Shown here: positions 1-64,000 of the stretch, one piece after another
Layout of the letters: each line of letters starts with the position of its first letter
Position numbering within the stretch: the stretch's first letter is position 1
NCBI GenBank assembly: GCA_035547395.1
Contig: DASZVA010000010.1
Location: 74,471-138,470, forward strand
DNA length: 64,000 nt
Direction of reading: 5' to 3'
Source: Candidatus Peribacteraceae bacterium
GTDB taxonomy: Bacteria > Patescibacteriota > Gracilibacteria > Peribacterales > Peribacteraceae
Position numbers and translations under genes: made by a program
Notes under the pieces: generated by a model
The model's database searches: none
What the model was told of the DNA's origin: nothing
What the model saw: the letters and a program-made list of their open reading frames with translations, nothing else

Positions 1-2440
1 CGGAAGCCGCGACGGTCTCGATGAAGCGGCAGTCATGCATGCACGGCGGGAATGGGGCTGGAATGAATTGCCGCGCAAGGGCATATCGATCGGGTCGATT
101 CTTTTGCGCCAGTTTCAGGATGTGCTCGTCTATATTCTTCTAGCGGCGCTGCTGCTGACGGTCGCGTTGCGCGTCATGACCGGAGACGGATCTCTGGAGA
201 ATTCCGTCGACATCATTGCGATCCTTTCCATCCTGCTGCTGAATGCCCTACTCGGATTCGTGCAGGAATATCGTTCCGAACAGGCGCTGCGGAGCCTGCA
301 GGACCTGACGTCGCCCCATGTACGCGTACGCAGAAGCGGACGTGAACGTTTGATCAGCTCGCGCGAGCTGGTACCGGGAGACCTGGTGATTCTCGAGGCG
401 GGGGATCGCGTGTCGGCGGACGGACGGCTGCTGCATGTGTCGCATCTTGATGTGAACGAATCGAGTTTGACGGGTGAGAGCGTCGTGATCCCCAAGACGA
501 GCGATGCCATCCCCGCTGCGCATTCCATCGGCGATCAGCGCAACATGGTTTTTGCCGGAACGCTCGTGACGCGCGGGAACGCGGAGTACATCGTCACGGC
601 GACCGGACTGCAGAGTGAAATCGGACGGATTGCCATGCTGGTCGCCGCTTCGGAGCCGCCGCCCACGCCGCTGCAACGGCGTATGAAAACATTGAGCGCG
701 ACGATGGGAATCGCCGTGCTGGCGCTCTGTCTGCTGCTCGCGTTTGTCCAGTATCAGCGTGGCGTTGCCGTACTCGATATCGTGCTGCTCACCGTCAGTC
801 TCGCCGTATCCGCGGTGCCGGAAGGATTGCCGGCTGTGGTGACGGCGTGTCTGGCAATGGGAGTGCGGCGCATGGCGGCATTGCATGCGTTGGTCATGCG
901 CCTCGACAGTCTGGAGACGCTCGGCAGCATCGATGTCATTTGCAGCGACAAGACCGGCACCATCACTCAAAACGCCATGATCGTGCGTCAAACGTGGACG
1001 CTGTCCGAGAGCGCGGACGACCGGCGGCTGCTTGTGCAGATCGGCGCGTCGTGCAACCGCGCGCAACTGCCGGATCTGGGTGATCCGACGGAGATCGGTC
1101 TGCTGCGGTATGCCGGGGAGCAGCACGTGGAGCGACTGGATCTGGAGGAAGAGGAAGTGCCGTTTACGTCCGAGGGCAAATACATGCAGACCCGGCACGG
1201 AGACAGATCTTTTTTGAAAGGAGCGCCCGAAGTGATCCGCAGGATCTGCGACGGACCGGAATCGGATGTCATTCACGAACACGCGGTCGCCATGGCGAAA
1301 AGCGGATTGCGGGTGCTGGCGATGGCGGTAAAGGACAAGAAGAAAATACGCTGCGTCGGACTCATGGGGATGGAAGATCCGCCCCGACAGGCGGTCCGGC
1401 CTGCCATGCAGGAATCGAGACAGGCGGGAATCCGGACGGTGATGATCACGGGCGATCATGCGGACACCGCGCTCGCGGTTGCGCGGCAGGTGGGGATCGA
1501 CGGCGATGTTGTCGAGGGAAAGACGCTCGCCGCGATGACCGATGACGAACTGCGCGCGACGGTGCGAACGGTCTCGGTCTATGCGCGCGTCTCGCCCGAA
1601 CACAAAATCGCGATTCTGCGCGCACTGCAGAAAAACGGACACATCGTCGCCATGACGGGGGACGGCGTCAACGACGCACCGGCGCTCAAAGCGGCGGATG
1701 TCGGCATCGCGATGGGAAAGGACGGCACGCAGGTCGCACGCGAAGCCGCGAGTCTGGTTCTCACCGATGACAATTATGCGACCATTGTCGCGGCGATTCG
1801 TGAGGGAAGACACATTTACGACAACATCCGCAAGTTCATCCTGTATCTGGTGCGTGCGAACGTCGGACAAATTTTTCTCTTCACGACGACGGTCGCGCTG
1901 AGTCTTCCGCTTCCGCTGCTGCCCATTCATATTCTCTGGATCAATCTGATGACCGATGGTCTGCCCGCGCTTGCGCTCGGCATGGAAAATGCGGAATCCG
2001 GCATCATGCGGCGTCCGCCTCGTCCGTCGAACGAACAGATGTTTACGGGCGTGTGGACGAATCTGGTTCTGGCGGCGCTCGTGTCCTGCGGCATCACGTT
2101 TCTCATCTTCCTCCATTCCCTGACCAGCGGCGATTCCGTGACGCACGCGCGGACAATGGCGTTCACGTTTTCCATTCTGTTTGAAATTCTGCTCGCGTAT
2201 CACAGCCGGAGCTTTCAACCCGTCTGGCGCATCGGCATTTTTTCCAATCGATGGCTGAATGCCGCCGCACTGTTGCCGTTTGTACTGCAGGCAGTCCTTG
2301 TTCTGACGCCTCTGCGCGACGTCTTTTCGCTCGCACCGCTGACGGCCGATGATGTCCTCCTTTTTGCCGGAGCGGGATTGGCGGGGTTCCTGTTTTTGGA
2401 ACTGACGAAATCACTGCGCATGGCGCATAGGAGGACATGA
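1..2440 (+). CDS. P-type cation-transporting ATPase (P2A, SERCA/PMCA-like Ca2+-ATPase type). The 5' end lies outside the window.
   Basis: ORF track 35..2440. The frame stays open back to nt 2: GSRDGLDEAAV precedes the listed Met and continues the usual N-terminal GL..EA......G.NEL segment. Motifs present: LTGES, PEGLPAV (TM4), CSDKTGTITQN (phosphorylation site), MITGDH, TGDGVNDAPALKAADVGIAMG. Confidence 0.9.
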   Translation, partial: GSRDGLDEAAVMHARREWGWNELPRKGISIGSILLRQFQDVLVYILLAALLLTVALRVMTGDGSLENSVDIIAILSILLLNALLGFVQEYRSEQALRSLQDLTSPHVRVRRSGRERLISSRELVPGDLVILEAGDRVSADGRLLHVSHLDVNESSLTGESVVIPKTSDAIPAAHSIGDQRNMVFAGTLVTRGNAEYIVTATGLQSEIGRIAMLVAASEPPPTPLQRRMKTLSATMGIAVLALCLLLAFVQYQRGVAVLDIVLLTVSLAVSAVPEGLPAVVTACLAMGVRRMAALHALVMRLDSLETLGSIDVICSDKTGTITQNAMIVRQTWTLSESADDRRLLVQIGASCNRAQLPDLGDPTEIGLLRYAGEQHVERLDLEEEEVPFTSEGKYMQTRHGDRSFLKGAPEVIRRICDGPESDVIHEHAVAMAKSGLRVLAMAVKDKKKIRCVGLMGMEDPPRQAVRPAMQESRQAGIRTVMITGDHADTALAVARQVGIDGDVVEGKTLAAMTDDELRATVRTVSVYARVSPEHKIAILRALQKNGHIVAMTGDGVNDAPALKAADVGIAMGKDGTQVAREAASLVLTDDNYATIVAAIREGRHIYDNIRKFILYLVRANVGQIFLFTTTVALSLPLPLLPIHILWINLMTDGLPALALGMENAESGIMRRPPRPSNEQMFTGVWTNLVLAALVSCGITFLIFLHSLTSGDSVTHARTMAFTFSILFEILLAYHSRSFQPVWRIGIFSNRWLNAAALLPFVLQAVLVLTPLRDVFSLAPLTADDVLLFAGAGLAGFLFLELTKSLRMAHRRT

Positions 2441-2484
2441 GGATTGTGAAAAAGCGCAGGTGATCGCATGCCGGCATTTGTGCT

Positions 2485-3468
2485 ATGATGACCTGGATGC
2501 GATGTTCCGTTCGTCTCGCCGGTCTTTGTCTGGTCCCGCTTCTGCTCTCGGCATGCATGCGGGGCGGATCTGATCAACCCGCGATCAATTTCATCGGCAT
2601 CGGCACGGGAACGCTCGTCACCGACGTGAACGCGATCCATTTCAGAAACACGTTCAAGACGTCTGAGACGAAACTCGTCGGAGTGGTGTCATTCGCGCAT
2701 ATCGCACAAGGCAGTACCGTGCAGGCAACGTGGTTCTCGCCGGATGAACGCGTACCGCCGCTCGGCCGCACCACGATCACGACTGAATCCGGTGCGAAGA
2801 TCGCCCGCTTCAGCTTCGCATCCAAGGAACCATGGAAACCGGCTCCGTACGAACTGCGGATCGACGCCTCGACCGGCAAGGGCGAAAACCTCAAAACCGA
2901 CAGCGGGACGCTGGCATTTTTCATCGGCATGACGCAGCCGGACATCGACGCGTACAAAAAGGATTACGCCGCCTATCAAAAAACCGTCGCAGAGCAGAAC
3001 GCAGCCGCGGAAGCACAGCAGGCCGCAGAGAGCGCGCTCGCGCAGCAGGCTGCCCGCTTCATGGACGCGCGCAGGGCGTTCGTCGTCTTCAAGGGCAATC
3101 TGACGGGCGGCGGCACCGACTACGTGATCCAGGGGAGCGACACGACGGTTGAAGACGCGGCGCCTCCGGGAGGTGGGGCGGCTCCCGGCGTTCTCTATGC
3201 GGCGGCACTGAAACAGTTCGCGATTCTGGACGGATCGGGCAATGTCCTTCTCGGAGTGCAGAAAAAATCCAACGGATTCAACGCGCTCAAGTCGGGCAGC
3301 GGTACGTTTTATGACAAACTGCCGCGCGGCGCCGATCTGCAGATGGCGGTGCTGCCGTCGGGTTCCATCGCACTGACCTGGACCGATGCATCACAAAAAA
3401 CGTGCACGCTCGAGGCAACGGTCACGAAGGATCATCGGTACGGGGCGGGGAGTTCGGAATGTCGTTAA
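2485..3468 (+). CDS. hypothetical lipoprotein
   Basis: N-terminal signal peptide ending in the lipobox LLLSAC. 327 aa with no recognisable catalytic motif. A strong terminator follows. Confidence 0.6.
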   Translation: MMTWMRCSVRLAGLCLVPLLLSACMRGGSDQPAINFIGIGTGTLVTDVNAIHFRNTFKTSETKLVGVVSFAHIAQGSTVQATWFSPDERVPPLGRTTITTESGAKIARFSFASKEPWKPAPYELRIDASTGKGENLKTDSGTLAFFIGMTQPDIDAYKKDYAAYQKTVAEQNAAAEAQQAAESALAQQAARFMDARRAFVVFKGNLTGGGTDYVIQGSDTTVEDAAPPGGGAAPGVLYAAALKQFAILDGSGNVLLGVQKKSNGFNALKSGSGTFYDKLPRGADLQMAVLPSGSIALTWTDASQKTCTLEATVTKDHRYGAGSSECR

Positions 3469-3483
3469 GACCTCATCCCCCGG

Positions 3484-3537
3484 CCCCTTCTCCCGCTCCA
3501 CCGCTTGCCTACCGGGAGAAGGGGGGTAATTTTTTTT
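3484..3537 (+). terminator. rho-independent terminator, possibly bidirectional between convergent genes
   Basis: 12-bp stem CCCCTTCTCCCG (3484..3495) / CGGGAGAAGGGG (3513..3524) followed by a T8 run (3530..3537). On the minus strand an A-run precedes the stem. Confidence 0.65.
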
Positions 3538-3629
3538 ATATGTTCCCCTCTCCTGGAAGGCATGCGGGCGGGTAGGATCCGCCTTCGCTCTCCGAGCTAC
3601 GGACGGACAAGAAGGGGGTAGGGGTGAGG

Positions 3630-6600
3630 TTATCGCCCCGTCAGTTCCCGAATCCGATCCCGTTTTCTGATGATAATCATCGTAATCCAGCCGACGTTGC
3701 TGCCAGCAAGCAGTGCGATGATGATCCAGGCATAGATCGGAATACCGCCGACGGGTGCGGCACCGTGGACCGGCTCGGAGACCATCACCTGAATGACGGG
3801 CAGCGCGACCTGCAATTCTTTCTGCGTGTCGAGCGGCAGGACCGACGGCGGTTCCAGGATGAAGTCGCGCTTCTCGACAGTGCCTCCTGAGACGTGGATT
3901 TCCAGCTGATGCTTGCCGGTTTCGACGTCGTGGAAGGTTGCGATACCTCCGCTGTTGGTCACCGCGATCTTCGGCGTCGAGAAGAGGACGACCGGCGTAT
4001 TCGCGTACGGATGACCGAAGGAGTCAAACACGCTCATGGCGAGTGTGGCGACGAGCGTTTGGCCATCCGTATTTTTCTTGATGGTCGTCGTGTACGTCTG
4101 CGGAGGCGGCAGTTTGGCGGAAGCAGGCGGCTGCGTCGGAGCGCCATGCAGACGCAGCGCGAAGAGCGCGATGCCGTCGCGTCCGCTGCGTCTCAGGATG
4201 CCCGCACCGTTTTGCATTGCACCGATGCCGCTTGCGATCTGTCCGGCGCTCCACTGAATGCCGGCGTTCGTCACGTCAGAGACCGATTGCTGTGCGGCAT
4301 CGAGATTGTCCGCGACCGTCTGACCGAGCTGCGTCGTCACCGTCGTCGTCTGCATCGCGAGTTCGTTCGCGTTCTGACCGAGGATAGTTGTTGCATCGGC
4401 AAGCTGCTGCGCTGCGTCCTGCAATGCATTCGTCGTCTGGTCCGTCGCGTCTGCGATGCTCTGCGCGATCTGAACAGTCGTTTGCGAGAGAGTTGTTGCA
4501 GTCGTGTCCGTGATCGCGCCCGTCGTTTGCGTGATGGAGTTGATCGCGGTCTGCGTCGTTGCGACTGTCAGAGTTCCCATGTCCGCGATCGATTGGCCCG
4601 CCGTGCGCGCGAACTGCGCGGTCGTCTGACCGACGGTGCCGAGTTGTTCGATTCTGTTCAGCGCGAGCTCACTCGTATCCTGCATCGTCTGCAACGCGAC
4701 TTGCGCGGCCGACGTCACCGATTGCGTGACAGCCGACACGCCCGATTGCATCGTCGACGCGATTTGCGTCACGGCCGCCTGCGTGCTCTGCGTCGCGCTT
4801 TGCAACGCCGTGCCGATCGTCTGGCCGACGTTTCCGACGGAGCTCGCGATCGACTTGGACGCTGACGTTGCCGCCAACGACGTGAGCGTTGTGAGATCCT
4901 GCACCGATTGCGCGATGTTCTGCGAGATGCCTTTTGTCTGCGTGATACCCGTCTGCACCGATTGAGTGACTGACGATTGGATTTCACCCAGCGCTTGAAT
5001 GATTGGTGCGACGATCGGCACGGAATACTCAAGCCCCGCTCCGATGTGGGCGGCAATCTGTTGCTGCAGTTCCTGCTGTATCTGTTCGGATGTTTGTGAT
5101 GACGACGCGGACGAGGTTTGCGTAGATGTCGCCGTCGATGATGTTTGCTGCGTCGCAGTGGAACTGGCTGCCGCGGATGACGTCTGCTCTGCGACCGGTT
5201 GCGGAGCGGTGACGATCGTCACGACGTAGGTGCCGTTCGTACCGTAGGTACCGCCGCTGACGAATCCTGCTTCACTCGAGGAACTTGCAGCCGCGCTTGA
5301 GGAACTCGCGACCGGCGTCAGCAGGTAGCCGAAGGACACATTCTTGATTTGTCCGCCGGTGCCGAAGCTGACGAGGCGGCTGTTTGTGCTCGTCGTCGTG
5401 TAGCCCGTCGGCGCTTCCGCCGCGATCACGAAGCTGCCGGATGACGTCGGGAGATTGCTGAATATGTATGTACCCGAAGCATTCGATTTCGTCGTGAGGG
5501 AGATCGTTCCGCCCGTGCCGGTGGTTCCGCTGAGTTCCACGATCGTGCCGGAGAAGATCTGCGTTTCGGTCACAGCCTTTAGTCCATTGCTGTCACTATC
5601 GACGAAGACCGAACCTGTGAGGGTGCTCGGCGAAACGTAACCGAAGTTCGCGCGGATCACGGCGCCCGTCCCAAGCACGTTGCTGCCGGTGCTGTTGAAT
5701 GTGGTGCGCAGGTACGTGCCGCTGAGCGTGGACGGATCGATGCTGATGGCGTAGCCATTGCTTCCACTGATCACCGTGCCGCTGAAGGCGTACTGGCCGA
5801 GGCTGTTTGTCGTCGTCGTGAGATTGAGCAGCGCTCCCGTCAGTGTGGAACCGCTGAGGGTGACGGTGACATTATTGAATCCGGTCGATTCATCGCCCGT
5901 GCGCACCCCGTTGCCGTTGTCGTCATACCAGACGTAGCCGACGATCGAGCCGGTGGCTGACGCGCTGTTTGCAAAGTTCCAGTTCACGTTATTGCCGCTG
6001 TCGGTACAGTGATCGCTGTTCTTGTGACAAACGAGCGTGGCACCACCCGTTGCATCGCTGTCCTTCACATCCAAGTAACTCAAGCTCTGCGTGCCGCTGT
6101 CACCATCGAGCAGAATGTGTGCGCCGGTTCCGCTTGTAGTGGAACGAATCGAAAGGAGATTCGATGCAGCGCCGTTTATCGCGAGCGCACCCGAGAAGCT
6201 CTGGCGACTCGTCGGATCGAAGAAGAGTTTGGCCGCACTGCTGACTGCTTTCGTGAAGTTGTAGAAGAGCGTCGATCCACTGATCGTCTGATTGGTTCCA
6301 TCAAGAATGAAGTTATTGTTTCTCTGTGTGATCGATCCTGCATCAAGCAAGTTGCCTGCGAGGTTGATCTGACGATTCGAACTCGTCGGGTCGAGGGTGC
6401 TGTCTGCGATCTGTAGATTCCCATTCACATCCAGGTTCGCGCCGAGTGTGACCACACCAGAGCCGCTGTTCTGATAGCCATCCGCGAGGTGTGCGACTTC
6501 GGATGCGGAGAGCGCGCGATTGTAGATGCGGACGTCGTCGATGTTTCCTCTGAACCAATACGATGAAGCTGAGTTGAGATTTCCAAGAGTCGTAAGGCCG

Positions 6601-9600
6601 CTTGTGAAATTTGAATTAGAATAACTTGTGGTCCCTTGTGATACTCCGTTTACATAAAATCTCTGAGTAGTGCCGTTATAAGTAGACATAACGTGATACC
6701 AAACTCCGTTTGTTGTGCTAGGGCCGGCCACTTCTCCGTTTGAACTTCCCCAGCCTGCATACACAATCGGTGAGTTAGGCTTTCGTATGAATCCGAAACC
6801 GGATGTTGCAGAATCGAATCCATTCCATAATGGAATTTCATATGTGCTCGATTGACGCTCAAACTTGATCCATCCTCCAAAAGTGAAAGCAGCTGTGCCA
6901 TTGATTGCTCGTACATTTGTTGCAACATAATCATCCACTCCATCGAAGTGCAGCGACTTCGGATCATAGAACCGCGTACTTGGTACCGATGTGCTCCACG
7001 TCGGTCCGTTCGTCAGCGTTCCATTGTTTCCATTGCCCGAGGAATCCCTCGCGATCGAGCTGCCGGTGCCGTCATCCATCTTCCAGTAGCCAACGAGTCC
7101 ATTGTTAATTGTTACATTGTTAAATGGTTGGGACTCGGTGAGTGTGGATGCTCCCACGTTACGCATGATCACCGTTCCCGTTCCAGAGTTGAACGTTCCA
7201 CCCGTGTGCAGCCAGCTGCCCGAGAGGGTAATCGTCTGGCCTCCGTTCACATTCAAGGTTCCTCCGCTGATCGTCAGCGCGCCGCTCAAGGTCATCTGAC
7301 TGTTCGGCGGGTTAAAGACCGTGGAGCCAGTGGAACCAATGATCACATTCTGATACGGAATGTTCTTCATCTGCACGGCACTGCTCCCTGCGGAGTCGTA
7401 CCAGACGGTGGAGTTGAGTTGCGACAGGAAGTTTGTGTAACTCAACGTTTCATCACCATGCAACCGCAGTGTGGTACCGGTGCCGATGATGAGGCTCTTA
7501 TTCACCGTCAGGTTGTTGCCGTTCAGGTCCAGGGTTCCACCCGTCAGCACCAGGTTCTGTCCGGTCGTGTTCATGACGAGTGCGCCCGAGAGCGTGACGG
7601 TATTTGCGGATTTGGCAATGACGACCTGCGGCGAGAAGGTGCCGCTTCTGAGAGCGATCGTTTGCGCGCTTCCGCCTGTCAGTTTGAGAGTGACGTTACT
7701 GTTTCCGAAAGTTTCGTTGTAGCCTGTCAGTTGAGATTCCGCAAAGTTTCCGCTGAGAGCAATGGTAATCGGATTGCTTGCGGACCAGATGTGAGTGAAA
7801 CCGGAACAGGCCGTATTGCTCTGTATCGTGAGATTATGAGACACGGTGAAGCTGTCCAAGAATGTCGTGGTCGATGTGCCTCCGACACATGATGCGAAGC
7901 CCAAGAGAGTCAGATCATAGAATGCAGCGCCTCCGCTTGTGATGCTCGTGCTCGTAATGTGGGAGAATGTGAGCGTTCCGCTGCGTGCCGTGAATGTGCC
8001 CGCGTTCGTGAACGCATGAGCAACGACGATGTTATGGCTGGTGACGCCGCCGTCATTCGAGACATCGAGAGTCTTTCCGCTGCTGATCGTAAAATCATAG
8101 AAGGTACTGTCGCCGGAAAGCTGCGCACTCTGGTTGATCGTCGTCGTGCCAGTTGAGGTTGATCCGCCCCTTGAGAGCGTCGCCGTTCCCGTGCCGTTGA
8201 CATTGAGGTTGGCATTGAACGCACCGCTCGCGACGGTGAACGACGGACCGGCACCCGTCATTTGCAATGTGACGTTCGCATTTCCGAAAGTCTCGTTAAA
8301 GCCGGTTATCTGCGATTCCGTGAAGTCGCCCTGGAGCGTAATCGTGATCGGACTGGTTGCGGACCAAACATGAGTATAACCCGAACAGCCTGTTGTGCTT
8401 TGTACGGTTAGTGTGTGCGACACGGTGAAACTGTCTGCAAACGTTGTAGTCTTGTTGCTGTCGCCGCATGTTCCATGACCCGTAAGAGTCAGATTGTAGA
8501 GAATGGCTCCTCCTGTAGTGAATGTTGTCGCGTTGCTTTCGGCTAATGTGAGCGTACCGCTATTGTGCGTGAAGGTGCCGCCCGTTCGGATGAAGTCATT
8601 TGCGAATGTTCCCGTACCGCTCGTCGCCACGAACGTACCGGCATCCTGATTGAATGTTCCATTATCCGTAATCGCACTTCCTCCATTTGATCCTGTAAAT
8701 GTTCCACCACTCATGGTGAATGCAGAGTTAATCGTCAGTGCATTGTTTCCCTGAATCATGTTTCCATTTTCGTGCAGGTAGCTCGTCGTGAGTGTGCCGC
8801 CGAGGTTCAATGTTGAGCCGGTCCAGACATTCACTGTCTTTCCTGTCGTCACGGTGAGATTGTTGCTGCTCATCGAGTAGAGAGATGTGATGTCGCTGTA
8901 GCCCGTTGCTTTTGCAATTGTCAGCATCGCACTCGTTACCGGTGCACCGACGCTCACATGCGTGCCCGTTCCACTGCGCACAATTAATTGGTTCTTGATG
9001 AGCGTCATGCCCGTCATGCTTCCTCCCGAACCCGTCGAGACCGTCACTGCCTTGTTCGTACTTCCGGAGATGTACAAGGCAACGACCGTCCCGCCGGTGA
9101 GGTTACTGATGCCGCCGATCGTAAATTGTCCGCCGTTATCCACGGTTCCCGTTCCCGAGACCGCAGCTCCGTTCAGGCTGACCGCGACTTTCACGCCCGT
9201 GAGCGGTGTGGTTCCACCGGTATTGCTGTAGACCGTTCCGGTGATGTTGTAGGTCCTGCTGAAGCTCCAGTTCGTGTTGTTGCCGCTGTCTGCACATCCG
9301 CCGTCACCCGTGTGACACGTGAGCGTCGCGCCTCCCGTGGCGTCGGAATCTTTCACATCGAGGTAGCGCAGGTTCTGCGTGCCGCTGTCACCGTCGAGCA
9401 GAATGTGCGCACCGGTTCCCGTTGCAGTCGACCGGATCTTGAGCAGTCCGCCCTGCACGCCCATCAGGTTCAGACTTCCGGATGCAGACTGGCGACCGGT
9501 GTAATCAAAGAAGAGAGACGCGGCATTGGTCGCGAGCTTCGTCAGGTTCCAGAAGATTGTTGATCCGCTGAGCGTCTGATTCGCTGTCGTGCTGAGTGTC

Positions 9601-12600
9601 ACCGTATCACTGTGCGGCGTGAAGTTTCCGACGTTGCTCCAGTTGCCCTTCGCAGTTACTCCGTAGTTGCTTGCCGATGCATCGAGATTTCCCGAGACGA
9701 TGTTCAGGTTGCCGTTCACTGTCAGCGCCGCACCGAGGACGTAATTTCCGCTGCCTGTGTTCTGATAGCCGCTGGCTAGATGTGAGACTTCCGATGCAGA
9801 GAGCGCGCGGTTGTAGATGCGGACGTCATCGAGTGAGCCGATCATGTAGCTGGTACGTGAAATGCCGATAGCCGGCGGTTCTGCACCGATGTCCATTTCG
9901 CCAGTCGGTATGCCCTGCGTACCACTGATCGTTGCTGTTCCTTGTGACACGCCATTGATGTAGAGCGTCATCGTCGTGCCGTTGATCGTCATGACTGCAT
10001 GACGCCAGACGTTATCGTTTGCTGTCGAACTGGAAACTCTATAGACCGTTCCATTGTAATATTGGGCTTGTATAACTCCGGAAATGTACGCCAATCCCCA
10101 CAGATATCGTGTTCCTATTTGCGTGTCTTTTCTGATAATACCGATATCGGAACCCGCGGTCGTGCTCTTTACCCACGTTGCAACCGTGAGATGATTACTG
10201 AGTTGAAGGGCACTTGAGTCAGGCACTGACACATAATCATCCACACCATCGAAATGCAGCGACTTCGGATCATAGAATCGCGTGTTCGGGACACTGGTGC
10301 TCCACGTCGGTCCGTTCGTCAGCGTTCCATTGTTTCCATTGCCGGAAGAATCACGTGCAATGCTTGAACCCGTTCCATCATCCAACTTCCAGTAACCTAC
10401 TAATCCATTGTTAAGCGTCAAATTGTTAAATGTTAGTGCACCACTCATGGTGTAATTGTTTCCTGTCCCCTTCAGCGTCACGGTGTTTGAGTGCGTCGTG
10501 AGGGTGCCGTAGTTGGTGTAGTTTCCTCCGACAGTAATGTTGTAATTCGATGCGGATGCATCGAGATTTCCATTTTCGATGTCGAGACTGCCGCTCATCG
10601 CGAGCGCCGCACCCATGGTGTAGGTGCCGCTGCCGATCAGCTGATTGCCGTTTGCAAGCGCAGAGACTTCCGCAGCCGTGAGCGCGCGGTTGTAGATGCG
10701 GACATCGTCGAGGAGACCACCAAAATAATTATAGCCTTTTGCAATATAAAGAGATGAGCTGGCAAATGAGAAGGATGCGGATGTCTGATACACGCCACCA
10801 ATGTACAGTTTGCCAGTAGTACCATTGGAAGTTAATGTGTAAAGATGCCATGCGCCATCCGATGGTTGTGAATAGCTTCCAGCAAGGCCGGGGCCTGCTT
10901 TGATGAATATAGTTGATCCGATGTATCCAAATTCTAGTGCGTTATTTGAGACGGCATCATTTACCCATGATGGATAATTACTAACCGGTCCTCCCTTAGC
11001 CCAAAAACTTATTGTTCCTGATCCAGAGAGTCCAACAGGAACACTCACATAATTACTCGTTCCGTTGAAACTCAAACTGTAGGGGTCATGGAACCTCGTC
11101 GTAGGCACATCCGTACTCCACGTCGGCCCGTTCACCAATGTTCCATTATTCCCATTGCCCGAACTATCCACGGCCGTGGCTCCCGTCCCATCGTCGAATT
11201 TCCAATATCCGACAAGTCCTCTTCCTGCACCGAAGGTGAGGTTGTTGAAGCTGCTGGTTTCATTGATGGATGTGTTTCCCTGTCCGATCATCATCACCGT
11301 TCCGGTTCCCGCATTGAAGGAACCGCCGCTGTGGATCCAGCTTCCGCTTAAGGTAATGGTATTGGCATTCGTCACCGCAAGCGTGCCGCCCGTGAGCGTC
11401 AGGTTGCCGAAGACGTTGAGGTTCGTTGCAGAAGAGGGGAGCTGGAACGTCGTGTTTGCTCCATTAATTCCCAATTTGTTGTAGACGGTATTGATGATCT
11501 TCGCAGTCGCATGATTGCTCTGACCGACGTAATTCACCGTACTTACTTCATCCGTCGTAAACGTACCCGCGATGCTAGAGCCCGTTCCACCGAGGATGAG
11601 CGTTCCGCTGTTCGTGAACGCAGTTCCGCTCTTCACAGTCAAGACTGTTCCGGTTCCGAGAATATTCAACGTCACGCCGGTGTTGATGAGCACGACGCCG
11701 CTGTTTTGCACCGTCATGCTTCCCACTGTCGCGCCACTCATGATCACTGTTCTCAGCGGTATTGCACTCACGCTGTTGTTATCGACGATGACATCACCGT
11801 ATGTCTGGTTGGCTGCTTTTTTGTAGATGGTGCCGGCTGCGCTGTTGACGTTTGCTGTGGCTCCATATGCTTGGTAGGTGGTATTGCCGAAACTTATTCC
11901 GGACGTGAGGACAATCGCGATGCGGCCGCCTCCTCCGCCGTGGTAACCGCTTCCGCCATTGGCCTTCACTGCTCCGTTTCCGGAGACGGTCGCTGCGGTG
12001 ATATTCACCGTTCCGCCCGCGCCCGCATGGACGCCGCTTCCGCCTTCGCCGTTTGCCGTGATGGATCCGTTGATGGTGACGGCATTACTTGCATTGATGA
12101 TTACGGCGCCGCCGCCAATGGAATCATAACCAGCGGAACCCATGTTCAGCGGATTCACCAGCGATCCGTACGAGCTGGTCGGGTTTGCTCCGCCGGATCC
12201 GCCGTATGTGCCGCCGCCGTAATACGGAGCGATGCCGCCGCCGGGTCCGGAGTTCACGGCGCTGTCTCTGAATCCGAGATTGTTTGCCGAGAGCAGACCG
12301 CCCGTTTGTACAGTGACGTTCGTTGCGTTCAATGTGGCGGCGCCTCCCTGGTTGCTGTGCATCGACGGATTGCCGTCCATTTCCAGCGTGCCACCGCTCT
12401 GGATGATGACATCGCCGAACGTATAGTTGTTCGTCCCATCAGAACCGAGACGCAGGCTGCGCAGATGTCCCGTACCGCCGATTGTGAGAGACGTGCGATC
12501 GGCGCTGTTCAGGTAAATGGTTCCGGCAAAGCCGTTACTTCCACCCTTTGCCTGCAACGTTCCCTTGAATGCATCTGTCGTGACGTTTGCAAGACTGATG

Positions 12601-15600
12601 CGCCCGCCTCCTCCGTTGTATGTACCGCCGTCGCCGCCATTTGCCGTGATGGACCCAGAGCCATTCAGCGTGGTTGCCGTGATGTTGATGCTACCGCCCG
12701 CGCCATTGTTGTTGCCGCTCGCTCCTTTGCCGTTCGCCGTCAGAACGCCGTTGACGGTCAGTGTTCCGCCGACGTGCACTTGGATCGATCCGCCACCCGG
12801 CTGATGCCAACCGCCGCTTCCAAGCTCTGTCGGATTCGTCATGGATCCATACGTCGAGAGTGTGTTGACGGCGCCCATGCCGCCGTGCGTTCCGGCGCCA
12901 TAGCTCGGTGCTTTTCCTGCGCCTGGTCCTTGTGCGGCTGCGAATCCCTGGCCGACTGCCGTGATCGTCGCCCCCGTCGCCACCGTCAGGCTTCCATCCA
13001 CAATAATATTCTGCCCCGATCCGTTTCCGGTAAGCGACGAGTACGCAACCGTCACCGTCGCACCGCTGTTTACGGTCATATTGCCGACGACGTGCAGATT
13101 ATTCTGCGCACCGGCGGTCCAGGTGAGTCCCGTGGTGTTTGATCCGGAATCCGTGAGATCGCCATTCACCGTGAGCGCGTGGCTGAGCGTGATGCTTCCG
13201 GTATAGCTCTTTGCGATCGTGATGCTGTTGACTGTGCCTGCGAAGCTGGCATCAACTGTCGCATTTTTCTTGCCGGTCGAGTCGAAGACTACGTTATCCG
13301 TCGACGTCGGCACCACGCCTGTGCTCCAGTTTCCTGCCGTGCTCCAATTATTGTCGGATCCTCCACCCGTCCATGTCACCGTCGGCGCGGCGAAGCTCCA
13401 ATTAGTGTTATTTCCGCTGTCCGTACAGTTGCTCGTACAGCTGAGCGTTGCACCACTTTCTGCATTGCTATCCTGCACATCCAAGTAACTCAAGCTTTGT
13501 GTGCCCGCACTACCATCCAAGAGAATATGTGCCCCTGTTCCGCTGTGCGTCGAGCGGATACTGAGCAGATTCGAAGACGCTCCATTCAGCGTCAATGCTC
13601 CACTTGCACTCTGACGTCCGGTGTAATCGAAGAAGAGGGAAGCGGCCGTCGTCACGTTCTTTGTCAGATTGTAGAAGACCGTGTCACCGCTCATCGTCTG
13701 ATTTCCTCCATCAAGCGTCACTGTTCCGTTCTGTGCATCGAACTCACCGACGTTCAGCAGGTTTCCGCTCATCGTGATATTCTTGTTTGAACCCGCATCG
13801 ATTCCACCCGACACGATGTTGAGGTTGCCGCTCAGGCTCAGGTTCGATCCAAGTACGTACACGCCCGACCCCGTATTCTGATAACCGTTTGCGAGGTGTG
13901 CAATTTCGGATGCGGAGAGCGCGCGATTGTAGATGCGGATGTCGTCCATGTTTCCCTTCCAGGAGGTGTCGAATCCATCGGTGCCGATGTCGTTGATTTG
14001 CGTGGAGCTGTTGCCCGTCGTACTCGAGATGCCCGAACCCTGTTTGACGCCGTCGACGTAGAGTTGGTAATCGGAGGTCGTATGGGAATTGCCTCCGGCG
14101 GCTCCAACGATCGTCCAGTGATGCCAGGTATTGGCCGTGGAAAGTGACGGCACGCCGCTGAATTTGACGGCGTTCGTTCCGTCATGCGGGGTCACGTAGA
14201 AGTCGGTTCCGTTGCGGAAGACCAGGAAGTGCTTTGATCCGGTGGCCCACGCGAACAAGCCTTCATAGGTGCCGGGGCTTGTGCCGACCGAATCCCACCA
14301 CGACAGGGAGAAGGCGCTGCTCGGCGGAATCAGACGGGCGGAACTGCCGATATCCACGTAGTCATTCGTCCCGTCGAAGTGCAGGCTCTTCGGATCATAG
14401 AATCTCGTTGATGGCGCATCCATACTCCACGTCGGTTCGTTCGTGAGCGTTCCATTGTTTCCGTTGCCCGAGCTGTCGCGTGCAATCGTGCTGCCCGTGC
14501 CGTCATCCAGCTTCCAGTAGCCGATGAGTCCGTTATTGATCGTCAGGTTCTTGAGCGTGTTATTCCCCACGCTCAGTGTCTCACTCGTCGTATTCGCTCC
14601 GAGCGTCACGCCCGTCGAGGTTGTGAATGTACCAAGCTCCGTCACCAAAGATCCGGTGACCGTGAGTCCGTAGGAACTCATCGTCATCGTCCCCCTGTCG
14701 TACAGGTCCGTTGTCTTCACGAGGCCGCCCGGCGTGAACGTATCGCCGATCCACACCCACAGCTGCTTGCCTGCCGCCACCTGCAGCGTGTTGCTGCCAT
14801 CGACGTTGTAGATGCTGCGAATATCCGCGTATCCATTGTTCTGTCCAATCTTCAAGTAGCCGTTCGTCATCGCGACACTTCCGGAATCACTGCGGACGAT
14901 CAGGTTGTTTTCAAACAGGTTCATGCCTGTCATCGTTCCGCCGCTTCCCAGCGTCACCGTCACACCCTTGGCACTGTTACCGCTGATGTAGAGCGTAACG
15001 ACCGTGCCGCCCGTCATCGTGAGGTTGGAGATCGTGTACTGACCGCCCGCGTCTGTCGTGCCCGTTCCGCTCACAGCGCCCCCGTTCAGACTCACGGCGA
15101 CCTTGATGTTGCTGCCGGCGGTGGTTGCGCCGGTATCCGTGTAGACGAACCCTGTAATGTTCTTCGGCGGGATGAAGAACCAATTCGTATTGTTGCCGCT
15201 GTCCACGCAACCTTCGCTGGCGGAGTAACAGTAGAGCGCCTGTCCGTTGCTTGCGTCCATGTCCTTCACGTCCAGTTCGCTGATGTCCGAGTCCAGCTGC
15301 GTTGCGCTTGCGTTCAGATAGAAGTTGGCGGCACTGCCGCTCATTGTCGAGCGCAGCGAGAGCAGGTTGCCGACCGTGCCGTGGAGCACCAGGCTGCCGG
15401 AGACGCTCTTGGCGCCATCCGTGGAAACGCTCAGCGTCGCGGGGGACGTGACGGTTTTCCGGAGGTCATAGAAGGCGAGCGCACCCGAGAGCGTCTGGTT
15501 GCCGCCGCCGAGGATCACTGCGCCGTTGCGCGCATTGAAGTCCGCTGCGGGCCCCTTGTTGATGAGTGAACCCGTGAGCGTCAGATCGTAATTGGATCCC

Positions 15601-18600
15601 GAGACATCCAGGCTGGAGCCCGAGTCGATCGTCAGGTCGCCGTTTACGGTCAGCGCGGACCCGAGCAGATAGGTGCGGTTCGGACCCGCTGAGCCGCCGT
15701 TGCCGTATCCCTGCGACAACTGCGTGATTTCCGCGTCGGTCAGGCTCCGGCCGTAGAGACGCATGTCGTCGATGTTTCCGTCGAAGATGGTGGAGCTGAA
15801 GTAGGCGGAGTTTGTTTTTCCGAACGTGAGCGGGTTGGATGAGGAGTTTGGAATGCTGATGGAAGCGGCGGTCTTGGTGCCGTCGAGGTACAGACCGTTG
15901 CCGGTGACGGCCACCTGGTGCCAGCTGCCGGTCGTCACCGCAGACGAGCTGCTGAAGATGCTGCTGGCGCCGTTGTAGTCAAAGACAAGCTTGCCTCCTT
16001 CCGCGCCGTCGCGGACCAGGAACTGATAGCCGTAGGAGCTGTCCGCTTTCGCTGCGATGATGCTGTGCGAGGTGTTGGTGTTGAGCTTGATCCAGGCCGA
16101 GATGGTGAAGTTGCTGCCCGTGACGTTGTAGGCGGTTGCGGTGCCCGCGTCCGCGTACTTGCTGCTGCCGAGTGCCAGGCTGTACGGATCGCTGAAGTGG
16201 AGGGAAGGCGTATCGCTGCTCCAGGTGGGGCTGCCGTAGAGTGTTGCCGTGTGGCTGTTGCCGCTGCTGTCAGCCGCCGACGTGCCGGCGCCGTCATCGA
16301 ACTTCCAGTAGCCGATGAGACTTGCCGCGCTGATGCCCGCTGCATCGCCGATCGTCACACCCTTCACCGTATTGCCGCCCAGCACCAGCGTCTGGCTACC
16401 GCCGCCGTCGAGCGTGATGCCGGTGCCCGTCGTGAACGTTCCGCTGTTTGCCACGAGGGAGCCCGAGACCGTGAGCACGTTGCTGCTCATACTCATGGTG
16501 CCGAGCACTTTCAGGGTGTTCGCATTGGTCGCGGCGCCCGGGTTGTACGTATCGCCGGTCCGGACAAAGAGCTGCATGCCCTGGCTCATGGTCAGCACAT
16601 TGGAAGAGTCCACGCTGTAGACATCCGTGATATCACGGTAACCGCTGTTCTGACCGATCTTCAGATCGCTGTTCGTGATGGCAACGGATCCGCTGTCGCT
16701 GCGCACGATCAGGTTGTGTTCGTACAGATCCACACCTGTCATCGTGCCGCCGGAGCCGAGCGTCACGGTTGCGCCCTTGGCGCTGTTGCCGCTGATGTAG
16801 AGCGTGATGACGGTGCCGCCCGTCATCGTCACATCGGAGATCGTGTACTGGCCGCCGCTGTCCGTCGTGCCCGTGCCGCTCACCGCACCGCCGTTCAGGC
16901 TGACTGCCACTTTCACGTTCGATCCGATCACGGTTGTGCCGGTATCCGTGTAGACGGTTCCGGTAATTTTTTTGACGGGTGCGAAGTACCAGTTGGTGTT
17001 GTCGCCGCTGTCGATACAGCCCGATATGCAATTGATGACGGAGGCATCGAGGTTATCGTTATCCTCCACGTCGACGTTGCTGATGCTGCGCGATCCCTGC
17101 GGATCGATCTTTGCCTGAGTACCGCTTTGCGTGGAGCGCAGGGAGAGGTGGTTTCCAGTTGTGCCGTTCAGTGTCAGTGTGTGTGTGACCGTCTGGGTCG
17201 CGGTGGCGGCGAGCGTCAGCGTCTGCGCCGCGCTCACGCTCTTTGTCAGATTGTAGAAGGTCGTTGAACCGCTCATGGTCTGATCGCCGCCGCTGAGGAC
17301 GACCGTTCCCGTTCCGGCGGAGAACGACGCATTGGCAGCCGATGTCTTGAGCCAGGCGCCGCTCAGATTGAGCGTGCCGCCGTTCGTGGTTGCGAGCGTG
17401 CCGCCCGAGAGTGTCAGGTTGCCCTTCACGGTGATGCTTGATCCCGTGAGGTTGAACACGGCGCTGCCTGTCGATCCAATGACGAGATTGCTGTACGTGA
17501 AGTTCTTCAGTATTTCGGTCTGCGCGGATTCGTTGTACAAGACTGTGCTGCCGGTGTTCAGCGTCGGGGTCGTCACGGTTTCGCTGCCGTGGAGTCGCAG
17601 CGTGGCGCCGCTCTGTGCTTTGAATCCGGAGGTGGACGTTGTCAGGTTATTGCCGTTCAGACTGAGCACGCCGCCGCTGAGCGTGAGTTTTGTCGATGAC
17701 ATCGACAGGGCGGATGCGAGCACGGCTTGTCCAGCGGATTTGTGCACGTACCAGAACGGCGAGCTGAGCGTGCCGGCGCTGCTCGTGATCGTCTGTGTCC
17801 CGGTCCCGTCGAACACGGTGTTTGCGTACAGCCGCGATCCGGCATTGGACAGTGTAAAGTCGCCCGCCAGGTTGATCGTGAAGTTGCTGCTTGCGGTTGC
17901 GCTCCCCAAGTACTGGGCGTAGGAGGAACTGCCGTTGAAGACCAGATTACCGCCGACCGTGAGAGTGGGCGTGTTGGTGGCGACGATCGTGGCTCCATAG
18001 AAATTCGTCTGGTTTTGGATCGTGAGATCATTCGCGACCGTGAAGGCGTCTGCGAGCGTGAGCGTTGTCATGCTGCAGCACGACGTACCCACGTTGTAGA
18101 AGAGCACGTCGTGGAACGCGGCATTGCCCGTCGTCACGGTGTAGGAACTCGCGTTGTAAAATTCCATCGTGCCGTCGTTGTGGTTGAAAGTGCCGCCGGT
18201 CCGGTTGAAGGTGCTCTTCGTCGTGAAGACGCCCGTCGGCGCGGTGAATGTTCCCGCCGACTGCGTGAACGTACCGTTATCCGTCAGAGTCTGTCCGTAG
18301 CTGTTCCACGTACCGCCGGACTGATTGATAGAGCTGACGGTCATGCCGCTGCCGCCCGTGAACGTTCCGCTTGAGAGGGTCACGGCCCCGAAGCTTGGGG
18401 AGGCGCTGCCGCTTGCCGTAAAGATATCACTTGCACTGTCGAGTGTGAGTGCCGCGGAGGTGGAGAGGGCTCCGCTTCCGATCACGGTTCCGCTCGTCTT
18501 ACCGATGGTCCACGAGCCGCCGCTGACGTAGCCGGCGGTCTTCGTCACGATCTGGTTGTTGGTGCTTCCGTCAAAATTCACGTTGGCGTAGAGCCTTGCC

Positions 18601-21600
18601 GCCGCATTTGTTTCGGTCAGATTGCCCGCCAGATCGATCGTGAAGTTGCTGCCCGCAGTCGCATTGCCGACATATTGCGTATAGCCCGAACTGCCGTTCA
18701 GGAGCAGATTCCCGCCCACCGTGATCGTCGGCGTGCCGCTACCGTAGATATTTGCTCCATAGACACCCGTCTGGTTTTGGATCGTGAGATCATTCGTGAC
18801 CGTGAAGCCGTCTGCGAGCGTGAGCGTTGTCGCGCTGCAGCATGACGTGCCCACGTTGTAGAAGAGCACGTCGTAGAACGTTGCTCCGCCCGTCGTCACC
18901 GTGTAGGAACTCGCGTTGTAAAATTCCATCCTGCTGCTGTTTGCGTTGAACGTTCCGCCCGTTCTAGTGAAGGTACCCTCCGTGGTGAAGATGCCGCTGC
19001 TCGGCGCATTGAAGGTCCCCGCCGACTGCGTGAAGGCGCCGTTGTCCGTCAGGAATGTGCCGAGGCTGTTCCACGTACCGCCGGATTGATTGATGGAACT
19101 GACGGTCATGTTGTCGCCGCTCGTCATGGTTCCTCCCGAGATCGTCACGGCGCCGAAGCTGCTGGCGGTCGTGCCGCTTGCCGAAAATACGTCGCTCGCG
19201 CTGTCGAGCGTGAGAGAGGCGCTGGTCGTCAGTGTGCCGCCGCCTATCACGGTGCCGCTCGTCTTATTGATTGTCCAGGCGCTGTAACTGCTCACCGTTC
19301 CGGCCGTTTTGGTCACGATCTGATTGTTCGTTGCGCCGTCGAAATTGAGATCGGCGTTCAGGCTGGCGCTTGAGTCGCTCATCGTGACGTCGCCTGCGAC
19401 GTTGATGGCAAAGTCGGAGCCGGCGGAACTGGAGCCTATGTAGATGGTATAGCCCGAAGGAATATCAACGTTTCCGTCGACCGTAATAGTCGGTGACCCC
19501 GATCCGTAGAGGTTGTAGTAATAGGAATTGACGCTGTTTTGGATGGTCAGGTTACCCGCTACCGTAAAGCTGTCTGCGAGCGTGAGCGTGGCATAGGTGG
19601 TATTGGTTTTGCCGATGATCAGGTTATAGAAGGTGGGACTGCCCGACGTGACCGAGAGATTCCCGTTCGCCAGGATCTCGACGGTTCCGTTGTTGTGATT
19701 GAACGTGCCGCCGGTTCTGGCGAATCCGCTGCTGACGGTCAGCGTGTCGGACGTCGCATCGAAGACGCCGCCGGATTGCGAGAAGCTCGTGACGCTCACG
19801 GCACCGCTGCCGCTCATAAATGTACCGCCGCTCTGCGTGAACGGGCCGGTGGTGAGCGTGTAGCCCCCGAGTGCCACGCTGCCCGTGCTCACGTGGAGCG
19901 TGTTGCTGGCCATGCTGATATTGCTGGAGAGCGTCATGACGCCGGAGCTTTTATCGACCGTCCATGTTCCGGCGCCGATTGTCCCGGCGGTTTGCCAGAC
20001 GGTCTGCGCGCCGGTTCCGTCGAAGGTGAGATTGGCATTCAGGCGAGCCGAGGAATCGTTCATGTCCAGGCTGCCCTTGAGGTTGATGTTGAAGTTGGAT
20101 GCCGCGCTGCCATTACCGATGTAGAACACATTGGACGACGCGATGGACATGTTCCCGTTGACCGTCATGGTGGGCAACCCCGATCCGTACAGGTTGTAGT
20201 AATAGGAATTGACGCTGTTTTGCAACCTCACATCGTGTGCCACGTTGATGGCATCCTCGAGTGTCACTGTGACGTACGATGTCACTGTTTTATCAAATGT
20301 CAGATCGTAGAACGTGGCGCCGTCCGTCGTGATCGTGGCGGTGTTGTTCATCAAGAACTTCGTGGTTCCGTTATTGTGGCTGAAGCTTCCACCTGTGCGC
20401 TGGAATGTATTGGCATAGGAACCCGTTCCGCTCGTCGCGGTGAATGTTCCCGCACTCTGGCTGAAGGTGCCGTTATCGGTGAAGTTCGATCCGCCGCTTG
20501 AGCCCGTGAACGTACCGCCGCTCATCGTGAACGCAGTATTGATGGTCATCGCGTTGTTTCCCTGCACGATATTTCCGTTCTGATGCAGATAGCTCGTCGT
20601 AATCGTGCCGCCGAGGTTCAGCGTCGATCCCGTCCAGACATTGAGCGTCTTGCCGCTCGTCACCGTCAGGTTGTTGCTGCTCATGGAGTAGAGCGCCGCG
20701 ATATCGCCGTAGCCGCTTGCTTTCGCCGCGTTCAATATGCCTGCCGTGATCGGCTGACCGATGCTCACGTGCGTGCCGGTGCCGCTGCGCACGATCAGTT
20801 GATCCTTGATGAGCGTCATGCCCGTCATGCTGCCGCCGCTTCCGGTTGCGACCGTCACTGCCTTGTTCGTGCTGCTGCCCGACACGTACAAGGCAACGAC
20901 CGTACCGCCGGTGAGGTTCGTGAGGCCCGAAATCACGTACTGGCCGCCCGCGTCCGTCGTGCCGGTTCCGCTCACTGCCGCACCATTGAGCGAGACGGCG
21001 ACTTTTACACCCGATCCGATCGGCGTCGTGGCGTTTGCATCCGAGTAGACCGTACCGGTGATCGAGGTGGTCGTCGCGAACGTCCAGTTGGTGTTATTGC
21101 TGCTGTCAGTACAGTTGCTGCAAGTGAGCGACGCGCCGAGCGACGCATCCGAATCTTTTACGTCCAGATAGCTGAGCGACTGCGTACCGCTTGAGCCGTC
21201 GAGGATAATCTGCGCTCCCGTTCCGGCATGCGTCGAGCGGACGGAGAGCAGGTTGCCCGCGGTGCCATTGAGCGTCAGCGCGCCGGATACACTCTGCTGC
21301 GACGTGTAGTCGAAGAAGAGGCTCGCTGCCGCACTTACACTCTTCGTCAGGTTGTAGAAAACGGTCGAACCGCTGAGTGTTTGATTCGTTCCGTTGAGTG
21401 TGACCGTTCCGCTTTGCGGCGTGAGTATGCCGGCGTTCTGCATATTTCCACCGAGGGTGATGCCGTAGTTGTGGGACGAAACATCCAGTGTGGTGTCTCC
21501 CAGGTTCAGATTGCCGTTCACGGTAAGTGCGGACCCGAGCGTGTAGGTACCCGATCCGCTCGTCCGGTAGCCGGCGGCCAGATGCGCCACTTCCGACGCA

Positions 21601-26100: not shown

Positions 26101-26881
26101 TGGGCATCAAGAAACTCGGGAACACGTTTCCCGGCTGACCGATCTGTCCGTCGGTGAGCAGTCCGGCGCTGAGTTCGATGAGGTCTGAGGATTCAGAAGA
26201 AACAGAAGACTCAGAGGATGCAGAAGACTCAGAGGATTCAGAAGAAGAAGCAGATGCCGATGATTGCTCTGCATTTTTCACGCTGCCCGTAGCCGTCGTT
26301 CCGGTTCCGCTTGCCGCGCCGCTTCCGGACTTGATTGCTCCCGTGCTATTTTTTCCCGTTGCGATGTGCGCGGTTGTTCCGGTTTCCGTTGCGCCCGAAT
26401 TCGAGATTGCACTCAATGACGCGGATGCGGATGAACGCTTCGCAAGCGTGTCCCGATGCGCTGCATCGAGTGCTGTGATGGAATTGACCGATGAAGAAAC
26501 GGAAGACGATTGTGCAGATATCGAGCAGCACCGCTCCGACGGTGCGGCCGACGAAGCCGATAATGCCGCATCCACGGAGGGATGCTGCTGGGATGATGTG
26601 GACGAAACAGAAGAGGCAAAAATATTCTTGATTTGTGAAGACATTGCATCAGCCGATGATGCGATGCTCTGTGCAGACGATGCTGCAATTTTCAAATTTC
26701 CATTTTCAATTTTCAATTTTTCCGCGCCTGTTCCTGTTTCACTTCCAGTACTCGTCAGCACACCGCCGCTCGCAATTTGTGCGCGCAGTGCGATGTGTGA
26801 TGTTGCAAGTATCGCACACGCGACGATCGTGATCAGTGCAAAGACGTGTAGCCGCAGAGGTTTTGTGTGAGTGTTAGGCAA
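23105..26881 (-). CDS. 1,258-aa secreted repeat protein: Ser-rich linkers, two copies of a beta-sandwich module of about 300 aa, and an A/T/Q-rich helical region. Translationally coupled to the giant gene.
   Basis: Signal-peptide-like N-terminus (KPLRLHVFALITIVACAILATSHIALRA). The apparent start is TTG at 26881. The stop TGA (23105..23107) overlaps the giant gene's ATG (23106..23108) as ATGA. Module A (~25200..26110) and module B (~23110..24010) share F.WG(M/V)(V/L)AMNPDSD.Y and E.VP.GF.V.D..P....GTLI.W.G....T.TF.Y.Y.AP. Confidence 0.8.
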   Translation of the reverse strand: MPNTHTKPLRLHVFALITIVACAILATSHIALRAQIASGGVLTSTGSETGTGAEKLKIENGNLKIAASSAQSIASSADAMSSQIKNIFASSVSSTSSQQHPSVDAALSASSAAPSERCCSISAQSSSVSSSVNSITALDAAHRDTLAKRSSASASLSAISNSGATETGTTAHIATGKNSTGAIKSGSGAASGTGTTATGSVKNAEQSSASASSSESSESSASSESSVSSESSDLIELSAGLLTDGQIGQPGNVFPSFLMPKISDFSSIYDVQSRVHITLTDDAGQTSSATETVTDEKTDYRVTLDPPSSFRPGRYRIQATLDRTHSISDRLSNFFKKITGQTTQGDLLLLDTYFDWGMVAMNPDSDAYASNADVSIGAALADDQGNPLCIETLTGSFLHGSKATLKSFCSGTGDTLTLSSPDAGIATLRIEAGSGTVAQEKITIDNHPLITVKRSSVSQTTAGTGAVMTINVTTLATITGTMKEHVPAGFTVSDVTPAPTNILKNVDGTLIEWDGQFQAATTRTFTYVYIAPQSMPLMGLFGPVQISGTQEGEAVSAVSSSEEPSDSSSETSSAQASSIVSASASASSESVSVSSLDSSASANSSENSSVSSSEVGNSSNVDTTVSSHSSSLDSSLASSSVSLFERPQSDTSSFESSSVSSGSSDSSESSASSESSNPNPSPSPSPISSFFTHLLASLTFGDQNTVSFTEDRRWEVLSLSGSTASANNQSRTLTLERKAAVFQADSAPTFKLIDMQLDANDSRLQDEDHHLKTDIAYEQLLQTIVATQDVKQAVAEHIVTQQAQTIATQAINNDTVRNAAVDAVVTSGNGDASVTNLTDTVAQAVATSDDAKQQLADLAQKNTIVAKTVDQLATNDTKDKVIAALAQQATAGSGTIASDSVDQAVNDAVQTQTSVTRQAAVAAVQTITQASATTQVVTQALEKTQASSLKPQDTNVTASTGASVLKLTLKGPNGEAIKNPHFHFAVGSVDLVLDPIPSFTPGLYTLSVDVTNPITGETQTLTQQFAWGVLAMNPDSDIYKEGDTAHIDFGALDDHGEIVCDASLTLHVTAPDNTQQTLTTDDGSIAKTGTCGLKQAGFIGPDFDANLTLNQEGTYNLTLIGNIDGKMREISSTIIVKSNAPFIITRSAATRLWPFADSPMDITVAFNENIDGQVVDTVPEGFVIKDASPANYKLQTTDSSGTLIIWKGSWKAGDVKTFHYDYKAPEISPHFYLIGPLLIQSDTAFSGATLTSSGQTLP
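24823..24852 (-). repeat. in-frame hexanucleotide microsatellite (TAGGGC)3(TAGGGT)2 on the plus strand, encoding the NPNPSPSPSP linker
   Basis: Read directly: tagggc tagggc tagggc tagggt tagggt. The 16-nt string tagggttagggttgga recurs at 27716..27731. Confidence 0.9.
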
Positions 26882-26888
26882 TCAGACT

Positions 26889-26897
26889 ATTGTACCA
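26889..26897 (-). promoter_or_regulatory. candidate extended -10 element (TGGTACAAT on the minus strand) for the 1,258-aa/giant operon
   Basis: TGGTACAAT lies 7 nt upstream of the TTG start, inside a 187-nt AT-rich intergenic region (26882..27068). No convincing -35 element was seen. Confidence 0.3.
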
Positions 26898-27068
26898 AAA
26901 ATAGCGTTTTGGAGCGATCCTCAGGGGTTATACGAGACAATACTGAGCATATTTTGCAATATTTATTTATGATGAGACCATGAAAATAATTTTTTACATT
27001 AAAAATAATGAAACAACATTTTTTTTATAAATTGCATCACGGAAAAACGGCTGAAGGAAGAGGAAGAG

Positions 27069-27695
27069 CTAGTTTTTCCTCCTGTGCCTCCACCATTCAA
27101 AAACCGCAGGCAGAATCGAGAGGACGATGATAAGCAGGATGACCTCCGAGAAATGCGCGCGCACCGCCGGTATGTTTCCGAAGAAATATCCGCCGAAAAG
27201 TACGACAGTCACCCATGCGATGCCGCCGACGGCGTTGTAGATCATGAACGTGCGCACCTTCATCGTGCCCGCGCCCGCGACGAACGGTGCGACCGTGCGG
27301 ATGATCGGCATGAAGCGCGACAGCACGATTGTCTTCACTCCGTATTTTTCATAGAACGCATGGGTGCGGATGAGATATTCTTTTTTTAAAATTCTGGCGT
27401 TCTCCTTGAAGATCGCCTCGCCCAGCCATTTGCCGATGAAATAATTCGCGGTGTTTCCGAGGATGGCCGCTGCTGCGAGGATCACAAAGAGCAGCGCGAC
27501 ATTCAAATCCCCCGCAGCCGCGAACGCTCCCGCCGCAAAGAGCAGCGAGTCTCCCGGGAAAAATGGTGTCACCACGAGCCCCGTCTCGCAGAAAATGATC
27601 ACGAAGAGAATCACATATGTGAGTGTTCCGTACGTATGAATCACGTTCAGCAGATGCGTGTCGAGATGCAGGAAGAGATCGAGGAGGGTGGACAT
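27069..27695 (-). CDS. DedA family membrane protein
   Basis: VVTPFFPGDSLLFAAGAFAAAG and the downstream TM pattern are typical of DedA/SNARE-associated proteins. Start trimmed to ATG 27695 (MSTLLDLF); the ORF-track extension (NPNPNPNPHP) is the repeat-built leader. Confidence 0.85.
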   Translation of the reverse strand: MSTLLDLFLHLDTHLLNVIHTYGTLTYVILFVIIFCETGLVVTPFFPGDSLLFAAGAFAAAGDLNVALLFVILAAAAILGNTANYFIGKWLGEAIFKENARILKKEYLIRTHAFYEKYGVKTIVLSRFMPIIRTVAPFVAGAGTMKVRTFMIYNAVGGIAWVTVVLFGGYFFGNIPAVRAHFSEVILLIIVLSILPAVFEWWRHRRKN

Positions 27696-27741
27696 GGTAG
27701 GATGAGGATTGGGATTAGGGTTAGGGTTGGAGAATAGCAGA

Positions 27742-30651
27742 TTACTGATTCGCTTTCGGCTCCACGTTGACATCGAATTGCGTCAGCACCAGATCGCCGT
27801 GATCGAGGAACTGACCGTCGACAACGTAGACACCCGGCACAGGGAACACGACGTACGCCTGCATGGTCGGGCCGAACTGATCGGGTAAGAAAATATGCGG
27901 ATTGAGCAGCGGATCCACCGGATTGAAAATGGAGTCGAGAAACGACTGCGGCAGAATTGGATGCGTGTGCTGATATTGCGTAAGATCGTCTTTGATGACG
28001 GCAATATGCATCGGCGCGGACAGATACGGCTGCAGCGTCGTCACGGGCTTGCCGTCTTTGGTGATCGTGTAATCCAGACGTTCGATGGTATTCGCATGCA
28101 GATCGCCGTACACCGGATCCAATGTCACGTCATATCCATCGAAATTTTTCGTGAGTGATAAATCGGGAGTGAAGGTGCCGATGGAGGGCGAGCCGGCGAC
28201 ATGCACGATGAAATGCTGCGCGAACGTCTGCGAGCGTTCGGTGAAGTCGATGCCGACGAGGTACGTTCCCGCTTTCGGGAATGTGTAGTGAACGGGAAAC
28301 AAGGCATTCGTGAGCATCGACTGCGTGAGAGGTCCGCTGTCTTCCGCATGGATATGCGCATAGATCGTATGATCGGCACTCGTAACGACGATGTGCGCGA
28401 TACGATCATGTTCGCGCGTGAGATCGGTGATGGGGTTGCCGTCGCGATCAAGAATATGGAAGAGAAGCGTCGCGGGTTTTCCGGCGACCAGCTGAGCGGG
28501 ATCCATCGAGAAATGCGCGAGTGCGGACGCGGGACGCGTGAACCAATCGAAGGCGCGCTCGTCGATGAAGAAATATTGTCCCAGCCCCATGCCGAGCATG
28601 CAGCCCATCTGCGTGACGGATGACGTGATCTGTCCGTCGCGCTCGGGCGAACTCTCGTGCCATGCGCCGCCGTTTGCGATGCAGGCGCTTTCAAAATTTC
28701 CGTGATATCCCGCGACGGCGCCGCCGAGGAAAATCAGGCCGACGCAATAGACGACGCTCATGGTCAGAGATTCGCTCGTGAGCACCCGTCGCATCGGCAG
28801 AACGCGCGATGCTGCATGCACGGACCGCACATGCAGGGATCTGCTAAAGCGATACAGGATCCATCCGGCAATCAGCAAAAGAAGCGCGATGATCGAGAGA
28901 CTCAGTTCAAACCAGCCGAACGTACGTTTGCCGTCGGATGCATGAGCGGCGGCGATGTCCGACGGATTGTTGATGGCGAAGCGGGCGTTGGCGTCATAGG
29001 CATTCGGACGCCGCGCGGTGACGGAGACGGTCCAGTGTCCCTGCGGAGAGAGTGCGGATTTCGGGAATACGTATCCGCCGTCGAACTGCTGCGAAAGCGG
29101 CACGTCCACGGGTCCGATGCCGCGATCGGTGTTCGTGAGCGTCACGATCATGTCGCTGATGCTGTTTGTCTGACCGGTGCCGGTCGCGGTCACGAGGAAT
29201 TGATTCTGCTCGGACGGATACTCGCTGAACGTCAGCCGCAATCCCTGGCTCATCGCCGACTGACCGTACTCATGCTCTCTCGGCAGCGGAGGGGTGGTGA
29301 TGATGAGCAGGCTGGAGAGAAACAACACGCCGAGACCGACGAACATTTCAAACGTGAACGCATACCAGACGGCATTGTGCGTGAGCGTGCGATAGCCGGC
29401 CTTCGATTGCGTTTCATCGAAAAACGCGCGATCGATGTGCAACTGCGCGATCAGCCGGAAGACGATGAGCAGAACCGTGAATGCGGAGAGCCCATAAAAC
29501 GCCGTCCCCCACGCGGTGACCGCGAGATTTGCGGGATTCTGCAGATGCAGCCAGATGACGTAGAGTCCGCTGATGCCGCCCGTGATGAGCATGACGGAAA
29601 GCAGCGCGGAGACGCCGGTCAGCGTCATCGCAAAATCCTTCGCGTCTTTGCGCCGGTACAAAAGCGGCAGAAAAATACACACGAGCACCGTCAGCGCGCC
29701 GATCCACAGATCTTTCGACAACAAATGAATCCAGTTGATAACGATCGATAGAAACGGATGAAAATCCGCGGCCGCCGCATGGCTCACGCGCGTGCGGATC
29801 CATGCCTCAATGATCAAAAGCAACCACAGCAGACCTTCGATTCCTGTGAAACGCGTCGCGCGCAGAACGGACTTCAAGAAAACAAAGAACAACACAACGA
29901 AAACTGCATCGATGATCAGCCGGACCGCATCGTAGAAACCGGCCGTCGTTCCGATGAAGATGGAAATGGCCTGCGCAAAAGTCATACTCTCGTCGGATGC
30001 ATACGTCTGACTTTCGAGAAGCAGATGACACACGGAACCGATCGCGATCAGCAGGACTCCGACGACGCCGAATATCAGGAAGCGTCGCGCATACGATCGT
30101 CGCAGCGGATCATCTGCATCCGCACTCAGACGCCTGCGCCAGCAGAGCTGATGCAACGCAAAGAGTCCGAGCAGCATCGCCTGACCAATGAGCTCGATCC
30201 AGATCGTGATCGCCTGCGGAATATCCGTCTCGTGTTCGATCTGAAACGACGTCGATGATTCGGGCAGAAGTCCGGTCTGCGCTCCGACCGAAAACACGAA
30301 CGCGCCTTTGGTGAAGTGTCCGTCATCGGCGGAAATCACGGACCACGACACCGTGTAGGTCCCGGATCCGTCCGCATGCATCGGCACAGTGAGCCCGTAG
30401 CCGCTCGACGCATCGACCGTCGCGGGTCCACTCTGCACCTCGGACCCGCCCGGACCGTAGACGATGATCGTGCTTGCCGACGGTTCGACGTGTTCGCTGA
30501 ATTTGATATGCACGCTCGCAGGCGCCGTCTGCAACACGGCGGACGCGGGCGGATCGTACTGCAGCGGCGTGGCGTGCGCACTGACGGAAGCCGCGCTGAG
30601 AAGCAGCACCGCTCCGAGCAGCAGGCCGGGCATAGTCGACAGACGACGCAT
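27742..30651 (-). CDS. CopC-CopD fusion copper-resistance/uptake protein (YcnJ-like) with extra C-terminal extracytoplasmic domains (969 aa)
   Basis: Signal peptide, then a CopC domain (HATPLQYDPPA...VSWSVISADDGHFTKGAFVFSV). A multi-TM CopD-like region follows, then a YtkA/FixH-like Ig domain, two more TM helices, and two related His-containing beta-sandwich domains (AHIVVTSADHTIYAHIHAED; LTQYQHTHP). Confidence 0.8.
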   Translation of the reverse strand: MRRLSTMPGLLLGAVLLLSAASVSAHATPLQYDPPASAVLQTAPASVHIKFSEHVEPSASTIIVYGPGGSEVQSGPATVDASSGYGLTVPMHADGSGTYTVSWSVISADDGHFTKGAFVFSVGAQTGLLPESSTSFQIEHETDIPQAITIWIELIGQAMLLGLFALHQLCWRRRLSADADDPLRRSYARRFLIFGVVGVLLIAIGSVCHLLLESQTYASDESMTFAQAISIFIGTTAGFYDAVRLIIDAVFVVLFFVFLKSVLRATRFTGIEGLLWLLLIIEAWIRTRVSHAAAADFHPFLSIVINWIHLLSKDLWIGALTVLVCIFLPLLYRRKDAKDFAMTLTGVSALLSVMLITGGISGLYVIWLHLQNPANLAVTAWGTAFYGLSAFTVLLIVFRLIAQLHIDRAFFDETQSKAGYRTLTHNAVWYAFTFEMFVGLGVLFLSSLLIITTPPLPREHEYGQSAMSQGLRLTFSEYPSEQNQFLVTATGTGQTNSISDMIVTLTNTDRGIGPVDVPLSQQFDGGYVFPKSALSPQGHWTVSVTARRPNAYDANARFAINNPSDIAAAHASDGKRTFGWFELSLSIIALLLLIAGWILYRFSRSLHVRSVHAASRVLPMRRVLTSESLTMSVVYCVGLIFLGGAVAGYHGNFESACIANGGAWHESSPERDGQITSSVTQMGCMLGMGLGQYFFIDERAFDWFTRPASALAHFSMDPAQLVAGKPATLLFHILDRDGNPITDLTREHDRIAHIVVTSADHTIYAHIHAEDSGPLTQSMLTNALFPVHYTFPKAGTYLVGIDFTERSQTFAQHFIVHVAGSPSIGTFTPDLSLTKNFDGYDVTLDPVYGDLHANTIERLDYTITKDGKPVTTLQPYLSAPMHIAVIKDDLTQYQHTHPILPQSFLDSIFNPVDPLLNPHIFLPDQFGPTMQAYVVFPVPGVYVVDGQFLDHGDLVLTQFDVNVEPKANQ

Positions 30652-30664
30652 GAACGAACCGATG

Positions 30665-31375
30665 TTACGCTCTGCGCTTCAGAAGCGCGACCACCGCGAT
30701 GACGACTCCGATCACGCCGAGAATCATTCCCGCAACTCCCCAGATCACGGATTGCGACGAACTTTGCTCCAGCGCACTGATGCGATTCTGCAGATCGATC
30801 GCAGACGGTGCGGATTCGGGAAACATCACGGACGAGTTGTCGACCGGACAGGGAAACGCGCCGCCGGTATCGAGCTGCGTCACGTTTGCGGAAATCGTTT
30901 TCTTCGCCGTGTCTTCGGGCACTTCGACGTTGCCCGCGGGATTGCAAGTGTAGGTCACGTCCACGGGAACGTTGTTGATCGTTCCCGTCAGACGGTACGC
31001 GTACGTCGTCGCAACGGTCGGATAGAACACCGCTTCGTATGCTCCGTCGTTTCCGTCTTCGGGGACGAAATCAAACGTCTGGGTTTTACCGCCCGCGCTC
31101 ACCTCCACCTTCATGCTCGTCTCGAGCCCGGTCACGGGCGTTCCCTGCGGACCGTCATCGCTGCCGGATGTGAGTGATGCGCCCTTGGGAAGTTGCTCCG
31201 CGATGAACTCGACGCCGGATTTGTCTCCGGTGTACACGGGTTCATTCAGCGAGCCGACCGTGAGGTTATAGGTCTTGTCTCCGATCTGATACACGTGATG
31301 CTCGTGGGCCGATGCGGCGACGGGCAGCAATAACATCAATGCGGCGACGGCTCCATAGGGAATTGTTCTTTTCAT
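30665..31375 (-). CDS. secreted, C-terminally TM-anchored protein with a His-rich mature N-terminus. YcnI-like by context and topology; putative copper-binding.
   Basis: Signal peptide LLLPVAASA followed by HEHHVYQ. C-terminal TM plus KRRA. Lies 13 nt upstream of the CopCD gene, as ycnI sits beside ycnJ in B. subtilis. Sequence similarity to DUF1775 is not obvious by eye. Start trimmed to ATG 31375. Confidence 0.5.
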   Translation of the reverse strand: MKRTIPYGAVAALMLLLPVAASAHEHHVYQIGDKTYNLTVGSLNEPVYTGDKSGVEFIAEQLPKGASLTSGSDDGPQGTPVTGLETSMKVEVSAGGKTQTFDFVPEDGNDGAYEAVFYPTVATTYAYRLTGTINNVPVDVTYTCNPAGNVEVPEDTAKKTISANVTQLDTGGAFPCPVDNSSVMFPESAPSAIDLQNRISALEQSSSQSVIWGVAGMILGVIGVVIAVVALLKRRA

Positions 31376-31464
31376 GGAAACACGGGAAAAGTATGCAGCA
31401 GTTGTATAACGACTGATGACAAAAAACAAATGACAGGAATATTGTTATATTTAAATAAATATTG

Positions 31465-31470
31465 TATAAT
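31465..31470 (+). promoter_or_regulatory. TATAAT -10 box 7 nt upstream of ATG 31478 (leaderless-type geometry)
   Basis: attgTATAATataaaatATG, read directly. Confidence 0.35.
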
Positions 31471-31477
31471 ATAAAAT

Positions 31478-31987
31478 ATGAAACGATATGCAATCGGAGT
31501 GATTCTCAGCTTTTCTCTCTGCACTACGTCCGCCTTTGCCTGTGCGGGAGGACTCGATTTCCAGAAGGAGAGCGGATTGTACAAAGTGGATGTGACGGAC
31601 GATACGCCCATGATCCTGCCTTTGATGGACGTGCATTTCGATTACGGACTCATCAATGTGTCCGATCCCGCATACGGCCCGGATGACGAAGTGTCTTATT
31701 CCAGCGTCGAAGCATCGATCACACACGGGAAGGATGTTATTTTTGATCAGAAACTTGCGATGCAGCCGTACCGTGAATTGAACGGCTTTGCGTTCAAATT
31801 TCCCAAGGCGAATGCGAGTGATGTGCTGCATGTGCGATTTTTGAAAAATCAGACGCTCATGGCGTCCGCCGATTTTCCGCTAACGGTCGGCTCGGGCGAT
31901 CCCACGCTCTTCACTCTCCAAAACGGCGTGATTGCGATTATTTGCCTGCTTGCTCTGGCGCTCATAGTGCGAAAGAAGATGGGCTAA
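31478..31987 (+). CDS. hypothetical secreted protein with a C-terminal TM anchor
   Basis: Signal peptide (VILSFSLCTTSAFA), a domain of about 120 aa, and a C-terminal TM helix (VIAIICLLALALIV) plus RKKMG. Divergent from the YcnI-like gene. Confidence 0.6.
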   Translation: MKRYAIGVILSFSLCTTSAFACAGGLDFQKESGLYKVDVTDDTPMILPLMDVHFDYGLINVSDPAYGPDDEVSYSSVEASITHGKDVIFDQKLAMQPYRELNGFAFKFPKANASDVLHVRFLKNQTLMASADFPLTVGSGDPTLFTLQNGVIAIICLLALALIVRKKMG

Positions 31988-32026
31988 AGGACGGCGTCTG
32001 CTGACTTTTGCAATGCGTCTGCCATT

Positions 32027-32049
32027 TTATTGCAAATAATTTGCAATAA
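32027..32049. promoter_or_regulatory. perfect 11-1-11 palindrome TTATTGCAAAT-A-ATTTGCAATAA upstream of znuA; candidate Zur (Fur-family) operator
   Basis: Read directly. It contains two TTGCAA cores at 32030 and 32041. A third core at 32008 gives spacings of 22 and 11 nt. It lies 62 nt upstream of ATG 32111, and the operon itself encodes a Fur-family regulator. Confidence 0.55.
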
Positions 32050-32110
32050 GTAAACAGATGCATTAGTGTGCTCACGCACATGGTTTTCCTTTATCCATTT
32101 CCCTTTTTCC

Positions 32111-33079
32111 ATGAAAGCTCTTCGCATACTCGCAATGTCCCCGATGCTGCTGCTCGCCGCGTGCGGCGCAACCGGCACTCAGACGTCGCAGCAAACGGCG
32201 TCGTCATCCTCCGCACAGGGTACGATGTCCGTCTCCGCCAGTTTTTACCCCATCGCGTTTTTTGCCGAGCAAATTGGCCAAGAGCATGTCAACGTGCTCC
32301 AGGTGACGCCGAGCGGCGTCGAACCCCATGATTTCGATCCTTCCGCACAGCAACTCGCGCGCGTAAACGACGCGAAGGTGTTTTTGATGAACGGAGCGGG
32401 AGTCGACAGTTGGGGGGACAAGATCATCGACGACTTGAAACAGAGCGGCACCGTCACCGTACGCATGACCGACACGATTTCTCCGATGGGCGGATTCAAT
32501 GAAGAGGGCTTCACGGATCCCACGCAACCCCCCTCGTCCGAATTCTCCGCCGTTCCCGATCCGCACATCTGGCTTGATCCGGTGAATGCCGAGAAAGAAG
32601 CCGCGCTCATCCGCGATGCATTCATCACGGCGGATCCTGTACACGCAGATGCTTATACAAGCAACGCGGACAGTCTGCTCGCGTCACTCCGCGCTCTGGA
32701 TCAGGAGTACCGCTCGGGCCTCGCGCACTGCGCGATCAACGACGTCGTGGTATCGCACAATGCCTTCCGTTATATGGCGCAGGAATACGGTTTCCGGACG
32801 CTCGCGATCTCGGGTCTCACGCCGGATGAAGAACCCTCGGCGCAGCGCATCGCGGAGCTGGCGAATTTCGCAAAAAAGAACGGCATCAAGTATATTTTCT
32901 TCGAGACACTCGTCAGTCCCAAGCTCTCTCAGACCGTGGCGGACGAAATCGGCGCGCAGTCACTCGTCCTCGATCCGCTGGAAGGATTGACCGACGCGGA
33001 AGCGGCTCACGGTGACAACTACATCACGCTCATGAAGAACAATCTGCAAAATCTCCGCACTGCCATGCAATGCCAGTAA
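32111..33079 (+). CDS. metal (Zn/Mn) ABC transporter substrate-binding lipoprotein, ZnuA/TroA family
   Basis: Lipobox LLLAAC and the hallmark DPHIWLDP. Start trimmed to ATG 32111 (MKALRIL); the track start 32066 is GTG. Confidence 0.85.
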   Translation: MKALRILAMSPMLLLAACGATGTQTSQQTASSSSAQGTMSVSASFYPIAFFAEQIGQEHVNVLQVTPSGVEPHDFDPSAQQLARVNDAKVFLMNGAGVDSWGDKIIDDLKQSGTVTVRMTDTISPMGGFNEEGFTDPTQPPSSEFSAVPDPHIWLDPVNAEKEAALIRDAFITADPVHADAYTSNADSLLASLRALDQEYRSGLAHCAINDVVVSHNAFRYMAQEYGFRTLAISGLTPDEEPSAQRIAELANFAKKNGIKYIFFETLVSPKLSQTVADEIGAQSLVLDPLEGLTDAEAAHGDNYITLMKNNLQNLRTAMQCQ

Positions 33080-33858
33080 CGCGCACAGCACCCTCAACCG
33101 GCATCGGACGTTCCACAAGCAATGCCATTGAGGTCGTGCATGTGAACGTCGCCTACGGGTCGCAAAAAATTCTCGACAACGTCAGCTTCGCGATCCCGCA
33201 GGGGGCGTACGTGGGCGTTGTCGGGCCCAACGGCGGCGGCAAGACGACTATGCTCAAAATCATCCTCGGTCTTCTGCAACCGCAAAGCGGCACCGCCACC
33301 GTCTTTGGTAAAACGCCGCGGGAAGCGAGAAAAGCCGGGACAATCGGCTACGTGCCGCAGAGCGTCTCCCAGACGGATTTTTCTTTCCCGGCAACGGTTG
33401 CGGAAATCGTGAAGGGCGGCCGGGTTCCCCAAATCGGCATCGGGCGGCGCATGAGCGCGCGTGACCGCGAGGCGATCGAGCATGCCATGAAAGAGGCGGG
33501 CATCACGCATTTGCGCAACCGTCTGATCGGAGGACTCTCCGGCGGGGAACGGCAGAAGGCGTTTATCGCCCGGGCACTGGCCTCCGAGCCGAGGCTGCTT
33601 ATTCTCGACGAACCGACCACCGGCGTGGACCCGACCGCGCGGCATCAATTTTATGCGCTGCTTAAAACATTGAACGAACGCGGGCTGACCATTCTCTACG
33701 TGTCGCACGACGTCGAAGTCATGCAGGAGGTATCCTTCGTGCTAGCGCTCAATCAAAAACTTCTCTGCCACTGTTCCTCGCATGAATTTTTAACCAATGA
33801 GACGCTGCACCGCCTCTATGGGGGCGATGTGGAAATAGCGCACCACCATACCCACTGA
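33070..33858 (+). CDS. metal ABC transporter ATP-binding protein (ZnuC-like)
   Basis: Walker A GPNGGGKTT, signature LSGGERQKAFIARAL, Walker B LLILDEPTTGVD. Overlaps znuA by 10 nt. C-terminus is EIAHHHTH. Confidence 0.9.
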   Translation: MPVTRTAPSTGIGRSTSNAIEVVHVNVAYGSQKILDNVSFAIPQGAYVGVVGPNGGGKTTMLKIILGLLQPQSGTATVFGKTPREARKAGTIGYVPQSVSQTDFSFPATVAEIVKGGRVPQIGIGRRMSARDREAIEHAMKEAGITHLRNRLIGGLSGGERQKAFIARALASEPRLLILDEPTTGVDPTARHQFYALLKTLNERGLTILYVSHDVEVMQEVSFVLALNQKLLCHCSSHEFLTNETLHRLYGGDVEIAHHHTH

Positions 33859-33861
33859 TCC

Positions 33862-34680
33862 ATGGAGATTCTGAGTATTTTTCATTACGAGTTCATGATC
33901 CGCGCCTTCATCGCGGGGATCATCACGGCGGTCATCGCGCCGATGATCGGTATTTTCCTGGTGACGCGGCGCTACTCCTACATGGCAGACACGCTGTCGC
34001 ATGTGTCTCTGGCGGGCGTCGCGATCGGATACCTGACGGGCACCCAGCCGATCATCATGGCCATGGTTGTCTCGGCCGCAGCCGCGGTCTCGGTCGACCA
34101 GATCCGCATGAAGCGAAAGGTGTTCGGGGATTCGGCACTCATTCTCTTTCTATCGGGCGGACTCGCGGTGGCGGCGGTATTGCTCAGTATCTCTCGCGGA
34201 CTCAACGTCGATCTTTCAAGCGTGCTCTTCGGCAGCATTGCGACGGTGAATTCCACAGACATCAACATCATAGCCGTACTGGGCGTCTTGGTGATCGCGA
34301 CCATTCTCTTGTTCTACAAGGAACTGGTGTCGATCTCGTTTAATGAAGAACTGGCTGCGGCTGCCGGGCTCCGCGTGACCCTGATCAACCGTATTCTCGT
34401 GGTTCTCGCAGCCGTCACGGTATCGCTTTCCATGCGCATCGTCGGCATTCTCCTCATCGGTGCATTGATGGTGATCCCCGTGCTCGCGGCAATGCAGTTC
34501 AGTCGCGGGTTTAGGACGACGCTTCTGATCGCCATCGCCATTTCCCTCTTTTCCGTCATCACGGGTCTGTTCATTTCCTATTATCTCGATTTCTCTAGCG
34601 GGGGTACGATCGTGCTGATCGCCATCGCCATTTTCCTTGCGGCGGCTCTTCGTCCCGGCAGAAAGCACGCGGGCTCCTGA
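33862..34680 (+). CDS. metal ABC transporter permease (ZnuB-like, ABC-3 family)
   Basis: 272 aa, polytopic. Starts 3 nt after znuC. The family is assigned from operon position and the TM pattern. Confidence 0.8.
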   Translation: MEILSIFHYEFMIRAFIAGIITAVIAPMIGIFLVTRRYSYMADTLSHVSLAGVAIGYLTGTQPIIMAMVVSAAAAVSVDQIRMKRKVFGDSALILFLSGGLAVAAVLLSISRGLNVDLSSVLFGSIATVNSTDINIIAVLGVLVIATILLFYKELVSISFNEELAAAAGLRVTLINRILVVLAAVTVSLSMRIVGILLIGALMVIPVLAAMQFSRGFRTTLLIAIAISLFSVITGLFISYYLDFSSGGTIVLIAIAIFLAAALRPGRKHAGS

Positions 34681-34695
34681 TCCAGTTCTTCTCTC

Positions 34696-35121
34696 ATGAA
34701 TACGGAAGCATCCATCATCACCGCGCTGAAACAAAAAGGCCATCGCCTGACGCAGGCGCGCAGAGCGGTGATCGGATTCATACTCACCCAGGTCAAACCG
34801 TTTTCCGCTCTCGATGTCCACAATGCTTTGTCCAAGAAAGGAGTGAAGACGGACAAAGTGACCGTCTATCGCGAACTTGCGCTTCTCGCATCGGAAGGAT
34901 TTTTGCATGACGTGCAATTCGACGACGGCGTGAAGCGCTATGAACTCGCCGCACTCGATCATCATCACCACCTGGTTTGTATCAAGTGTAAAAAAATCGA
35001 CGATATTCATATGGAACATGATCTCGATACCATCGAGAAGACGATACGCAAGCAAAAGAAATTTGACGTGTTACGCCATTCGCTGGAATTCTACGGTCTG
35101 TGTGCACGTTGCACCCGCTAA
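34696..35121 (+). CDS. Fur-family metalloregulator, probably Zur
   Basis: N-terminal winged helix (GHRLTQARRAVIGFIL), then HHHHLVCIKC and a C-terminal CARC (two CxxC pairs). Sits in the znuABC operon. Confidence 0.8.
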   Translation: MNTEASIITALKQKGHRLTQARRAVIGFILTQVKPFSALDVHNALSKKGVKTDKVTVYRELALLASEGFLHDVQFDDGVKRYELAALDHHHHLVCIKCKKIDDIHMEHDLDTIEKTIRKQKKFDVLRHSLEFYGLCARCTR

Positions 35122-35135
35122 AGCACCACCTCTTC

Positions 35136-36311
35136 ATGCGCCGGATTTTTCTGCTGATCACCGTCTGCTTCTCGGTCGCTGCGTCGATGCCGCAGGTCTT
35201 TGCGCAGGAAAGCGCGACGACGGCAGATGCCGCCTCCGCACAAATATCGCAAATCTATGAAACGGCGAAGGTGATCGATATCGGCGCTGAGACACAGGAC
35301 ACGCCCTACGGCTATCAACGGATTACGCAGCCCGCCACGATGCTGATTACAGGCGGACCCGATGCGGGGCAGCGGATCAACATTCAGAACTACATCATGC
35401 AGAATCAGTCGAGCATCCGGCTGTCGAAGGGGGAATCGGTGGTGCTAATCAAAACAATACAACAGGACGGCAGCGCCACGTACTCCGTTTCCGATCAGTA
35501 CCGTATTCCGACGCTTGTCTGGCTGACGCTGATATTTATCGGCTGCACCATCCTCTTCGGCGGGTTTGCAGGACTCACGTCCCTCATCGGGCTCGGCATG
35601 AGCGTGCTGGTTCTCTTCCTCTATGTCATTCCGCGCATCATCGCCGGAGACAGTCCGCTGCTGACCTGTCTCATTGCGGCCGTGCTGATCGCCTGCACGT
35701 CACTCTACTTGGCGCACGGATTCAACCGGCGCATCTCCGTCGCCCTCCTCAGCACCATTGTGACGCTCGCGATTGCGTTTATTGTCGATATTATTTTCGT
35801 ATACATGGCTCAGTTGACGGGAATCAGTTCGGAGGAAGCGCTTTTTCTGCAAGTCGGCTCCCTGGCACATCTGGATATGCGCGGGCTTCTGCTCGGCGGC
35901 ATCATCCTCGGCTGTCTCGGCGTGCTCGACGACGTGACGACGGCACAGTGCGCCGCGGTGGAGGAAGTGAGCAGAGCCAACCCGCATCTGACGCCCAGAG
36001 AACTGCGCAAAGCCGGCCATTCCGTCGGCAAGGAACACATTGCGTCGCTCATCAATACGCTCGTGCTCGCGTATGTCGGCGCGTCGTTGCCGCTTCTTTT
36101 GTTATTTAAAACGCAAGCCGATGCGCCGGTTTGGATTACGTGGAACAGTCAGTACATTGCCGAGGAAATCGTGCGGACGCTCGTTGGCAGCCTGACTCTC
36201 GTGCTCGCCGTACCCATCTCCACATTCTTTGCCATTCGTTTGCTGCGCGCGAATCCCCAGCAGCTCAAAAAATCCGCGTCAACGAATAACATCATCATGC
36301 ACAAGCATTGA
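35136..36311 (+). CDS. YibE/F family membrane protein (paralog 1)
   Basis: Signal peptide, an extracytoplasmic domain of about 120 aa, then a polytopic region (CTSLYLAHGFNRRISVALLSTIVTL, GGIILGCLGVLDDVTTAQ). Start trimmed to ATG 35136; the track start is GTG. Confidence 0.65.
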   Translation: MRRIFLLITVCFSVAASMPQVFAQESATTADAASAQISQIYETAKVIDIGAETQDTPYGYQRITQPATMLITGGPDAGQRINIQNYIMQNQSSIRLSKGESVVLIKTIQQDGSATYSVSDQYRIPTLVWLTLIFIGCTILFGGFAGLTSLIGLGMSVLVLFLYVIPRIIAGDSPLLTCLIAAVLIACTSLYLAHGFNRRISVALLSTIVTLAIAFIVDIIFVYMAQLTGISSEEALFLQVGSLAHLDMRGLLLGGIILGCLGVLDDVTTAQCAAVEEVSRANPHLTPRELRKAGHSVGKEHIASLINTLVLAYVGASLPLLLLFKTQADAPVWITWNSQYIAEEIVRTLVGSLTLVLAVPISTFFAIRLLRANPQQLKKSASTNNIIMHKH

Positions 36312-36363
36312 TTCACGGAAAAGCGACACATTCTCCTTTCTTTTTCCTCTATAATTCCATTCC

Positions 36364-37539
36364 ATGAGCATGCTCTTGCGGTCTCTGGCAATCGCTGCCC
36401 TCTGCTGTGCGGTATCCGTTCCGGCTCTTGCGGCATCCAACGATGGATCCTCATCAGGACTAGATGCGACGAGCGATGATTTTCTGCAGGCGAAAGTATT
36501 GCAGATCGAAAGCGAAACCAAGCAGGATGACGGCACGACGGTGGAGCACGTGCAGCTGCAGGCGGTCGGCGGACCGCACGTCGGCGAGGAATTCAGTCTC
36601 GATAATACGATCATTCCCGGGGAAGGCGGGACGGTGATGAATCCGGGCGAAACGGTCGTGGTCGAGCGGCTGCAAAAGAGCGACGGTTCGATCGAGTATC
36701 AGTTCAAAGAAAAATATCGTCTTCCCCAGATCGGATGGCTTGTCTTTTTCTTCCTTCTGCTTGCGTTTATCATCGGCGGCAAGAGGGGGTTCACATCCAT
36801 TCTGGGGCTCGCCGTCAGCATTCTCATTCTGTTGTGGTTCGTCATCCCGCGCATCATCGCCGGCGGTGATCCGTTCTTCGTCAGTCTCTTCGGAGCTATT
36901 CTGATTGCATGCACTTCGCTCTATCTGGCGCATGGATTCAATAAACGAACTTCCATCGCTTTTTTGAGCACGATCGCGACGCTCGTTCTGGCGACGCTCA
37001 TCGATCTGCTGTTCGTCTTTGGCGCGAAACTCTTTGGCATGGGATCGGAAGAATCGCTCTATTTGCAATCGGGATCGCTGCAGAATATCGATCTGCGTGG
37101 ACTTCTGCTCGGCGGGATCATCATCGGTTGTCTGGGCGTGCTCGACGACATCACGACAGCACAGACGGCAACAATTGCGGAGATCAGCAAAGCCAACCCG
37201 ATGCTGACCGCAAAAGAATTGCGCGTGGCGGGACGGGCGGTCGGACGCGAACATATTGCGTCGCTCATCAATACGCTCGCGCTTGCCTATATCGGCGCAT
37301 CAATGCCGCTGTTTTTGCTTCTTGAAACGACAACCGATTTCCCGCTGTGGGTGACGCTCAACGGCGAAATCATTGCGGAAGAAGTGATCCGCACGCTTGT
37401 CGGCAGCGCAACATTGCTCGTTGCGGTTCCCGTGTCCACATGGCTCGCCGCATATTTTTTCCAGAACGGGCGCGAGCGCAGACAGAATGCGGGTGACACG
37501 GTGGCAGCCACGCACACGCACGGGTACCATCATCACTAA
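36364..37539 (+). CDS. YibE/F family membrane protein (paralog 2)
   Basis: Same architecture and motifs as paralog 1 (CTSLYLAHGFNKRTSIAFLSTIATL, GGIIIGCLGVLDDITTAQ). His-rich C-terminus ATHTHGYHHH. Confidence 0.65.
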   Translation: MSMLLRSLAIAALCCAVSVPALAASNDGSSSGLDATSDDFLQAKVLQIESETKQDDGTTVEHVQLQAVGGPHVGEEFSLDNTIIPGEGGTVMNPGETVVVERLQKSDGSIEYQFKEKYRLPQIGWLVFFFLLLAFIIGGKRGFTSILGLAVSILILLWFVIPRIIAGGDPFFVSLFGAILIACTSLYLAHGFNKRTSIAFLSTIATLVLATLIDLLFVFGAKLFGMGSEESLYLQSGSLQNIDLRGLLLGGIIIGCLGVLDDITTAQTATIAEISKANPMLTAKELRVAGRAVGREHIASLINTLALAYIGASMPLFLLLETTTDFPLWVTLNGEIIAEEVIRTLVGSATLLVAVPVSTWLAAYFFQNGRERRQNAGDTVAATHTHGYHHH

Positions 37540-37721
37540 TGATGCCCACGCTCACCGATTTCTGGATTTCAATCGTGATCACGTTCGTGCTGACGATCGC
37601 CATTTACAAATGGTTCGGGGACATCGGACTCGGATCATTTCCGGTTCTCACCTTCCTTTTCATTTCCGTTATCTCGTATGTTGCGACGGCGGGAATCCAT
37701 TGGCTAATTATCCAACTCTGA
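37539..37721 (+). CDS. small (60 aa) two-TM membrane protein, hypothetical
   Basis: The ATG overlaps the preceding TAA by 1 nt. The peptide is hydrophobic (FWISIVITFVLTIAIY ... VLTFLFISVISYVATAGIHWLII). Confidence 0.4.
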   Translation: MMPTLTDFWISIVITFVLTIAIYKWFGDIGLGSFPVLTFLFISVISYVATAGIHWLIIQL

Positions 37722-37765
37722 TTTATGCAGATGTTGTCTGAAAAAGAAAGATGGGTTAGTGGTTT

Positions 37766-37816
37766 TTAGTTATTAGTTATTGGTTCATCAGCATACAACC
37801 AATAACCAGTAACCAA
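37766..37816. terminator. long imperfect hairpin between convergent genes, built from heptamer repeats
   Basis: The left arm tagttattagttattggtt pairs with the right arm aaccaataaccagtaaccaata. The right side is (AACCAAT)-like x4 (37797..37824). On the minus strand a T-rich tract (ctttcttttt) follows the hairpin. Confidence 0.4.
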
Positions 37817-37831
37817 TAACGAATAACCTGT

Positions 37832-37966
37832 TTACTGCGTCGCCGCGTACAGGTACACCGCGAGCGTCGTCAGAAAAAGAACCGCACCCGCGAGCGCGAG
37901 GAACGGGAGTTCCTGCGAGATGTCGCGGAAGATACTGTGCCGTTGATAGGAGGGAGAAAGTCTCAT
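37832..37966 (-). CDS. possible 44-aa tail-anchored membrane peptide (not in the ORF track)
   Basis: ATG 37966 to TAA 37832..37834: MRLSPSYQRHSIFRDISQELPFLALAGAVLFLTTLAVYLYAATQ. The hairpin at 37766..37816 lies downstream. There is no C/U-rich leader or other support. Confidence 0.25.
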   Translation of the reverse strand: MRLSPSYQRHSIFRDISQELPFLALAGAVLFLTTLAVYLYAATQ

Positions 37967-38127
37967 GCTTCCTATGACTCTGCGGAGACTCTTTTCTTAC
38001 AAAAGTCCTCTTTCTTTGTCTTGTACGGAAGATAAAACCATCCTGGAAACACCTGGTGTCAAACCAACTTTCCTTCACGCGACTGCATCCGGCGTATGAT
38101 GCCGGCAATCCCTTCCCCCCACTTCTT

Positions 38128-38436
38128 ATGTGCGGTTCTCACTGTGAATGCGCGGGCTGCCGGGCGCACCGGTTCATCGTCGCGCTTCTTCTCATTTTAT
38201 CCGTCATCGTCGCGTTCGGCGGCGTGTGGCAAACGATTGTCATGCCGGGCACCTGGTCGCTTGGTTCCGCTGAGCAATCCTTTGCGCTGCTCGTGTTCGT
38301 CATTGCGTTGATGGCGTGGTTCAAGGTTGCGAAAAGACTCTGCGGATGTTCCCGCAAGAGCTGCTGCAGCATGTGCGGCAACTGTCCGTGCACCTGTGCA
38401 AACGGGAAGCCGGCGAACGGAAAAATGGCAAAATAA
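38128..38436 (+). CDS. Cys-rich two-TM membrane protein (102 aa, 12 Cys), putative metal-binding
   Basis: MCGSHCECAGCRAH, two hydrophobic helices, then CGCSRKSCCSMCGNCPCTC. Start trimmed from GTG 38056 to ATG 38128, which is preceded by the G-free leader atcccttccccccacttctt. Confidence 0.55.
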   Translation: MCGSHCECAGCRAHRFIVALLLILSVIVAFGGVWQTIVMPGTWSLGSAEQSFALLVFVIALMAWFKVAKRLCGCSRKSCCSMCGNCPCTCANGKPANGKMAK

Positions 38437-38463
38437 CCGGCTGTTTTCTGCCTCATCAGAAAA

Positions 38464-38485
38464 CCTCTCGCAAGGGAGGTTTTTT
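38464..38485 (+). terminator. rho-independent terminator
   Basis: CCTCTC-GCAA-GGGAGG (GNRA tetraloop) followed by T6. Confidence 0.7.
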
Positions 38486-38536
38486 GCATGTCCACGAATA
38501 AAAGTTCGAACAAAAATTATATTCAATTGAACGGCC

Positions 38537-38562
38537 GGGGACGGCTGCATTTCAGCCGCCCC
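38537..38562 (-). terminator. GC-rich hairpin downstream of the small SPW-like ORF
   Basis: GGGGACGGCTG / CAGCCGCCCC with a 5-nt loop. A T-rich tract follows about 15-20 nt downstream on the minus strand. Confidence 0.4.
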
Positions 38563-38571
38563 CGTGATTCT

Positions 38572-38736
38572 CTACGCTCTTTTGGCGCTAAACTCACCGG
38601 CGCCCCAGAACCCGAGTACTGCAATCACGATTCCGGTGATCACGAGCGTCCAGATGTAGGCTTGTCCCGTGAGTCCCAGGAAGGGTGTGATAAGCACCCA
38701 AAGGCCGAGAATACCGTTGACCCACTGCTGCCACAT
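38572..38736 (-). CDS. 54-aa SPW-repeat-like small membrane protein (not in the ORF track)
   Basis: MWQQWVNGILGLWVLITPFLGLTGQAYIWTLVITGIVIAVLGFWGAGEFSAKRA resembles SPW-repeat proteins (W.DWVN..LG.W..ISPW). It is preceded by a 25-nt G-free leader (catttatttctttccttctcttcat) and followed by a hairpin. Confidence 0.5.
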   Translation of the reverse strand: MWQQWVNGILGLWVLITPFLGLTGQAYIWTLVITGIVIAVLGFWGAGEFSAKRA

Positions 38737-38905
38737 ATGAAGAGAAGGAAAGAAATAAATGCAAGTTGTCTGCTTGCCGTATTTGCCGACGAATGGGCAT
38801 ATGCTTTCTTACAGTCTTTCTCTTGCATAAATCCCACCATATTTCGAAGATTTTTTACGTTCGTGTCCGTATCAAAATACGACCCGATACGGGTATGCTG
38901 ACGTC

Positions 38906-39295
38906 ATGCAGAAACGATCATTACCGGTCATCCTTCTCTGTTTACTGCTCGGCGCATGTACCGCCTCATCGGGTACCGCCGACGTTGGCGACGCCACCGG
39001 CAGCAGCGCATCCTCCGTCGCGGTGCCGCAGGATCCCGCGTCCGCGATCGATCTCTATACCAATCGGGCATTTCAGAACGATCCGGCTGCGCAAGCCGAG
39101 CTGGGCATGATCTATGAAAAAGGACTCGGTGTTGCAAAGGATCCGGTGACCGCATACGCGTGGTTCTTGCTTGCGGCGGATCAAAAGGATGACGACGGAA
39201 CAATCGGCGTGCAGCGATTGTCCCACGTACTCATGCCGCAGCAGATCGGTGCCGCAACGACATTGCACGACCAATTCAAAGCGTCGATTCGCTGA
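38906..39295 (+). CDS. Sel1-repeat (TPR-like) lipoprotein
   Basis: Lipobox LLLGAC. Sel1 motif AQAELGMIYEKGLGVAKDPVTAYAWFLLAA. Confidence 0.75.
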   Translation: MQKRSLPVILLCLLLGACTASSGTADVGDATGSSASSVAVPQDPASAIDLYTNRAFQNDPAAQAELGMIYEKGLGVAKDPVTAYAWFLLAADQKDDDGTIGVQRLSHVLMPQQIGAATTLHDQFKASIR

Positions 39296-39351
39296 ACGAG
39301 TATTTTGCATGCAAGTGCATTGCATGATCAGTCCAATGCTGCGAAAATGCC

Positions 39352-40212
39352 GTGACTATGCAGGCCATCGACCATCTTTTGCGCCCCATCGAGATCAAAG
39401 ACAAGCCCGTGTTCGACCGTTACCTGAAACAATTTCCGCAGCAGCTATCGGATTATTCATTCACGAATCTCGCATGCTGGAAGTGCCGCGGCAACACGTG
39501 GGCGGAACACGAGGGTCATCTCTTTATCTCATTTATCGACGGCGACGAGCGGGTGTACATGCCGCCCGTCGGTCCGAAGACCGAAGACATTATGCGTTCC
39601 ATGCCGAATGTTCATTGGTCGCGTCTCAACGAAACAATCGCGCATCAGATGCCTCCGCAACTTCCCGCGCACGTGCTCTGTCATAAAGCCGATTACGTCT
39701 ACAGCGTAAAGGAACTCATCGAACTTGCCGGCAAAAAATACGACGGCAAACGCAATTTCATTCGCAGAGTGGAGAAAGAAAATCCGGTCGTAAAAGCGCT
39801 GGATGCATCGTCGAGCGACGCGTGCTTCGGGCTGTACGAAACGTGGTATCAGAATTTTGAGCACAAGACCCGCACGCTGGAAGAAGAGCGGTCTGCATTC
39901 AAGATCGCACTCGATCATTACGCAGAACTGGATCTCAGAGGGATCGGTGTCTGGATCGGCGGCAATCTCAAAGCTTATGCGATCGGCGATCAGCTGAGTG
40001 ATGCGATGACGGTGGAAATTTTTGAGAAAGCGACGACCGATGTCACCGGTATGTATCAGTACGTGCTGCATGCGTATGCAAAAAGTCTCGATCCGTCCGT
40101 GACGCTTCTCAACCGGGAAGAGGATCTGAACATCGCGAGTCTGCGCAAAGCCAAAGAGAGCTGGTACCCGATCGAGTTGCTGCAGAAGTATGAAGTGACG
40201 GCAAAGGAATGA
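39352..40212 (+). CDS. DUF2156 domain protein (stand-alone homolog of the MprF C-terminal lysyl-PG synthase domain)
   Basis: The N-terminal pattern IEIKDKPVFDRYLKQFPQQLSDYSFTNLACWK matches my recollection of the DUF2156 family signature. About 286 aa. Confidence 0.6.
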   Translation: MTMQAIDHLLRPIEIKDKPVFDRYLKQFPQQLSDYSFTNLACWKCRGNTWAEHEGHLFISFIDGDERVYMPPVGPKTEDIMRSMPNVHWSRLNETIAHQMPPQLPAHVLCHKADYVYSVKELIELAGKKYDGKRNFIRRVEKENPVVKALDASSSDACFGLYETWYQNFEHKTRTLEEERSAFKIALDHYAELDLRGIGVWIGGNLKAYAIGDQLSDAMTVEIFEKATTDVTGMYQYVLHAYAKSLDPSVTLLNREEDLNIASLRKAKESWYPIELLQKYEVTAKE

Positions 40213-40226
40213 ACTGCGTTGCTTGA

Positions 40227-40850
40227 TCACCGCACTGCGTCCGTATAGACGACCAATCTGTGATCATATCGTTGGAGCGCTCCGTTCCACGTGCCGTCGC
40301 AGGTGATGAGATTCAAGTGCGAGCCCGTCGCCGTTCCGAAAATTTTCTGCATCGGCGGATTGTCCGTCATGTAACTGTGCATCGATGTCACGCGAAATTG
40401 ATGCGTGTTGCCCGCGGTATCGATGACCGAGACAGTGTCGCCGGGTTTCAATTCATCCAGATGCCAGAACACCGCCGCGCCTATGTACGAATCCAGATGT
40501 CCCGCCATCACCGCGTTTCCCGTTTCCCCCGGACGCGGACCGAGGTCGTACCAGCCGACGTCGTTCCATCCCTTCGGAGCGTCCATCGATCCGTCGCTCA
40601 AAAGCCCCACGTCTTCCACCGGCGCGTTCACCTTGATCGACGGGATCACCAGGCGCGCCGGTTTGGTCGTTGTTTCCACCGACGATGATCGCGGCGGGTC
40701 GAATGCGGGCGACTGCGAAATCGGTTGATGCAATTTTGTGATAACGGCAAGTATAGCCGTACCAGCCAGGATGAATGTCATCACGTATGTAGAGCCGGCA
40801 CGCACATCGAGCGCTATTACGCTCGCACGGGAAGACGTGAAAAACTTCAT
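40227..40850 (-). CDS. sortase family transpeptidase
   Basis: N-terminal TM helix. Catalytic His (VMAGHLDS), Cys (LNLITCDG, the TLxTC motif) and Arg (HRLVVYT). Confidence 0.85.
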   Translation of the reverse strand: MKFFTSSRASVIALDVRAGSTYVMTFILAGTAILAVITKLHQPISQSPAFDPPRSSSVETTTKPARLVIPSIKVNAPVEDVGLLSDGSMDAPKGWNDVGWYDLGPRPGETGNAVMAGHLDSYIGAAVFWHLDELKPGDTVSVIDTAGNTHQFRVTSMHSYMTDNPPMQKIFGTATGSHLNLITCDGTWNGALQRYDHRLVVYTDAVR

Positions 40851-40942
40851 AGGAAACGGATCCCATGACGATGCATGTCATGTTTCCTGTCCGATTTTTT
40901 CGCAGGTTTTTTTCCGCCGAAATCCTTCTATACTGCTGTTCG

Positions 40943-41287
40943 ATGAACTATCCGTTCTGGACGCGCGTCGCGTTGACCCTCTTCGGATTACTGCTGATCG
41001 CCTACAGCAGTTTGCTCGTATCCAACATGATCTGCCGTACGTCGCTCAGATCCTGCCGCACGAGTGCCGATTGCGAACAGGGGACGGCATGCATCAATTA
41101 TGGCTCCGGAGAAGTGCGCTGCACGCCCGCTTACTGCTCATCGATCCACAAGAGCACTCTCAACGTGCAGGCGATGACCCAGCGCGCGGCGGGAGTGATT
41201 TCGATGGAAGCGGCGCGGTTCGGATTGTGGATCGTTCATTTTGAGAAAACGAAGATACTGCCGTTCATGACGAGTCCGAAGAAATAA
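40943..41287 (+). CDS. hypothetical membrane-anchored Cys-containing protein
   Basis: MNYPFWTRVALTLFGLLLIAYSSLLV, then CRTSLRSCRTSADCEQGTACINYGSGEVRCTPAYC. Start trimmed to ATG 40943. Confidence 0.4.
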   Translation: MNYPFWTRVALTLFGLLLIAYSSLLVSNMICRTSLRSCRTSADCEQGTACINYGSGEVRCTPAYCSSIHKSTLNVQAMTQRAAGVISMEAARFGLWIVHFEKTKILPFMTSPKK

Positions 41288-41381
41288 TCGCTGGATGACG
41301 CGCGGAATATCAATAGGAGAATATGTAAAAAAAGAGACAGCGTAGAATAAAAAAGTAGATCAGCATTTTTATCTAAAGCAA

Positions 41382-41409
41382 GGGACGATTCGAATGTTCG
41401 AATCGTCCC
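41382..41409 (-). terminator. perfect 13-bp hairpin downstream of the STAS gene
   Basis: GGGACGATTCGAA / TTCGAATCGTCCC. On the minus strand it is followed by ttgctttag. Confidence 0.5.
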
Positions 41410-41429
41410 CAAAAGCGTCGGATGCCCAT

Positions 41430-41807
41430 TTAACTGCTTCGCATTTTGCCGATGGCGCTTTTAACGTTTTGTTCCATCAGCTCAAGCGTATCGCAATGCA
41501 CAATGGCGAAGATCGTGGCGACCTCTTTGCACATACATGCGAAAAGGATTTTTTTCCCGCGCTCACAAAGATTTTCTCTCAATGCGAGTAACGGTGAGAG
41601 TGCGGCGGAGGAAAAGAATGTCACGTTCGAAAAGTCGAGGATCATGTTTCTGTTTTCTTCTGCCGCAATTCCCAGACATATTCTTATGTTTTCGATCTGG
41701 GCTTCATCCAAGATCTTCGAGCGGCTAAATCGCAGAATGAGAATCTCTCCCTCCTCTCGTTGTTCAAATACTTGTATCCCCGCTACACATGTCGTGCTCG
41801 TATCCAT
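41430..41807 (-). CDS. STAS-domain protein (anti-sigma-factor antagonist-like)
   Basis: ILDFSNVTFFSSAALSPLLALRENL and the overall size fit SpoIIAA-like STAS domains. This is the only gene here with a canonical AAGGAG 6 nt upstream of its ATG. Confidence 0.7.
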   Translation of the reverse strand: MDTSTTCVAGIQVFEQREEGEILILRFSRSKILDEAQIENIRICLGIAAEENRNMILDFSNVTFFSSAALSPLLALRENLCERGKKILFACMCKEVATIFAIVHCDTLELMEQNVKSAIGKMRSS

Positions 41808-41891
41808 CTCGCGCTCCTTGCCACATATGTTAAAAAACGGACAATGACGTTTGATTATTGTGAAACTCCTATTTCCATTGTCAAATCCTAT

Positions 41892-43688
41892 TTAGGAACC
41901 GAACGTGTACGCATACGCAGCGACGCCTTTGCCGTGGATTTGAAGCCGAACGACGTGCCGACCATATGGTCCTTTATACAGATTGAAGAGATCGTGGCGA
42001 TCGATCGTGATCGTCTTCGTCTTCTTTCCGTCGACCAAGACATCGGCTTGCACTGGTTTGATTCCATCTTCGAGACCGAGCACGAGATTCACTTCGCCCG
42101 CGAGCGCATCGATCGTGACAGATCCGTTATCGCTCATCAGCACTTGTCTTTCATCATCAACCAATTGCCACGTGCCATCGAGATAGAAATCATTCTCCGT
42201 CAGTGATGATGGCAACGTGTATGCGTGCACCCGTGCATCGGGTCCGCCCTGAGAATTTCCGAATGAATTCCAGCCGCGTGAATGCAGATAGGTTTCCGGC
42301 GTGATGGGATTATTGGACCCTTGCTGCTCCGGCGGAAGCGTGGCGGTCGACGTCGTCTTGTGTCCGGACTCCGCGAGCAGACTCGCAATCGCCTGGTCGG
42401 TTTCCTCGTACGCGCCCTCGCCGAAATGTTCGTAGCGGATGTTGCCGTTTGCATCGATCAAATATTTCGCCGGCCAGTATTCATTGTTGAATGCGTTCCA
42501 CGTGCCGTAGTCGTTGTCCTGCACGACGGGGTAGGTGAGATTGTGTTCCTTGATCGCCATCGCGACGTTACTCGCGCTTTTTTCAAACGTGAATTCCGGC
42601 GTATGCACGCCGATCAGCACGAACGGCTGGTCTTTGAATTTTTCCCACGTCGCTTCCTCGTACGGAAGCGTCCGGATGCAGTTGATGCAGCTGTAGGTCC
42701 AGAAATCGATGAGCACGACTTTTCCTTTCAAATCATTCAAATGCAGTGCGGGACTGTTGAACCACTCGCCTGCGCCCGCGAAATCGGCGGGCTCCATCCC
42801 GTAAACCGGCAGCATCGATCCGGTTCCCACTTGCTGCGATTGACTGCCGCCGATGTGGAAGAGATTTTCCTCGATGGAATTTCCGAAGTTTCCGAATCCC
42901 GTGTTGATCGCGAGATAGGTCTGAATGTTCTGCAGAATGTTGAGTTGTAGTGCGATGGCCGAAAGCATGAGCAGCACGCCCGCGACTTCCTTGATGCGTT
43001 CGGTGTACTGACTCAGTCGTCTGACGGACGTGACTGCGTACTGTCCGCCGTAGCCGATGAGCAGAAGCGGAATGCCCGCGCCGATCGCATACGCGGAGAG
43101 ATATCCCGCCGCCGCGAGTCCCGGTTGATTGCGCACGACTGCCAATGCGAATCCAAGTGCGGGTCCGGCGCACGGCACCCACACGAGCCCCATCGTGAGC
43201 CCGATGATGACGGTCGTGAGCAGCGATTGCTGTCCGAATTCACCGCGCGCTTTGTTTTGAATGTCGCTTCCGAGTTGTTGGATGGAGGCAGCGATGCGTC
43301 CGCCGATTTCCATGGCGATCACGCCGAGGATCATCGCGATGATCACCGCGATCATTCCTTTCTCGATGAAGAAGAGTCCGCTCAGCACGGCACCGACGAG
43401 CTGCGGCGTTTTCTTGTGAAAGAAAAATCCGACGCCGAAGAGAAAGAGCACGTCGTACGTCGCGATGCGTACGTCGTCCGCGAGCTCCACAAATTGACTG
43501 AGCAGCACATCGAGCAGGAAGACCGATCCCACGAAACCGACGAGCATGCAGACGATCAAAATAAGCGGCCTCCATTTATTTTGATTGCTAACGGAAACCC
43601 CGAGCACGATCGGGATGAGCGGCAGAATGCACGGCAGAAGAATGGTGAGCAGACCGGCCAGGAAGAGCGCGAGAATAGTGGATGGCAT
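41892..43688 (-). CDS. DipZ-like protein: CcdA/DsbD membrane domain fused to a thioredoxin-like domain and a C-terminal beta-sandwich
   Basis: CcdA cysteines in LLPCILPLIP and WVPCAGPALG. Thioredoxin-fold FWTYSCINCIRTLPY. Start trimmed to ATG 43688 (MPSTILALFLAG). Confidence 0.8.
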   Translation of the reverse strand: MPSTILALFLAGLLTILLPCILPLIPIVLGVSVSNQNKWRPLILIVCMLVGFVGSVFLLDVLLSQFVELADDVRIATYDVLFLFGVGFFFHKKTPQLVGAVLSGLFFIEKGMIAVIIAMILGVIAMEIGGRIAASIQQLGSDIQNKARGEFGQQSLLTTVIIGLTMGLVWVPCAGPALGFALAVVRNQPGLAAAGYLSAYAIGAGIPLLLIGYGGQYAVTSVRRLSQYTERIKEVAGVLLMLSAIALQLNILQNIQTYLAINTGFGNFGNSIEENLFHIGGSQSQQVGTGSMLPVYGMEPADFAGAGEWFNSPALHLNDLKGKVVLIDFWTYSCINCIRTLPYEEATWEKFKDQPFVLIGVHTPEFTFEKSASNVAMAIKEHNLTYPVVQDNDYGTWNAFNNEYWPAKYLIDANGNIRYEHFGEGAYEETDQAIASLLAESGHKTTSTATLPPEQQGSNNPITPETYLHSRGWNSFGNSQGGPDARVHAYTLPSSLTENDFYLDGTWQLVDDERQVLMSDNGSVTIDALAGEVNLVLGLEDGIKPVQADVLVDGKKTKTITIDRHDLFNLYKGPYGRHVVRLQIHGKGVAAYAYTFGS

Positions 43689-43823
43689 GGAGATAGGCGG
43701 AAAGAGAATTGCCGAATCAGGCAAAAATGATAGCCGAATTCGCAAAAGAAAGACTGGCGTACAGCGCATCTTCATCGTGCAATGCGCGATCTCTCAATAC
43801 GTGTTTTGACATAGTCTTTTTAT

Positions 43824-43851
43824 TTGACAATATCCGGTTGTCGGGTATTAT
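43824..43851 (+). promoter_or_regulatory. sigma70-like promoter for the marR-emrAB-like operon
   Basis: TTGACA (43824..43829), a 16-nt spacer, then TATTAT (43846..43851). It lies about 30 nt upstream of ATG 43883. Confidence 0.45.
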
Positions 43852-43882
43852 TTCGTCCAACGTATTATTCGTTATACGAACT

Positions 43883-44320
43883 ATGAAATCTTCCCACGAC
43901 GACATCGTCAGCCTCGCTCTCGACCTCAGCAGACATCTGCGCCGCAGATTGCTTGCCTGCGGCAAGGACGGTACCAGCTTCATGCGCAGCCATGCGCTTG
44001 CAATCATCAAGGAAAGCGACAACCCGACGATGAAGGATTTTGCGACGAGCATGAAAATTTCCGCATCATCCGCCACCGCGTTCATCGACCGTCTCACGAA
44101 AGAAGGATGGGTGAAGCGCGTGCCGGATCCCAAGAACCGCAAGATTATCCATCTGAAAATCACGCCCAAGGGGAATCGCATCATCGCGCAGAGCATGCAG
44201 GACAAACGCGCGTTTCTCCGCGACATCCTGACGCTTCTTTCCACGGATGACCGCAAACATCTCGAGCACATTCTTCAGTCTCTCCAGAGCGCATTGGCGC
44301 AGAACCCTTCCCACTCATAA
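43883..44320 (+). CDS. MarR family transcriptional regulator
   Basis: About 145 aa with a winged-helix core (TMKDFATSMKISASSATAFIDRLTKEGWVKRVPDPKNRKIIHLKITPKG). Start trimmed to ATG 43883. Confidence 0.85.
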   Translation: MKSSHDDIVSLALDLSRHLRRRLLACGKDGTSFMRSHALAIIKESDNPTMKDFATSMKISASSATAFIDRLTKEGWVKRVPDPKNRKIIHLKITPKGNRIIAQSMQDKRAFLRDILTLLSTDDRKHLEHILQSLQSALAQNPSHS

Positions 44321-44324
44321 GTCT

Positions 44325-45005
44325 ATGGAACCGCAGCACAATCAGCAGCATCAACAGGCCTCTTCCGCGGATCAATCCGCAAAGCCCGCGCGTAAGCGTC
44401 CCAACCGAAAGCAGATTCTGGGGGGTCTCGGCATCGCGGGAGTGATCGTCCTGATCTTCGCGACGATCTATTGGATTCACGAACAAAAATTCGTCTACAC
44501 CGATAACGCGCAGATCTCGGCGCCGCTCATCAATCTGACCGCGCTCACGCCCGGTGATCTGAAAGCCGTCTACGTGAATCAGGGCGACTGGCTGTATCCG
44601 AATGAAATCGTCGCCCGCGTCGGCGACGACATGATACGCACGCAGGTCGCGGGGGTTGCCGTCACGGTGAAGCAGGATCTCGGCGCCAACTACACGCCGG
44701 GCGAACCGGTCGTCACCATGGTGCAGCCCGATCAGCTGAAAGTCGTGGCGCAGGTGCAGGAAGACAAAGGGCTGCAATATTTGTACGCGGGGCAGGACGT
44801 GAATTTCACCGTCGACGCGTTTCCCGGACGCGCGTATCACGGCACGGTCGAATCGGTCAGCGACACCAGCCACAACGGAGACGTCGTCTTCAATATTTCC
44901 GACAAGCGCCAGGAGCAGAACTTCGACGTGAAGATCGCGTTCGACACGACCGCGTATCCCGAACTGCAAAACGGCATGTCGGCCAAAGTCTGGATCGTCA
45001 AATAA
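44325..45005 (+). CDS. HlyD/EmrA-family efflux adaptor, short form without an alpha-hairpin
   Basis: N-terminal TM helix, then YTDNAQISAPLINLTALTPGDLKAVYVNQGDWL and the barrel-like C-terminal half. Start trimmed to ATG 44325. Confidence 0.7.
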   Translation: MEPQHNQQHQQASSADQSAKPARKRPNRKQILGGLGIAGVIVLIFATIYWIHEQKFVYTDNAQISAPLINLTALTPGDLKAVYVNQGDWLYPNEIVARVGDDMIRTQVAGVAVTVKQDLGANYTPGEPVVTMVQPDQLKVVAQVQEDKGLQYLYAGQDVNFTVDAFPGRAYHGTVESVSDTSHNGDVVFNISDKRQEQNFDVKIAFDTTAYPELQNGMSAKVWIVK

Positions 45006-45011
45006 TCCCCC

Positions 45012-46520
45012 ATGTCCGCAGCGAGCGCTCACACAACCGGCGGGAAACCACCGGTCCATCGCGGACTCATTCTTTTGACGGTGATCGTCGGCACGTTTCT
45101 CGGCCGTCTTGATCAGACGATCGTCAATCTGGCGCTGCCGAAAATCATCAATGATTTCAGTATCACGGTCAGCTCCGCCGGATGGATCGCGACGGCGTAC
45201 ATCCTAGCCAACGCCGTTTTCGTGCCGATCTGGGGAAAGCTGGGTGACACGATCGGACGCAAGAAAGTGTATCTTGCGGGATTCATCATGTTCATCGTCG
45301 GTTCGCTTCTTGCGGGGCTCTCGTGGAATTTGCCGTCGATGATCGTCTTTCGCGTGATCCAGGCGATCGCGGGATCCGCCGACTATCCGACCGCGATGGC
45401 GATCCTCACCGTCACCTACACCACCAACAAAGAACGCGCGCAGGCGCTCGGCATCTGGTCGTCCGCGTTCGCGGTCTCCGCCGTGCTCGGGCCGCTGATC
45501 GGCGGACCGCTCATCGACAACTTCAGCTGGAGAGCGGTGTTTCTCATCAACGTGCCGATCGGCATCATCGGCATTCTGATGGCAATGGCGTTCATCCGGG
45601 AATCCGTCTCGGAGAAAAAGACACACAAGTTTGACGTGCCCGGCGCGCTCGCGCTCGGCATCTGCCTGTCGAGCATCGTGCTCGTGCTCGACAAGGGCAT
45701 GGATTGGGGATGGGTCTCCGTCGGTTCCGTCCTTTGTTACATCACGGCGATCGTCTCGCTCATCGTCTTCATCATTCTGGAGCAGCGGCATCCAGAGCCG
45801 ATCGTCGACCTCAAATTTTTCAAGAACAAAATCTTCACGCAGACGCTGCTCAATAACTTCATCATCTTCATGGGCATGATGGGATCGGTGTTCCTCATCC
45901 CCGTTTTCTCGCAGACCTTCCTCGGTTACGACGCGACGCAGAGCGGATTGCTCTTCGTGCCGATGGCGTTCGCGTTGATGCTGGCCGCGCCTCTCGGCGG
46001 GCGCCTGACGGACAGCGTCCAGCCGCGATACGTGATCATGGCGAGCACGATCGTCGCGGCGCTCGGGCTGTATTTGTTCTCTTTTATCGATGCGCGATCC
46101 GGTGCCTGGGATATCATGGGGCCGCTCAGCATTATGGCGTTCGGCATGGGATTCGGGATGGCGCAACGCACGAACGTGATTGCCGCAGCGGTTCCCAAAC
46201 AGGAAATCGGCATGGCATCGTCCGTACTCGCACTCGCGCGCAACGTCGCCGGTGCGTTCGGAGTTGCGATCTTTGCCACGCTCCTCAATTCCAGCATCGA
46301 ACACAACGTGCTCGTCATCAACCAGTACAGCCAGTTCCACGGCACGACGCCCGCGGAGTACCAGCAGTATGTCTCGCTCATCACGTTGAAGGCGCAGATC
46401 GACGGCTACAAAACAGTCTTCGTGGTCTCGAGCATCCTGGTCTTCATCGGCGGTTTGCTCTCATGGTTCATCGGCGATGTGAAACTGAAGAAGGGCGTGG
46501 AAGTGCACGTCGAGGCCTGA
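45012..46520 (+). CDS. MFS transporter, DHA2 (EmrB/QacA) 14-TMS drug-efflux family
   Basis: LDQTIVNLALP, GKLGDTIGRKKVY (motif A), 502 aa. Confidence 0.85.
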   Translation: MSAASAHTTGGKPPVHRGLILLTVIVGTFLGRLDQTIVNLALPKIINDFSITVSSAGWIATAYILANAVFVPIWGKLGDTIGRKKVYLAGFIMFIVGSLLAGLSWNLPSMIVFRVIQAIAGSADYPTAMAILTVTYTTNKERAQALGIWSSAFAVSAVLGPLIGGPLIDNFSWRAVFLINVPIGIIGILMAMAFIRESVSEKKTHKFDVPGALALGICLSSIVLVLDKGMDWGWVSVGSVLCYITAIVSLIVFIILEQRHPEPIVDLKFFKNKIFTQTLLNNFIIFMGMMGSVFLIPVFSQTFLGYDATQSGLLFVPMAFALMLAAPLGGRLTDSVQPRYVIMASTIVAALGLYLFSFIDARSGAWDIMGPLSIMAFGMGFGMAQRTNVIAAAVPKQEIGMASSVLALARNVAGAFGVAIFATLLNSSIEHNVLVINQYSQFHGTTPAEYQQYVSLITLKAQIDGYKTVFVVSSILVFIGGLLSWFIGDVKLKKGVEVHVEA

Positions 46521-46613
46521 CGACGGATTCAATCGACAGGACATATCGTGCAGGTGTACAAAGAGGTCCTGCTCTTTCCCCGTTTCCGATCTTTCACAAA
46601 GGATTGCATTATT

Positions 46614-47207
46614 ATGCATCTGCCGATGTCGTTTGATGAAGTTGTGGAGATGTTGCTCGGTCGGATGAAGCGCAATGGACTGGATTTTGATGAGAAACAC
46701 GTGAGAAATATTCCTGACCTGCCGGATGATTTTTCGTGTACGATCGACGTCTGCTCAAACGAACCTTTTTTCAGAGGATGGAAGAAACATTACTGTGAAC
46801 ACGGAGATGTGCACATACCTGTCGCGCTCATCGTCCCCTCGCATGTCATTGAGTATCGGGACGCATCGGTTGTAAATCCAGAGCCCCTGCGACAACGCGG
46901 TACTGCGACGAATCAGTGTTACTGGTTGCCGAATGTTGCCATACTCCACAACGTGCCCGACTACCGCTCTGAGTATTCCGAATTAACCTTTAATGAATGT
47001 GCCTGCGTATTTAGCCAGAATCCGGGAATAGGAAGCATCCGCGTGATGAGTGAAGCGCGTCATCCGGCTCAGATTTATTCAAATCCGCGCGATGCCCGGC
47101 ACATCGTCGCTGACGCTCATATCGATAAAAGTCGGCATTGCGGGTATCTCCTGAGCAAGAGAACGGAAGTCCCACGGCCGTACATTGATAATCTGGAGCC
47201 GTGCTGA
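46614..47207 (+). CDS. hypothetical protein
   Basis: ORF with a strong downstream terminator and no recognised motif. Start trimmed from GTG 46548 to ATG 46614. Confidence 0.5.
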   Translation: MHLPMSFDEVVEMLLGRMKRNGLDFDEKHVRNIPDLPDDFSCTIDVCSNEPFFRGWKKHYCEHGDVHIPVALIVPSHVIEYRDASVVNPEPLRQRGTATNQCYWLPNVAILHNVPDYRSEYSELTFNECACVFSQNPGIGSIRVMSEARHPAQIYSNPRDARHIVADAHIDKSRHCGYLLSKRTEVPRPYIDNLEPC

Positions 47208-47238
47208 GAATGATTCGTCTGTCCGAGAAAAGAGCAGT

Positions 47239-47268
47239 GCCCGCAACTCGGAGTTGCGGGCTTTTTTT
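47239..47268 (+). terminator. rho-independent terminator
   Basis: GCCCGCAAC-tcgga-GTTGCGGGC followed by T7. Confidence 0.85.
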
Positions 47269-47372
47269 GCAAGAAACGCCCCGTACGGCTTTTTCTTGAA
47301 GGTCTGCAGAAAACCCGACTTTTCTCTGGCGTGTTCGGGGGATTTTTCTGCTACACTGCGCGGCGACGCATT

Positions 47373-48212
47373 ATGAGACGTATTGCGCACATTTCGGATT
47401 TGCACTTCGGCCGCGTGAACACGCGTCTGCAGGATGCGCTGCTTGCGGATATCGAAAAGCTGTCACCCGATCTGGTGGTGATCAGCGGCGATTTGACGCA
47501 GCGGGCGCACACCAAGGAATTTTCGCTTGCGAAGGAATACCTCGAACGCATTCCATTCCCGTCGCTCGTGATTCCCGGCAATCACGACATCCCGCTCTAC
47601 AACGTGCCGCGCAGATTCATCCGTCCTCTCAAGCGATACAAAGAATACATCACGGAAGATCTCAATCCGTTCTACGTCGACGACGAAATCGCCGTGCTCG
47701 GCATCAATACCGCGCGCTCGCTCACGCTCATCCACGGACAGATCACGCGCCGCCAGATGATCGACATCGAACGGCAGTTTACCGCCGTGCCGCAGAATCT
47801 TTTCAAGATCGTCGTCACGCATCATCCGTTCATCAGTCCGATGGGCAGACGGCTGCGCCGTCAGATCGCGCACGGGGCGACTGCGCTGCGCACCATCGAC
47901 CGCTGCGGCGTGGACATGATACTCGCGGGCCATTTGCACAAATGTTATACCGGCGACATTTCTTCCGCATACCGCAGAGTGAAGCGGCCGATCATCGTGG
48001 CGAACGCCGGCACCGCAATCTCCACTCGCGTGCGCAAGGAACCGAATTCCTTCAATCTTGTCACCATCGAGGGGGACAAAATGCAGATCGCGATGCATGC
48101 ATGGGACGGCGCGCACTACGTCGAGTCGCGCATGACGGATTACCTGCGGGGAAACTCCGTCGGCAGCAGCGCAGACATTCTGGTGCACGATGAAGAGCTT
48201 GTGACGCTCTGA
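47373..48212 (+). CDS. metallophosphoesterase (calcineurin-like)
   Basis: IAHISDLHFG, VISGDLTQ, IPGNHD, VTHHP, AGHLH. Start trimmed to ATG 47373. Confidence 0.8.
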   Translation: MRRIAHISDLHFGRVNTRLQDALLADIEKLSPDLVVISGDLTQRAHTKEFSLAKEYLERIPFPSLVIPGNHDIPLYNVPRRFIRPLKRYKEYITEDLNPFYVDDEIAVLGINTARSLTLIHGQITRRQMIDIERQFTAVPQNLFKIVVTHHPFISPMGRRLRRQIAHGATALRTIDRCGVDMILAGHLHKCYTGDISSAYRRVKRPIIVANAGTAISTRVRKEPNSFNLVTIEGDKMQIAMHAWDGAHYVESRMTDYLRGNSVGSSADILVHDEELVTL

Positions 48213-48215
48213 AAC

Positions 48216-48587
48216 TCAAAGCGACGATGCGGATGACGGCAATGCGGTCGAGCCGCTCGCGTTTTGCTGATTAACGCTCCAGTAGCGGCGCATCATGGGC
48301 GGAATGTTGTTTTCATTATAATAACTGTTTCCGTTCATCATGCGATATCCGTTTTGCGCGGGTACGCCCTGCCTGCCACCGAGTCCGACGAAGGGCATGG
48401 TCAGAATGCACAGCACGATGCCGATGCCGATCAGCCACCACGACCAGAGCTTCAATTGCGCGGGCGTAAGGTAGCGGATCGCCCAGCCGATGAAGAGCGC
48501 GACGCCGATGACGAGGACCGCCATCGCGATCATGTGAATGCCGAAGAAGAGAGGCAAACCTGCATTCAATCCGTAACCGTACATCAT
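48216..48587 (-). CDS. hypothetical membrane protein
   Basis: Three hydrophobic helices followed by an N/Y/M-rich tail. A long G-poor leader lies upstream. Confidence 0.55.
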   Translation of the reverse strand: MMYGYGLNAGLPLFFGIHMIAMAVLVIGVALFIGWAIRYLTPAQLKLWSWWLIGIGIVLCILTMPFVGLGGRQGVPAQNGYRMMNGNSYYNENNIPPMMRRYWSVNQQNASGSTALPSSASSL

Positions 48588-48635
48588 GGGGGAGAGGGGA
48601 AGATGTGGGTTAGTATAACCGGAGAGGTTGAGTAT

Positions 48636-48722
48636 GTTTAGTAGGATTTGTAGGTTTAGTACGTCGATTCATGTAATCATATCAAGCCTACTAAACGCCC
48701 CAAGCCTACCATGCCTACTAAA
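48636..48722 (-). promoter_or_regulatory. nested or alternative hairpins built from TAGTAGG/CCTAC repeats, spanning the sdpI-like stop codon
   Basis: tttagtagg-attt-gtagg (48637..48654) pairs with cctac-catg-cctactaaa (48705..48722). Alternatively, gtttagtagg (48636..48645) pairs with cctactaaac (48687..48696). Confidence 0.4.
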
Positions 48723-49374
48723 TCTTCTTTTTGCGTTGATAGAGGACGTAGGACGAGAGAACCGGGATGATGACGATGGCGACGATCACGCCGATGAACC
48801 AGCCGATCGTCATCGGGAAAAGCCAACTCAAAACCATCGTCGCGATGCCGCCGATGACGAACGTCCATCCGCCGATGCGCTGGCTCTTCTGCCACACGTC
48901 GGGATCCGAAAGCGTCCATGGCGTACGCACGCCGATGAAAAAATTCTGACGGATCTTGCCCATGTAGTTACCCAGAACGATGAAGAGGAATCCGATGCCG
49001 ATCAAAAGATCGCGTCCCAGAAGCGCGTTGTGCGCGGGATGCACGATTGTGTAGAAGGTGATTCCTTCCACGTACGCGAAGAAGAGAACGATCCCGAGCT
49101 GCAATACGTTCCATGCGCGTGCGAATTCCTTGTAATTCTCCGCCTTCGGATCGATTTTTGCGAAGAGGGGAAAGAGCAGTGTCAAAAGCAAACCGATGAT
49201 CGGCAGCAACCACGCGCTCCACATTTTCGGCGCCCAGCCGTTGGGTTCGCCCGAGATGCCCCAGTGCACGGGAATGACATCCGGCAGGGAAGGATAGAGC
49301 CACGCGACGAGTGCGAACATGCCGAGCACGACGATGCATTGCAGGATGCGGATGAAGGGAAAATTGCGTTCCAT
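48718..49374 (-). CDS. SdpI/YhfL-family membrane protein (DUF1648 plus SdpI domains)
   Basis: YPSLPDVIPVHWGISGEPNGW (DUF1648) and FIGVRTPWTLSDPDVWQKSQRIGGW. The ATG 49374 lies 1 nt after the sdpR-like stop. Confidence 0.75.
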   Translation of the reverse strand: MERNFPFIRILQCIVVLGMFALVAWLYPSLPDVIPVHWGISGEPNGWAPKMWSAWLLPIIGLLLTLLFPLFAKIDPKAENYKEFARAWNVLQLGIVLFFAYVEGITFYTIVHPAHNALLGRDLLIGIGFLFIVLGNYMGKIRQNFFIGVRTPWTLSDPDVWQKSQRIGGWTFVIGGIATMVLSWLFPMTIGWFIGVIVAIVIIPVLSSYVLYQRKKKI

Positions 49375-49375
49375 A

Positions 49376-49633
49376 TCAGCGGGAGAACAGGGAATAGAAA
49401 GCATTGATAACGTCCTCGAAGACGGACGTGTTGAGGGAGTAATAGATGAATTGTCCTCTGCGCTCGGTCACGACCAGATTCGCGCGCTTGAGGATGTCGA
49501 GGTGATGACTCAGGGAAGCGCCCGTAAAGCCGAAGTGCTGTTTGATGTCACCGACGTTACGATCTCCTTTTTTGAGGAGCTGCAGGATTTTGCGTCGATT
49601 GGGGTCCGAGAGAGCGCGAAAGACGTCGTCCAT
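49376..49633 (-). CDS. ArsR-family (SdpR-like) transcriptional repressor
   Basis: ALSDPNRRKILQLLKKGDRNVGDIKQHFGFTGASLSHHLDILKRANLV. Confidence 0.85.
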   Translation of the reverse strand: MDDVFRALSDPNRRKILQLLKKGDRNVGDIKQHFGFTGASLSHHLDILKRANLVVTERRGQFIYYSLNTSVFEDVINAFYSLFSR

Positions 49634-49657
49634 ATATTTAGAAATTTGTCTAAATAT
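49634..49657. promoter_or_regulatory. perfect 9-6-9 palindrome ATATTTAGA-aatttg-TCTAAATAT abutting the sdpR-like start codon; candidate autoregulatory operator
   Basis: Read directly. It begins at the nucleotide adjacent to ATG 49633. Confidence 0.5.
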
Positions 49658-49723
49658 TAATTCATAAAATTATGAAGTCAATAACTTATGAGATTTTTTT
49701 CGCTTCAAAAATTCAATGTGACA

Positions 49724-49784
49724 GCGGTGTCACTCTGAGGATGCTTCCTTCGTCAGGCTTAGGACAGGCTCCGAGCGACACCGC
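49724..49784 (-). terminator. long hairpin downstream of the M23 peptidase gene
   Basis: gcggtgtcactc (49724..49735) pairs with gagcgacaccgc (49773..49784); the single mismatch becomes G-U in the minus-strand RNA. On the minus strand it is followed by aatttttg. Confidence 0.45.
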
Positions 49785-49827
49785 GTGTCTATGGTTCGAG
49801 TGTCCTCACCATGACACGCATATTCAT

Positions 49828-50490
49828 TTATGGATGATTGGGATAGGCGTCGATCCATTGCGATAATTGCGATTGCACCGGAACGTATCCTTTAAAATCG
49901 ATGGAGCTGCCTTTGTGCACGCTCACGTGCAGATGCTTGCGCTCGCCGTCGGTTTCATGGCTGTACCCAAGTCCGAGGTTGCCGATCGCGTCTCCCGTTT
50001 TTACCGCGTCGCCTTTGTTCTTCGTGATTGTATTCACGTTCAAATGTCCGTAGAGCACGGTGACCGATTGTTTCTGATAGGTACAGGATTGAATCATGAC
50101 GCCGCCGTAGCCGCTTACCCATCCGCGATACAGAACTGTCCCGTTGCAGATCGCGTGCGCGGTGACCGCTGCGTTTTTTTCAGATGCAAACGTTTCGAAA
50201 TCCGTACCGGTATGGAAGCCCGTGAACCGTTCCGGTTGCACGGGGCTGCTTTGCGGCGATACGAAAATGCCGAACGGTTTTTTGATGATGCGATTCGCCG
50301 CATCAGGCAACGGATATGCAAAACCCGTGACGGGATCATGCCCCAAAGACGTACCGGCAACAGAAGCAGCGGATGACGATGATGGAATCGACGAGATACT
50401 TTGCGACGACGGAGACGGTGCATCGGGCGGAGTCGTCGTGCAGGCGACGAGCGAAAGCGATGTGAAGAGGATGATGAGACGAGTCTTCAT
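49828..50490 (-). CDS. M23 family metallopeptidase lipoprotein
   Basis: Lipobox LSLVAC. Motifs HTGTDFE (HxxxD) and HLHVSVH (HxH). Start trimmed to ATG 50490. Confidence 0.85.
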   Translation of the reverse strand: MKTRLIILFTSLSLVACTTTPPDAPSPSSQSISSIPSSSSAASVAGTSLGHDPVTGFAYPLPDAANRIIKKPFGIFVSPQSSPVQPERFTGFHTGTDFETFASEKNAAVTAHAICNGTVLYRGWVSGYGGVMIQSCTYQKQSVTVLYGHLNVNTITKNKGDAVKTGDAIGNLGLGYSHETDGERKHLHVSVHKGSSIDFKGYVPVQSQLSQWIDAYPNHP

Positions 50491-50537
50491 GCAATCGCTG
50501 AGTCTACACGTTTTTATCGCGCTTGAGAATCTGATAC

Positions 50538-51590
50538 GTGTCACAGTTGGCATCGATCGACGTCATAGAAAAAGGTATGTCATTCGCATCACTTCTGAAA
50601 AACAGCGCGGGCGCCTGGCAAAAGGATCATGCATCGCAAATGGCGGCGAGTATCGCGTACTATGCGATTTTCGCGGTTGCGCCGACGCTTCTTCTGATCA
50701 TCGCGCTCGCCGGCGTCTTTTTTGAAACGTCGACCGTGCAGCATGAGTTGATCGGACAGATTTCGCTGTACGTCAGCCCGCGCGTGGCCAGTTCCGTCGC
50801 GTCGATTCTCGCATCCGCGCATCAGTCGCCGCACAGCGGACTCGCGATGCTGATCAGCCTGATCGCGATGCTCGCCGGCGCGACGGGATTCGTGCTGGCA
50901 TTGCAGGACGCGTTTAACATGATCTGGCAGGTGGAAGCGAAAAAAACGGAAAACGGCGTCTGGATGATCGTCTTCAAGAGAGCACTTTCCGTGCTCTTCG
51001 TCGTTGCAATGGGCATTCTCTTCATCGCGTCGGTCGTCGCGTCCGCCGCGCTCGGCGCGCTGCTGCATTCGCTGGTGATCCGATTCCCCGCCATGCAGAT
51101 CCTGTTGCCCTCGATCGATTTCGTCGTGTCGTTCATTGTCGTGATTCTGCTCTTCGCGATTCTCTTCAAATTTCTCCCCGACGTTCGCGTCGGATGGAAA
51201 GATGTGTGGATCGGCGCCGCCGTCACCGCCATCCTGTTTACGATCGGCAAGAGCCTGCTCGGGTGGTATTTGGGAAGCTCGAACGCGACGTCCGCGTACG
51301 GCGCCGCGGGATCGCTCATCATTCTGCTGCTGTGGGTCTACTACTCGGCGCAGATTTTGTTCTTCGGCGTGGAGATGACGAAAGTCTATGCCGCGGAGCG
51401 CCACCTCAAGATCGAACCACGGCATTATGCGCAGTATGCGGAGACGTCGAAAAAATCCGTGCGCAAGATCATCTTCCTGCCCGATCTCGCGACGATCATG
51501 GGTTTCCTCCTGATTGAATTTCAGGTCGCGAAGTGGTTCGTGACTTTTCGCAAGCACTGGAAGACCGGACGAAAATTCCTGCGCCGCTAA
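50538..51590 (+). CDS. YihY/BrkB family membrane protein
   Basis: HASQMAASIAYYAIFAVAPTLLLIIALAG plus six TM helices. Start is ambiguous: GTG 50538 or ATG 50577. Confidence 0.85.
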   Translation: MSQLASIDVIEKGMSFASLLKNSAGAWQKDHASQMAASIAYYAIFAVAPTLLLIIALAGVFFETSTVQHELIGQISLYVSPRVASSVASILASAHQSPHSGLAMLISLIAMLAGATGFVLALQDAFNMIWQVEAKKTENGVWMIVFKRALSVLFVVAMGILFIASVVASAALGALLHSLVIRFPAMQILLPSIDFVVSFIVVILLFAILFKFLPDVRVGWKDVWIGAAVTAILFTIGKSLLGWYLGSSNATSAYGAAGSLIILLLWVYYSAQILFFGVEMTKVYAAERHLKIEPRHYAQYAETSKKSVRKIIFLPDLATIMGFLLIEFQVAKWFVTFRKHWKTGRKFLRR

Positions 51591-51612
51591 TGTCATCCAT
51601 TCCCTTCTTTTT

Positions 51613-51795
51613 ATGACTATCAAGAAACGCATTCTGACGGCCGCTGAAGAATTGCCGCTGGTGCGGAGCATCGAAAATATTTTGAAGAAGATTCAAACCG
51701 CGCTCGTTGCGTTGGTTGCGACGATCATGATGGTGCTCGTTTGTCTGGTGATCATCGCGATTTACTTCCTCGTACATCTGGTTGAGGGGAAATGA
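51613..51795 (+). CDS. small (60 aa) tail-anchored membrane protein, hypothetical
   Basis: C-terminal TM helix ALVALVATIMMVLVCLVIIAIYFLV. Preceded by the G-free leader tcatccattcccttcttttt. Confidence 0.45.
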   Translation: MTIKKRILTAAEELPLVRSIENILKKIQTALVALVATIMMVLVCLVIIAIYFLVHLVEGK

Positions 51796-51876
51796 GTCCT
51801 GCACCCAAGAATGGGCGCGCTGCATTTGAAAATGTTTGACGAGAGCAGCCATTCTTGGCTGCAGCGAATAATAGAC

Positions 51877-51898
51877 AAAAGCCCCGCGTGCGCGGGGC
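51877..51898 (-). terminator. rho-independent terminator of the TCS-associated gene
   Basis: GCCCCGCG/CGCGGGGC stem with a T-run (ttttgtctatt) on the minus strand. Confidence 0.65.
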
Positions 51899-51927
51899 CA
51901 TTGCATCCTTCAGCTCCTCCTTTTTTC

Positions 51928-52632
51928 TTAAGACTGCGTCGGGGCAGCTGGGCTGCTCGACGGCGTCTGATTCTGATTATTCATTCCCCATTTTCCATGA
52001 CCGAAGCCGCCCTGAGGACGCGTCGGAATCGTCACGCCGTGCTCCTGCGCGATCTGCTGCAAGGTCTTGCCGCTCTGCAGTTCGCTCTGCAGCTGCGCCG
52101 TCGTGATGCCGAGTTTGGTTGCGAGTGTGTTCAGCATGTTCTGTTTGTTCATGCCGCTGCCTCTGCCCATCATCGGCTTATCCATAAAGCCATTGAATCC
52201 GCCGCCGACCTCACCATGCATCGCGTTTCCGCACGCCGTCTGCACCGCCTGACGATACGTTTGCAGCGACGTCTGGTTTTGCTGCACCGAGGCCTTCATC
52301 GCGGTCCGCAGATCCTGATTCGCTTTCTGAATCGCGGCCTGACGCGCCGTGTCATCGGTGATCGACGCGGCGGCGTTCAGCGCGTCGACATGCGCCTGCA
52401 GCGCGGATTTGCGCGCCGCTTCCTGACCGTCCATTAAGGAAATCTGCTGGCCTTCGAGTGCAGCCAATGCAGAAATGCACTGCGTCGTCGGAATAGGTTT
52501 CGTCGCGGGCGTCGTTGTCCCCGAGGACGAGCTGGATCCGACCGATTGGGCGGATGTCACCTGCATCAGGACCGGAATCGCAAGCGCGACGGCACCAAGA
52601 CCGGAGACCGCACCGAGCATGAACTTGTTCAT
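51928..52632 (-). CDS. secreted helical protein sharing a 32-aa motif with the ORF at 61436..61807
   Basis: Signal peptide (AVALAIPVLMQVTSAQS), a Q/A-rich helical region with two Cys, and the motif LATKLGITTAQLQSELQSGKTLQQIAQEHGVT. Lies directly downstream of the response regulator and kinase genes. Confidence 0.6.
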   Translation of the reverse strand: MNKFMLGAVSGLGAVALAIPVLMQVTSAQSVGSSSSSGTTTPATKPIPTTQCISALAALEGQQISLMDGQEAARKSALQAHVDALNAAASITDDTARQAAIQKANQDLRTAMKASVQQNQTSLQTYRQAVQTACGNAMHGEVGGGFNGFMDKPMMGRGSGMNKQNMLNTLATKLGITTAQLQSELQSGKTLQQIAQEHGVTIPTRPQGGFGHGKWGMNNQNQTPSSSPAAPTQS

Positions 52633-52704
52633 AATGTTACGGGTGAAAGAAATAAAAACCGTGTGTACACATACGCATTGTATGGACCGGTCTTTAAGAA
52701 CCGC

Positions 52705-53886
52705 TTAAGACTTTCGCGTCGTCGAAAAATGGACGGAGAACGTCGTTCCTTCGTCCTTCTTGCTCTTTGCAGAAATTTTCCACCCGTGCAGATCGACGAT
52801 GCGTTTCACGAGCGCGAGCCCCAGTCCGTAGCCCTCTTCGCTGCGCGATGTGTCCGCCTGATAGAAGCGGTCGAACACATGCGGCAGATCCGATGCATCG
52901 ATGCCGATGCCGGTATCGCTGATATCCAACTCATTCTTCGTGAGCATGACCGTCACGGATCCTTTTTTCTTGTTGAACTTGATCGCGTTGCTGATCAGGT
53001 TCGCGATGACCTGCCTGATGAGCGCGGCGTCGCCCTGTACATGCACGTTCGCCGCTATGTCCGCCTTGATTGCGACGGATGCTTTCTTCGCAAGAACCGC
53101 GAACTTGTCGCACGATTGCGAGACGAGATCGGACAGGTCGACCGTTTTTTTGTCGAGCGTGAACGAATCGAGCTGCGCGAGCTCCAACAATCTCTCGATC
53201 AGAACGGCCACTTGATGCAGATCTTCTTTGGCGGACAGTATTCCCTCTTTGTAATTTTCCGTCTTCAGCGCGACGTCGAGCGATGAGCCGAGAATCGCGA
53301 GCGGCGTGCGCAGTTCGTGGCTGGCGTCCTGCGTGAATTGCTGCAATCGCAAAAACATGTCCTCGGCCGGCGCCAGACTGCGTTTCACGAAGAAGAGCGC
53401 GACCATGTACGTGAGACCGGATACGACGAGGGTGACGAGCAGATACAGCAGCGCGCGCTGCGGCAGATCGCTGATGACGGCTCGCGCCGGTTCGGCGATT
53501 TGCAGATAACCCACCACCTGATTGCTTGCCGTAATCGGCTTCGTGACGACCGTGAACGGCTCATTCTGTATCACGATCACGGCCGTGCCCGGTTTGCTGA
53601 CGAACGGCACGTCGGTGAAGATGCCCGGTTCATAGATCGGCTTGCCTGACGGCGTGACGATGCGGACATGATCCCTGAGCGGCGGCGGAATGGAGGCCGT
53701 CGGATCATTCGTCGCGATCGGCATACGTCCCATCATCATTTGCGATTCGCGCGCGATGCGAAAATCCGCCTGTCTGCGCGTATTGTCGAAGTCGGCGGCG
53801 AGAAACAGAGCGCCATTGATCAGAAACAGCAGAAACATGAATCCCGTAAACTGCAGGGCCAGCGTTCTGCTGATGCGCTTAAACAT
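52705..53886 (-). CDS. sensor histidine kinase (HisKA plus HATPase_c)
   Basis: Two TM helices flank an extracytoplasmic loop of about 125 aa. H-box SHELRTPLA, N-box LISNAIKF, G-boxes DTGIGI and GLGLALVKRIV. Confidence 0.9.
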   Translation of the reverse strand: MFKRISRTLALQFTGFMFLLFLINGALFLAADFDNTRRQADFRIARESQMMMGRMPIATNDPTASIPPPLRDHVRIVTPSGKPIYEPGIFTDVPFVSKPGTAVIVIQNEPFTVVTKPITASNQVVGYLQIAEPARAVISDLPQRALLYLLVTLVVSGLTYMVALFFVKRSLAPAEDMFLRLQQFTQDASHELRTPLAILGSSLDVALKTENYKEGILSAKEDLHQVAVLIERLLELAQLDSFTLDKKTVDLSDLVSQSCDKFAVLAKKASVAIKADIAANVHVQGDAALIRQVIANLISNAIKFNKKKGSVTVMLTKNELDISDTGIGIDASDLPHVFDRFYQADTSRSEEGYGLGLALVKRIVDLHGWKISAKSKKDEGTTFSVHFSTTRKS

Positions 53887-53887
53887 A

Positions 53888-54550
53888 TCAGTCTGCCGGA
53901 ATCATATATCCTTTCCCGGGCACCGTCTGCACGACGTCCTTGCCGAGTTTGCGCCGCAGGTACGCGATGTGCACGTCGACCGTTTGCGAGAACATCAGAT
54001 CGTCGCGGCTGCCCCAGACGTGCTCGATGATGCTCGGACGGTCCTGTGCCTGTCCTTTATTGCGCAGCAGATATTCCAGCACGCCGTATTCCTTCGGCGC
54101 GAGCACGACGTTCTTTCCGTTCTTCGTGACTTGTCTCGTGTTCATGTCGAGGCTGATTTTTTTCGTCCGCAGAACCGGCTGTTTTTCGTCTGCTTTCCTG
54201 CGCAGCAGCACCCGCACGCGCGCGAGCAACTCCTCCATGTCGAAGGGTTTGGTGAGGTAATCGTCAGCGCCGATATCGAGTCCGTGCACGATTTCCTTCT
54301 GTTTCGTCCGCGCGGTGAGCATCAGAATCGGCATGTTTTTCTTTGCCTGCCGCAGCATTGCACAGATCACGTAGCCGTCCATGCCCGGCAGATTGATGTC
54401 GAGGATTAAGAGATCGACGTTTTGCGTCATCGCACGTTCAAATCCGTCCTTGCCGTCATGGGACACGGCTACTGCGTACGACTCGGATTCGAGGTACTTT
54501 TTCATATTGTCCGCCAGCTTCTTTTGATCCTCGATCAGCAGAATATGCAT
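53888..54550 (-). CDS. OmpR-family response regulator
   Basis: Receiver domain (LLIEDQ, LLILDINLPGMDG, LMLTARTK) plus a winged-helix C-terminus. The kinase ATG follows 1 nt after the stop. Confidence 0.9.
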   Translation of the reverse strand: MHILLIEDQKKLADNMKKYLESESYAVAVSHDGKDGFERAMTQNVDLLILDINLPGMDGYVICAMLRQAKKNMPILMLTARTKQKEIVHGLDIGADDYLTKPFDMEELLARVRVLLRRKADEKQPVLRTKKISLDMNTRQVTKNGKNVVLAPKEYGVLEYLLRNKGQAQDRPSIIEHVWGSRDDLMFSQTVDVHIAYLRRKLGKDVVQTVPGKGYMIPAD

Positions 54551-54713
54551 CGTCTTTCAGAATAAAGAGCGTCCATTAAGGACGGATTAAGAGTATAAAA
54601 CAAATGCCGCGGGATGGATCGTCAATATCTTGTGAAGTTTTTGGCAAGTACATCGCGGTAAGCGAGGCGGGGGAATCGCGTCACAGAAGGTGTTATCCCT
54701 TCTTCCCTTTTCG

Positions 54714-54956
54714 ATGGATGTCTTATGGTTTCTCATCATCGGCCTCATTGCCGGCTGGCTCGCCGGGATTCTGGTTCGCGGAGGGGGTTTCGGCATCATC
54801 GGTGACATCGTTGTGGGTATCATCGGAGCGCTCGTCGGAGGATTCATATTCCGCACCCTGGGCGTCACCGCATACGGAACATTGGGCGAGATCATCATGG
54901 CGGTCATCGGTGCTGTCATTCTCCTCTTCATCGTGCGTCTGGTGAAACGCGCCTGA
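54714..54956 (+). CDS. GlsB/YeaQ/YmgE family (transglycosylase-associated) stress membrane protein
   Basis: MDVLWFLIIGLIAGWLAGILVRGGGFGIIGDIVVGIIGALVGGFIF. Start trimmed from GTG 54690 to ATG 54714. Confidence 0.8.
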   Translation: MDVLWFLIIGLIAGWLAGILVRGGGFGIIGDIVVGIIGALVGGFIFRTLGVTAYGTLGEIIMAVIGAVILLFIVRLVKRA

Positions 54957-54959
54957 GCG

Positions 54960-56213
54960 TCATCTGCGTCTGCGCGGACCACTGAAGCCGCGGCGGTTCC
55001 TTCGGGCACCATGCGCCGGGGCGGATGTATCTTTTCCACGCCGATGACTCGTGTCTTGTTGGATGGCCGGCAGAGGCGGGGGCGGCGGCAGATGCGACGG
55101 CAATGATTTTCTCTTGAGCTGGGAGCGGATTAATTTCTCAATCGTGCGGATGCCGCCCGACTGATCGGGCGTGGCAAACGAGATCGCGATGCCCTCGCGT
55201 CCCGCCCGCGCGGTTCTTCCGATGCGGTGCACATAATCGTTGGCGTCATCGGGCAGATCGTAATTAACGACGACCGCGATGCCCGCGACGTCGATACCGC
55301 GTGCCGCGATGTCGGTGGCGACCAGCACGCGGTACTTGCCGGATTTGAATCCCTCCAGCGCCTCACGTCTTTGGGCAAGTGATCTGTTCGCGTGAATCTC
55401 GGCCGCGGTGTGTCCGCTTCTTCGCAGATTCGCCGTGATTTTCTTGGCGCCGTATTTGGTGCGCGAGAACACGAGCACAGTCCCTTCATGTTCCTGCAGA
55501 AGATGTTCGAGCAGCTGCATCTTTTCGGCTTTCTGCACGATGAAGAGTTCCTGCTGCACCAGTTCCGCCGCCGTGCCGGCGGGGGCCACTTCGATCCTGA
55601 GAGGCAGTTTCATCTGTTCGTTTGCCAGCTGCATGATCTCGTGCGGCATTGTCGCGGAGAAAAGCATCGTCTGACGGTCTTTCGGCACGTGCTCCAAAAT
55701 CTGTTCGATCTGCGGACGAAATCCCATGTCGAGCATGCGGTCGGCTTCGTCGAGCACGAGGATCGAGACTTCTTTCAATGTAATCGTTCTCTGCATCAAA
55801 TGATCATTGAGACGTCCCGGCGTCGCGATCACGATCCGTGGATTTCTGCGGATCATGTCTTTCTGCAGATTCATCGATGCGCCGCCGACGATTACCGCCG
55901 TGCGGATGTTCAATGCGGATGCGAAAATTTTCAGCGATTCCTCCACCTGATACGCAAGTTCGCGCGTGGGCAGCACCACGAGGCCGCGCCCGGGTCCGTT
56001 TGCCAGGCGCTGCAGCATCGGGATGCCGAACGCGAACGTTTTGCCGGTGCCCGTCTGCGCGATGCCGACGATATCTTTGCCCTGGATCCCCGCGGGAATG
56101 GATTGCTGCTGGATGGGCGTCGGCGTCGTGAAGCGGCGGTCGTGCAGGATCTGCAGAATGCCCGGATCAATGCCGAGCGTGTCAAAATTCCGGTGCTGAC
56201 TGTGTTCGTTCAT
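54960..56213 (-). CDS. DEAD-box ATP-dependent RNA helicase (RhlE-like) with a basic C-terminal tail
   Basis: Q-motif TPIQ, AQTGTGKT, VLDEADRMLDMGF, SAT, HRIGRTARAG. Confidence 0.9.
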   Translation of the reverse strand: MNEHSQHRNFDTLGIDPGILQILHDRRFTTPTPIQQQSIPAGIQGKDIVGIAQTGTGKTFAFGIPMLQRLANGPGRGLVVLPTRELAYQVEESLKIFASALNIRTAVIVGGASMNLQKDMIRRNPRIVIATPGRLNDHLMQRTITLKEVSILVLDEADRMLDMGFRPQIEQILEHVPKDRQTMLFSATMPHEIMQLANEQMKLPLRIEVAPAGTAAELVQQELFIVQKAEKMQLLEHLLQEHEGTVLVFSRTKYGAKKITANLRRSGHTAAEIHANRSLAQRREALEGFKSGKYRVLVATDIAARGIDVAGIAVVVNYDLPDDANDYVHRIGRTARAGREGIAISFATPDQSGGIRTIEKLIRSQLKRKSLPSHLPPPPPLPAIQQDTSHRRGKDTSAPAHGARRNRRGFSGPRRRR

Positions 56214-56338
56214 CTCTTGGAAAATGCAAATAATGAGCGTTCAGTATAGCTGCTTCAATGCCTGAAAGATACGCAGATGTGCAGGGAATCAAGCCGGATG
56301 TATAAACGCCCCTAGACTTCCTTTGCGGTCGTTTTATC

Positions 56339-56752
56339 ATGGGCGATATGGATAAGCGTCCTGTGGGTGTCGGCCGGTTGATTGCATTTGCAGGCTTGAT
56401 TCTGCTCGCCGCCTGCAGTCGCGGTGGCAACGCGACGGCTGATCATCCGTCTGCTCCCGCGCTCAATACACCCGCGTTCTCCGCGGATCTCCAGGCCCAG
56501 CAGTCGGCGCTCAACATGGTGATGAACCAAAAAGATGTGCAGGCATGGCTGTCCTATTATGCAAAGAAAACGGCCGCGCCGTATCAGTCGCCGGTCGTCA
56601 AAGTGGATCATCGTGAACAGAATGACTATATCGTGCACGTCTATGAACAATTGCAGGACGGCCAAACGTCGACGTTTGGCTGGTACCGCATCAATATCGT
56701 GACGGGATCGCTGCAAAAATTCCAGCAGTCATCGAGCGCGTCGTCGCATTAA
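56339..56752 (+). CDS. hypothetical lipoprotein
   Basis: Lipobox LLAAC; 137 aa. Its stop abuts the stop of the convergent gene (TAA|TTA). Confidence 0.55.
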   Translation: MGDMDKRPVGVGRLIAFAGLILLAACSRGGNATADHPSAPALNTPAFSADLQAQQSALNMVMNQKDVQAWLSYYAKKTAAPYQSPVVKVDHREQNDYIVHVYEQLQDGQTSTFGWYRINIVTGSLQKFQQSSSASSH

Positions 56753-57370
56753 TTATTTATTGAGTTTTCTCAGTTCCGCGTTCTGCAACGGCGGCAGCTC
56801 GCGATGCTGCGACGGATCCATTCCTCTGAAAGATGTTTCCAGAATCTGCAGCGGATCGCCGTGGCCGGACAGAATGATGCATGCATCACAGTATGTATCC
56901 TCAAGCATCTGAAGCAGTTGTTCCTGGCGCTGAAGGACAGATACGACGCTTTCAACATTGTGAGACGTATGTTCCGGATCCAGCGCATCCAGTGCCCAGA
57001 CGCGTTCGTAGTTATCTGATAATCCGCCGTCGAAGTCACCGAAATAGCGTTCACGTAATGCGTTGCGAACCAAGGCATGCGGTGGCGTGTCTTGAGCGGA
57101 TTCAATTGAACGATAAGTGATATTGGTCGTCTCGGCGGCGCGTTTGAAGGGTGATGAGACGAGGACAATGCGCATGTCGCCGAATACCTTTAATTGCAGT
57201 GCGTCACGAATGGATTGGGTCACTTGGTCGCGTCCTTTTTGTGTCAGACCGTACTGTTCTTTTTCACCTTCTTCCGGATGACTCACGATGAGTTTTTGTT
57301 CATTGGGAATGCTGTGCCCATGACGCAAGGCGTAATAGGTGTTCTCCAGCGATTCATTCGCGAGTGACAT
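56753..57370 (-). CDS. histidine phosphatase family protein (phosphoglycerate-mutase-like)
   Basis: YYALRHGHS (RHG motif) and ILSGHGDPL. Start trimmed to ATG 57370, which puts RHG near the N-terminus and is preceded by the leader cctcctttttccgtatatct. The track start 57412 remains possible. Confidence 0.7.
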   Translation of the reverse strand: MSLANESLENTYYALRHGHSIPNEQKLIVSHPEEGEKEQYGLTQKGRDQVTQSIRDALQLKVFGDMRIVLVSSPFKRAAETTNITYRSIESAQDTPPHALVRNALRERYFGDFDGGLSDNYERVWALDALDPEHTSHNVESVVSVLQRQEQLLQMLEDTYCDACIILSGHGDPLQILETSFRGMDPSQHRELPPLQNAELRKLNK

Positions 57371-57422
57371 AGATATACGGAAAAAGGAGGCCATCGTACT
57401 CATATCTTTCATTCATGCAAGA

Positions 57423-58655
57423 TTATTCGTACCTCAGCGCCTCGATCGGGCGCAGCTTCGCCGCTTTCCAAGCAGGCAGCATGCCGAAGAAGATGCCGAC
57501 GCCGACTGAGAACAGGAATGCGAGGATGACCGATGGGATCGAAATCGTCGCATCAATCGAATAGCGTCCGAGAATAAATGATCCGATGAAGCTGATGAGG
57601 ATGCCGATCGCTCCGCCGAGGATGCTGAGTGCTGTCGACTCGACGAGGAACTGAAGCAGGATGTCGCGCTTCTTGGCGCCGATGGCTTTGCGGATGCCGA
57701 TCTCGCGCGTGCGCTCGGTGACCGACACCAGCATGATGTTCATGACGCCGATCCCGCCGACAAACAAGCTGATCGCCGCGATTCCGCCGAGCAGCAGCGT
57801 GAAAATGCCCGTCACCTGATCGAGCGTCTGCACGGCGTCCGCCTGGTTCAGCACGGTGAAGTCTTCTTTCGTGACGTCGGTGATGCGATGCGCGTTCATA
57901 AGCACGGCCGTGATCGTCGCCTGCGCGGTGCTCATGTCCGCGGCGTTTGCAACCGAGACGCTGATCGAGCTGAGCGTGCTTTGTCCGGTGACGTGCTGCT
58001 GCATCGTAGAGAGCGGAATCAAGACGACGTTGTCCTGATTCTGAAATCCCGTGCCGCCTTTGCTCTGCATCACGCCGATGACGGTGAAGAGATTGGATCC
58101 GATGCGGATGCTCTGGCCGATCGGCGCGGGATCACTGGGAAACAGCGTCGTCACCACCTGCGAGCCCAGGACCGCGACGCGATCCATGCTCGCGATATCC
58201 TGCTGATTGATGAAGCGTCCGATCTGCAGCGGGGAATTGCGTACCGTTACATAATCGGGAACCGTGCCGATGACGCTCGCATTCGTATTCTGACTGCCGG
58301 CGATGATCTGTTCGTTGCTTCGCATCTCCGGTTCGACGCCGCTGAGTCCCGTGACCTGCTGCTCGATCGCGGTTGCGTCCGTGGATTTGAGCGTCGCTCC
58401 TCCGCCCCCGCCGCCGCCTCCAAAACGCACGTTGCCCTGATTTGAGCCGCCCGGGGAAATTGTCAGCAGATTTGTCCCCAAACTCTGAATGCGCTGCGTG
58501 ACGCCGCGCTGCGCGCCCTGGCCGATCGCGACCATCAGCACCACCGACGCGACACCGATGATGATGCCGAGCATCGTGAGCATCGATCGCATTTTGTTGC
58601 TGCCGATCGCGCCGAGCGCGTTTCTGATGTTCTCAATGATGTTCATTGGTTTCAT
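57423..58655 (-). CDS. MacB-type ABC transporter permease (FtsX family)
   Basis: One TM helix, a large extracytoplasmic domain with a Gly run (RFGGGGGGGGATLK), then three C-terminal TM helices (FtsX). Confidence 0.85.
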   Translation of the reverse strand: MKPMNIIENIRNALGAIGSNKMRSMLTMLGIIIGVASVVLMVAIGQGAQRGVTQRIQSLGTNLLTISPGGSNQGNVRFGGGGGGGGATLKSTDATAIEQQVTGLSGVEPEMRSNEQIIAGSQNTNASVIGTVPDYVTVRNSPLQIGRFINQQDIASMDRVAVLGSQVVTTLFPSDPAPIGQSIRIGSNLFTVIGVMQSKGGTGFQNQDNVVLIPLSTMQQHVTGQSTLSSISVSVANAADMSTAQATITAVLMNAHRITDVTKEDFTVLNQADAVQTLDQVTGIFTLLLGGIAAISLFVGGIGVMNIMLVSVTERTREIGIRKAIGAKKRDILLQFLVESTALSILGGAIGILISFIGSFILGRYSIDATISIPSVILAFLFSVGVGIFFGMLPAWKAAKLRPIEALRYE

Positions 58656-59316
58656 TTCGGAAAATCAATCCATCCTGAATGTGAATGGTGCGCTGCGCGT
58701 GTTCAGCCACGGACGGTTCGTGCGTGACCATGACGATCGTTTTGCCATCGCGGTTGAGTTCATTGAAGATGTTCATCACTTCTTCGCCGGTCTTGCTGTC
58801 GAGCGCGCCCGTCGGTTCGTCCGCCAGAATGATCGCCGGGTTCATCGCAAGAGCTCTGGCGATCGCCACTCTCTGCTGCTGTCCGCCGGAGAGTTCGTTC
58901 GGGTTGTGCGACATGCGTTCACCGAGCCCGACGGTGTGCAGTGCCTCGCGCGCTCGCTGCTCAGCTTCCAACCGATGCACGCCCTGATACAGCATCGGCT
59001 GCATCACTTGCCGCAGCGCGTCCATGCGCGGAAGTAAGTTGAATGCCTGGAACACGAAACCGATGCGTCGGCTGCGCACCTCCGCCTGCTCATTCTCATC
59101 CAGCGTCGCGACTTCCTTACTCTCCAGCAGATACGATCCGGATGTCGGTGTGTCGAGCAGACCGATGATGTTCATGAGCGTCGACTTGCCGGATCCCGAC
59201 GGCCCCATGATCGAGACGAATTCGCCGGGCTGGATGTGCAGACTGACGCCCTTCAGCACGACCAGTTTGTTTGTGCCGAGGGGATACGCTTTGGTGATGT
59301 CGCGCAGGTGAATCAT
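58633..59316 (-). CDS. MacB/LolD-type ABC transporter ATP-binding protein
   Basis: GPSGSGKST, LSGGQQQRVAIARAL, ILADEPTGALD. Confidence 0.9.
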   Translation of the reverse strand: MIHLRDITKAYPLGTNKLVVLKGVSLHIQPGEFVSIMGPSGSGKSTLMNIIGLLDTPTSGSYLLESKEVATLDENEQAEVRSRRIGFVFQAFNLLPRMDALRQVMQPMLYQGVHRLEAEQRAREALHTVGLGERMSHNPNELSGGQQQRVAIARALAMNPAIILADEPTGALDSKTGEEVMNIFNELNRDGKTIVMVTHEPSVAEHAQRTIHIQDGLIFRNETNEHH

Positions 59317-59337
59317 GAGGAAGAATCGTGAGGAGAA

Positions 59338-61407
59338 TTATCCGCCGCCGCCTCTGAAGCCGCCTCCTCCGCCTCCTCTCGTGAACGTCGCGCCGCCGCC
59401 GAAACCGCCCCCTCCGCCCAAGCGGAAGATCTGCGCGTTGGGATTCTGGCCGTTGCTGCTCGTCTGGTACTGCGAGATATTGAGCGACTGAATCTGCTGT
59501 CCTTCCGTCAGACCTGATGTGATTTCGGTGTACTGGCCATCCGTCGCACCGGTCTTCACGGGAACCAGCTGCCCGCTCGAAAGCCGCACCGACGCGTTGC
59601 TTCCGTTCCACTGCAGTGCGAGGTTCGGCACGGCGAGGACGTTCTGCGCGCTCGCGGTCGTGATCGTCACCGTTGCCGTCATGCCCGACAGGATCGTCAT
59701 GTTGTCCGGTGTCGGCAGTTTGATCGCGACGTTGTACGACACGACGCCCGACTGTTGCACGGGAGTGGAATCGATGGAATCGACGCTGCCCTGGAACGTC
59801 TTTCCGGGAATCGCGTCGAACGCGATGATTGCCGGCATGCCCGCTTTCACGTTTACGACGTCCACCTGATCAAGCGGTACCGTCACCACGGTCGTGCCGG
59901 TGTTCTGGATCTCGAGCATCTCGGTGGTGTTTCCCGTGTCGAGCAGGTTGTCGCCGACTTTGTAATCGAGGTGGCTGATCGTGCCGTCGAAGGGCGCGAC
60001 GAGTTCGTAATTCTCGAGGGATTTTTCGGTGCTTTGCAGCGACGTCACAGATTGCGCGATCGCGTTCTGCTTGAGCGCGATCTGCACGTCGAGATCGGTG
60101 TTGGTCGAGTTGGCGTTGAGCTGCTGAGCCTTGTAGGCGTTCTGCGCCTGATCAACCGCCTGCTGTTGCTGCGTGAGCGTCGCGGGATTGGACGTCTGCA
60201 GTTCCTTCAGATTTTCCTGCGCCGTCGTCAGATCGTTCTGCGCCGTCGTCACCGCGTCTTCCGCCGCCTTGAGCGTCACGCTCGGAATGCCGCCATTACT
60301 TGACGTCGCGGCGAGATCCGCCTGCGCCGTTTCCACCTGGGAAACCAGACTGGATGCCGATGAAATGTTTCCGCTCACGGTTGATCGGCTGGTATTCACA
60401 TCGCTCGCGGTGAAATTCGATGTGTCGACGGTCGCGCCCTGCATCATCGAATACGTGTCCTCTCCGAGCATGTAGATGTCTTTCGCGAGCGTGTCCGCGT
60501 CGGCGAGCGCTTTCACCAGCGTCTCGGGATCCTGCTGCGTCGCGAGCGAGGATCCGTAATTTTGATGCATCGCATTCGCCGCGTTGATGGCGTTCAGATA
60601 ATCGTTCTTCACGGTGCGCGCGAGATTCGGATCGTTGTACAGAAGATTGTCGATGGTGAGGTCGTAATTTCCCTGCGTCGGGCGCGCGGCGGTGCCACGG
60701 GTGAGAATGCTGTAGAAGGAATCGAGTAGTTTGTCGGATGTGGAAAGAGACGTCTGCGCGGTGGTCGCGAGCGTGAGGATCTCCGAGCTCTTCGCCTTGG
60801 TCAGATTCAGCTGCGCCTGCGTGAGCGCGGTCTGTTTTTCCTGCACGGCGCGCTGCGCGGACGCCAGATCGGACGGGAGCTTCTGCTGCGTGACCGCGAG
60901 ATTGTTCTGCGCCTGCGTCAGTTGCTGCTGCGATTGCGTGAGTGAATTCTGTGCGCTCTGGATCTGTCCGTTCTTGTCCGCCTCGAGCTGCTTGAGCTGC
61001 AGCTCCGCCGCCGAGATCGAGAGCTGCTGCTGGCGGATCTGCGCCTGCACGCTCGCATCATCAAGCTTGGCGATGACGTCGCCTTTCTTCACGGCGTCTC
61101 CCACTTTGAAGTTCACCGCCGTCACGGTTCCCTTTTGATTGAACTGCATCTGCTGTTCGTTCGAGAACGTCACGTTGCCCGTTGCGTTGATCGAGGACGT
61201 AATCGTTCTGCGCGCGACCGTCGCGATGCTTTGCACGGGCGTTTGCGCCTGCGTCTTCCCCTGCGCGAACGCCATGTATCCGCCGCCGAGCGCAATCGAG
61301 AGGATGAGCCCCACCAGATAATTGGAGAGCGACACTCTGCGCAATTTCTGTTGCAAACTCAGCGGCAGAGAGCTGAACGGATGCCGGATGATTGACAGAA
61401 GTTTCAT
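59338..61407 (-). CDS. HlyD/MacA-family periplasmic adaptor with a greatly expanded helical insert and a Gly-rich C-terminal tail (689 aa)
   Basis: TM anchor, a lipoyl-like half (GTVTAVNFKVGDAVKKGDVIAKLDD), about 360 aa of Q/A/T/L-rich helical sequence, the second lipoyl half (LVAPFDGTISHLDYKVGDNL), barrel domains, and the tail GGGGGFGGGATFTRGGGGGGFRGGGG. Start trimmed to ATG 61407. Confidence 0.75.
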   Translation of the reverse strand: MKLLSIIRHPFSSLPLSLQQKLRRVSLSNYLVGLILSIALGGGYMAFAQGKTQAQTPVQSIATVARRTITSSINATGNVTFSNEQQMQFNQKGTVTAVNFKVGDAVKKGDVIAKLDDASVQAQIRQQQLSISAAELQLKQLEADKNGQIQSAQNSLTQSQQQLTQAQNNLAVTQQKLPSDLASAQRAVQEKQTALTQAQLNLTKAKSSEILTLATTAQTSLSTSDKLLDSFYSILTRGTAARPTQGNYDLTIDNLLYNDPNLARTVKNDYLNAINAANAMHQNYGSSLATQQDPETLVKALADADTLAKDIYMLGEDTYSMMQGATVDTSNFTASDVNTSRSTVSGNISSASSLVSQVETAQADLAATSSNGGIPSVTLKAAEDAVTTAQNDLTTAQENLKELQTSNPATLTQQQQAVDQAQNAYKAQQLNANSTNTDLDVQIALKQNAIAQSVTSLQSTEKSLENYELVAPFDGTISHLDYKVGDNLLDTGNTTEMLEIQNTGTTVVTVPLDQVDVVNVKAGMPAIIAFDAIPGKTFQGSVDSIDSTPVQQSGVVSYNVAIKLPTPDNMTILSGMTATVTITTASAQNVLAVPNLALQWNGSNASVRLSSGQLVPVKTGATDGQYTEITSGLTEGQQIQSLNISQYQTSSNGQNPNAQIFRLGGGGGFGGGATFTRGGGGGGFRGGGG

Positions 61408-61435
61408 AGGATCTGAAAGAAAAGTGAAACGCGCA

Positions 61436-61807
61436 TCAGGACGCGGAAGATATGGAAGACGATGATGGTGATCCGTTTCCATGCGGATGCGTGCCGCTGC
61501 CGCTTACGCCGACATTCGTTCCGCTTCCGGTTCTCTGACCGCCTCCGAACGTTGTGCCGTTTTCCTGCATGATCTGCTGGATCGTTTTGCCGCTCTGCAG
61601 TTCCTTCTGCAATTGGTCCTGGCTGATGCCGAGACGCTGCGAGAGGCGCGCGAGATTCGGCGTGCCGTTTTGGCCGAATCCGCCGCCGCGCGCGTATGCA
61701 CCTTGTGCGCTTACCGGGTGGATCAGATGATTCACGCCGGAAAAAAGCGCGAGGACAACAAGTCCGGATGCGACTCCCAATCCAAAAGAACCGAAACGGA
61801 TTTTCAT
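61436..61807 (-). CDS. small secreted protein (123 aa) sharing a 32-aa motif with the ORF at 51928..52632
   Basis: Signal or TM segment GLGVASGLVVLALF, the motif LSQRLGISQDQLQKELQSGKTIQQIMQENGTT, and a G/S-rich tail. First gene of the MacAB-like operon. Start trimmed to ATG 61807. Confidence 0.55.
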   Translation of the reverse strand: MKIRFGSFGLGVASGLVVLALFSGVNHLIHPVSAQGAYARGGGFGQNGTPNLARLSQRLGISQDQLQKELQSGKTIQQIMQENGTTFGGGQRTGSGTNVGVSGSGTHPHGNGSPSSSSISSAS

Positions 61808-61965
61808 AGCAGCAAAAACAGAAAATACGCTCTTAGTATAGAGGAAGCAGATTAAGAAGAATTTAAGAACAGAATCCGGAAAAGAATGCAAGAATCCTTG
61901 CCTGTTTCAGGAAAACGATGCCGGACAATCTGCCCTTTTGCATCTGCTTGCGATATGATAGCGAC

Positions 61966-62433
61966 ATGCGCATCGATCTCACTTTCGAACAATGTGAAGA
62001 CATTCTCAAGCAGCAGCACTACGGACATCTTGGTTGCTGCATGGACGGCGAACCGTATGTCGTACCCGCGACGTACGTCTATAAATACGGGTATCTCTAC
62101 AGCTTCACGCACGACGGACAAAAAATCGCGATGATGCGCAAACATCCGTCGGTCTGTCTGCAGGTCGAGTGCGTGCGCAGCGGATATGATTGGGAGAGCG
62201 TCATTTGTTGGGGAAAATTTGAAGAAATCACCGATGAACAAGAGAGGCATGAAATAGAGCTTCTTCTCGCAGATCAATACGCGAAGGTCACGACCGAGAG
62301 CGATGAGCTGCCCGTCTCGCCGCTCATCCAGGAGCTCAACGAACAGAAAAAAGACGACGTGAAAAAGAGCGTCGTCTATCGCATCAACATTCAGAAGACG
62401 ACCGGGAAAGCGGAGAGGCCGAAGAAGTCATAA
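61966..62433 (+). CDS. pyridoxamine 5'-phosphate oxidase family (flavin-binding split-barrel) protein
   Basis: ILKQQHYGHLGCCMDGEPYVVPATYVY..GYLYSFTHDGQKIAMMRKHPSVCLQVE......WESVICWGKFEEITDEQER fits the Pyridox_ox_2-type pattern. Start trimmed to ATG 61966. Confidence 0.75.
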   Translation: MRIDLTFEQCEDILKQQHYGHLGCCMDGEPYVVPATYVYKYGYLYSFTHDGQKIAMMRKHPSVCLQVECVRSGYDWESVICWGKFEEITDEQERHEIELLLADQYAKVTTESDELPVSPLIQELNEQKKDDVKKSVVYRINIQKTTGKAERPKKS

Positions 62434-62437
62434 GTTG

Positions 62438-62473
62438 AAAAAGTCCGCTCCCGTTTTGGATGGCGGACTTTTT
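62438..62473. terminator. bidirectional rho-independent terminator between convergent genes
   Basis: AAAAAGTCCGC (62438..62448) / GCGGACTTTTT (62463..62473). The A and T tracts flank the GC core on both strands. Confidence 0.7.
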
Positions 62474-62500
62474 CTGTTACCCCTTCCGATCGATGCGACG

Positions 62501-63703
62501 TTAAAAATCGTACGCCTCTTCGCCGTGCAGCATGCGGTCCAGGCTTTCCTGCTCCTCTTTGAGATTTACTTTCAGAGACATGAACATCTGAATGATATTG
62601 AGAAGCACCCATGTTCCGACGAACGCGAAGACGACGGCGATGGTCGTGCCTTCCAGGTTGGCGATGAATTGGTGCGTGTTTCCCTCCAGCAACCCCGACA
62701 CTCCGCCGACGGATTTGGCGGCGAAGACGCCCGTCAGAATCGATCCGATCACGCCGCCGATTCCGTGGCATCCCCACACGTCGAGCGCGTCATCCCACTG
62801 CATCCATGCCCGGAACTTCATCGCGCAGAAGCAGCCGAGCGTCGCCGCAATGCCGATGATGAGCGATCCCATCGGCGTCACGTAACCGGCTGCGGGCGTG
62901 ACCGCGACAAGGCCGGCGACGGCACCCGTGAGAGCGCCCACGATGCTCGGGCGCTTGTCGACGATCCACGAGAGCAGAAGCCACGCGACCATCGCCATGG
63001 CGGGTGCGACCTGCGTATTCACGAACGCCGCCGCCGCCTGACCGTTCGCAGCCAAGGCGCTGCCCGCGTTGAATCCGTACCATCCGAACCAAAGCAGCGC
63101 GACACCGAGCGCGACGAATGGAATGTTGTGCGCCTTCTGTTCCATGCTCTTGCGCTTCCCGAGCACGAAGACCGATGCCAATGCCGCAAAGCCGGAGCTA
63201 ATGTGCACGACGGTTCCTCCCGCGAAATCGATCGCGCCGATCTTGGAAATGAAACCGCCGCCCCAGACCCAGTGCGCCAGCGGCGCGTAAATCACGATGC
63301 TCCAGAGCGTGAGGAAAATCAGATAACTTTTGAAGTTCATGCGGTCGACGAATGCGCCCGTGATGAGCGCCGGCGTGATGACCGCGAACATCAGCTGAAA
63401 GACAAAGAAGGCGAGGAACGGAACGGTCGTGCCGTAGCTTGTCGACGGATCAAGTCCGACGCCCTTCATCCACGCGTAATCGAGTCCGCCGATGAATCCG
63501 CCGTGATCCGGACCGAATGCGAGCGAGAACGTGAGGATCGACCAGACGACCGTCACGATGCCCATCGCGATGAAACTCTGCATGACGACGCTTAAGACGT
63601 TCGTGCGCTTCACGAGTCCGCCGTAAAAGAAGGCGAGGCCCGGCGTCATGATCGCGACGAGCGCCGCACTGATGAGAACGAATGATGTGTCACCGGAATT
63701 CAT
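62501..63703 (-). CDS. amt: ammonium transporter (Amt family)
   Basis: FAGGTVVHISSGFAALA, DDALDVWGCHGIGGVIG, 11-TM pattern. Confidence 0.9.
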   Translation of the reverse strand: MNSGDTSFVLISAALVAIMTPGLAFFYGGLVKRTNVLSVVMQSFIAMGIVTVVWSILTFSLAFGPDHGGFIGGLDYAWMKGVGLDPSTSYGTTVPFLAFFVFQLMFAVITPALITGAFVDRMNFKSYLIFLTLWSIVIYAPLAHWVWGGGFISKIGAIDFAGGTVVHISSGFAALASVFVLGKRKSMEQKAHNIPFVALGVALLWFGWYGFNAGSALAANGQAAAAFVNTQVAPAMAMVAWLLLSWIVDKRPSIVGALTGAVAGLVAVTPAAGYVTPMGSLIIGIAATLGCFCAMKFRAWMQWDDALDVWGCHGIGGVIGSILTGVFAAKSVGGVSGLLEGNTHQFIANLEGTTIAVVFAFVGTWVLLNIIQMFMSLKVNLKEEQESLDRMLHGEEAYDF

Positions 63704-63789
63704 AGGAGAAGTGGTAAGTGGATAGTGGTAAGTGGTAAGTGATAAGCGATTTGGTCAGTGACTATCCACTAGCCACTGACCACTGGTCA
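63704..63789 (-). promoter_or_regulatory. structured glnA-amt intergenic leader: a hairpin plus five tandem heptamers forming a G-free leader
   Basis: A 9-bp stem pairs 63752..63760 with 63774..63782. Plus-strand heptamers GTGGTAA/GTGGATA/GTGGTAA/GTGGTAA/GTGATAA span 63711..63745. The hairpin-loop sequence (63761..63770) is perfectly complementary to the leader at 63717..63726. Confidence 0.4.
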
Positions 63790-64000
63790 CTACACATCGT
63801 AGTAACGATAAAATTCACTGGCCGTCGGTCTTGCGGCTTCATCCGCAACTTCCGCGCGTTTGCCTTCGATGTAGGACGTGATGAAGCTCTCGGAGAAGAC
63901 GCCGCTTTTCGTGAGGAAGTCGTGATCGGCTTCGAGTGCGTCGAGCGCATCGCCGAGCGTCGCGGGCGCGTGATTGATTTGCGCCAGCTCGCTTGCGGAC
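63790..64000 (-). CDS. glnA: glutamine synthetase type I, C-terminal 70 codons only (the gene continues beyond the window)
   Basis: My own minus-strand translation reads ...LGDALDALEADHDFLTKSGVFSESFITSYIEGKRAEVADEAARPTASEFYRYYDV-stop (TAG at 63790..63792), the characteristic GlnA C-terminus. It is absent from the ORF track because no start codon lies in the window. Confidence 0.8.
   Translation of the reverse strand, partial: SASELAQINHAPATLGDALDALEADHDFLTKSGVFSESFITSYIEGKRAEVADEAARPTASEFYRYYDV

What the first reader, a model, noticed from the sequence alone, without database searches (positions are those of the whole stretch)
3630..26881. Translationally coupled locus of 1,258-aa and 6,492-aa surface proteins: a giant modular adhesin-like gene with a partner
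- A 19,479-nt ORF without a single stop occupies about 30% of the window.
- Its ATG overlaps the stop of the upstream 3.8-kb gene as ATGA, so the two are almost certainly co-translated from one AT-rich promoter region (26882..27068).
- The giant protein combines an N-terminal two-TM segment, an internal signal-like segment, six LamG lectin-type domains and six copies of a beta-helix cap module. The cap ends in the invariant C..C.DSGNNTNW.F signature, which I cannot assign to a named family.
- It also carries four CarboxypepD_reg-like domains, a Gly-rich helix, two SdrD-B-like domains and a C-terminal TM anchor with a basic tail. It has no LPXTG signal even though a sortase is encoded 17 kb away.
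- Both proteins contain an A/T/Q-rich helical stalk followed by beta-sandwich domain(s). This suggests a two-component surface fibre in which the stalks associate.
- No secretion-system, glycosylation or pilus genes flank the locus.
- It is a candidate attachment apparatus (cell-cell, host or particle) of unknown specificity.
Basis: partly seen in the sequence, partly recalled or inferred. Interest (0 to 1): 0.85.

Follow-up and report, generated by a model that had tools for sequence, protein, structure and literature searches.

The report
Split giant surface fibre of Peribacteria
A candidate-phyla-radiation (Peribacteria) bacterium encodes a 6,492-residue membrane-anchored, lectin-studded surface fibre and a 1,258-residue partner that are one single protein in related genomes, so the two most likely rejoin outside the cell to form an attachment fibre of unknown target.

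Summary
A 19,479-nt ORF (3630..23108, minus strand) starts at an ATG that overlaps the stop of a 1,258-aa gene (ATGA). The giant protein has six LamG domains, six Cys-capped beta-solenoid modules, two SdrD_B domains and a C-terminal TM anchor without LPXTG.

Relatives of the upstream protein are almost confined to Ca. Peribacteria/Peregrinibacteria. In seven related loci the same gene pair occurs, always with a stop/start overlap. In about 20 more distant loci the upstream protein is fused in frame to the front of the giant.

A conserved hairpin motif (ExRxWQIAxD) always sits at the joint. In fused forms it directly follows the MG-like beta-sandwich module. In split forms it is the mature N-terminus of the giant.

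Best reading: this is a fission variant of a C-terminally anchored giant adhesin-like fibre, whose tip subunit re-docks on the hairpin. Docking is inferred, not shown.

The "cap" matches no curated family, but the module is widespread (6,380 protein clusters). The N-terminal 2-TM plus signal segment is a conserved extended leader.

It is a new variant of a known but uncharacterised kind, of moderate interest.

The parts
26882..27068 (-). AT-rich intergenic region upstream of the 1,258-aa gene. It contains TGGTACAAT (26889-26897, an extended -10-like element) ending 7 nt before the TTG start, which suggests a very short or absent leader.
   Evidence: GC 0.316. Sequence read. The consensus scan gave no full -35/-10 promoter here, so promoter function is inferred.
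23105..26881 (-). Upstream gene ('tip subunit'), 1,258 aa, TTG start.
   Evidence: Homologues are almost only in Peribacteria/Peregrinibacteria.
26774..26881 (-). Signal peptide of the tip subunit (aa 1-36, hydrophobic core aa 9-30, conserved ..RAQ motif).
   Evidence: Hydropathy. Conserved in P0002-P0004.
26177..26773 (-). S/A/T-rich low-complexity region (aa 37-235).
   Evidence: Sequence, alignment A1.
25232..26164 (-). MG-like beta-sandwich module 1 (aa ~240-550), an internal duplicate of module 2.
   Evidence: Alignment A1 and BLAST of the module against itself in relatives. Weak MG2 hit.
24782..25231 (-). Ser-rich linker (aa ~551-700).
   Evidence: Sequence, A1.
24725..24766 (-). VSFTEDRRWEVLSL (aa 706-719), a cis copy of the FxExRW(Q/E)(I/V) hairpin motif following module 1.
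   Evidence: A1 consensus SFxEDxRWQxLVL. Homology to the WQIAND hairpin is by motif only.
24032..24574 (-). A/T/Q-rich region (aa ~770-950), presumed helical.
   Evidence: Composition. No family hit. No similarity to the giant's A/T/Q region.
23159..23989 (-). MG-like module 2 (aa 965-1241): tandem beta-sandwiches with the conserved disulphide pair C1060/C1091, ending ..APEISPHFYLIGPL. Proposed docking domain.
   Evidence: AF2 mean pLDDT 79.8. Foldseek best hits are MG domains of alpha2-macroglobulin/C3/TEP1 at E 2.5e-6. Invariant columns.
23105..23108 (-). ATGA stop/start overlap (translational coupling).
   Evidence: An overlap is conserved in all split relatives as ATGA, GTGA or TAATG.
3630..23108 (-). 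Giant gene, 6,492 aa.
22695..23108 (-). Extended leader (aa 1-138): TM1 (27-49), TM2 (56-84, invariant YGY), a linker with invariant E..L...E..HPY.P (aa 98-111), a signal-like TM3 (113-134) and an AQA site (136-138).
   Evidence: Alignment A5. The local HMM also hits the N-termini of fused giants L012, L017 and L020, and a PrsW-family protease in L024.
22620..22664 (-). Docking hairpin TYTYTENRSWQIAND (aa 149-163), 10 residues after the predicted signal-peptidase site.
   Evidence: The motif occurs once in each of 34 loci, always at the joint. AF2 on the chimera predicts two strands with block pLDDT 83, flanked by linker below 50.
22209..22613 (-). Beta-solenoid start with the W.GGG.DN.WST..NWS motif (aa 166-300). 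A second copy is at aa 3245-3330 (13119-13376).
   Evidence: Internal repeats. No Pfam hit.
21564..22208 (-). LamG 1 (aa 301-515). Further LamG copies: 15702-16319, 13878-14531, 10659-11219, 9762-10406, 6471-7100.
   Evidence: Pfam Laminin_G_3, E 9e-49 and 7e-57, 3+3 stretches. Boundaries.
21066..21563 (-). Beta-solenoid module with Cys-pair cap 1 (aa 516-681). Further copies: 16971-17474, 15162-15701, 13380-13877, 9249-9761, 5961-6470.
   Evidence: Alignment A2. AF2 pLDDT 87-98. No Pfam, NCBIfam or PDB relative. 6,380 cluster representatives match the module.
20709..21062 (-). Small beta-sandwich spacer 1 (CarboxypepD_reg-/CnaB-like, aa 683-800). Further copies: 16614-16970, 14799-15161, 8874-9245.
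   Evidence: Sub-threshold CarboxypepD_reg at 18.5 bits. Internal repeats. AF2 pLDDT only ~55-60, with weak CnaB/SdrD_B fold hits.
17475..20531 (-). Four ~250-aa repeats, presumed beta-solenoid (aa ~860-1878). Related ~195-aa Cys-pair repeats lie at 7419-8579.
   Evidence: Self-comparison at 40-75% identity. No family hit.
11739..13118 (-). Gly-rich region made of two ~225-aa repeats (aa 3331-3790).
   Evidence: No Pfam or PDB match.
5319..5951 (-). Two SdrD_B domains (aa 5720-5930).
   Evidence: Pfam SdrD_B, 70.1 bits, 2 stretches.
4179..5318 (-). S/A/T linker plus A/T/Q-rich region (aa 5931-6310), the cell-proximal stalk.
   Evidence: Composition. Weak Apolipoprotein-like hit at 24 bits.
3774..4151 (-). 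Pro-rich segment plus Ig-like domain (aa 6320-6445), conserved with P0066, P0067, P0071 and L029.
   Evidence: Weak CarboxypepD_reg/Big_1 hits.
3633..3746 (-). C-terminal TM helix (aa 6455-6480) and basic tail RKRDRIRELTGR. No sorting motif.

Best explanation
The locus encodes a two-piece giant cell-surface fibre of a Ca. Peribacteria (CPR/Patescibacteria) bacterium. It arose by fission of a gene that is a single ORF in most relatives.

Shown:
- Both ORFs are real.
- The gene pair and its stop/start overlap are conserved.
- Fused and split forms share one joint, which is marked by an invariant hairpin motif.

Inferred mechanism:
- One transcript is translated in a coupled way. Termination at the upstream TGA is followed by re-initiation at the overlapping ATG. 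This delivers both proteins to the same membrane site in a 1:1 ratio.
- The 1,258-aa protein is exported through an ordinary signal peptide.
- The giant enters the membrane through a conserved extended leader: two TM helices, an HPYLP linker, and a signal-like helix ending in AQA. The leader is cut after AQA138.
- The cut exposes the hairpin TYTYTENRSWQIAND. The hairpin packs onto the C-terminal MG-like beta-sandwich of the small protein, restoring non-covalently the continuity seen in the fused proteins.
- The giant stays in the cytoplasmic membrane through its C-terminal TM helix and basic tail.
- Its Ig-like domain, Pro-rich segment and A/T/Q-rich region span the envelope.
- About 5,500 residues of beta-solenoid segments, small beta-sandwich spacers and six LamG lectin-type domains project outward, with the small protein as the distal tip.
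- The likely role is attachment to glycans on a host or partner cell, or on a particle.
For: Taxon:
- The 28 loci with a homologue of the upstream protein are nearly all Peribacteria/Peregrinibacteria MAGs.

Pair conserved:
- L001/L005, L002/L003, L004/L008, L009, L010 and L013/L035 carry a homologue followed by a 4,241-6,656-aa gene.
- Stop/start overlaps in these loci are ATGA, TAATG or GTGA.

Fusion in relatives:
- L007 (3,610 aa), L026 (4,499 aa) and L029 (4,308 aa) are complete single ORFs.
- More than 15 further truncated ORFs, plus P0009-11, P0051-54, P0058, P0059 and P0064, carry the module in frame ahead of the giant part.

Joint:
- ExRxWQIAxD occurs exactly once per locus in 34 loci. 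It sits either after ..APDISPxFYLxGPL or right after a signal peptide.
- What follows the motif varies (solenoid start, LamG, DUF2341 or CarboxypepD-like). The motif therefore belongs with the preceding domain.

Independent second fission:
- In Parcubacteria locus L034 a stand-alone 381-aa module is followed by a 2,253-aa protein. The mature N-terminus of that protein is ..FEEIRQWQIASD.

Structure prediction:
- In the AF2 model of the chimera, the hairpin forms two strands with pLDDT about 83, although the linker is below 50.

Orientation:
- Relatives end in a TM plus basic tail, or in SLH-like (read by eye, not tested against Pfam), or in FN3-like C-termini. The C-terminus is therefore the cell-proximal end.

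Export and surface features:
- Signal peptides, LamG x6, SdrD_B x2, and all 20 Cys paired.

Literature:
- Large, strain-variable extracellular proteins in Peribacteria have been proposed to mediate attachment (PMC4736985).
- Peregrinibacteria top the bacterial phyla for proteins above 5,000 aa, and these are uncharacterised (PMC11573180).
- Giant surface proteins with concanavalin-type domains in other Patescibacteria are proposed host-interaction factors (PMC13059738).
Against: - Docking is not demonstrated. No model coordinates or PAE could be inspected, so the pLDDT of the hairpin is only indirect evidence. The MSA had 16 sequences.
- Cleavage of the leader at AQA is predicted, not shown. 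If the leader is not cleaved, the giant's N-terminus stays membrane-tethered and the geometry changes to a loop anchored at both ends.
- There are no expression or proteomic data.
- The LamG ligand is unknown, and no host is known.
- Most of the giant (beta-solenoid and Gly-rich parts) matches no characterised family, so an enzymatic or structural-envelope role cannot be excluded.
- Only the first 731 nt of the giant are confirmed by an independent assembly.
Confidence: 0.6

Rival explanations
1. One reading: a two-component fibre in which the A/T/Q-rich helical stalks of the two proteins pair, as in a coiled-coil.
For: Both proteins contain an A/T/Q-rich region followed by beta-sandwich domains.
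Against: BLASTP finds no significant similarity between the two regions (best E 0.41). In fused relatives both regions lie in one chain, separated by thousands of residues. The conserved element at the fission point is the hairpin, not the stalks.
Confidence: 0.08
2. After fission the two proteins no longer associate. The small protein is a freely secreted or separately retained MG-like protein. The hairpin is only an N-terminal structural cap of the giant.
For: Docking is unproven. The small protein has its own signal peptide and no anchor. In Parcubacteria locus L034 another gene lies between the two partners.
Against: The stop/start overlap is conserved in all Peribacteria split loci. The hairpin is invariant, while the domain that follows it varies. 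The hairpin has a hydrophobic face (Y, Y, W, I) that needs a partner. AF2 gives the hairpin high confidence in the context of the MG-like domain.
Confidence: 0.2
3. The giant is not primarily an adhesin. It would be an envelope scaffold or S-layer-like coat, or a glycan-degrading or predatory effector using its pectate-lyase-like beta-helices, as proposed for giant genes of Omnitrophota.
For: The best (non-significant) fold matches of the solenoid are PL3 pectate lyase and phage tailspike. LamG belongs to the concanavalin-like lectin/glucanase superfamily (Pfam description). Some relatives carry C-termini that read by eye as SLH-like.
Against: No catalytic family is detected anywhere in the protein. 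Fold matches have E >= 0.11. The gene is single-copy and very long, with a TM anchor, which fits a fibre rather than a lattice.
Confidence: 0.1
4. Artefact: the giant ORF, or the split, results from mis-assembly or a sequencing frameshift.
For: The gene is repeat-rich. Only the first 731 nt are covered by an independent contig, and the short-read contig ends inside the gene.
Against: Repeats are at most 82% identical at the DNA level. GC3 bias is consistent over 19.5 kb. Orthologues of 4,241-6,656 aa occur in other MAGs. The 138-aa leader between the two genes is conserved at the protein level in six other assemblies. The junction is identical in an independent assembly.
Confidence: 0.03

Closest known systems
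Large/huge extracellular proteins of Ca. Peribacteria/Peregrinibacteria (Anantharaman et al. 2016, PMC4736985; 'huge proteins' survey 2024, PMC11573180)
   Same: Same taxon. Very large, predicted extracellular proteins that vary between strains, were proposed to mediate attachment, and remain uncharacterised. Sources name the relatives 'hypothetical protein' or 'DUF2341 domain-containing protein'.
   Different: Those papers do not describe the module architecture, the split/fused relationship, the WQIAND hairpin or the extended leader. The proteins reported in 2016 were 1,219-3,861 aa.
Giant surface proteins of other Patescibacteria epibionts (Absconditicoccaceae; PMC13059738)
   Same: Proteins above 1,500 aa with TM or signal segments and adhesion-type domains, including concanavalin A-like ones, proposed to recognise the host.
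   Different: Different lineage and domain set. No homology was tested here, and no two-gene split has been described.
Gram-positive MSCRAMM/Sdr-type wall-anchored adhesins
   Same: N-terminal signal, modular beta-sandwich spacers including SdrD_B domains, and a C-terminal hydrophobic segment with a basic tail. A sortase is present in the genome.
   Different: There is no LPXTG or related motif, so anchoring is by the TM helix itself. The bulk of the protein is beta-solenoid plus LamG, not an A-domain with B-repeats.
Donor-strand complementation in chaperone-usher pili, and tethered-strand domains after autoproteolysis (SEA, GAIN). Analogy drawn from general knowledge.
   Same: The N-terminal strand(s) of one polypeptide bind the beta-sandwich of the preceding one, joining subunits non-covalently. 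Here this is proposed for the hairpin and the MG-like domain.
   Different: No chaperone or usher genes are present. The domain is MG-like rather than pilin-like. Complementation is inferred only. The AF2 sandwich already appears complete, so this would be edge augmentation rather than completion of a missing strand.
Extended signal peptides of very large exported proteins (ESPR of autotransporters/TPS proteins; YSIRK-G/S). Analogy drawn from general knowledge.
   Same: A conserved N-terminal extension placed before an ordinary signal peptide, specifically on very large surface proteins.
   Different: Here the extension is a 2-TM hairpin plus an invariant E..L...E..HPY.P linker. There is no sequence relation to ESPR or YSIRK, and the module is also found on a PrsW-family protease.
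Consecutive giant extracellular proteins Giant1-5 of Apilactobacillus kunkeei (PMC12863079; only the abstract as shown was read)
   Same: [quoted passage not shown]
   Different: Unrelated lineage. No evidence that those genes are pieces of one ancestral ORF. Not compared at the sequence level here.

Membership tests
Peribacteria/Peregrinibacteria large extracellular proteins (descriptive class, PMC4736985, PMC11573180) | Encoded in a Peribacteria/Peregrinibacteria genome. | tested here: met
   Homologous loci are nearly all titled Ca. Peribacteria, Peribacteraceae or Peregrinibacteria. Closest relatives are 55-85% identical.
Peribacteria/Peregrinibacteria large extracellular proteins (descriptive class, PMC4736985, PMC11573180) | Very large (>1,200 aa, or >5,000 aa for 'huge') and predicted exported. 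| tested here: met
   6,492 and 1,258 aa. Signal-type N-termini and a C-terminal TM.
Sortase-anchored LPXTG surface proteins (MSCRAMM/Sdr) | C-terminal LPXTG-type motif directly before the hydrophobic segment and basic tail. | tested here: not met
   No LPXTG, NPXTG or LAXTG within 70 aa of the TM. The conserved C-termini of relatives show no such motif.
Sortase-anchored LPXTG surface proteins (MSCRAMM/Sdr) | SdrD_B / CnaB-type repeat domains. | tested here: met
   Pfam SdrD_B, 70.1 bits, 2 stretches.
RTX / type I-secreted giant adhesins (LapA, MpIBP, SiiE) | C-terminal RTX nonapeptide repeats (GGxGxD) and a T1SS signal, with an adjacent ABC/MFP/OMP. | tested here: not met
   Zero GGxGxD motifs. 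The C-terminus is a TM anchor. The only ABC/MFP genes are MacB/HlyD-type, about 34 kb away.
Autotransporter / two-partner-secretion beta-helix adhesins | C-terminal beta-barrel translocator, or a TpsB partner and TPS domain. | tested here: not met
   No such Pfam hits on the giant or its neighbours. The C-terminus is a single TM helix.
Alpha-2-macroglobulin / thioester-containing proteins | Thioester motif C(G/L)EQ and a thioester domain in addition to MG domains. | tested here: not met
   No CxEQ motif. Only MG-type beta-sandwiches: Foldseek E 2.5e-6, and Pfam MG2 below its cut-off.
Chaperone-usher donor-strand-exchange fibres | Periplasmic chaperone and usher genes; pilin fold lacking its G strand. 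| tested here: not met
   No chaperone or usher families in the window. AF2 predicts a full sandwich. The resemblance is mechanistic only.
LamG / concanavalin-like lectin domain proteins (Pfam Laminin_G_3) | Significant match to PF13385. | tested here: met
   E 9e-49 and 7e-57, six stretches. Sugar binding itself is not testable here.
Split (two-gene) form of the Peribacteria giant-fibre family, as defined in this report | Upstream MG-like module gene; stop/start overlap; downstream giant with leader or signal followed by ExRxWQIAxD. | tested here: met

The most novel reading that the evidence does not exclude
The MG-like domain and the invariant ExRxWQIAxD hairpin together form a portable, non-covalent 'snap' connector. 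It lets giant surface fibres be encoded in pieces and joined outside the cell, and it has been exploited at least twice independently (Peribacteria and Parcubacteria).

In addition, the conserved 2-TM/HPYLP extended leader is shared with a PrsW-family intramembrane protease. It may be a dedicated recognition or processing module that licenses export and N-terminal release of these giants. That would amount to a CPR-specific assembly pathway for giant adhesins.
Probability: 0.3. Interest if true: 0.75.

Novelty: new variant of a known kind. Interest (0 to 1): 0.55.

Why it matters
CPR/Patescibacteria are thought to live attached to other cells, but the molecules that make contact are largely unknown. 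Peregrinibacteria carry more huge proteins than any other bacterial phylum, and none has been characterised.

This locus gives a concrete, testable anatomy for one such fibre:
- which end is anchored;
- which subunit is the distal tip;
- where the two polypeptides should join;
- which short peptide (TYTYTENRSWQIAND) and domain (upstream protein aa 965-1241) to test for binding.

If the hairpin-domain pair is a genuine non-covalent connector, it would be a new natural split-domain system for assembling very long extracellular structures. The HPYLP leader would be a new type of extended export signal.

The work also shows that the Cys-capped beta-solenoid module is a large, uncurated domain family (about 6,400 clusters at 50% identity) that deserves a database entry.

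Tried and rejected
Searches that led nowhere:
- Exact look-up of the 1,258-aa protein: not on record.
- tRNA scan: none found.
- NCBIfam on ten tiles: nothing.
- Pfam on tiles of the leader, the solenoid/cap, the 250-aa repeats and the Gly-rich region: nothing significant.
- PDB sequence searches with the Gly-rich tile, the cap profile and the MG-like-module profile: no relatives.
- Foldseek of the cap model against PDB: no match below E 0.1.
- Consensus promoter/terminator scans around both gene ends: uninformative.
The degenerate DNA pattern found only one JGI contig, already known as L013.
- Viral contigs: only four weak cap-module hits.
- Model coordinates are not exposed, so hairpin-domain contacts could not be measured.
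- No PrsW homologue in the window or in other fetched flanks.

Ideas considered and rejected:
- An internal start for the giant at V103 (GTG) or L110 (CTG). This would make aa 1-102 non-coding. Rejected because the 2-TM part is conserved as protein in five other lineages, with invariant W38, YGY, E85 and G88. L009, however, shows it can be lost.
- The leader being a product of the fission. Rejected because fused giants L012, L017 and L020 carry it at their own N-terminus.
- Sortase anchoring, RTX/T1SS secretion, and thioester chemistry.
- Stalk-stalk homology.
- Coding antisense ORFs inside the giant.

Full report
**1.

- The minus strand carries an uninterrupted 6,492-codon ORF (3630..23108, ATG start).
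- Immediately upstream lies a 1,258-codon ORF (23105..26881). The two meet as ...CCATGATCC, an ATGA stop/start overlap.
- The upstream gene starts with TTG. This is the only start codon that retains its N-terminal hydrophobic segment, and an in-frame TGA immediately precedes it.
- The 187-nt spacer upstream (26882..27068) has 31.6% GC against about 57% elsewhere. It ends in TGGTACAAT, 7 nt before the TTG. No Shine-Dalgarno-like sequences are evident before genes of this window.
- The giant's frame shows the same GC3 bias (0.71) as neighbouring genes. The long antisense ORFs inside it are Arg/Ala-rich without GC3 bias, so they are spurious.
- Internal repeats are diverged: 30-80% identity at the protein level and at most 82% over 200-300 nt of DNA. 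This argues against repeat collapse.
- An independent Logan assembly of run SRR12170513 is 100% identical to window 22377..36107. That stretch includes the junction and the first 731 nt of the giant. The remainder of the giant has no independent assembly support.

**2. Anatomy of the giant**

Pfam recognises only:
- six Laminin_G_3 domains;
- two SdrD_B domains on tiles (70 bits);
- sub-threshold CarboxypepD_reg signals (18-21 bits against a cut-off of 32.3).

NCBIfam recognises nothing.

Self-comparison and motif searches define the modules in order:
- a leader (aa 1-138);
- a hairpin (aa 149-163);
- a solenoid start with the W.GGG.DN.WST..NWS motif (two copies);
- six LamG domains;
- six ~166-aa modules ending in C..C.DSGNNTNW.F;
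- four small beta-sandwich spacers;
- four ~250-aa repeats and two ~195-aa repeats;
- a Gly-rich pair of ~225-aa repeats;
- two SdrD_B domains;
- an S/A/T linker and an A/T/Q-rich region;
- a Pro-rich segment and an Ig-like domain;
- a TM helix and the tail RKRDRIRELTGR.

All 20 cysteines occur in pairs. There is no LPXTG-type motif, no RTX repeat and no thioester motif.

**3. The cap module**

- AlphaFold2 on aa 516-800, using an alignment of 44 sequences, predicts aa 516-680 as a regular stack of short strands (a beta-solenoid) with pLDDT 87-98. The following spacer reaches only about 55-60.
- Foldseek finds no solved structure below E 0.1. The nearest are PL3 pectate lyase and phage tailspike beta-helices.
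- No PDB sequence relative exists, and none of the homologues carries a Pfam annotation.
- A profile of the six copies matches 6,380 cluster representatives (791 at E <= 1e-30) out of 1.84 billion. Many of these are giants of up to 7,732 aa with up to 45 matching stretches.

**4. Who has this locus**

- Homologues of the upstream protein were found in 28 genome loci. Almost all are Ca. Peribacteria, Peribacteraceae or Peregrinibacteria MAGs. The window therefore comes from a CPR bacterium of that group.
- In L001/L005, L002/L003, L004/L008, L009, L010 and L013/L035 the homologue is a separate gene followed by a giant gene of 4,241, 6,656 or 4,699 aa where the length is known.
- In every one of these loci a start codon overlaps the upstream stop: ATGA, TAATG or GTGA. 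The flanking genes differ.
- The pair and its translational coupling are therefore conserved features, not chance.

**5. The pair is a split gene**

- In about 20 further loci the same module is the N-terminal part of one long ORF. Complete examples are 3,610 aa (L007), 4,499 aa (L026) and 4,308 aa (L029). Many others exceed 4,300 aa and run off the contig.
- Database proteins P0009-11, P0051-54, P0058 (7,400 aa), P0059 (7,732 aa) and P0064 show the same arrangement.
- The motif E.R.WQIA.D occurs exactly once in each of the 34 loci examined and in the window.
  - In fused ORFs it follows the end of the module (..YDAPDISPxFYLxGPL) after a linker of 4 to about 400 residues.
  - In split loci it follows a signal peptide at the start of the giant. 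In the window this reads AQA|VGGALAGQPTYTYTENRSWQIAND.
- What follows the motif differs between relatives: solenoid start, LamG, DUF2341 or a CarboxypepD-like spacer. The invariant neighbour of the hairpin is therefore the preceding MG-like module.
- A Parcubacteria locus (L034) shows an independent split. A 381-aa stand-alone module ends ..LLGPLGFYE. Two genes downstream lies a 2,253-aa protein whose mature N-terminus is ..KLVFEEIRQWQIASD.
- Within the upstream protein, the first copy of the module is followed, after a Ser-rich linker, by a similar motif (VSFTEDRRWEVLSL).

**6. Structure of the joint**

- I modelled a chimera of upstream protein aa 960-1258 joined to giant aa 139-170, with 16 aligned sequences.
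- AlphaFold2 gave mean pLDDT 79.8 and pTM 0.72, with tandem beta-sandwiches.
- The natural tails between them are disordered (pLDDT below 50). The strands TYTYTE and WQIAN are nevertheless predicted as strands, with block pLDDT 83.
- Foldseek places the sandwiches with the MG domains of alpha2-macroglobulin, C3, TEP1 and CD109 (E 2.5e-6, low TM-scores because the model is multi-domain). Pfam MG2 is weakly hit in 11 of 16 members.
- Coordinates are not exposed. Contact between hairpin and domain is therefore inferred from three things: the confidence pattern, the hydrophobic face of the hairpin, and the comparative data.

**7. Orientation and anchoring**

- The window's C-terminal Ig-like domain, TM helix and basic tail are shared with P0066, P0067, P0071 and L029.
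- Other family members end in C-termini that read by eye as SLH-like (P0058, P0059; not tested against Pfam) or in an FN3-like domain with an amphipathic helix (L007, L026, P0064).
- The C-terminus is thus the cell-proximal end, and the MG-like module is the distal tip.

**8. The leader**

- Residues 1-138 (two TM helices, a linker with invariant E98, L100, E104 and H107-P108-Y109-x-P111, then a signal-like helix and AQA) are conserved in L001, L002 (two tandem copies), L004, L010 and L013. L009 keeps only the signal-like part.
- A local HMM also finds the leader at the N-terminus of the fused giants L012 (two diverged copies), L017 and L020. It is therefore a family-wide extended signal peptide, not a by-product of fission.
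- Unexpectedly, the HMM also matches the N-terminus of a 610-aa PrsW-family intramembrane metalloprotease about 6 kb from the giant in L024 (Pfam PF13367, 59 bits).
- No PrsW gene lies in the window.
- What the 2-TM/HPYLP part does is unexplained. It may serve co-translational targeting, or recognition by such a protease.

**9. Mechanism proposed**

All steps are inferred unless marked as shown above.
- Coupled translation of both genes.
- Sec export of the tip subunit.
- Insertion of the giant's leader and cleavage after AQA138.
- Docking of the hairpin on the last MG-like sandwich.
- C-terminal membrane anchoring of the giant.
- An extended beta-solenoid/LamG shaft presenting lectin-type domains and the MG-like tip for attachment.

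My confidence by claim:
| Claim | Confidence |
|---|---|
| Real, conserved surface-protein pair | ~0.95 |
| Fission of a single ancestral gene | ~0.85 |
| Re-association through the hairpin | ~0.55 |
| Attachment function | ~0.6 |

**10. Comparison with what is known**

- Large, strain-variable extracellular proteins were noted in the first Peribacteria genomes and proposed to mediate attachment (PMC4736985).
- Peregrinibacteria rank first among bacterial phyla for proteins above 5,000 aa, with no functional assignment (PMC11573180).
- Other Patescibacteria epibionts carry giant surface proteins with concanavalin-type domains (PMC13059738).
- Sources call the relatives 'hypothetical protein' or 'DUF2341 domain-containing protein'.
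- The locus fails the defining tests for LPXTG/sortase, RTX/T1SS, autotransporter, thioester and chaperone-usher families (see the membership table). It resembles donor-strand or tethered-strand systems only in its proposed mechanism.

**11. Verdict**

- This is a genuine, conserved locus of a known but uncharacterised kind.
- New here are the split/fused relationship, the invariant joint hairpin, the conserved coupling and the extended leader.
- Interest is moderate (0.55). The novelty class is a new variant of a known kind.

Noticed in passing
L024:1262-3091 (-): A 610-aa PrsW-family intramembrane metalloprotease (PF13367, 59 bits) carries at its N-terminus the same TM/..E..HPYLP../TM module as the giant's leader. 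It lies about 6 kb from that genome's giant gene. This may point to a processing or recognition link.
   Followed up: partly
L034:1790-8935 (Ca. Parcubacteria, GCA_023140595.1): An independent split of the same architecture. A stand-alone 381-aa MG-like module is followed by a 620-aa DUF2341-LamG-FIMAH protein. Then comes a 2,253-aa protein whose mature N-terminus carries ..FEEIRQWQIASD.
   Followed up: partly
L002:13306-14400: The extended leader is duplicated in tandem at the start of the 6,656-aa orthologue. L012 also has two diverged copies. The membrane topology of such tandem leaders is unclear.
   Followed up: no
window 27069..37539 and 35..2440: The locus is embedded in a block of metal-homeostasis and membrane genes: P-type cation ATPase, VTT/DedA, a 969-aa CopC-CopD fusion, ZnuA/ABC ATPase/permease, a Fur-family gene, and two YibE/F paralogues. 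The same order occurs in the independent contig L036.
   Followed up: partly
window 40227..40850 (-): A sortase gene with no LPXTG substrate in the giant locus. Neither the giant nor its partner has a sorting motif, so the sortase's substrates in this genome remain unidentified.
   Followed up: partly
window 26889..26897 (-) and gene starts throughout: No Shine-Dalgarno-like sequences are evident upstream of the genes inspected. The 1,258-aa gene has TGGTACAAT 7 nt before its TTG start, which suggests a leaderless or near-leaderless mRNA with a non-AUG start.
   Followed up: no
L037-L040 (IMG/VR contigs): Four predicted viral contigs encode weak relatives (36-43% identity over 60-100 aa) of the Cys-capped beta-solenoid module.
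   Followed up: no
window 11511..13142 (+), 15918..17267 (+), 6852..7892 (+): Long antisense ORFs (up to 543 aa) lie inside the giant gene. They are Arg/Ala-rich without GC3 bias, so they are compositional artefacts that a gene caller might mis-annotate.
   Followed up: yes
L012 (aa ~1370-1536 of the fused ORF) and L027 (aa ~2613-3026): In two 'fused' relatives the linker between the MG-like module and the WQIAND hairpin is long (160-400 aa). It contains a degenerate signal-peptide-like stretch (..LLPRAIAQ.., ..LLFPPAIAQ..). These could be remnants of a formerly split state, or mis-assembly.
   Followed up: partly
window 2485..3468 (+), 30665..31429 (-), 50589..51671 (-): Several flanking ORFs of 250-360 aa have no Pfam match at all.
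   Followed up: no

What the first reader, a model, noticed from the sequence alone, without database searches (positions are those of the whole stretch)
27696..63746. G-free, C/U-rich leaders replace Shine-Dalgarno sequences upstream of many start codons
At least 17 start codons are immediately preceded by 18-43 nt that contain zero to two G residues and are rich in CTCC/TTCC/CCTC. Leaders are given in mRNA sense.

Leaders with no G, or with a long G-free proximal run:
- dedA 27695: ctattctccaaccctaaccctaatcccaatcctcatcctacc, 42 nt, no G
- amt 63703: cttatcacttaccacttaccactatccacttaccacttctcct, 43 nt, no G
- 36364: acacattctcctttctttttcctctataattccattcc, no G
- znuA 32111: ttttcctttatccatttccctttttcc
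- 38128: caatcccttccccccacttctt
- 38736: catttatttctttccttctcttcat
- 51613: tcatccattcccttcttttt
- 48587: the 26 nt next to the ATG are G-free

Leaders with one or two G: 59316, 43688, 54714, 44325, 35136, 34696, 61407, 57370, 31375.

Only one gene (STAS, 41807) has a canonical AAGGAG. These leaders resemble the anti-SD sequence rather than its complement, so 16S pairing cannot explain them. In a GC-rich genome, 40-nt G-free runs are very unlikely by chance. The signal also picks out biologically sensible start sites: signal peptides begin at the chosen Met, and RHG sits near the N-terminus. This points to a non-SD initiation mode, such as an unstructured pyrimidine-rich standby or S1-binding leader, that standard gene callers would mis-model.
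Basis: seen in the sequence. Interest (0 to 1): 0.65.

Follow-up and report, generated by a model that had tools for sequence, protein, structure and literature searches.

The report
G-free pyrimidine leaders replace Shine-Dalgarno
This window comes from a Peribacteria-type (Candidate Phyla Radiation) bacterium, a group already known to have lost the ribosomal anti-Shine-Dalgarno sequence; its genes start either with no leader at all or behind a short, nearly guanine-free, C/U-rich leader that probably works as an unfolded landing pad for the ribosome.

Summary
All 18 quoted leaders reproduce exactly. G-free runs of 40 nt or more occur 6 times, against 0.14 in shuffles. G is depleted only in the ~25 nt before start codons, and only on the mRNA strand.

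Amt homologues at 70% identity or more are named Peribacteria or Peregrinibacteria. In that lineage the 16S tail is published as GAACACUUCCUUA (CCUCC changed to CUUCC) and it is classed as "SD-scarce". So loss of SD is already known. I found no publication on what replaces it.

Across ten loci of the lineage (218 starts) there are two start contexts:
- About 30% of genes have a sigma-70 -10 box (TAnAnT, with TTG 17 nt upstream) 6-10 nt before the ATG.
- 28% of the remaining genes have 2 or fewer G in the 25 nt before the ATG. They are C/U-rich, often with UUCCC(C/U) at -15..-9, and efp, glnA and amt orthologues keep this although the sequence has diverged.

These leaders are predicted to be unpaired (0.72 against 0.42). 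They pair worse than controls with the canonical 16S tail.

One lead remains open. All 69 Peribacteria-type 16S genes found carry an invariant CCAGGGAA just past the canonical 3' end, and GGGAA is the complement of UUCCC.

The parts
27696..27737 (-). 42-nt G-free C/U/A leader. It fills almost the whole 46-nt spacer between the CopC-domain gene (27742-30651) and dedA/VTT (ATG 27695).
   Evidence: Pfam VTT_dom
63704..63746 (-). 43-nt G-free leader of amt (ATG 63703), made of CCACTTA-like heptads and ending in cttctcct.
   Evidence: It stays unpaired in the MFE fold. Amt orthologues in nine relatives all have G-free C/U leaders of unrelated sequence.
63752..63782 (-). Stable hairpin (GGUCAGUGGCUAG...CUAGUCACUGACC) between the glnA stop (63790-63792) and the amt leader.
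   Evidence: MFE -32.6 kcal/mol, z = -3.1. Analogous hairpins precede the G-free tract in L082 and L090.
36326..36363 (+). 38-nt G-free tract before the second YibE/F gene (ATG 36364). It contains TATAAT at -14..-9, so it may be promoter DNA for a leaderless transcript.
   Evidence: Pfam YibE_F
32084..32110 (+). 27-nt G-free leader of znuA (ATG 32111), with TTTCCCT at -12..-6.
   Evidence: Pfam ZnuA
38737..38761 (-). 25-nt G-free leader of a 54-aa SPW-repeat protein (ATG 38736).
48588..48618 (-). 31-nt G-free stretch before a 123-aa membrane protein (ATG 48587). TATACT at -30 implies a 5'UTR of roughly 17-20 nt that is entirely G-free, with CTTCCCC at -15..-9.
51593..51612 (+). 20-nt G-free intercistronic spacer before a 60-aa ORF (ATG 51613), with CATTCCC at -15..-9.
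59317..59337 (-). 21-nt intercistronic spacer (ttctcctcacgattcttcctc, one G) between the HlyD-like gene and the ABC ATPase gene (ATG 59316).
43689..43712 (-). C/U-rich leader (2 G in 24 nt) of the DsbD-thioredoxin gene. The start at 43688 matches Met1 of the orthologue.
   Evidence: The BLASTP alignment begins at query residue 32 and subject residue 5.
54691..54713 (+). C/U-rich leader (2 G in 23 nt) of a Transgly_assoc gene (ATG 54714).
44300..44324 (+). Leader of the HlyD gene (ATG 44325), 2 G in 25 nt.
35122..35135 (+). 14-nt spacer (agcaccacctcttc) between fur and the first YibE/F gene (ATG 35136).
34681..34695 (+). 15-nt spacer (tccagttcttctctc) between the ABC-3 permease gene and fur (ATG 34696).
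61408..61435 (-). 28-nt spacer (3 G) before the long HlyD-like gene (ATG 61407).
57371..57391 (-). Leader of the histidine phosphatase gene (ATG 57370), 2 G in 21 nt. The RHG motif lies at residues 16-18.
31376..31395 (-). Leader of a secreted 236-aa protein (ATG 31375), 2 G in 20 nt.
52633..52659 (-). Leader of a 234-aa secreted protein (ATG 52632), 2 G in 27 nt, with TTCACCC at -15..-9.
45006..45011 (+). 6-nt intercistronic spacer, TAA-tccccc-ATG, before the MFS gene.
31465..31470 (+). TATAAT box 7 nt upstream of ATG 31478: a leaderless-type start, the second start mode.
   Evidence: Lineage-wide -10 box peak at -15..-12. Promoter architecture.
38894..38899 (+). TATGCT box 6 nt upstream of ATG 38906 (lipoprotein): a leaderless-type start.
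50501..50506 (-). TAGACT box 10 nt upstream of ATG 50490 (lipoprotein): a leaderless-type start.
41814..41819 (-). Canonical AAGGAG 6 nt upstream of the STAS gene (ATG 41807): the exception in the window.

Best explanation
The window belongs to a Peribacteria/Peregrinibacteria (CPR) bacterium. Ribosomes of this lineage have lost the CCUCC anti-SD core (the 16S tail is GAACACUUCCUUA).

Genes therefore start in one of two ways that do not use SD:
1. Many genes are transcribed from a sigma-70-type promoter whose -10 box lies 6-10 nt before the ATG. Their mRNAs have no leader.
2. Where a 5'UTR or an intercistronic spacer exists (about 17-45 nt), selection keeps it almost free of G and rich in C and U.

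An RNA without G cannot form G-C or G-U pairs and cannot contain AUG, GUG or UUG. The start codon therefore sits at the 3' edge of a single-stranded tract with no competing start codon, and the 30S subunit (or a terminating 70S ribosome) can load there without an SD helix.

A positioned UUCCC(C/U) element at -15..-9 in the best-conserved cases suggests an extra specific contact with the ribosome. The partner is unknown.

What is shown: the composition, its anchoring to the ATG, its conservation across the lineage, the absence of SD, and the predicted lack of structure. What is inferred: that this drives initiation, and through which ribosomal component.
For: Taxonomy:
- All named Amt homologues at 70% identity or more are Candidatus Peribacteria, Peregrinibacteria or Gracilibacteria.
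- The closest GTDB representative, L002, is labelled Peregrinibacteria.

Anti-SD loss:
- PMC10783764 Table 4 and its S4 table, and the PMC6107228 S4 table, give the Peribacteria tail as GAACACTTCCTTA and class the lineage as 'SD-scarce'.
- I recovered 69 metagenomic 16S genes with this tail. Rfam places the end of the SSU model exactly at ...CCTTA.

No SD:
-.

G depletion is anchored at the ATG, on the mRNA strand only, and limited to about 25 nt:
-.

Lineage-wide:
- L002, L082, L085, L087, L090, L091, L161, L163 and L164 show the same pattern.
- 43 of 152 starts without a -10 box have 2 or fewer G in 25 nt. The decoy rate is 1.7%.

Selection acts on composition, not sequence:
- amt, glnA and efp leaders are G-free and C/U-rich in every relative, while their primary sequence is unalignable.

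The feature acts at the RNA or translation level:
- Whole intercistronic spacers, from stop codon to ATG, are G-poor. Examples: L087 amt (45 nt, 0 G), L085 amt (38 nt, 1 G), and window 27695, 51613, 59316 and 45012.

Predicted accessibility:
- P(unpaired) over -20..-1 is 0.72, against 0.42 for decoys, p = 1e-13.
- The amt leader stays unpaired next to a strong hairpin.

Positioned motif:
- TTCCC starts at -17..-13 in 15 of 152 starts. Six control windows of the same width hold 0-1 each.
- CCC peaks at -13..-11.

Precedent:
- Bacteroidetes control loci show the same G depletion (0.07-0.14) but are filled with A.
Against: - There is no experimental or transcript data. TSS positions and 5'UTR lengths are inferred from -10-like boxes only.
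- Low predicted structure follows almost automatically from removing G, so it does not independently prove that lack of structure is what is selected.
- NTG triplets are not depleted beyond what G depletion itself predicts (139 observed against 145 expected).
- Only about 20% of all lineage starts fall in the G-poor class. About half of the starts show neither signal.
- Some G-free tracts lie where no 5'UTR is expected: upstream of a -10 box (48621-48661), in 3' regions (3514-3544, 37739-37785), or spanning a TATAAT (36326-36363).
- A purely structural explanation does not account for the preference for C/U over A. A lower-GC relative (L089) uses A/C-rich G-poor leaders.
- It does not account for the position-specific UUCCC either.
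Confidence: 0.55

Rival explanations
1. An inverted Shine-Dalgarno. The mature 16S rRNA of Peribacteria extends at least 8 nt beyond the canonical end (...CUUCCUUA-CCAGGGAA). Its purine block AGGGAA acts as a new anti-SD that pairs with a pyrimidine 'SD', UUCCCU, 8-9 nt upstream of the AUG. The surrounding G-free composition keeps this element exposed.
For: - In 69 metagenomic loci with the Peribacteria 16S tail, the 8 nt right after the Rfam-defined 3' end are CCAGGGAA.
- Among 39 distinct downstream sequences, +1..+8 are at least 97% conserved, as conserved as the rRNA itself. Conservation collapses after +11.
- GGGAA is the exact complement of TTCCC. TTCCC is the most enriched 5-mer in G-poor leaders (16 observed against 6.5 expected).
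- TTCCC is also the most position-specific 5-mer, starting at -17..-13, an SD-like distance.
- Duplex energies with CCAGGGAA dip at -18..-12 (-3.2 against -2.3 kcal/mol). The true order ranks 2nd of 20 permutations of AGGGAA.
- The 5' arm is invariant while its possible pairing partner varies, and that partner is absent or weak in 6 of 39 sequences.
- No complement lies in the 16S 5' leader.
Against: - In most loci CCAGGG can pair with a downstream CYCUGG to form a local hairpin (22 of 39 perfect). The block may therefore be a pre-rRNA processing or terminator element that is removed or kept paired.
- The mature 3' end is unknown.
- Only 10-16% of starts without a -10 box carry TTCCC or TCCC at the right place, and the energy dip is shallow.
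- Given pyrimidine-only leaders and a purine block, matching the top 5-mer has roughly a 6% chance.
- The leaders never extend the complementarity into ...UGG, because they lack G.
- The 16S gene of the window's own genome was not seen.
Confidence: 0.15
2. The tracts are promoter DNA, not mRNA. All these genes are leaderless or nearly so. The G-poor, C/T-rich non-template strand (spacer, discriminator, or a -10 variant such as TTCCCC for another sigma factor) is a transcription-level feature.
For: - The lineage relies heavily on leaderless promoters, even within tight gene arrays.
- The 36364 tract contains TATAAT at -14..-9.
- The 41-nt run at 48621-48661 lies upstream of a -10 box.
- Starts with a -10 box are also C-rich at -6..-1 (C = 0.37; CCC at -3 in 18%).
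Against: - G-free tracts often begin right at the stop codon of the upstream gene and fill very short spacers (TAAtcccccATG, TGAtccATG).
- Several leaders have a good -10 box at about -30, which puts the G-free tract inside the transcript.
- The TTCCC/CCC motif at -15..-9 is absent from starts that carry a -10 box (0.00 at -15..-10). Its position is fixed relative to the ATG whether or not a promoter is nearby.
- No -35-like partner was seen.
Confidence: 0.1
3. The tracts serve a regulatory function rather than an initiation function. C-rich, G-poor, unstructured RNA is the signature of Rho utilisation sites, or of binding sites for a poly(C)/pyrimidine-binding protein. The tracts would couple transcription to translation of the downstream gene (polarity or attenuation).
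For: - Composition with C well above G, and predicted single-strandedness.
- Placement in intercistronic spacers after regulated genes (glnA-amt), next to hairpins.
- A KH/R3H (Jag-like) protein and CsrA are encoded in relatives.
Against: - The tracts are 20-45 nt, shorter than typical rut sites (own knowledge: about 70-80 nt).
- They end exactly at the start codon.
- They occur before housekeeping genes such as efp in every relative.
- Neither the presence of Rho nor any binding protein was tested.
Confidence: 0.07
4. The pattern is a neutral compositional or mutational artefact of intergenic DNA (strand-biased mutation, low-complexity repeats) with no function.
For: - Some G-free runs lie away from starts.
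- The amt leader is a heptad repeat, which could arise by slippage.
Against: - The depletion is confined to about 25 nt upstream of starts, on the sense strand. It is absent downstream of stops and further upstream.
- It far exceeds shuffles and decoys.
- It is conserved at orthologous genes across relatives whose GC content ranges from 0.46 to 0.56 and whose leader sequences have otherwise diverged.
Confidence: 0.03

Closest known systems
SD-independent initiation in Bacteroidetes (GeneMarkS-2 'group B'; Flavobacterium johnsoniae; Baez et al. 2019; Jha et al. 2021, PMC7797042)
   Same: - SD motifs are almost absent.
- The signal lies upstream of both first and operon-internal genes.
- G is strongly depleted in the last 20 nt (0.07-0.14 in my Bacteroidetes control loci, 0.07-0.18 here).
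- Reduced secondary structure around the start is a positive determinant.
   Different: - Bacteroidetes leaders are A-rich (A = 0.4-0.5, with A at -3, -6, -12 and -13). Here A is 0.21-0.25 and C+T is 0.61-0.68.
- Most Bacteroidetes keep CCUCC and hide it with bS21, bS18 and bS6. Peribacteria have mutated the core to CUUCC, and Peregrinibacteria frequently lack bS21 (PMC9297842).
- About 30% of genes here are leaderless, which is not a Bacteroidetes trait.
Leaderless-mRNA genomes (GeneMarkS-2 'group C': Actinobacteria, Deinococcus-Thermus; PMC6028130)
   Same: - A Pribnow-type box (TAnnnT) lies 6-10 nt upstream of the start in about 30% of genes.
- TTG lies 17 nt upstream of the box.
- The published enriched upstream motif of Ca. 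Peribacter riflensis is TACACT (PMC6107228 S4 table).
   Different: - In group C the leadered and internal genes use SD sites. Here they use G-free C/U leaders, and the anti-SD is lost.
- The G-free leaders themselves are not leaderless starts.
S1-dependent, pyrimidine/U-rich translational enhancers (E. coli S1 target sites; cyanobacterial and chloroplast rbcL and psbA leaders). Cited from my own knowledge: Boni 1991; Mutsuda and Sugiura 2006.
   Same: A single-stranded pyrimidine-rich tract just upstream of the start codon supports initiation without SD pairing.
   Different: - Those elements work alongside an intact anti-SD and a long (6-domain) S1. Most CPR bS1 proteins have 3-4 domains (PMC9297842).
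- They are U- or A/U-rich rather than C-rich.
- S1 involvement was not tested here.
TMV omega leader acting as an SD substitute in E. coli (own knowledge: Gallie and Kado 1989)
   Same: A leader of about 65 nt, virtually free of G and unstructured (CAA repeats), drives SD-independent translation in bacteria.
   Different: - It is a viral element that is A/C-rich.
- It acts in a host with a normal anti-SD.
- It is not a genome-wide strategy.
SD-less leadered mRNAs of haloarchaea (own knowledge: Hering et al. 2009, Haloferax volcanii)
   Same: The genome is dominated by leaderless transcripts, and the leadered minority lacks SD and uses an unknown mechanism.
   Different: - It is an archaeal system.
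- No G-free or pyrimidine signature has been reported for it.
- The anti-SD is retained.

Membership tests
Shine-Dalgarno-led initiation | A purine-rich GGAGG-like motif 5-10 nt upstream of most start codons | tested here: not met
   - SD-like 4-mers lie within -20..-1 of 5% of window starts and 0% of L002 starts, against 30-82% in SD-using control loci.
- The rate is 9.6% against 12.9% for decoys in 218 lineage starts.
- Only STAS has AAGGAG.
Shine-Dalgarno-led initiation | A 16S rRNA 3' tail containing CCUCC | tested here: not met
   - The window holds no rRNA gene.
- For the lineage, the published tail is GAACACTTCCTTA.
- 69 metagenomic 16S genes with that tail were recovered, and the Rfam SSU model ends at ...CCTTA.
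- That the window's own genome has this tail is inferred from phylogeny.
Shine-Dalgarno-led initiation | Favourable mRNA-tail duplex energy upstream of starts, relative to background | tested here: not met
   Mean duplex energy with CACCUCCUUA or CACUUCCUUA is weaker at starts (-0.6 to -1.3) than at internal ATG decoys (-1.4 to -1.7 kcal/mol).
Leaderless mRNA starts (GeneMarkS-2 group C) | A -10 promoter box about 6-10 nt upstream of the start codon, with a -35 element at 17-nt spacing | tested here: met
   - Met by 66 of 218 lineage starts (decoys 2.3%). TTG is enriched 22-24 nt upstream of the box, and the box-to-ATG spacer is 6-10 nt.
- Not met by the G-free leaders themselves, except possibly 36364.
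Leaderless mRNA starts (GeneMarkS-2 group C) | The transcription start coincides with the start codon | not testable with these tools
   No transcript data are available. Leaderless status is inferred from promoter geometry only.
Bacteroidetes-type non-SD initiation (group B) | The same non-SD upstream signal before both first and operon-internal genes | tested here: met
   G-poor leaders occur after co-directional genes at 60 nt or less (13 of 61), at 61-200 nt (14 of 45), and after divergent genes (13 of 88).
Bacteroidetes-type non-SD initiation (group B) | An A-rich leader (A at -3, -6, -12, -13) | tested here: not met
   - A is 0.21-0.25 at -20..-1, against 0.39-0.52 in Bacteroidetes loci.
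- Per-position A is 0.07-0.37.
Bacteroidetes-type non-SD initiation (group B) | The canonical anti-SD is retained but sequestered by bS21, bS18 and bS6 | tested here: not met
   - The anti-SD core is mutated in the lineage.
- bS21 is reported as frequently absent in Peregrinibacteria (PMC9297842). I did not check the protein complement myself.
S1-dependent pyrimidine-rich enhancer / standby site | A single-stranded pyrimidine-rich tract next to the start codon | tested here: met
   C+T is 0.61-0.87 in the tracts. P(unpaired) is 0.72.
S1-dependent pyrimidine-rich enhancer / standby site | Dependence on ribosomal protein bS1 with mRNA-binding domains | not testable with these tools
   No rpsA gene lies in the sequences held. 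The literature says most CPR bS1 proteins have 3-4 S1 domains.
Rho utilisation (rut) site | A C-rich, G-poor, unstructured RNA of about 70-80 nt (length from own knowledge) | tested here: inconclusive
   The composition fits. The tracts are only 20-45 nt and end at the ATG. The presence of Rho is unknown.

The most novel reading that the evidence does not exclude
Peribacteria have not simply lost the Shine-Dalgarno interaction. They have reversed its polarity. The mature 16S rRNA would carry a lineage-specific 3' extension (...CUUCCUUA-CCAGGGAA). Its purine block AGGGAA would pair with a pyrimidine ribosome-binding site, UUCCCU, positioned 8-9 nt upstream of the AUG. The G-free leader would keep that site single-stranded. 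This would be the first natural case of a re-invented mRNA-rRNA initiation helix with swapped purine and pyrimidine strands.
Probability: 0.15. Interest if true: 0.9.

Novelty: new variant of a known kind. Interest (0 to 1): 0.55.

Why it matters
- **A third solution to initiation without SD.** How ribosomes find start codons without SD pairing is still unsettled outside Bacteroidetes and leaderless systems. Peribacteria combine a mutated anti-SD, frequent lack of bS21 and short bS1 proteins. The solution seen here is a leaderless default plus G-free pyrimidine leaders with a positioned UUCCC.
- **Gene annotation.** Gene callers trained on SD or A-rich models misplace starts in these genomes. 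Examples are amt called at 425 aa in L090 against 400, and glnA called at 498 aa against 470. This distorts CPR protein catalogues, signal-peptide predictions and protein families.
- **Heterologous expression.** CPR genes in E. coli would lack a working ribosome-binding site.
- **A cheap experiment.** The conserved CCAGGGAA after the 16S gene gives a concrete hypothesis, testable by 3'-end mapping of rRNA in public metatranscriptomes. A positive result would be a notable finding in ribosome evolution.

Tried and rejected
1. **Is the amt leader the 3' arm of a long hairpin with the G-rich AGTGG repeats upstream?** Rejected. The MFE and centroid folds pair the upstream repeats with each other and leave the leader single-stranded. 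The upstream arm is absent in relatives.
2. **Known RNA families in the window.** None at gathering threshold.
3. **Do the leaders mimic the 16S tail (sense matches to GAACACTTCCTTA)?** The longest common substring is no better than for shuffled leaders (4.41 against 4.48).
4. **Start-codon (NTG) avoidance beyond G depletion.** Not seen.
5. **Unsupervised one-site-per-sequence Gibbs motif search on all leaders without a -10 box.** It gave only a diffuse TTTTCC motif with no preferred position. Most sequences lack the element, so targeted positional counts were used instead.
6. **Is CCAGGGAA the partner of the 16S 5' leader (an RNase III-type stem)?** No complement lies within 130 nt upstream of the 16S gene in 19 of 20 loci.
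7. **Gene calls next to the 16S loci, to enlarge the data set.** Only 46 genes resulted. My mask wrongly assumed a linked 23S gene, and Rfam found no LSU gene next to the 16S in L104 or L093. These genes were not used.
8. **Literature searches** for Patescibacteria or CPR combined with Shine-Dalgarno, translation initiation, leaderless or pyrimidine-rich. No description of these leaders was found.
9. One search repeated by mistake and added nothing.

Full report
**1. Observation**

I called 44 genes from codon statistics alone, without using upstream sequence. Pfam confirmed most of them: dedA/VTT, CopC, ZnuABC, Fur, two YibE/F genes, DsbD-thioredoxin, HlyD, MFS, a two-component system, a DEAD helicase, MacB/FtsX, Amt and STAS.

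A scan that ignored gene calls found 67 G-free runs of 20 nt or more on the two strands. Of the 14 runs of 27 nt or more, six end exactly at the AT|G of a called gene start. Runs of 40 nt or more occur six times, against 0.135 on average (maximum 2) in 200 shuffles that preserve local composition.

With the neutral rule 'first ATG of the ORF', the 25 nt upstream hold 4.6 G on average. For 971 internal in-frame start-codon decoys the figure is 7.4 (p = 1e-10). Six genes have no G at all, where a best-of-k null gives none. The depletion is local: G is 0.16-0.19 and pyrimidines are 0.61-0.64 at -20..-1. G returns to about 0.25 beyond -30, and is 0.22-0.25 after stop codons.

**2. Whose genome**

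The window is 56% GC and encodes a 6492-aa protein with Laminin_G_3 repeats. Among one genome per GTDB species, the best Amt match (73%) is a MAG labelled Candidatus Peregrinibacteria. Every other hit is about 50% identical.

In the large protein collection about 100 Amt homologues are at least 65% identical. All of the named ones at 70% or more are Candidatus Peribacteria, Peregrinibacteria or Gracilibacteria. One 87% relative sits on a 1.21-Mb contig. Ca. Peribacter riflensis genomes are 1.25 Mb and 58.5% GC (PMC4736985). The window therefore comes from a Peribacteria-type CPR bacterium.

**3. What is already known**

- Amin et al. 2018 (PMC6107228) and Estrada et al. 2024 (PMC10783764) list Peribacteria among organisms whose 16S tail lacks CCUCC. 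The tail is GAACACTTCCTTA, against the canonical GATCACCTCCTTA.
- They also class Ca. P. riflensis as 'SD-scarce' (7% of genes).
- Their motif search found only TACACT enriched before P. riflensis ORFs.
- Tsurumaki et al. 2022 (PMC9297842) report that Peregrinibacteria often lack bS21 and that most CPR bS1 proteins have 3-4 S1 domains.
- I found no paper describing what precedes start codons in these genomes.

**4. Absence of SD, with positive controls**

I ran the same gene caller and the same first-ATG rule on 70 loci from other phyla. SD-like 4-mers within -20..-1 were found in 30-82% of genes in SD-using taxa. The figure was 5% in the window and 0% in the closest relative, L002.

Bacteroidetes loci show equally low G (0.07-0.14), but with A at 0.4-0.5. 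The window lineage has G at 0.07-0.18, with C+T at 0.61-0.68 and A at only 0.21-0.25.

Duplex energies between the upstream sequence and either the E. coli tail or the Peribacteria tail are weaker at real starts than at internal ATGs.

**5. The lineage has two start contexts**

I fetched nine related loci with independent public gene calls: L002, L082, L085, L087, L090, L091, L161, L163 and L164. With the window they give 218 starts.

- *Leaderless class.* 66 starts (30%; decoys 2.3%) have TAnnnT beginning at -16..-12. The commonest forms are TACAAT, TACACT, TATACT, TATAAT and TAGACT, with A favoured at box position 4. G is favoured just upstream of the box, TTG is enriched 22-24 nt upstream (a 17-nt spacer), and 6-10 nt separate the box from the ATG. 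This is a sigma-70 promoter placed so that transcription should start at or next to the A of the ATG, giving leaderless mRNAs. It explains the published TACACT motif. Window examples are 31478, 38906 and 50490. Such boxes occur even in 7-21-nt spacers between co-directional genes.
- *G-poor class.* Of the 152 remaining starts, 43 have 2 or fewer G in -25..-1, and 16 have none (decoys 1.7%).

Orthologues keep their class. efp, glnA and amt have C/U-rich, G-free leaders in every genome, although the leader sequences cannot be aligned. def, rnt, folA, gatB and nth are of the leaderless type. This points to selection on composition, gene by gene.

**6. RNA level or DNA level?**

Several observations place the tract in the mRNA:
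- Whole intercistronic spacers are G-free from stop codon to ATG. Examples are L087 amt (45 nt, 0 G), L085 amt (38 nt, 1 G), and window dedA (46 nt, 1 G).
- Very short spacers are C/U-only: TAAtcccccATG at 45012 and TGAtccATG at 33862.
- Where a good -10 box exists, it often lies near -30. That implies a 5'UTR of about 17-20 nt that is entirely G-free. Examples are window 48587, glnA in L082, and efp in L087.

Against this, the 36364 tract spans a TATAAT at -14..-9, and the 41-nt run at 48621-48661 lies upstream of a -10 box. A promoter-level contribution therefore cannot be excluded for some tracts.

**7. A positioned element**

Among G-poor leaders, T dominates at -15/-14 and C dominates at -13..-9 (0.39-0.65). 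In all starts without a -10 box, CCC peaks at -13..-11 and TTC at -15/-14 (about 0.10 per position, against about 0.02 elsewhere upstream and 0.01 in decoys). Starts with a -10 box have none there.

TTCCC begins at -17..-13 in 15 of 152 starts. Each of six equal-width windows further upstream holds 0-1. Typical instances are TTTCCCC (efp, L082), TTCCCTC (glnA, L087), TTCCCCC (glnA, L090), CTTCCCC (window 48587) and CATTCCC (window 51613). The spacing to the ATG (8-9 nt) is SD-like.

**8. Structure**

In partition-function folds of -60..+60, positions -20..-1 are unpaired with probability 0.72 in G-poor leaders, against 0.42 around internal ATGs (p = 1e-13). The AUG itself is not more open.

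The amt spacer folds into a strong hairpin right after the glnA stop and leaves the 43-nt leader single-stranded. L082 and L090 have analogous hairpin-plus-G-free arrangements.

NTG triplets are not depleted beyond what G loss predicts. A G-free tract, by construction, contains no AUG, GUG or UUG.

**9. A lead from the rRNA**

Scanning metagenomes for the Peribacteria 16S tail returned 69 loci, including a 1,248,112-bp contig of P. riflensis size. Rfam ends the SSU model exactly at ...CCTTA.

In all but two loci the next 8 nt are CCAGGGAA. Among 39 distinct downstream sequences, +1..+8 are at least 97% conserved, as conserved as the rRNA itself. Conservation falls to background after +11.

GGGAA is the complement of the positioned UUCCC. 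Duplex energies with CCAGGGAA dip at -18..-12, and the native order ranks second of 20 permutations.

However, CCAGGG can also pair with a variable downstream CYCUGG. This forms a hairpin in most loci: 22 of 39 perfect and 6 of 39 poor. The mature 3' end is unknown. The motif is present in only 10-16% of starts without a -10 box. I rate an 'inverted SD' at about 15%.

**10. Verdict**

It needs three amendments:
- The loss of SD and anti-SD in this phylum is already published.
- Leaderless transcription is the other, more frequent, start mode.
- Pairing with 16S rRNA is excluded only for the canonical tail.

The G-free, C/U-rich composition with a positioned UUCCC appears to be an undescribed variant of SD-independent initiation. 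It is closest to the A-rich leaders of Bacteroidetes in logic, but differs in base composition, in the state of the anti-SD, and in its coexistence with leaderless starts.

Noticed in passing
L092-L160 (for example L104 4151-4158, minus strand): All 69 Peribacteria-type 16S genes are followed directly by an invariant CCAGGGAA. This is usually the 5' arm of a small hairpin (CCAGGG-AAnnn-CYCUGG). The block is as conserved as the rRNA itself, and the sequence diverges right after it.
   Followed up: partly
L104 and L093: Rfam finds the 16S gene but no 23S gene in the 4 kb or more held downstream. The rRNA genes therefore appear to be unlinked in these Peribacteria contigs.
   Followed up: no
window 3630-23108 (-) and 23105-26881 (-): A 6492-aa ORF with at least six Laminin_G_3 (ConA-like lectin) domains and a sialidase N-terminal-like stretch. 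It overlaps by 4 nt a 1258-aa ORF upstream. This is a giant surface-protein pair of the kind common in CPR genomes.
   Followed up: partly
window 31435-31483: A 49-nt G-free (minus strand), extremely AT-rich divergent region between ATG 31375 (-) and ATG 31478 (+), holding several overlapping TATAAT-like boxes. It is probably a bidirectional promoter.
   Followed up: no
window 63704-63746 (-) and 63752-63782 (-): The amt leader is built from five CCACTTA-like heptads. The hairpin upstream is built from complementary AGTGGNN heptads. The two sets could pair in several registers, although the MFE fold keeps them apart.
   Followed up: partly
window 37739-37785 (-); 3514-3544 (-); 3609-3633 (-): Long G-free, C-rich runs that are not next to any start codon. 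They lie in 3' or convergent intergenic regions: after the 37539-37721 gene on the opposite strand, and after the giant gene's stop. Unexplained.
   Followed up: no
window 41814-41819 (-); L091 about 19066-19072: The rare canonical SD motifs in this lineage sit before a STAS (anti-sigma antagonist) gene in the window and before csrA in L091 (caaaaggaggcgttATG). This recalls Bacteroidetes, where the few strong SDs are thought to be regulatory.
   Followed up: no
L090 8478/8562 and 10001/10082; L001 928; Amt homologues P0013, P0034, P0036, P0041, P0058, P0076, P0096, P0101, P0103: Public gene calls extend glnA and amt by 25-48 codons in some relatives. In L090 the shorter start is the one with the TTCCCCC leader. 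In L001 and L161 the longer glnA start itself has a C/U leader, so that extension may be real.
   Followed up: partly
L089 (Amt 72% identical, GC 0.43): A lower-GC relative has G-poor leaders that are A/C-rich rather than C/U-rich (for example ataaacccccaccaaatATG). G avoidance seems to be the constant feature, and the filler bases vary.
   Followed up: no
L082 8445-8455, L085 8511-8520, L087 8504-8513 (glnA upstream): A conserved AGGG(C/A)(T)ACATT lies about 30 nt upstream of glnA in three relatives. It may be a -10 region with a conserved upstream GGG, or a regulator site. A divergent TrmB-like gene lies next to glnA in all these loci.
   Followed up: no
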